Part shown: positions 1 to 17,414 of the stretch, in pieces
Position numbering within the stretch: the first letter of the stretch is position 1
Layout of the letters: each line of letters begins with the position of its first letter
DNA from: an uncultured Opitutales bacterium
GTDB lineage: Bacteria > Verrucomicrobiota > Verrucomicrobiia > Opitutales > Intestinicryptomonadaceae
Length of the DNA stretch: 17,414 nucleotides
Assembly (NCBI GenBank): GCA_934660865.1
Contig: CAKUIA010000025.1
Span: 1-17,414, forward strand
Reading direction: 5' to 3'
Notes under the pieces: model-generated
Databases searched by the model: none
Told to the model about the DNA's origin: nothing
What the model saw: only the letters and a program-made list of their open reading frames with translations
Made by a program: the position numbers and the translations under genes

Positions 1-87
1 AAACTGATACAGCGACGAGCCTACGGGTATAGAAACTTTGAAAATTACAGACTGAGAGTACTCGTAGAATGCGGAGTGAAACTATGA
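1..87 (+). CDS. ISL3-family DDE transposase, extreme C-terminus only (the gene begins upstream of the window)
   Basis: Frame 1 reads KLIQRRAYGYRNFENYRLRVLVECGVKL then TGA at 85-87. The AYG(Y/F)RNFxN(Y/F)RLR(V/I)L tail is the conserved C-terminal signature of ISL3 (IS204/IS1001/IS1096/IS1165-type) transposases. Confidence 0.8.
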   Translation, partial: KLIQRRAYGYRNFENYRLRVLVECGVKL

Positions 88-136
88 AAAACAAATTACA
101 AAAAAAAACTTATTCCACAACCTTTGGGGTTGACCC
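1..136 (+). mobile_element. Terminal part of ISL3-family insertion sequence, copy A (cut by the window edge). The IS terminus is ...CCTTTGGGGTTGACCC at 136.
   Basis: Positions 61-136 match the reverse complement of 17338-17414 with 3 substitutions (at 76, 78, 108). Similarity stops exactly at 136 / 17338, which defines the element end. Confidence 0.75.
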
Positions 137-196
137 AACACAAAAGCCGCCGTTTTGCGCTTTAACGCAAATGCAAAAAACAAATCTTATACGGGC

Positions 197-225
197 ACAA
201 AAAAGCCGCCCTAAAAAGGCGGCTT
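197..225 (-). terminator. Rho-independent terminator downstream of tRNA-Cys
   Basis: Stem AAGCCGCC (203-210) pairs with GGCGGCTT (218-225) around a 7 nt loop. On the minus strand it is followed by a T-run. Confidence 0.7.
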
Positions 226-231
226 AAAAAT

Positions 232-306
232 TGGAGGTACGAGTCGGAATCGAACCGACGAATAAGGATTTTGCAGACCCTCGCCTTACCACTTGGCTAT
301 CGTACC
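232..306 (-). tRNA. tRNA-Cys (anticodon GCA), CCA encoded
   Basis: The reverse complement folds by hand as GGTACGA acceptor / TCGTACC. The anticodon arm is AGGGT-CTGCAAA-ATCCT, the T arm is GTCGG-TTCGATT-CCGAC, and the 3' end is TCCA. Confidence 0.93.
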
Positions 307-406
307 ATCAAATAAAGACACAAAGAAAATATATTTTAGGCAAACTTTGCAAGCTTTTTTTTAATATACCTGCAAAAAATGCCAAATGCGCGTTTGTCGG
401 GTAAAA

Positions 407-1096
407 TTAGAAGGAAACTTGGTACAATTCGTTCAGGGCTTTCTTAAGCTCGGCTTCGCTAATCCAAATGGGCTCGGCACCGTACCACATAAGGTATTCG
501 CCCGTTTGCTTGTTGTAGCCCGAAATCATTGTATCCGACCAAATCCTGCCCTTTTTAAAGCTTTTAACTTCGTTCTTTTTAAGGATTTTTGTCCATTCGG
601 CCATTTTTTCGGCTTCTTCGGGGCGGTCTTTTGTGCGCAGGGCAATTTTTTCGTAAGATGGGTTGTCGGCCGAAACGTAGGCAAACAGGGGCAAACCTTC
701 GTCGAGCTTCATTCTCACGTTGTTTGCCGAAAACGAAATCATTTTAAGCTTTATGTTTTTAGACGCCAAATAGGCTTTGGAAACCGCCATAATCGACGCA
801 ATTTTGTTGCTTGCCCCCTTGTTCATTTTTTCGGAGAACTTTTCAAAATCCATATCGGGGTCTACATAGGTAAGCAATATTGCCAGATACGGCGACAAAT
901 ACCTGCTTTCTAGCCCCTTTGGCGCCGAATCGGGAATTTTTATGGTAATGTCGCCGTTCTTCGCGGTTTTGTCGACATTTTCAAGCAGGCTTTCCCTGAT
1001 TTCTTTTTTTGAAGTTTTTGCCTTTGCCAAGTCGTCTGCAAAGGAAAACGTGCAGGCTACGAATATCAGAAGAAGAGAAATAATTTTTGTTTTCAT
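407..1096 (-). CDS. Exported hypothetical protein (signal peptide, possibly a lipoprotein via FVAC), 229 aa, immediately downstream of murB
   Basis: ATG start. The N-terminus MKTKIISLLLIFVACTFSFA is a typical signal sequence. It is same-strand with murB and 65 nt away, and its composition matches the neighbours. I recognised no family motif. Confidence 0.7.
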   Translation of the reverse strand: MKTKIISLLLIFVACTFSFADDLAKAKTSKKEIRESLLENVDKTAKNGDITIKIPDSAPKGLESRYLSPYLAILLTYVDPDMDFEKFSEKMNKGASNKIASIMAVSKAYLASKNIKLKMISFSANNVRMKLDEGLPLFAYVSADNPSYEKIALRTKDRPEEAEKMAEWTKILKKNEVKSFKKGRIWSDTMISGYNKQTGEYLMWYGAEPIWISEAELKKALNELYQVSF

Positions 1097-1161
1097 TTTT
1101 TTACCTTTGTTGAAATGTTATAGATATGGCTACGCGCAATTCAAGCAAATAATTATACTTT

Positions 1162-2043
1162 TTATTTCAAAATTCGCATTTCCAATTCAAGGTTTATCTT
1201 GAATTTGTCGTACACGCATTTTTGTATGTGCTCTACCAAAGCCAAAATGTCGCCATAAGACGCGTTGTTTTCGTTTAAAATCCAGTTGGCGTGTGCGCGG
1301 CTTACAACGGCCCCGCCAACCGAAAAGCCCTTTAAATTGCATTGCTCTATATAGTAGCCCGCCGAAACGTTGTTTACGTTCTTAAAAACGCTGCCGACAT
1401 TTTTATTGTTCCTGGGTTGGCGCAACTTTCTTTGCGAAATTGCCTGCGCGATTTTCTCGGAAATGTTAAAGTCGGTTTCCAGCGTATGGAATTTTGCCGA
1501 AATTAGCGCGTAGTTGCCACCCTGTAAAATGCTGCTTCGGTAGGCAAACAGCATATCGTTTTTATCCAACTCCACTACTTTGCGCGCCTTTATGTCTACT
1601 GCCAAAGCGCTGCAAAACAGCGAGGAAATCTCGCGCCTTTCGGGGCGCGAAATGCCTACATTCATACATACTGCCCCGCCTACGCTGCCGGGTATGCCCG
1701 CCAAAAAATCGGTACCGCCAACATTGTTTTTTGCCCAAAAAGCAAGCAAGCCAGGCAGCGGCATAGACGCCAAAACCGTTGTGTAGCCGTCCGCAAACTG
1801 CGGGGCTCTTACAAACGGCTTAAAATGTATAAGCAAAAAATCGCCAAGGGTATCGGCAACCAAAGTGTTGTAGCCGCCGCCCAATATTTTTACCGGCAAA
1901 TTCTTTTCGGCCGCAAATTCCAACGCCTTTTCGATAACGCCAATGTCGCAAGCCGAGGCGTCCAGATAATAACGGCACGCCCCGCCGCATTTAAAGCCGC
2001 AAAAAGGGGCAAGCAAAACGTTTTCTTTTATGAATTCGGGCAT
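1162..2043 (-). CDS. murB: UDP-N-acetylenolpyruvoylglucosamine reductase MurB
   Basis: 293 aa with the MurB layout: FAD-binding N-terminal part (FKCGGACRYY, ILGGGYNTLV, AGIPGSVGGAVCMNVG), then FAYRSS, then GSVFKN...AGYYIE...LKG..VGGAVVS..HANWILN. Confidence 0.9.
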   Translation of the reverse strand: MPEFIKENVLLAPFCGFKCGGACRYYLDASACDIGVIEKALEFAAEKNLPVKILGGGYNTLVADTLGDFLLIHFKPFVRAPQFADGYTTVLASMPLPGLLAFWAKNNVGGTDFLAGIPGSVGGAVCMNVGISRPERREISSLFCSALAVDIKARKVVELDKNDMLFAYRSSILQGGNYALISAKFHTLETDFNISEKIAQAISQRKLRQPRNNKNVGSVFKNVNNVSAGYYIEQCNLKGFSVGGAVVSRAHANWILNENNASYGDILALVEHIQKCVYDKFKINLELEMRILK

Positions 2044-2155
2044 TTAAAAATATTCAAAATAAAAAAGACCGCTTTCAAGAAAAAAACGCAAACGGTTCAA
2101 ACACAGCAAAGCGTGGTTTTTTGCCGCGGCAAAACAACTATATAACGGCTTTGCT

Positions 2156-4153
2156 ATGAGCGAAATCAACACACTATATGTAAATGCAGCCCAAACACCC
2201 GCAAACGGGCAAAACGGCGAAATTTTGCGTTTTAAACAAGGCGACGACATAAACCTTTCCGTTGCCTTTTTCGACAAATCGGGCAACCTGCGCGACCTGT
2301 CGCAGGCGGAAAAAATAGTACTTGAAATATACGACATAGGCGGCTACAACAGCCCCGCGCCAAGGCAATCGGAAATTTTGCTGCAAAAAATCTGCAGTTC
2401 GCCAAACAAAGATTTGCAGCTTTTGCAATGGCAAAACAAAACGGCGCAACACGCTCTTTTTGAATTGGACGCAAGCGAGACAAATATTAAAAGCGGCGAA
2501 AAATGGCTAAAATTTACGGCCGTTTGCGAAAAGCATAAGAAATTTACACTTTGCGCGGGTTGGATTGAATGCGAGGAAAACTTTTGCGCAGGCGACGCAT
2601 ATACACCGCCAGACGTGGAAAAATGGAAATCGGCAGCCGAAAGCGCCGCGCAAAGCGCGCGGGCCAACGCCCTTTTGGCCGAGGGCTACGCCGTCGGCAC
2701 TCAAAACAGCGCAGAAAGCCAATATGGCGAAAATTGCGCAAAATACTTTTGCGAAAAAGCGGGGCAAAGCGCGGTAAATGCCGCAAATTCCGAGCTAAAG
2801 GCAAAACAGTATACCGAAAGCGCAAGCGCAAGCAAAAGTGCAGCCGATGGATTTTGCCAAACCGCACAGCTTGCAAAAACCGACGCCGTTAATGCAAAAG
2901 ACGAGGCTTTAAGCGCAAAAACGGCCGCGCAAAATGCTGCAAACGCAGCCGCCCAAACCGACGTTGGGCAATATAAAATCCAAAAGGAAAACAGGAATTT
3001 TTTGCACATAATAAACGGCGAAGCAAAGACGGCATTTTCGCTAAAGCCGCCTTTTACCATATTGGTAAAAACCGAGAAATATTCGGGCACGCTGTTTAAC
3101 GTGGGCAACCTGAAAATTCTGACGGCCTACAGCGTAATTAGAGCGTATAACAACACAAACGAAAAAATGCTTTTAAGCGTGTCTACAAATATAAACGGCG
3201 TAAACTGCACCGCCATTGTATGCACAAAATCGCAGCTGAAAATTTCGGCAAACACGGGGGTTTTTAGCCAGGCAAATTTTGAATTCGACACGCAGGACAA
3301 CGGCGATTTTACCATAGGTAGCACTTCGCTTGGCAGCGGCAAGGTTGCCGACATTACGGTGCTTAATTTCGACATAACTTCGGACGAATCGCCCTACTCT
3401 TTTGCCGACTATGCTCAGGGCAAAAGCATGCCGCCATATCTTATAAACCCGACTACAAAAAACCCCGACAAAAATATGGGGGCTACAAGCGACGGAGGCT
3501 GGAATATTGGGCAGGCCACTACAACCACAACAATGCGCGGCACTTGGTACGCAAGCCCTACGGCAATACACTACCTAAAAAACAGAGTTTTAGACGAAAG
3601 CGAAATTGCCCTCGGCATAAACAATGCAGTAGACATTGCGGGGACTTATATAGGCGGCGGCACGGGCTGTTTATATTCGAGCGTTTCGGTTTTCGGATAC
3701 GGGAAAGTTACGCTAAGGATAAAGTTTAAATACCGCAAAAACACCACAAGCAATTCAAGCTCGCCGTATTTGGGCTTGGCCGTAGGCACGCTTGGCGGGC
3801 ACATTTTGTTTGCGCAAATAAAGCTAAGCGACTGCACCGACAGCCAGTGGCATACATACGAAACTACCGTAACTGAAACCGTTCCAAGATGGATTCAAAG
3901 CGATATTAACGGTAGAATAGGCATAAGCGCAAGCTCGCTACCCGACACATACACCGACTACGCGTGGAGCATTGCCGATTTCGAGTTCGAATTTTTGGGG
4001 GCTACATTGGCATTGGAAAATTTTACATTTAAAAACGGAACGACAAAAACAATTCCCGACAAGTCGGCGCAAAACAGCAACGTTCTTGTAAGCGGCTACA
4101 TTGCAAGCCCCGTCGACAACACAATAGAACGCCTTTGCAATCTATTCAAATAG
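2156..4153 (+). CDS. Phage tail-fibre-like / receptor-binding-like protein, 665 aa, no signal peptide
   Basis: Three-part architecture. First, an N-terminal ~150 aa globular part. Second, an Ala/Ser/Gln-rich predicted helical shaft (about nt 2618-2981) reading WKSAAESAAQSARANALLAEGYAVGTQNS...SAVNAANSELKAKQYTESASASKSAA...AKTDAVNAKDEALSAKTAAQNAANAAAQ, the pattern typical of tail-fibre shafts. Third, a ~390 aa beta-rich C-terminus whose first half looks LamG/concanavalin-like (TILVKTEKYSGTLFNVG...GKVADITVLNFDITSDESPYSFADYAQG). The family call is by motif memory only. Confidence 0.55.
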   Translation: MSEINTLYVNAAQTPANGQNGEILRFKQGDDINLSVAFFDKSGNLRDLSQAEKIVLEIYDIGGYNSPAPRQSEILLQKICSSPNKDLQLLQWQNKTAQHALFELDASETNIKSGEKWLKFTAVCEKHKKFTLCAGWIECEENFCAGDAYTPPDVEKWKSAAESAAQSARANALLAEGYAVGTQNSAESQYGENCAKYFCEKAGQSAVNAANSELKAKQYTESASASKSAADGFCQTAQLAKTDAVNAKDEALSAKTAAQNAANAAAQTDVGQYKIQKENRNFLHIINGEAKTAFSLKPPFTILVKTEKYSGTLFNVGNLKILTAYSVIRAYNNTNEKMLLSVSTNINGVNCTAIVCTKSQLKISANTGVFSQANFEFDTQDNGDFTIGSTSLGSGKVADITVLNFDITSDESPYSFADYAQGKSMPPYLINPTTKNPDKNMGATSDGGWNIGQATTTTTMRGTWYASPTAIHYLKNRVLDESEIALGINNAVDIAGTYIGGGTGCLYSSVSVFGYGKVTLRIKFKYRKNTTSNSSSPYLGLAVGTLGGHILFAQIKLSDCTDSQWHTYETTVTETVPRWIQSDINGRIGISASSLPDTYTDYAWSIADFEFEFLGATLALENFTFKNGTTKTIPDKSAQNSNVLVSGYIASPVDNTIERLCNLFK

Positions 4154-4167
4154 AAAGGAAAAAATAT

Positions 4168-4368
4168 ATGGATATAAACCTAAAAAACGGATCTAAGTTT
4201 AAGATAAAATACATAAAAGTGGTAGGCACCATTACCGACTCGAACGGGCTTGAAGCGGGCGGAAACACCGAATTTAAGTTCGACGAATCCGAAATCGGCA
4301 ATCTCGACAAAAAAGTTTGCCTACAGCAGATATACAACGCAATGCAGGCCGAAAACGAAGATGTATAG
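4168..4368 (+). CDS. Small hypothetical protein, 66 aa, possibly a tail-fibre accessory/chaperone (speculative)
   Basis: ATG at 4168 lies 14 nt after the upstream stop and is preceded by AAAGGAA (4154-4160). I prefer this internal start to the track's 4135 start. The stop overlaps the next start (ATGTATAG). No recognisable motif. Confidence 0.5.
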   Translation: MDINLKNGSKFKIKYIKVVGTITDSNGLEAGGNTEFKFDESEIGNLDKKVCLQQIYNAMQAENEDV

Positions 4369-4786
4369 CGAACAAAAGATAGAATCTTTGCTGCAAACGG
4401 CAAAGGCCGCCCGACTGATTATCCCCGAAGAAATGCTTGCCTGCGAAAGAAGCGCGCTTGCAAAAATCTGCAACGGAGTAGGCAGCCAGTCTATGCCAGA
4501 GTGGGCGCGAAACGCGGGCAACGTGTTTTTTGGCGCAATAGAAGCGTCGGCGGCCATACACGACTATATGTACGAATTTTCGGACGGCTCGCTATACCTA
4601 AAGGAAAAGGCCGACGACATATTTCTGCTAAACGGCATAGACGAAATATACCACAAATACGGCTGGTGGAATTGGAAAAGATACGCCGCCCGCCTAAAAC
4701 TTATGGCAGCCTACGACATTCTGCGCGCAGTGGGCAACCGCGCATACATAACCGCATACATTAAAAGAAGGAAAAACGAATTATGA
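4361..4786 (+). CDS. DUF1353-like phage-associated protein, 141 aa
   Basis: ATG at 4361 overlaps the preceding stop by 8 nt. The pattern NGVGS..MPEW...(20)...SAAIHDYMY...KADDIF...LRAVGNRAY resembles the DUF1353 signature (xxDxxSIPxxxW ... AAxxHDxxY ... ADxxF ... aVrxxG). Recalled from memory, not searched. Confidence 0.5.
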   Translation: MYSEQKIESLLQTAKAARLIIPEEMLACERSALAKICNGVGSQSMPEWARNAGNVFFGAIEASAAIHDYMYEFSDGSLYLKEKADDIFLLNGIDEIYHKYGWWNWKRYAARLKLMAAYDILRAVGNRAYITAYIKRRKNEL

Positions 4787-5157
4787 GAATAAGCAGCATA
4801 TTTGCACTGGCGGCCATAGTGCTTGCCGGGTGCACAACAACAAAAATAACCGAAACCGAATACGAGAAGGATTCTTCGAACATAAAGTCGGTTAAGACAA
4901 CCGAAACAAACGCAAACCCCGTTGTTGTTTTTGCGCAAAACAGCAAAGACAAGTCGTGGGTGCTGCACCAGGGCGGCTGGCGCTTTAACATAGGCTATGC
5001 CGACTGGGGGCTTTCGGGCGGGGTTTTAAACAACACCTTTGCAAGCTTTACAAACAGCCAGTTCGGAGTAAAGACGGCGCTGGCGTGCCCCGAAATTCTC
5101 TCAAGCGGCAAATATAACATAAATATAAACAAAGACGGCGTAAAAAGCGAAAACTAA
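4783..5157 (+). CDS. Small lipoprotein, 124 aa
   Basis: ATGA start/stop overlap with the upstream gene and a purine-rich AAGGAAAAA upstream. The N-terminus MRISSIFALAAIVLAGC carries a canonical lipobox (LAG-C). Confidence 0.65.
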   Translation: MRISSIFALAAIVLAGCTTTKITETEYEKDSSNIKSVKTTETNANPVVVFAQNSKDKSWVLHQGGWRFNIGYADWGLSGGVLNNTFASFTNSQFGVKTALACPEILSSGKYNININKDGVKSEN

Positions 5158-5186
5158 AAGGTACAACAAACGCCGGTTTTCGAAAC

Positions 5187-5215
5187 TTGACAATGGCATA
5201 GTAAATGTCTTTTAT
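5187..5215 (+). promoter_or_regulatory. Candidate sigma70-like promoter for tRNA-Pro
   Basis: TTGACA (5187-5192), a 17 nt spacer, then TTTTAT (5210-5215), ending 16 nt before the tRNA 5' end. The -10 hexamer is weak. Confidence 0.3.
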
Positions 5216-5230
5216 TTTTCGGATAAATTT

Positions 5231-5305
5231 CGGGTGATAGCGCAGTCTGGCTAGCGCACCTGGTTTGGGACCAGGGGGTCGTGGGTTCGAATCCCACTCG
5301 CCCGA
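5231..5305 (+). tRNA. tRNA-Pro (anticodon UGG), CCA not encoded
   Basis: Hand fold: acceptor CGGGTGA/TCGCCCG, D arm GCGC-AGTCTGGCTA-GCGC, anticodon arm CCTGG-TTTGGGA-CCAGG, T arm GTGGG-TTCGAAT-CCCAC, discriminator A. Confidence 0.93.
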
Positions 5306-5314
5306 CATTTCGTA

Positions 5315-5350
5315 AGCCCGCATTCCGACAAGGTTTGCGGGCTTTTTTTG
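5315..5350 (+). terminator. Rho-independent terminator after tRNA-Pro
   Basis: Stem AGCCCGCA (5315-5322) pairs with TGCGGGCT (5336-5343) and is followed by TTTTTTT. Confidence 0.8.
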
Positions 5351-5426
5351 TAGGCCTAAAAGCCAAGTTTTGGGGAAATTTTCCCTCTTAAAAATCGTTT
5401 ACAATTATTTACGCCTAATTGCTTTT

Positions 5427-5488
5427 ATTGTTGCAAAATTAGTTCTACAATGTGCTACAGCGCAAAACGCAAGGCAGTTTGCAACAAT
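5427..5488. repeat. Perfect 11 bp inverted repeat ATTGTTGCAAA / TTTGCAACAAT with a 40 bp spacer
   Basis: Read directly: 5427-5437 is the exact reverse complement of 5478-5488. It lies in a non-coding stretch just downstream of tRNA-Pro. Confidence 0.8.
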
Positions 5489-5577
5489 TCTATTGCGCCA
5501 CAAGCTTTGAGGTAATTGTGCCACACCTTTGAGAATTTTTTGGAGACAACGCATTAAACAACGCAGTATTTTAAAGA

Positions 5578-5622
5578 CCTTTGCAATGGGGTTGCATTAT
5601 GCCTGCAAGGTTGTTGCAAAGG
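5578..5622. repeat. Nested inverted repeat CCTTTGCAA-TGGGG-TTGCA-TTATGCC-TGCAA-GGTTG-TTGCAAAGG
   Basis: The outer 9 bp arms are 5578-5586 and 5614-5622, with an inner TTGCA/TGCAA pair. The right arm and the 3 nt before it (GTTGTTGCAAA, 5610-5620) repeat the 5427 motif at 10 of 11 positions. Confidence 0.7.
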
Positions 5623-5743
5623 AGTTTTTGTAGTTAGCGCGCTTGGCATTTCTTTACGGTTTTTTATAGATTGAGCCTATTGGAGTTGTTTTGGGTTCGG
5701 TTATTTACGGCTAGTTAATGTCGCATTTAAGACAACTTTTAGC

Positions 5744-6337
5744 TTAATACTCATTGCTATTCTTCGTTGTTGGAGGCAAACTTCGTGCAAAATTTAGCCA
5801 AGCGTTTAATTCTTCGCCTTCCAAGCAGACTGTTTCGGAACGTACAATCGTCTTGCTAAGATCGATTTTATTTGATTTCAGCAAGCCGAAAAAGGAAAAA
5901 GTCCCTTCTATATACCGTATTTTTTCGATGCTTGAATCACTTGATATTTCTTTTAGCTTGCGCAAAAAATCCATCGTTGGTTGATAGATTAAATATTTGG
6001 ACTTAAGTGTTTTTGAAAAAGATTGTTTCTCATAAGACGATATAGATGTACCACAGCCATAAACTCTTACTCCTTCCTGTTGTTGTTTATCTATAGTGCC
6101 TACACAAACAATTACCTCAACATTTTTGTTGAATGCACTTTCATTATATAATACATCATCGCATAATTTCAGATTTTGTATATTCAAAGCAAAGGCAGAA
6201 CCCGCCTTTGGCTGTATGTGCACATAAATCTTGAGAGAATCGCTTATTTTTTTTAAATATTCTGCAGTATCTGCATAAACACAAATACTAACGAATACAT
6301 ACAACCAAAATATTAGTAATCTATTCATTGCAAACAT
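5744..6337 (-). CDS. Secreted hypothetical protein, 197 aa (the start could be 6328 instead)
   Basis: ATG start. The signal-like N-terminus is M(FAM)NRLLIFWLYVFVSICVYA-DT. Codon usage is AT-rich, unlike the housekeeping genes. No family motif recognised. Confidence 0.55.
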   Translation of the reverse strand: MFAMNRLLIFWLYVFVSICVYADTAEYLKKISDSLKIYVHIQPKAGSAFALNIQNLKLCDDVLYNESAFNKNVEVIVCVGTIDKQQQEGVRVYGCGTSISSYEKQSFSKTLKSKYLIYQPTMDFLRKLKEISSDSSIEKIRYIEGTFSFFGLLKSNKIDLSKTIVRSETVCLEGEELNAWLNFARSLPPTTKNSNEY

Positions 6338-6437
6338 CTACCATTGCAGTTAGAAGCGTGATCCCATTCTCTACAAGCACGGTTTGCAGTAGAGGGGAAA
6401 ATACACTGTTGAACCGTTATCTGCATGGAATTTATCT

Positions 6438-6800
6438 GGATCAATACCAAAGAGAGTGGATACTAATGAAAGATGCCTCATAGAATCAAGATCCTTAATC
6501 TGTAATTTTGACTTATGTTTGCAAAACGCAAACCGTCTCGCCCTTTGGGTCTTTTGCCTGCGACAAAATCTCATTCGCGCTTCGCTTAAATTCAAATTTT
6601 TTGTAACCGTAAGCCATTCGTTGTATCAGTTTCATTTTCCTGTGGAAGCCATCGGTTATTGTGTTGTTTTTCGCAAATCTCCACATTCGGATTATCGGTG
6701 TAAACCACTCGCTTATTGTCTCCGCTAGCCTTTCAAACTCTTGTGTCGCTTCGTATTTCATCTCTTTCATCATTCCTTTTAGTTCTCTTATATTTCTCAT
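6438..6800 (-). pseudogene. Decayed, 5'-truncated ISL3-family element: transposase C-terminal fragment plus a diverged terminal inverted repeat
   Basis: ORF 6513-6800 reads ...WFTPIIRMWRFAKNNTITDGFHRKMKLIQRMAYGYKKFE, matching the ISL3 C-terminal block and copy A (KLIQRRAYGYRNFE). About 80 nt further on, in another frame, comes NYRLRILIL* (stop at 6478-6480), against NYRLRVLVECGVKL* in copy A. The reverse complement of 6438-6462 (TATCCACTCTCTTTGGTATTGATCC) aligns at about 19 of 26 positions with the copy A terminus TATTCCACAACCTTTGGGGTTGACCC. Confidence 0.7.
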
Positions 6801-7041
6801 CCGCTTATTTTCTTTTAACCCACATATCCTCCCAAAAACATTCTCTCACATTTCGGACACCTAATATCTACGCACCTTTAATACACGCCCCTCTCTCGAC
6901 GCAACTTTTGCTCTCCTATAATAGCGGTCGTAAAACACAAATTCCTCTATGCCAGCATCCGCGACAAGACGATTACCGTCTTGTTTGTCGACCTTTCCAT
7001 TGCAAAAATCTAAAAAACGGCAATATTATTATGTATATCTT

Positions 7042-7815
7042 TCATTTCTGTATTTTTTTATAAACTCCATTTCCTTTGAACTCAATGATGCCTTTGTCTC
7101 TTAGGAATTGGAGCTGTTGTCTGAGTTTATCTTTGATATGACTGTTGTTAGGGTGCTTTTCTTTAAGTTCCGCGCAATATTCATACATCTGTTTGAGAGA
7201 AAAAATGCCATCCATTCGTTCTACAATATGAAGAGTATCAATAAGCCAACCTCTACTTTCCATAGAATGCGTTTGCAGATTGAAAACCCTCTTATACTGC
7301 GAAATAACATTTGCAACAGGCATTATTTCTCCATTGAGAATTATTGGAATTTTTGCCATTGCAGGAATTTTTTTCATTAAGATCTTACAACCTTCCCAAC
7401 CTGCTCTACGAGCACTTTCATTCAAGGGATTACGCTTTTCAATTATATTAGGAGTAAAGAAACATTTAGGTACAATAACCAAATTATTGACCTCGTACCT
7501 ATTGTAATGCAAGAAGAAGAAACTGGGATTATCCAATGATGTGATCCGGTCAATCATCTTCTCATAACTGCCAGCAGCGACAGTTGATTGAAATCTATCA
7601 CTTTTTGTTTTCTTACTTTTAAGTTCATATTGTGATTTACAATTATCGCAAACATAATCCTTTACAGGTGCATTCGATTTTACGTGTTGAATTGTCACTT
7701 TACCACAAATAGGGCAATACATATTATGTGCGAGCCAATCTTCCGTGAGCACACGAGCTATTTGGCTTGCACTTTTGTAACCGTCGGCCAAAGATATATT
7801 GAATTGTAAGTTCAT
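7042..7815 (-). CDS. dpnC: DpnI-family type IIM restriction endonuclease (cleaves Gm6ATC only when adenine-methylated), 257 aa
   Basis: Collinear with my recollection of Streptococcus pneumoniae DpnI over the full length. N-terminus: FN(I/L)...YKS.SQ.AR.LTEDW......YCP.CG. PD-(D/E)XK core: PVKDYVCDNCKSQYELKSKK. Then DNPSFFFLHY...EVNN..V.PK.F.TP..I..R.PL...ARRAGW.GC. C-terminal winged-helix tail: HIKDKLRQQLQFLRDKGIIEFKGNGVYKK. Confidence 0.9.
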   Translation of the reverse strand: MNLQFNISLADGYKSASQIARVLTEDWLAHNMYCPICGKVTIQHVKSNAPVKDYVCDNCKSQYELKSKKTKSDRFQSTVAAGSYEKMIDRITSLDNPSFFFLHYNRYEVNNLVIVPKCFFTPNIIEKRNPLNESARRAGWEGCKILMKKIPAMAKIPIILNGEIMPVANVISQYKRVFNLQTHSMESRGWLIDTLHIVERMDGIFSLKQMYEYCAELKEKHPNNSHIKDKLRQQLQFLRDKGIIEFKGNGVYKKIQK

Positions 7816-8317
7816 ACTTTTACTTATTTCAAAAATTTTCTATCACCAGTACCTTCAAGAATTCTCATTTGCAGAATAGCAACTTGTTTAAGTTTGATTA
7901 GCTGACCAGATTGCGACATTCCATCGTTGATAAACACAGCGTTGAGTTTAAGAAAGAAAAACTTTGCCGTATTCTATGTCGGGTCAAGATTTTTCTCATT
8001 CTAGCGCTGGTACACCGCCTAAAACATCTCGCGTTTCATCTGTATAATGCAAAAGTTTGAACTATTGTCAAATCATTACCTCTATTGAAGCAAAAACCCC
8101 GTTTTAAACTATTCGGCAAAAATTAGCGCGATAAAAAAAGCATTATTACTATAACCGGCTACTTTTAATAAAATTTGGCAAAGCGATATGCTAAAACAAA
8201 ATTTGCTTTGACGATTATAGCCAGTGCGGGTTTTGCAGAACTTTTAGCAAAAAATAAAATATATGCCCCTGCAATTTATCAACACACGCGCCAAAGGGGA
8301 AAGCCAAAGCCAAATGA

Positions 8318-8354
8318 ACAAAAAAAGAGGGCAAAGCCTTGTGTTTTGCCCTCT
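8318..8354 (-). terminator. Rho-independent terminator of the RHH gene
   Basis: Stem AGAGGGCAAA (8326-8335) pairs with TTTGCCCTCT (8345-8354). A T-run follows on the minus strand (the A-run at 8318-8325 on plus). Confidence 0.75.
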
Positions 8355-8376
8355 TTAAAGTTATAAGCAAAAAGAC

Positions 8377-8577
8377 TTATTTTAAAATCTTTTTGGGTTC
8401 GGCAACAGCCAACGAACGTTGTGCCAAATTGAACAATGTATTGGCAATAAAGTTCGAACGGTTCCTGTTCTCAGCGTCCGCCATTTTGTCGATTTGTTCC
8501 ACCAATTTCTTGGGGAGACTAATCGAGATTTGGGTCATTCCTGGTGCTCTTGTTAGACTGCCTTTCGGTCTCGCCAT
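8377..8577 (-). CDS. Ribbon-helix-helix (CopG/Arc/MetJ-type) DNA-binding protein, 66 aa, with no adjacent toxin gene
   Basis: ATG start. ISISLPKKLVEQIDKMADAENRNRSNFIANTLFN fits the beta-strand / helix / helix RHH pattern (xIxLPxxLxxxLdxxA...gxsRSxfIxxal). It is monocistronic, bounded by its own terminator. Confidence 0.6.
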   Translation of the reverse strand: MARPKGSLTRAPGMTQISISLPKKLVEQIDKMADAENRNRSNFIANTLFNLAQRSLAVAEPKKILK

Positions 8578-8604
8578 AATTTTCTAGCCTCGTTTGTTTG
8601 TTAT

Positions 8605-8638
8605 GGTTAAGTTTCAGAATCTAAAGTTAAAGTTTCTG
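8605..8638. repeat. Direct repeat GTTAAGTTTC / GTTAAAGTTTC upstream of the RHH gene (candidate operator)
   Basis: GGTTAAGTTTCAG (8605-8617) and AGTTAAAGTTTCTG (8625-8638), 28-60 nt upstream of the RHH start on the minus strand. Confidence 0.4.
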
Positions 8639-8682
8639 TATACTTTTAATATATAAGTTATAAAACTAAATCGGAATAAAAT

Positions 8683-8715
8683 GTATATTTTTGCGAAAGT
8701 CAAGTATATTTTTGC
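8683..8715. repeat. Perfect 12 bp direct repeat GTATATTTTTGC, two copies with 21 bp periodicity
   Basis: 8683-8694 and 8704-8715 are identical. They lie between the rodZ-like stop and the RHH gene. On the minus strand a TTGACT sits between the copies. Confidence 0.6.
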
Positions 8716-8732
8716 AAAAAAATATCATTTTT

Positions 8733-9578
8733 TTATTTTGTCGGTGGATTTATACTTAATGTCTTTATTCCGCGCATTGGTTTTTTCTTTTGTAAATCCA
8801 GCACTTCGCCGTTTTTTTCGATTTTTATTTTCTCTACATCGGTTACGCGCAATATCACTTTGCCCGACACCTTAAATTCCTTCTTTTCGCCGCTTTTAAT
8901 TGCCCCAGCGTATACGGGGCTGTTGGCGGTGTCGGGATAGTGCAAGTTTATATAGGTGTCGCTGTCGCCCGTGCACAAAATACCCAATGTGTAGTCGGCT
9001 AAAGGCGCGCTTTGCGAAGCGGCCGCTTCGGGCTGTGCGCTTTCCGAAATTTCGGGGTTGGCAGTTTTGTGCGGTTTTGCAAGCAACGCGCTTAGCCCCC
9101 AAAACAGCAATGCGCAAACCGCTATTGTGGCAACAAAAACCGCGGCAATTTTAACGTATTTTTTGCCGTCTCCGTCGCTGTCTAACGGGTTTGGCGAAGT
9201 TCCGAAATAGTCTTTGCCCGATTCGAACCTGCCCGAAACATCTAAATTGTCGCCGTCTGTTGCGGGAGCGTCGTCTTGCGACATTTCCGAGGCGGTTATC
9301 CTGCCCAAAATCTGCGCGCCCAAATGCCTGCTGTGGGCGTCTTGCACAAGCGACATAGCCTTGTATTCCTGCATGATTTCGTCGGGGTTAAGCTTTAAAA
9401 ATTCGGCATACAGGCGCAAAAAGCCCCTACGATAAACGTCGGGCATATTGTAGGAAAAGTCGTTCTTTTCCATCGAGAACAAATATTCCTCCCTGATTTT
9501 CAGCCTTGCAGCCACCTCTTTCAACGAAATATTGCGCGCAACGCGAGCCTGTTCGAGTCTTTCACCGATATTTTTCAT
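8733..9578 (-). CDS. rodZ: RodZ-like cytoskeleton/shape protein (N-terminal XRE-type HTH, one TM helix, C-terminal DUF4115-like domain), 281 aa
   Basis: MKNIGERLEQARVARNISLKEVAARLKIREEYLFSMEKNDFS...VYRRGFLRLYAEFLKL is the RodZ HTH signature. A TM segment IAAVFVATIAVCALLFWGLSALLA follows. The beta-rich C-terminus reads SGKVILRVTDVEKIKIEKNGEVL. I prefer the ATG at 9578 to the TTG at 9608 used by the ORF track. Confidence 0.72.
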   Translation of the reverse strand: MKNIGERLEQARVARNISLKEVAARLKIREEYLFSMEKNDFSYNMPDVYRRGFLRLYAEFLKLNPDEIMQEYKAMSLVQDAHSRHLGAQILGRITASEMSQDDAPATDGDNLDVSGRFESGKDYFGTSPNPLDSDGDGKKYVKIAAVFVATIAVCALLFWGLSALLAKPHKTANPEISESAQPEAAASQSAPLADYTLGILCTGDSDTYINLHYPDTANSPVYAGAIKSGEKKEFKVSGKVILRVTDVEKIKIEKNGEVLDLQKKKPMRGIKTLSINPPTK

Positions 9579-9702
9579 ATTTTTTATTTTTTCGGAATTT
9601 CTAAACAAATTATTTCTTTTTGCAATCTATTTTATAAAAAATATTTACATATCAAAACAAAACCATAGAATAATCCGGAAATTTTTAAGGCAAAATCGGT
9701 TT

Positions 9703-10809
9703 ATGTTTATACTCGACAGGTACATTTTCTCGCAGTGGTTCAAAATATTTTTCGGAGCAATGTTTGTTACTTTGGGGATATTGATTTTGCACGACGCCTA
9801 CAGCGACCTGCCCGACCTTATCTCGTACGGCGCAAACGCCGCCACAATAATAAAGTATTACGCGCTTAAGCTGCCCTCGTACATTCCCGTGGTTTTGCCC
9901 ATAAGCCTTTTGCTGTCGATAATATTTTCGCTGGGCACTTTGCACAGAAATTCCGAAATTATCGCAATGCGGGCCGCGGGCCTTACAATTTGGCGCATTT
10001 CAAGGCCGCTGTGGGCGGCGGGCATTTGCCTGTCAATACTCCTATTTTACCTTAACGCCGACATTGTTCCCAAAGCCGTGCAGGCCGGCCGTGCCGACAT
10101 CGAAGCCCTGCGCCTTGCAGGCGAAAGAAAGGCCCACAAAACTTCTAACAACGACATTATAAACCACCTGTCGTTTAACAACCGCAAAAACTCCAGAATT
10201 TGGTTTGTGCGCGAGTTTGTAAAATCCACAAACGAGGCAAAGGGCGTTGAAGTTCATGTGCTCGACAGCCAAAGCCGCGAAACGCATGCTGTAAGGGCAA
10301 AATACGGCTTTTACAACAACAGCGACAAGTGTTGGACTTTTAAAGACGGCTTTGAAGTGTTTTTCGACGCGCAAACGTCGAACGCAAAAAGAACGCTTAA
10401 ATTTAGGGAAAAAACATTCAAGGATTTCGGCGAAGACCCCGACATTATGGAGCTTACCATAAAGCGCCCCAAAGACCTTTCGGTGCTGGAGCTTAGGCAC
10501 TTGATAGACGTTTTGGGCGAAGAAAAGGAAATGCTGCCGTATAGCGTTCAGCTGCAAAGCATGCTTACAAGCCCCTTTGTGTGCCTTATAGTTGTGGCCA
10601 TTGCAATTCCGTTTTCGGTTGCGGGCGTTAGAACAAACCCGATGGTGGGTGTTTCGAAAACCGTGGGGCTGTTTTTTGCGTACTATTTGCTTACAAACAT
10701 ATTCACGGCCGTAGGCTCTAAAGACCTTTTAACGCCCGCAATGGCGGCGTGGATACCGAATATAATTATGATGCTTTGGGCGTTGTCGCTATACAGAAAG
10801 GCGGTTTAA
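9703..10809 (+). CDS. LptF/LptG-family (YjgP/YjgQ) lipopolysaccharide export permease, 368 aa
   Basis: MFILDRYIFSQWFKIFFGAMFVTLGILIL is the typical LptF/G start. It has three N-terminal TM helices, a periplasmic beta-jellyroll-sized insert, and three C-terminal TM helices. I chose the internal ATG at 9703 because the track's 57 aa extension is low-complexity and overlaps the divergent promoter region. Confidence 0.85.
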   Translation: MFILDRYIFSQWFKIFFGAMFVTLGILILHDAYSDLPDLISYGANAATIIKYYALKLPSYIPVVLPISLLLSIIFSLGTLHRNSEIIAMRAAGLTIWRISRPLWAAGICLSILLFYLNADIVPKAVQAGRADIEALRLAGERKAHKTSNNDIINHLSFNNRKNSRIWFVREFVKSTNEAKGVEVHVLDSQSRETHAVRAKYGFYNNSDKCWTFKDGFEVFFDAQTSNAKRTLKFREKTFKDFGEDPDIMELTIKRPKDLSVLELRHLIDVLGEEKEMLPYSVQLQSMLTSPFVCLIVVAIAIPFSVAGVRTNPMVGVSKTVGLFFAYYLLTNIFTAVGSKDLLTPAMAAWIPNIIMMLWALSLYRKAV

Positions 10810-10816
10810 AATTTTT

Positions 10817-12106
10817 ATGAAAGACAAATTAAACGTATTGGTTATTGGTTCCGGCGGCCGCGAGCACGCCATTGTAAAGGCGGTTGTAAATTCTCCTTTG
10901 GCTGCAAAGGTATTTTGCGCGCCCTCAAACGGAGGCATTTCGCAAGACTGCCAAAGTGCCGACATTCCCGTAAGCGACCTCGACAAAATTCTGGATTTTT
11001 GCAAAGCCGAAAAGATTGACTTTGTTATTTGCGGGCCCGAAGTGCCCCTTTCGCTCGGCTTGGCCGACCTTTTAAGGGAAAACGGCATTGCAGTTTACGG
11101 GCCGAATAAAGACGGCGCGCAGCTTGAGGCAAGCAAGGCTTTCAGCAAGGCCTTTATGCAAAGGAACAACATTCCGACGGCAATAGGCAAAAACTTTACC
11201 GATTTTGAAAGCGCAAAAAGCTACATAGAAAGCGTGCCCTTTAACGTGGTTGTAAAAGCCAGCGGCTTGGCTGCGGGCAAAGGCGTTATAATACCCGAAA
11301 GCAAAGACGAGGCTATTTCGGCGGCAAAAGACATGCTGTTGAACAAGTCTTTCGGCGAAAGCTCGGCCGAAATTGTTGTAGAGGAAAAAATGGAGGGCGA
11401 AGAAGCCAGCATAATGCTTATTGTTTCGGGCAAAAACTATATTATGCTTCCGCCGAGCCAAGACCACAAACGCATTGGCGAAGGCGACAAAGGCCTTAAT
11501 ACGGGCGGTATGGGTGCCTACGCCCCCGCCGCCGTTGTTACAAAAGAAGTTGAAGCCGACGTAAGGCAGAACATAATTCAGCCCACACTAAACGCCCTGG
11601 CGGCCGAAGGCATAGACTACCGCGGAACTTTGTATGTCGGCATAATGATTACAAAACAGGGCGCAAAGGTTGTGGAATATAACGTGCGCTTCGGAGACCC
11701 CGAATGCCAGGTTTTAATGCCGCTTATAAAGTCCGACGCGCTGGAGATTTTGTTCGACGCAGCCTGCGGCAATTTAGACCCCAGCAAGTGCGAAATTAAA
11801 GACGAATTTGCGGCCACTGTTGTAATGACTTCGAAAGGCTACCCGAATGCCTACGAAAAGGGAAAAGTAATAAGCTTTCCCGACAAGTGCCCCAAAGACG
11901 CCTATATAATACACAGCGGCACAAAAAGGAACGCCGAAGGCAAAATAATAACTTCGGGCGGCAGGGTTTTAAGCATAACGGCAACGGGCAACACGCTGGA
12001 AAACGCGCTTAAAAAGGCATATTCTTTGGTATCCGAAATATCGTTTGAAGGCGCCTATTACCGCAAAGACATTGCACACCGCCAGCTGGCGAGAAACAAA
12101 AAATAG
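10817..12106 (+). CDS. purD: Phosphoribosylamine--glycine ligase PurD
   Basis: 429 aa. It shows VLVIGSGGREHAI, the ATP-grasp core VVVKASGLAAGKGV, GEEAS, DHKR.GEGD.G.NTGGMGAY, and EYNVRFGDPE. Confidence 0.95.
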   Translation: MKDKLNVLVIGSGGREHAIVKAVVNSPLAAKVFCAPSNGGISQDCQSADIPVSDLDKILDFCKAEKIDFVICGPEVPLSLGLADLLRENGIAVYGPNKDGAQLEASKAFSKAFMQRNNIPTAIGKNFTDFESAKSYIESVPFNVVVKASGLAAGKGVIIPESKDEAISAAKDMLLNKSFGESSAEIVVEEKMEGEEASIMLIVSGKNYIMLPPSQDHKRIGEGDKGLNTGGMGAYAPAAVVTKEVEADVRQNIIQPTLNALAAEGIDYRGTLYVGIMITKQGAKVVEYNVRFGDPECQVLMPLIKSDALEILFDAACGNLDPSKCEIKDEFAATVVMTSKGYPNAYEKGKVISFPDKCPKDAYIIHSGTKRNAEGKIITSGGRVLSITATGNTLENALKKAYSLVSEISFEGAYYRKDIAHRQLARNKK

Positions 12107-12110
12107 CAAA

Positions 12111-12602
12111 ATGCCAAACAAACGCGACAGTGTAATATTCCTTTGCACGGGCAATGTTTGCCGCTCGCCGATGGGCGAGGCGCTGCTTAAGCACGCAATA
12201 GCGGCCCTGCCCGAAAACAGCCCCCTAAAAAAGCTGCGGGTTATGTCGGCCGGAACAAGCGCGGCAGTTGGCGGCTATGCCTCGCCAAACTCGGTAAAGG
12301 CGCTCGAAAAAGTCGGCATTTCGCTTAAAAACCACAAGCCCCAACAGCTTACAAAAGAGCTTTTGGGCACCTGCTTTGCACTTGTTGCAATGGAGGATAT
12401 GCACCTGCAAATAGCAAAGGCGTATTTCGGCGACTATATTCCCGAAAACTCGTTTACCCTGCTTTCGCTTTCGGGCAAAAGCGGCTGCGACGCCGACATT
12501 TCAGACCCCTTCGGAATGTCCCAAAAAGTATACGACCACGTCCGCGACGAAATCGTGTCGGGCATTCCAAATCTCGTAAAATTTTTACAGGAAAAACTAT
12601 GA
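12111..12602 (+). CDS. Low-molecular-weight protein phosphatase (LMW-PTP / YwlE-like), 163 aa
   Basis: The P-loop CTGNVCRSPMGE (C-X5-R-S) is near the N-terminus and DISDPFG is near the C-terminus. I chose the ATG at 12111, 5 nt after the purD stop; the track's upstream extension overlaps purD. Confidence 0.85.
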   Translation: MPNKRDSVIFLCTGNVCRSPMGEALLKHAIAALPENSPLKKLRVMSAGTSAAVGGYASPNSVKALEKVGISLKNHKPQQLTKELLGTCFALVAMEDMHLQIAKAYFGDYIPENSFTLLSLSGKSGCDADISDPFGMSQKVYDHVRDEIVSGIPNLVKFLQEKL

Positions 12603-13030
12603 AAATAAGCATTGGTAGCGACCACGGCGGCTTCGACTTAAAAGAGGAAGTCTGCCAATATCTTAAATCCAAACAAATAACAGTAGACGACTGCGGCTGC
12701 TTCGGCAGGGAAAGCGTAGACTACCCCGACTATGCAAAGGCGGTATCCAAAAAAGTCTCCGACGGCGAAAGCGACTACGGCATTTTAATCTGCACAACGG
12801 GCATAGGCATGAGCATTACCGCAAACAAATTCCCGAAAATTAGGGCGGCCCTTTGCGTAAACGAAAATATGGCCGAAATGACCCGCCGCCACAACAACGC
12901 AAATGTCCTTTGCCTTGGCGCGCGCTACACTCCCATCGAAGAGGCAAAAAAATTGGTGGATATATTTTTGTCCACTCAATTCGAGGGCGGCAGACACCTG
13001 CGCAGGGTCGAAAAAATCTCGGCCTGCTAA
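12599..13030 (+). CDS. rpiB: Ribose-5-phosphate isomerase B (RpiB/LacAB family)
   Basis: 143 aa. It shows MKISIGSDHGGFDLKEEV, GILICTTGIGMSITANK, and RHNNANVLCLGAR. It has an ATGA overlap with the upstream phosphatase gene. Confidence 0.93.
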   Translation: MKISIGSDHGGFDLKEEVCQYLKSKQITVDDCGCFGRESVDYPDYAKAVSKKVSDGESDYGILICTTGIGMSITANKFPKIRAALCVNENMAEMTRRHNNANVLCLGARYTPIEEAKKLVDIFLSTQFEGGRHLRRVEKISAC

Positions 13031-13071
13031 ACTTGACATTTAACGACAAAACCAGCTAATATACCTAAATT

Positions 13072-14331
13072 ATGAATAAAGCAATAAGCGCAATTCCCCT
13101 AAAACAACTCGACCCCGAAGTATTCAACGCAATACGCTCGGAAACAAACCGCCAACAAACGCATATCGAATTGATTGCGTCGGAAAACTTCACATATCCG
13201 GCAGTAATGGAAGCGGCCGGCTCTACATTGACAAACAAATATGCCGAAGGCTATCCGAAAAAGAGATACTACGGCGGCTGCCAGTTTGTAGACGTTATAG
13301 AGCAGTTGGCAATAGACAGGGCAAAAGCTCTTTTCGGCGCCGAACACGTTAACGTACAACCCCACTCCGGCTCGCAGGCAAACTTGGCGGTATATTCGGC
13401 GGTGCTTACTCCGGGAGACAAAATTTTGTCGCTTTCGCTGGACCACGGCGGCCACCTAAGCCACGGCCACCCTATGAATATGTCGGGCAAGCTCTACAAC
13501 ATTGTAAGCTACGGCGTAGACAAGGAAACCGAAATGCTAAACTACGACAAGATAGAAGAACAGGCCATGGCGGAAAAGCCCAAGCTGATTGTTGTGGGAG
13601 CTTCGGCATATCCGAGAATTATAGACTTTAAAAGAATGGGCGAAATTGCGCAAAAATGCGGCGCAATGCTTATGGCCGACATCGCCCACATTGCGGCTTT
13701 GGTTGCAACCGGCGTGCACCCCACCCCCGTTCCCTACTGCGACTTTGTAACTACAACAACGCACAAAACGTTGCGCGGCCCCCGCGGCGGCATAATTATG
13801 TGCAAAGAAAAATACGCAAAGGCGATTGATTCGGCCGTGTTCCCCGGCAACCAGGGCGGGCCTTTAATGCACATTATAGCGGCCAAGGCAGTTTGCTTTA
13901 AACAGGCCGCCACCGACGACTTTAAGGAATACGCGAAGCAGGTTGTAGCCAACTGCGCCGCTTTGGCCGACGCTTTAAAGGAAAAGGGCTTTAAGCTTGT
14001 TTCGGGCGGCACCGACAACCACCTTATGCTGCTCGACTTTAGGACAAGCCACCCCGACTTGACCGGTAAAGACGCGCAAGCCGCTCTCGAAAAGGCGAAC
14101 ATTACCACAAACAAAAACACGGTGCCCTTCGAAACGCGCTCGCCGTTTAAGGCAAGCGGTGTAAGGTTGGGAACTGCGGCGGTAACATCGCGCGGTATGG
14201 GCGTTGAGGAAATGAAGCAAATTGCGCAGGCAATAAGCATTGTTTTGGCAAACCCCGAAAGCGAAGAAGGCATTGCAAAGGCCAAGAACATTGTTTTGGA
14301 CTTGTGCAAAAAGTTCCCCCTTCCCTACTAA
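13072..14331 (+). CDS. glyA: Serine hydroxymethyltransferase GlyA
   Basis: 419 aa. It shows [35 protein letters not shown], the PLP-lysine motif [14 protein letters not shown], and FPG.QGGPLMH. Confidence 0.97.
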
Positions 14332-14427
14332 TTAAAAAAAGCTTGATTGTTAAGAGTAGTTCGTGTTATATTCCGAATTACTCTAACAAACACTTTACCA
14401 ACAAAAATAATAATTAAATCTACTGAA

Positions 14428-15111
14428 ATGAAAAAATCAAACAAACGAGCGTTTACCCTAATCGAACTTCTTATCGTCGTCGGTATTATCGGCGTATTGG
14501 CAGGCTTGCTTTACCCTGCAATGAGTAAATTTACAAGCACGGGCCCCAAGGTAAAGTCGATGAACAACGCGCGTCAGATTGCGCAGGCATGGATGAACTA
14601 TGTTAAAATGGGTCAAAGGCAGCACATAGTTTCGAAGCCCGACGTATGGCAGTGGGCGGCGGTTCTCGCCGAAAAGGCCGACTTGAACCTCCCCGAAATG
14701 TGGATTCTTTCGAACGACCCGAAAGTTCTTGCCAAGCTCGACGGCGAAAACGCGGCAATGCCCGTTAACGTAGCAAAAAAAGTTGGCAACAACTGGTCTT
14801 TGGATCCCGAATTCAACAAATTCCCCGTAAGCTGGTCGGTTGCAAACGCAGTTTTGGCAAATGCCGAAGCCACAGTTCCCCTAATCTGGACAAGAGGCCT
14901 TAAGCCCAGCGGCATGTGGGACGAAGAAAACGGCGTGTTCGGCGCAGACGGCGGCCACATTGCCTTTGCCGACGGCCACGTTGAATGGTATACATCGCTT
15001 AGAGACGAAAACACAAAGCAGGGTATCCTGCACGTCTACAAGCAAACACAGCGCACCTACAATATTTCGCAGGCCATTAAGGGCGGCTCGCAAAACATCT
15101 TAAACCCGTAA
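14428..15111 (+). CDS. Prepilin-type N-terminal cleavage/methylation domain protein (orphan pseudopilin-like), 227 aa
   Basis: MKKSNKRAFTLIELLIVVGIIGVLAGLL is the class III signal / N-methylation motif. The C-terminal GGHIAFADGHVEW resembles the DGHV tail of the expanded pseudopilin-like families in PVC-group bacteria. I chose the internal ATG at 14428. Confidence 0.8.
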   Translation: MKKSNKRAFTLIELLIVVGIIGVLAGLLYPAMSKFTSTGPKVKSMNNARQIAQAWMNYVKMGQRQHIVSKPDVWQWAAVLAEKADLNLPEMWILSNDPKVLAKLDGENAAMPVNVAKKVGNNWSLDPEFNKFPVSWSVANAVLANAEATVPLIWTRGLKPSGMWDEENGVFGADGGHIAFADGHVEWYTSLRDENTKQGILHVYKQTQRTYNISQAIKGGSQNILNP

Positions 15112-15137
15112 TTTTTACGGCAAAAGATTGCAAAAGG

Positions 15138-15165
15138 CGCACCCGATTTCGGGTGCGTTTTTTTG
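15138..15165 (+). terminator. Rho-independent terminator after the pseudopilin-like gene
   Basis: Stem CGCACCCG pairs with CGGGTGCG around an ATTT loop and is followed by TTTTTTT. Confidence 0.85.
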
Positions 15166-15450
15166 TGTTTTTCGAGTGCACCTTTTTTGTGCCGTCAGTT
15201 TGTGAACACGACACACAAAAAAAGCTTTTTTGCACTTTATTTATAAAATACACATGGAATTTGCGCGCATTATAATACAAGCCTATATTTTGTTTTGCTT
15301 TTGCTTAAGGCGGCCGCTTTAAAATTTTGCTTACATATGGCGACATATCATCTACAAATTCGTCTGCAAACAACCCGACGCAAAAACCTGCGCAACGCCC
15401 CTTTTTATTCTAGGCGTTAATCACATATTTACACGGCACACGGCGCGCAC

Positions 15451-15484
15451 AAAAAAACGCCGCTTTTTTATGTTGGCGGCGTTT
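15451..15484 (-). terminator. Rho-independent terminator after the MFS transporter gene
   Basis: Stem AAACGCCGC (15455-15463) pairs with GCGGCGTTT (15476-15484) around a 12 nt loop. A T-run follows on the minus strand. Confidence 0.6.
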
Positions 15485-15515
15485 GCATATTTAAAATTAA
15501 CCTGCAAAAGCAATA

Positions 15516-16850
15516 TTATTTGCCTACAAGCTCTTTTTGTATTTCCTCAAGCGACTTTTCGCTAGTATCGGGCAGCTTTAATGCAAACACAAACGTTAAG
15601 GCCGACATAAGCGCAAATACGCCGAAAGTGTATGTGGCAAAGCCCGACTCGACAACAATCGGGAAAATCCACGTTATAATTGCGCACCAAACCCAGTGAA
15701 CCATACTGCCGAACACCTGCCCTTTTGCGCGCACGCTGTTGGGGAAAACTTCGGCTATAAGCACCCAAATAACCGCGCCCATAGATGCTCCGAAAGCGCC
15801 TATATACAGCATTAAAAAGCCCAGCATATAATAGCCCGAAACGGCCTGGCCGTTAAAGAACCCGTATGATACTCCGCACAAGGCAATGGTCATAAACACC
15901 GAGCCTACATACAAAAGTTTTTTGCGCCCTACGCAGTCGATAAGCACCATGCCAACTATCGTAAATATAAGGTTTGCCACCCCTATGAACATAGACTGGA
16001 ACATTGCCGACCCCCTGCCTATGCCAGCGGTTTCCAGTATGCGCGGCGCATAGTAGTTTATCGCGTTAATGCCCGACCACTGGTTGAATGTAGAAATGAA
16101 AAACGCTATTAAAAGCGGCTTAAAATATTTGCTTTGAAAAAGCCTTTCGCTAATGCTTGTTGCGCAAAGCGAGCTTTTTATTGTGGCAAAAGTTTCGGCA
16201 ATATTGGCGCCGCCAACCTTGTCTAAAACATTGTAGGCCTTTTCCTCTTTGCCGTATTTAACAAGCCAGCGCGGGCTTTCGGGCACGGTAAAAAGCAAAA
16301 CGGCAAACAAAAATGCGGGCAAAGCCAAAACGCCGAGCATAATGCGCCAATCGTTTGCACCCAAATTTAAACTGCTTATATACCAGTTGGAAATGTACGA
16401 GCACAAAGCCCCCAAAACTATGTTGAACTGGAAAAACCCCACAAACCTGCCGCGCCATTGCGAGGGGGAAATTTCGGCTATGTACATCGGGCCTACCACC
16501 GACGAAGCGCCCACGGCCAAGCCGCCCATAAATCTGAATATAATAAGCGCATACCAATTTACAACAAGCGCGCAACCCAACGCCGAAATAAAATAAAGAT
16601 ATGCAATAATCTTTAAAGACTCTATTCTGCCGAGTTTTTCGGCGGGCTTGCCGCAAAACAATGCGCCCGCAATGGTACCGAACAAGGCGGTTGCCATTGT
16701 AAAGCCGTGCAGGAAATCCGACAGGGCATATTGTGCCTGAATCCCCTTGTCGGCGCCCGAAATAACTATGGTGTCGAACCCGAAAAGAAAGCCCCCAAGC
16801 GACGCTACAAAGGCTATATAGAACATAAAAGGTGTAATTTTCTTATTCAT
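15516..16850 (-). CDS. MFS sugar-porter family transporter (sugar/inositol:H+ symporter type), 444 aa
   Basis: 12-TM layout with GFLFGFDTIVISGA, GRIESL (GRK/R-like loop), PESPRWLVKYGKEEKA, PETSEKSLEEI-like PDTSEKSLEEIQ, and GRKKLL. I prefer the ATG at 16850 (MNKKITPF) to the TTG at 16865. Confidence 0.9.
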   Translation of the reverse strand: MNKKITPFMFYIAFVASLGGFLFGFDTIVISGADKGIQAQYALSDFLHGFTMATALFGTIAGALFCGKPAEKLGRIESLKIIAYLYFISALGCALVVNWYALIIFRFMGGLAVGASSVVGPMYIAEISPSQWRGRFVGFFQFNIVLGALCSYISNWYISSLNLGANDWRIMLGVLALPAFLFAVLLFTVPESPRWLVKYGKEEKAYNVLDKVGGANIAETFATIKSSLCATSISERLFQSKYFKPLLIAFFISTFNQWSGINAINYYAPRILETAGIGRGSAMFQSMFIGVANLIFTIVGMVLIDCVGRKKLLYVGSVFMTIALCGVSYGFFNGQAVSGYYMLGFLMLYIGAFGASMGAVIWVLIAEVFPNSVRAKGQVFGSMVHWVWCAIITWIFPIVVESGFATYTFGVFALMSALTFVFALKLPDTSEKSLEEIQKELVGK

Positions 16851-17024
16851 AAGTGTAGGCTGCAATTATCTTTATTTTTAGAAACTATTACAAACATAAA
16901 ATGGAAATAATTTTCGGGAAAGCTTTGATACAAAAAAATCAAAAATTTCAATTATTTGCTTGCAAGACACAGTTTTTTTGGCAAACTCAAAAGCTTTAAA
17001 TCGTGTTAAAGCGATTTGGAACAA

Positions 17025-17115
17025 GGAGAGGTGGCGGAGTGGCCGATCGCGCTGGTTTGCTAAACCGGTGTAGGGAGTTAAACCCCTACCGTGAGTTCGA
17101 ATCTCATCCTCTCCG
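17025..17115 (+). tRNA. tRNA-Ser (anticodon GCU), long variable arm, CCA not encoded
   Basis: Hand fold: acceptor GGAGAGG/CCTCTCC, anticodon arm CTGGT-TTGCTAA-ACCGG, a long variable arm (TGTAGGG...CCCTACC), T arm GTGAG-TTCGAAT-CTCAT, discriminator G. Confidence 0.92.
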
Positions 17116-17125
17116 CGTTCCCTAC

Positions 17126-17155
17126 CCTTTTGGAATTTCCCAAAAGGTTTTTTTG
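17126..17155 (+). terminator. Rho-independent terminator after tRNA-Ser
   Basis: Stem CCTTTTGG (17126-17133) pairs with CCAAAAGG (17140-17147) and is followed by TTTTTTT. Confidence 0.8.
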
Positions 17156-17337
17156 TGCATAAAACTTTGCGGAAATTTTTAGCATTCCGCCTTCTATTGG
17201 CAAAATTGCAATTTCCCGAAAAAACGCTAAAGCCGTTTTGTTTTTTATACGGCTTAAAGATTGTTTTGCTTTTCCATAAAAAGCATTTTTAGGGATTCTT
17301 TTTCCTCTTCGCGCACAACTGTATAGCCCGAATTTTC

Positions 17338-17414
17338 GGGGTCAACCCCAAAGGTTGTGGAATAAGGTTTTTTTTGTAATTTGTTTTTCATAGTTTTATT
17401 CCGCATTCTACGAG
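17338..17414 (-). mobile_element. Terminal part of ISL3-family insertion sequence, copy B (inverted relative to copy A, cut by the window edge)
   Basis: The reverse complement equals 61-136 except for 3 substitutions. The terminus GGGTCAACCCCAAAGG starts at 17338. Confidence 0.75.
17388..17414 (-). CDS. ISL3-family transposase, last 8 codons only (the gene begins beyond the window)
   Basis: The minus strand reads LVECGIKL then TGA (17388-17390), against LVECGVKL* in copy A. Confidence 0.7.
   Translation of the reverse strand, partial: LVECGIKL

What the first reader, a model, noticed from the sequence alone, without database searches (positions are those of the whole stretch)
1..17414. GATC is almost absent from the native-composition DNA but near-random in the island that carries a Gm6ATC-dependent nuclease
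A manual both-strand scan (GATC is its own reverse complement) found only 9 GATC sites, starting at 4190, 5860, 6360, 6439, 6490, 7381, 7543, 14803 and 17045.

Six of these lie in the 3.4 kb AT-rich island (5306-8732), about one per 0.6 kb. Two of the six are inside the DpnI-like gene itself. Only three lie in the other ~14 kb, about one per 4.7 kb against roughly one per 0.25-0.3 kb for random sequence. One of those three is inside tRNA-Ser, where the sequence is structurally constrained.

This is not simple GAT or ATC codon avoidance. GATT, GATA, GATG and AATC, TATC, CATC occur dozens of times in the same genes.

Such tetranucleotide-specific avoidance is the classical footprint of long-term exposure to GATC-directed restriction. 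Its co-occurrence with a methyl-GATC-dependent enzyme on apparently newer DNA suggests an ongoing GATC-centred conflict. Possible forms are a dam-minus host, a history of DpnII/MboI-type systems, or DpnI/DpnII-style cassette switching as in pneumococcus.
Basis: partly seen in the sequence, partly recalled or inferred. Interest (0 to 1): 0.72.

Follow-up and report, generated by a model that had tools for sequence, protein, structure and literature searches.

The report
GATC-poor gut bacterium with borrowed DpnI
A gut Verrucomicrobium (order Opitutales) whose DNA strongly avoids GATC and several other short palindromes has picked up, in some strains only, a nuclease gene from Bacteroidetes that cuts methylated GATC; this pairing has been reported before in other bacteria, so it is a clean new example and not a new phenomenon.

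Summary
**Observation.** The count is exact: 9 GATC sites at the stated positions, 6 of them in 5307-8732 and 2 inside a full-length DpnI-family gene (7042-7815, minus strand).

**The avoidance is real.**
- Window core genes have 2 GATC against 10.8 expected when protein sequence and codon usage are kept.
- Two sister Opitutales species have 3 and 4 against about 25.
- In 51 kb of pooled clade DNA, GATC is the most depleted of all 136 4-mers.
- New GATC sites arose about 8-fold less often than other 4-mers while these species diverged.

**It is not GATC-specific.** CTAG, CCGG, CATG and GTAC are also avoided, which is an ordinary multi-site restriction-avoidance footprint.

**The core-versus-island contrast is weak.** P = 0.0015 under a zero-order model but 0.17 under the maximal-order Markov model.

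**The island is smaller than described.** Only 6437-8144 varies between strains. It holds an ISL3 remnant plus a truncated Bacteroidota-type cassette (the 3' end of a KilA-N gene, then DpnI, about 86% nucleotide identity). The alternative allele is 337 bp of non-coding DNA, so there is no DpnI/DpnII switch at this locus.

**Donors are GATC-poor too.** All four GATC sites in the insert are single-base derived changes.

**Prior report.** Rusinov et al. 2015 found GATC under-represented in 38 of 42 DpnI-encoding genomes.

The parts
1..5306 (.). Left core block (tRNA-Cys, murB, unknown genes, tRNA-Pro); GATC-poor, with one site at 4190
   Evidence: GC 0.456. Syntenic with sister species L011 and L012 over 196-5348 at about 81% nucleotide identity. 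Genes.
4190..4193 (.). Core GATC site inside a 66-aa gene (4168-4368)
   Evidence: Conserved in the DpnI-less strain L004, but GTTC in both sister species, so it is a lineage-specific gain.
5231..5306 (+). tRNA-Pro (TGG); synteny with sister species ends just downstream
   Evidence: ARAGORN and Rfam. Synteny ends at about 5348. Beyond it L011 carries a type I-C CRISPR-Cas operon and L012 carries an intact ISL3 plus a gene of unknown function.
5307..6436 (.). AT-rich segment shared with DpnI-less strains; holds a 194-aa ORF of unknown function (5744-6328, minus strand) and GATC sites 5860 and 6360
   Evidence: GC 0.365. 95-98% identical in L004 and L005, and both GATC sites are conserved there. 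Absent from sister species.
6437..8144 (.). Strain-variable insert of 1.7 kb, replaced by 337 bp of non-coding DNA in DpnI-less strains
   Evidence: BLAST of the window against L004, L005 and L006. Junction sequences. No significant ORF in the empty allele. No terminal inverted repeats. Homology on the right resumes at about 8135-8145.
6438..6988 (-). ISL3 transposon remnant with an internal deletion; the transposase C-terminal fragment ORF is 6513-6773
   Evidence: PF01610, E = 1e-12, profile positions 170-235 of 240 only. 74-87% nucleotide identity to pieces of the intact ISL3 in L012.
6439..6442 (.). GATC site in the ISL3 remnant, 2 nt inside the insert junction
   Evidence: The intact ISL3 copy in L012 has GGTC at this position.
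6490..6493 (.). GATC site in the ISL3 remnant
   Evidence: The intact ISL3 copy in L012 has GACC at this position.
7042..7815 (-). DpnI-family Type IIM (Gm6ATC-dependent) restriction endonuclease gene, 257 aa, apparently intact
   Evidence: - PF06044 (E = 1e-71, full length) plus PF17726 (E = 4e-29).
- Colinear with pneumococcal DpnI (PDB 4ESJ), E = 2e-71.
- E25, D53, E64, K66 and two CXXC motifs conserved.
- Recognition-helix residues D/K/R/Q/Q against E228/K229/R231/Q232/Q235 in DpnI.
- GC 0.354.
7381..7384 (.). GATC site inside the DpnI gene
   Evidence: AAG-ATC here; AAC-ATC in all four Bacteroidota homologs compared (Asn to Lys).
7543..7546 (.). GATC site inside the DpnI gene
   Evidence: CGG-ATC here; CGA-ATC or CGT-ATC in the homologs (a synonymous change).
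7818..7946 (-). Remnant of the 3' end (about 43 codons) of the KilA-N gene that precedes DpnI in donor-type cassettes
   Evidence: tblastx at 65-74% aa identity to the KilA-N 3' ends of L019-L023. Nucleotide similarity to L013, L014 and L019 spans window 6990-7949 at about 86%.
8145..8732 (.). AT-rich segment shared with DpnI-less strains; holds a ribbon-helix-helix ORF (8377-8577, minus strand) and a hairpin at about 8326-8358
   Evidence: GC 0.350. RHH_1, E = 8e-8. The 66-aa product is identical in L004. Terminator-like stem.
8733..17414 (.). Right core block (RodZ-like, lptF/G, purD, LMW phosphatase, rpiB, glyA, prepilin-type protein, MFS sugar transporter, tRNA-Ser); GATC-poor, with sites at 14803 and 17045
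   Evidence: GC 0.471. Pfam matches. 98.3% identical in L004, L005 and L006.
14803..14806 (.). Core GATC site in the N_methyl (prepilin-type) gene
   Evidence: Conserved in L004, L005 and L006.
17045..17048 (.). Core GATC site inside tRNA-Ser (GCT)
   Evidence: Conserved in L004, L005 and L006.

Best explanation
**Organism.** The window comes from an uncultured gut Opitutales bacterium (Verrucomicrobiota).

**The avoidance.** Its chromosome carries a classical multi-site restriction-avoidance footprint. GATC, CATG, CCGG, GTAC and, in this species, CTAG are each several-fold rarer than protein sequence and codon usage predict. The avoidance is shared with sister species and was still suppressing new GATC sites while they diverged. 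It therefore predates the DpnI gene seen here and is independent of it.

Its most likely cause (inferred, not shown) is recurrent carriage in this lineage of orthodox Type II systems that cut unmethylated GATC and the other palindromes.

**The DpnI gene.** It is a later, horizontally acquired fragment of a defence cassette that circulates in gut Bacteroidota: the 3' end of a KilA-N gene followed by DpnI. It lies beside an ISL3 remnant in a variable spot downstream of tRNA-Pro. Only some strains have it.

The enzyme keeps every catalytic, zinc-binding and methyl-reading residue of pneumococcal DpnI. It should therefore cut fully methylated Gm6ATC in incoming phage or plasmid DNA from Dam-positive sources. 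That is tolerable only if the host does not methylate its own GATC (inferred).

**GATC density of the insert.** The ordinary density reflects four single-base changes accumulated at about the background rate on a small, dispensable and partly decaying segment. It is not a GATC-rich donor signature.

**Prior knowledge.** The co-occurrence of a DpnI-like gene with a GATC-poor genome is an instance of a published regularity.
For: - **Count and depletion.**
- **Codon-preserving null.** GATC O/E is 0.19 in the window core, 0.12 in L011 and 0.15 in L012, and no shuffle was as low.
- **Ranking among all 4-mers.** GATC ranks 1st of 136 in 51 kb of pooled clade DNA (11 against 50.4). The top four are all palindromes. 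Palindromes against non-palindromes: Mann-Whitney P = 2e-4.
- **Lineage-specific membership of the avoided set.** CTAG is 0.16 here against 1.10 and 0.76 in the sisters. GGCC is 1.05 here against 0.49 and 0.53.
- **Ongoing constraint.** 2 GATC gains per 700 opportunities (0.0029) against 0.0234 overall, the 2nd lowest of 136.
- **Organism.**
- **Presence/absence polymorphism.** Exact boundaries and an empty allele. DpnI-less strains keep the same few GATC sites.
- **Variable cargo after tRNA-Pro.** CRISPR-Cas I-C in L011 and ISL3 in L012.
- **DpnI identity and residues.**
- **Bacteroidota origin.** Nearest homologs at 79-86% aa are named Sodaliphilus, Prevotellaceae, Prevotella and Bacteroidaceae. 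86% nucleotide identity covers the gene plus a KilA-N remnant. L013 is flanked by a SusC-like receptor and GH3 genes.
- **Donor-type genomes are GATC-poor.** O/E is 0.09-0.40 across L013, L015-L018, L020, L021 and L023. Of the eight donor DpnI gene copies counted, six have no GATC and two (L021, L022) have one.
- **Insert sites are derived.**. The gain rate in the DpnI gene is 2 of 44 against 1.1 expected.
- **Literature.** 38 of 42 DpnI-encoding genomes under-represent GATC (PMC4687349). The Neisseria drg gene is a low-GC GmeATC endonuclease (PMC4269198).
Against: - No GATC-cutting orthodox system, Dam-family methylase or methylation data could be examined for this organism. Only about 17 kb of it and about 37 kb of sister species were reachable. 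The proposed cause of avoidance is therefore inference.
- Within the window alone, the maximal-order Markov depletion is modest (3 against 9.6, P about 0.014).
- Under that model the core-versus-island contrast is not significant (P = 0.17).
- The gain-rate test uses non-independent species pairs, and its two 'gains' are one site counted twice.
- If selection against GATC acted uniformly along the chromosome, four new sites in 1.7 kb of insert is more than expected. This is left unexplained, apart from a possible history outside this genome.
- Expression of the truncated cassette is not shown. It has only a consensus-level promoter match at 8071-8044, and such matches are no more frequent in this region than chance predicts.
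- The DpnI-positive allele was seen in only one or two samples, which may be the same sample.
Confidence: 0.6

Rival explanations
1. DpnI-type enzymes themselves select for GATC scarcity. A cell carrying DpnI is killed if an incoming phage or plasmid Dam methylase marks its chromosome. Lineages that repeatedly carry DpnI would then evolve few GATC targets to survive such events.
For: Every independent DpnI-bearing lineage sampled here is GATC-poor. The published association is 38 of 42 genomes, and those authors called it surprising and unexplained. The closest DpnI homologs contain no GATC.
Against: - The avoidance is equally strong in conspecific strains that lack the insert.
- It is equally strong in sister species whose homologous site carries other cargo.
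- The DpnI copy here is a recent, strain-variable, cross-phylum import.
- Several other palindromes that DpnI does not recognise are avoided just as strongly.
- Other DpnI copies elsewhere in these genomes could not be excluded.
Confidence: 0.15
2. A pneumococcus-like population polymorphism: strains of this species alternate between a DpnII-like system (methylates GATC, cuts unmethylated GATC) and DpnI. GATC scarcity eases DNA exchange and limits self-damage during switches.
For: - Rusinov et al. report that species or genera with DpnI-like genes often have GATC-specific orthodox systems in other strains.
- In related cassettes from other genomes (L021, L022), the KilA-N/DpnI/DpnD-methylase cassette abuts a 79-aa N-terminal fragment of a Dam-family methylase. 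DpnI cassettes therefore do displace dam-type genes in the donor pool.
Against: - At this locus the alternative allele is 337 bp of non-coding DNA with no GATC and no methylase or nuclease.
- The insert keeps no dam or DpnD sequence.
- No DpnII, MboI or Dam gene was seen in any of the roughly 54 kb of clade DNA examined.
- A switch at a different locus cannot be excluded.
Confidence: 0.15
3. The island-versus-core contrast is chance plus composition. The AT-rich island simply has more GAT and ATC trinucleotides, and six sites in 3.4 kb carry no biological message.
For: - Under the maximal-order Markov model the expected share of sites in the island is 0.45, and P(6 or more of 9) = 0.17. For the true 1.7-kb insert P = 0.28.
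- The DpnI gene has 2 GATC against 1.35 expected. The homologs' zero counts are individually unremarkable (P = 0.12-0.21).
Against: - Lower-order nulls give P = 0.0015 to 0.027.
- The gain rate in the DpnI gene (2 of 44) exceeds the core's rate (0.0029) with P = 0.007.
- All four insert sites are derived relative to every homolog sampled.
Confidence: 0.3
4. The GATC scarcity is a by-product of codon usage, amino-acid content or general mutational bias, with no selection on the word itself.
For: Much of the raw 18-fold deficit disappears with better nulls: 54 expected from base composition, 18.5 from dinucleotides and 9.6 from trinucleotides. CTAG is depleted in most bacteria regardless of R-M content.
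Against: - Shuffling synonymous codons within genes still predicts 5-8 times more GATC than observed in three species, and no shuffle was as low.
- The most depleted 4-mers are specifically palindromes.
- Ten of sixteen palindromes in the window core, including AT-rich and GC-rich ones, are not depleted.
- The avoided set differs between sister species of similar composition.
Confidence: 0.05

Closest known systems
R.DpnI of Streptococcus pneumoniae (Type IIM, PDB 4ESJ/4KYW) and its dpnC/dpnD cassette
   Same: - Same two-domain architecture, colinear over 255 residues (E = 2e-71).
- Same catalytic residues E25, D53, E64 and K66, and the same two CXXC zinc motifs.
- Recognition helix nearly identical.
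- Found in some strains and not others.
   Different: - No dpnD partner gene in the window.
- No alternative DpnII (dpnM/dpnA/dpnB) cassette at the same locus. The other allele is empty.
- The host is a Gram-negative gut Verrucomicrobium.
- The gene arrived as a truncated Bacteroidota-type KilA-N/DpnI unit next to an ISL3 remnant.
Neisseria drg / NmeBII 'dam-replacing gene' (same Pfam family PF06044)
   Same: - About 40% aa identity over the full length.
- A low-GC foreign gene (40.5% against 52% in the gonococcus; 35% against 46.5% here) encoding a GmeATC endonuclease.
- Variable among strains (PMC4269198 and PMC516771).
   Different: In Neisseria the gene sits in the leuS/dam locus and displaces dam. 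Here it lies downstream of tRNA-Pro with no dam remnant. A dam-fragment arrangement does occur in related Bacteroidota-type cassettes (L021 and L022).
Published association of GATC under-representation with DpnI-like Type IIM genes (Rusinov et al. 2015, BMC Genomics 16:1084, PMC4687349)
   Same: A genome encoding a DpnI-like enzyme under-represents GATC (O/E 0.31 here against their threshold of 0.78). The authors found this in 38 of 42 genomes and noted it was unexpected for a methyl-directed enzyme.
   Different: - This adds phyla. The species that paper names in the passages read are Firmicutes and Proteobacteria; here the carriers are a Verrucomicrobium and several gut Bacteroidota MAG lineages.
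- In this case the avoidance predates the DpnI insertion and was still constraining new sites during speciation.
Classical restriction-site (palindrome) avoidance in bacterial genomes
   Same: - Short palindromes are selectively depleted relative to non-palindromes.
- Composition or codon usage does not explain it.
- The set of avoided sites differs between close relatives.
   Different: The cognate restriction systems were not identified here. CTAG depletion is common even without a cognate system.

Membership tests
DpnI family Type IIM restriction endonuclease (PF06044 + PF17726) | N-terminal PD-(D/E)XK DpnI catalytic domain, full length | tested here: met
   PF06044, E = 9.5e-72, residues 1-182 against profile positions 1-182 of 183. 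Colinear with 4ESJ.
DpnI family Type IIM restriction endonuclease (PF06044 + PF17726) | Catalytic residues E25, D53, E64 and K66, and two CXXC zinc-binding motifs | tested here: met
   Residues defined in PMC3424567. All are identical in the HMMER alignment to 4ESJ, with CPIC at 34-37 and CDNC at 56-59.
DpnI family Type IIM restriction endonuclease (PF06044 + PF17726) | C-terminal winged-helix domain whose recognition helix pockets both N6-methyl groups (E228, K229, R231, Q232, Q235) | tested here: met
   PF17726, E = 3.7e-29. The aligned residues are D, K, R, Q, Q: four identical and one conservative E-to-D change.
DpnI family Type IIM restriction endonuclease (PF06044 + PF17726) | Cleaves Gm6ATC and spares unmethylated GATC | not testable with these tools
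   Needs enzyme assays on Dam-positive and Dam-negative DNA. Inferred from residue conservation and from Neisseria Drg keeping this specificity at about 40% identity.
DpnI family Type IIM restriction endonuclease (PF06044 + PF17726) | Host lacks GATC adenine methylation (dam-minus) | not testable with these tools
   Only 17 kb of this genome was reachable. No methylase lies in the window. No methylation data are available.
Restriction-site avoidance footprint | Site under-represented relative to a Markov expectation (Kr of 0.78 or less in PMC4687349) | tested here: met
   GATC O/E under the maximal-order model is 0.31 (window core), 0.16 (L011), 0.23 (L012) and 0.22 pooled.
Restriction-site avoidance footprint | Not explained by codon usage or amino-acid content | tested here: met
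   Synonymous-codon shuffles give O/E 0.19, 0.12 and 0.15, and no shuffle was as low.
Restriction-site avoidance footprint | Palindromes preferentially depleted relative to non-palindromic words | tested here: met
   The top four of 136 4-mers are palindromes. Mann-Whitney P is 1e-4 to 4e-4 in each species.
Restriction-site avoidance footprint | Cognate restriction system (here one cutting unmethylated GATC) present in the genome or close relatives | not tested
   None was seen in the roughly 54 kb of clade DNA examined.
   In the window core CTAG is 0.16-0.22, CCGG 0.23-0.47, CATG 0.33-0.37 and GTAC 0.44-0.60. Ten other palindromes are at or above expectation under the codon-shuffle null.
Pneumococcal-type DpnI/DpnII alternative cassettes | Alternative allele at the same locus encoding a GATC methylase plus a nuclease for unmethylated GATC | tested here: not met
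   L004, L005 and L006 carry 337 bp of non-coding DNA with no GATC instead.
Pneumococcal-type DpnI/DpnII alternative cassettes | DpnD partner gene adjacent to DpnI | tested here: not met
   An ISL3 remnant lies downstream of DpnI in the window. A DpnD-PcfM domain fused to a methylase is present in related cassettes L020-L022.
Neisseria-type dam-replacing gene | Inserted at or into a dam gene, leaving dam sequence at the junction | tested here: not met
   tblastx of the insert against L021 and L022, which include a dam fragment, matched only the KilA-N end and DpnI. No MethyltransfD12 hit in the window ORFs.
Neisseria-type dam-replacing gene | Markedly lower G+C than the host chromosome | tested here: met
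   DpnI gene GC is 0.354 against core 0.456-0.471. The gene is also AT-rich (0.354-0.395) in the Bacteroidota hosts measured, so low GC says little about how recently it arrived.

The most novel reading that the evidence does not exclude
GATC scarcity and DpnI carriage may be causally coupled across unrelated gut phyla. One mobile KilA-N/DpnI cassette family moves between Bacteroidota and Verrucomicrobia and is retained only in genomes that are already GATC-poor and dam-minus. Such genomes can survive transient Dam methylation by invading elements. On this reading the GATC content of a genome predicts which lineages can host methyl-GATC-directed defence, and the gut community is partitioned by a shared GATC-methylation arms race with its phages.
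Probability: 0.15. Interest if true: 0.5.

Novelty: new member of a known kind. Interest (0 to 1): 0.3.

Why it matters
This is a well-resolved natural example of a pairing that is published but still unexplained: methyl-GATC-directed nucleases occur in genomes that avoid GATC.

Here the order of events can be read from the sequences. The avoidance came first and persisted through speciation. The DpnI gene arrived later by cross-phylum transfer into a variable defence spot.

That ordering argues against this DpnI copy being the cause of the avoidance. It points instead to a pre-existing GATC-poor, presumably dam-minus background as the permissive condition.

Beyond that, it is an ordinary defence-gene acquisition and an ordinary restriction-avoidance footprint.

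Tried and rejected
1. **Walking along the 99-kb conspecific contig for more core DNA.** The window's left-end proteins (the 229-aa ORF and MurB) are not identical in that contig, so the exact-match look-up could not reach it. I used sister-species loci from the one genome-contig scan instead.
2. **Finding the clade's phages through CRISPR spacers.** The aim was to test whether the phages avoid GATC or carry Dam. L011 has a type I-C cas operon, but no array lies within the fetched 20 kb.
3. **An ISL3-bounded composite element carrying DpnI.** No terminal inverted repeats flank the insert.
4. **A structured RNA or riboswitch in the AT-rich region.** Rfam finds only the three tRNAs.
5. **DpnI on phages or plasmids.** There was one partial phage hit, and the only 'plasmid' hits were Neisseria gonorrhoeae records of about 2.17 Mb (chromosome-sized) held in the plasmid set.
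6. **GGWCC avoidance as the cause of the GGAC and GACC deficits.** The order-3 expectation gives only O/E 0.58-0.74 on tiny counts, which is inconclusive.
7. **A GATC-rich donor as the explanation for the island's GATC.** Rejected. The closest homologs have no GATC and their host genomes are GATC-poor.
8. **Structure prediction.** Not run, because a solved homolog aligns end to end.

Full report
**1. The observation**

Six lie in the AT-rich stretch 5307-8732, whose GC is 0.363 against 0.465 elsewhere.
- Sites 7381 and 7543 are inside the gene at 7042-7815.
- Site 17045 is inside tRNA-Ser.

In the 13,988 bp outside the island there are 3 sites. The island has 6 against 8.0 (O/E 0.75).

This is roughly right: GATA 30, GATT 36, AATC 54 and TATC 31, but GATG 10 and CATC 13.

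**2. Is it selection on the word?**

I shuffled synonymous codons within each gene, which keeps protein sequence and codon usage fixed.
- The window's core genes then expect 10.8 ± 2.8 GATC and have 2. None of 500 shuffles was as low.
- The same test flags other palindromes in the window: CTAG (O/E 0.16), CATG (0.33), GTAC (0.44) and CCGG (0.47).
- Ten of the sixteen 4-bp palindromes are at or above expectation.

Among all 136 strand-symmetric 4-mers, the four most depleted in the window core are palindromes (CTAG, CCGG, GATC, CATG).

So the deficit is real and acts at the DNA level, but it is not specific to GATC. It is the usual picture of multi-site restriction avoidance.

**3. Organism and depth of the signal**

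A scan of species-representative genomes with the window's MurB found two uncultured gut Opitutales MAGs at 78% aa identity (L011 and L012). They are syntenic with window 196-5348 at about 81% nucleotide identity.

| Sample | GATC observed | Maximal-order Markov expectation | Codon-shuffle O/E |
|---|---|---|---|
| L011 (20.9 kb) | 3 | 19.2 | 0.12 |
| L012 (16.2 kb) | 5 | 22.2 | 0.15 |

In both, GATC is the single most depleted palindrome. Pooled over 51 kb of clade DNA, GATC is the most depleted of all 136 4-mers (11 against 50.4).

The avoided set differs between lineages. CTAG is avoided only in the window species, and GGCC only in the sisters. This is what changing restriction repertoires would produce and a fixed mutational bias would not.

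**4. Relic or ongoing?**

In the three-species alignment of the syntenic block, I counted how often a word one mutation away from X in one species is X in another.
- For GATC this happened twice in 700 opportunities. Both counts are the single site 4190.
- The rate is 0.0029 against 0.0234 for 4-mers overall, the second lowest of 136. CCGG, CTAG and CATG are also low.

The species pairs are not independent, so the P-values are overstated, but the rank is informative. New GATC sites were being kept out while these species diverged.

**5. Anatomy of the island**

Contigs from conspecific strains (98% identity; L004 from a 99-kb contig, L005 and L006) have the same flanking genes but no DpnI and no transposase fragment. 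Alignment shows that only window 6437-8144 is strain-specific. In those strains it is replaced by 337 bp of non-coding DNA that contains no GATC.

The AT-rich flanks are shared with DpnI-less strains, and their two GATC sites are conserved there:
- 5307-6436, with a 194-aa ORF of unknown function.
- 8145-8732, with a ribbon-helix-helix ORF.

The insert consists of:
- an internally deleted ISL3 remnant (6438-6988);
- the DpnI gene;
- about 43 codons of the 3' end of a KilA-N gene (about 7818-7946);
- about 190 bp of unassigned sequence.

No inverted repeats bound the insert.

Synteny with the sister species stops just after tRNA-Pro. There L011 carries a type I-C CRISPR-Cas operon, and L012 carries an intact ISL3 and a gene of unknown function. 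The site is therefore a variable spot that holds defence and mobile genes in at least two of the three species.

**6. The gene**

The 257-aa product matches Pfam DpnI end to end (E = 1e-71) together with the DpnI C-terminal winged-helix domain (E = 4e-29). It is colinear with pneumococcal DpnI, PDB 4ESJ (E = 2e-71).
- The experimentally validated active-site residues E25, D53, E64 and K66 and both CXXC zinc motifs are conserved (PMC3424567).
- The five recognition-helix residues around the two N6-methyl groups (E228, K229, R231, Q232, Q235) are D, K, R, Q and Q.

Specificity for methylated GATC is therefore a strong inference, but it was not assayed.

Expression is unproven. The upstream gene of the donor-type operon is truncated, and only a consensus-level promoter match lies upstream (8071-8044). 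Such matches are no more frequent in this region than chance predicts.

**7. Origin**

The nearest homologs (79-86% aa) that carry names are all Bacteroidales: Sodaliphilus, Prevotellaceae, Prevotella and Bacteroidaceae. One of the closest (L013) is flanked by a SusC-like receptor and GH3 genes.

Nucleotide identity of about 86% covers window 6990-7949. That span is the gene, about 50 bp downstream of it, and the KilA-N remnant.

In those genomes DpnI sits in defence or mobile contexts:
- with GmrSD and an IS3 transposase;
- with AIPR and a methylase;
- as KilA-N/DpnI/DpnD-methylase cassettes.

The gene is AT-rich (35-39.5% GC) in the hosts measured. As with Neisseria drg, low GC is a family trait here and not a clock.

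**8. The donors avoid GATC too**

Flanks of every independent DpnI-bearing lineage I could sample are GATC-poor.

| Locus | GATC O/E (maximal-order Markov) |
|---|---|
| L015-L018 | 0.13-0.22 |
| L020 | 0.17 |
| L021 | 0.09 |
| L023 | 0.09 |
| L013 | 0.40 |

GATC ranked first or second among palindromes in each. The closest homologous DpnI genes contain no GATC.

Both GATC sites in the window's DpnI are single-base changes relative to all four homologs compared (CGA/CGT-ATC to CGG-ATC; AAC-ATC to AAG-ATC). Both sites in the ISL3 remnant are GGTC and GACC in the intact copy in L012.

So the island's ordinary GATC density was not imported from a GATC-rich donor. It reflects four point changes.
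- This is about the background rate for the DpnI gene: 2 gains in 44 opportunities against 1.1 expected.
- It is above the core's rate, P = 0.007.

The numbers are small. Under the strict Markov null the island-versus-core contrast is not significant (P = 0.17).

**9. What is already known**

Rusinov et al. 2015 (PMC4687349) reported that GATC is under-represented in 38 of 42 genomes encoding DpnI-like Type IIM enzymes. They called this surprising, because methyl-directed enzymes should not harm unmethylated hosts. [quoted passage not shown]

What this case adds:
- New host phyla.
- A clear temporal order: avoidance first, DpnI later.
- An empty alternative allele, which rules out pneumococcus-style cassette switching at this locus.

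In related cassettes elsewhere (L021 and L022), an N-terminal 79-aa fragment of a Dam-family methylase abuts the cassette. Displacement of dam-type genes by DpnI does therefore occur in the donor pool.

**10. Limits**

I could read only about 17 kb of this organism and about 37 kb of its sister species. I could not test:
- whether the host has Dam, DpnII-like or further DpnI genes;
- whether its GATC is methylated;
- whether its phages avoid or methylate GATC.

The cause assigned to the avoidance (recurrent orthodox restriction systems) is inference from the pattern and from the literature.

Noticed in passing
L021:2145-2384 and L022:467-706: A 79-aa ORF matching only the N-terminal 54-57 positions of Dam-family methylases (PF02086, TIGR00571). 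It lies directly upstream of a KilA-N / DpnI / DpnD-PcfM::N6_N4-methylase cassette. This is a 'dam-replacing' arrangement like Neisseria drg, but in genomes carrying the Bacteroidota-type cassette.
   Followed up: partly
L020:1665-1777 (same in L021:4007-4119 and L022:2328-2440): Four GATC sites cluster within about 110 bp of the spacer between DpnI and the DpnD::methylase gene. They include two TGATCA sites 10 bp apart, just upstream of a TAnnTTTG-like box. The cassette's coding genes have almost no GATC and the host flanks are GATC-poor. This could be a methylation-sensing control region. The three loci are 99% identical, so this counts as one observation.
   Followed up: partly
L011:135-5821: The sister species carries a type I-C CRISPR-Cas operon (Cas3 C-terminal end, Cas5d, Csd1, Cas7, Cas4, Cas1) immediately beyond the same tRNA-Pro where the window carries the DpnI island. 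No repeat array lies within the fetched locus.
   Followed up: partly
window 5492-5553; L004:4945-5005; L012:4170-4225: A repeat of about 60 bp (GCGCCACAAGCTTTGAGGTAATTGTGCCACACCTTTGAGAATTTTTTGGAGACAACGCA) lies downstream of tRNA-Pro. DpnI-less strains have a second copy inside the 337-bp segment that the insert replaced, so in them two direct copies bracket the 197-aa ORF. Its function is unknown.
   Followed up: no
window 1-136 and 17339-17414: Window 1-59 matches the ISL3 region of L012 at 86%, and window 1-42 weakly matches the window's own ISL3 remnant. Short stretches at the two ends of the source contig also match each other at 95-96%, and a third ISL3-like piece sits at the contig end (L001 17395-17500). 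The contig probably breaks in a multi-copy repeat that includes ISL3.
   Followed up: partly
window core, L011, L012: Several non-palindromic 4-mers are also depleted in all three species (O/E 0.4-0.75): GGAC/GTCC, GACC/GGTC, GTCA/TGAC and GTGA/TCAC. A test for GGWCC avoidance was inconclusive (O/E 0.58-0.74 on very small counts).
   Followed up: partly
window 8377-8577 (minus strand) and about 8326-8358: A 66-aa ribbon-helix-helix (CopG/HicB-antitoxin-like) ORF was not called by the source's gene finder. It is identical in DpnI-less strain L004 and is followed by a GC-rich hairpin with a T-run. No toxin partner is evident.
   Followed up: no
window 2156-4153, 4168-5157, 407-1096: A conserved block of genes has no Pfam match (665, 66, 141, 124 and 229 aa). 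It is syntenic in both sister species and lies between murB and tRNA-Pro. The 141-aa product has a weak, sub-threshold DUF1353 hit.
   Followed up: no
L015-L018:10001-13870: In a Sodaliphilus-like lineage DpnI heads a small defence island with an AIPR abortive-infection protein, an AF_1447-family small protein and a CcrM-like N6/N4 methylase. The same island sits next to different neighbours in different samples.
   Followed up: no
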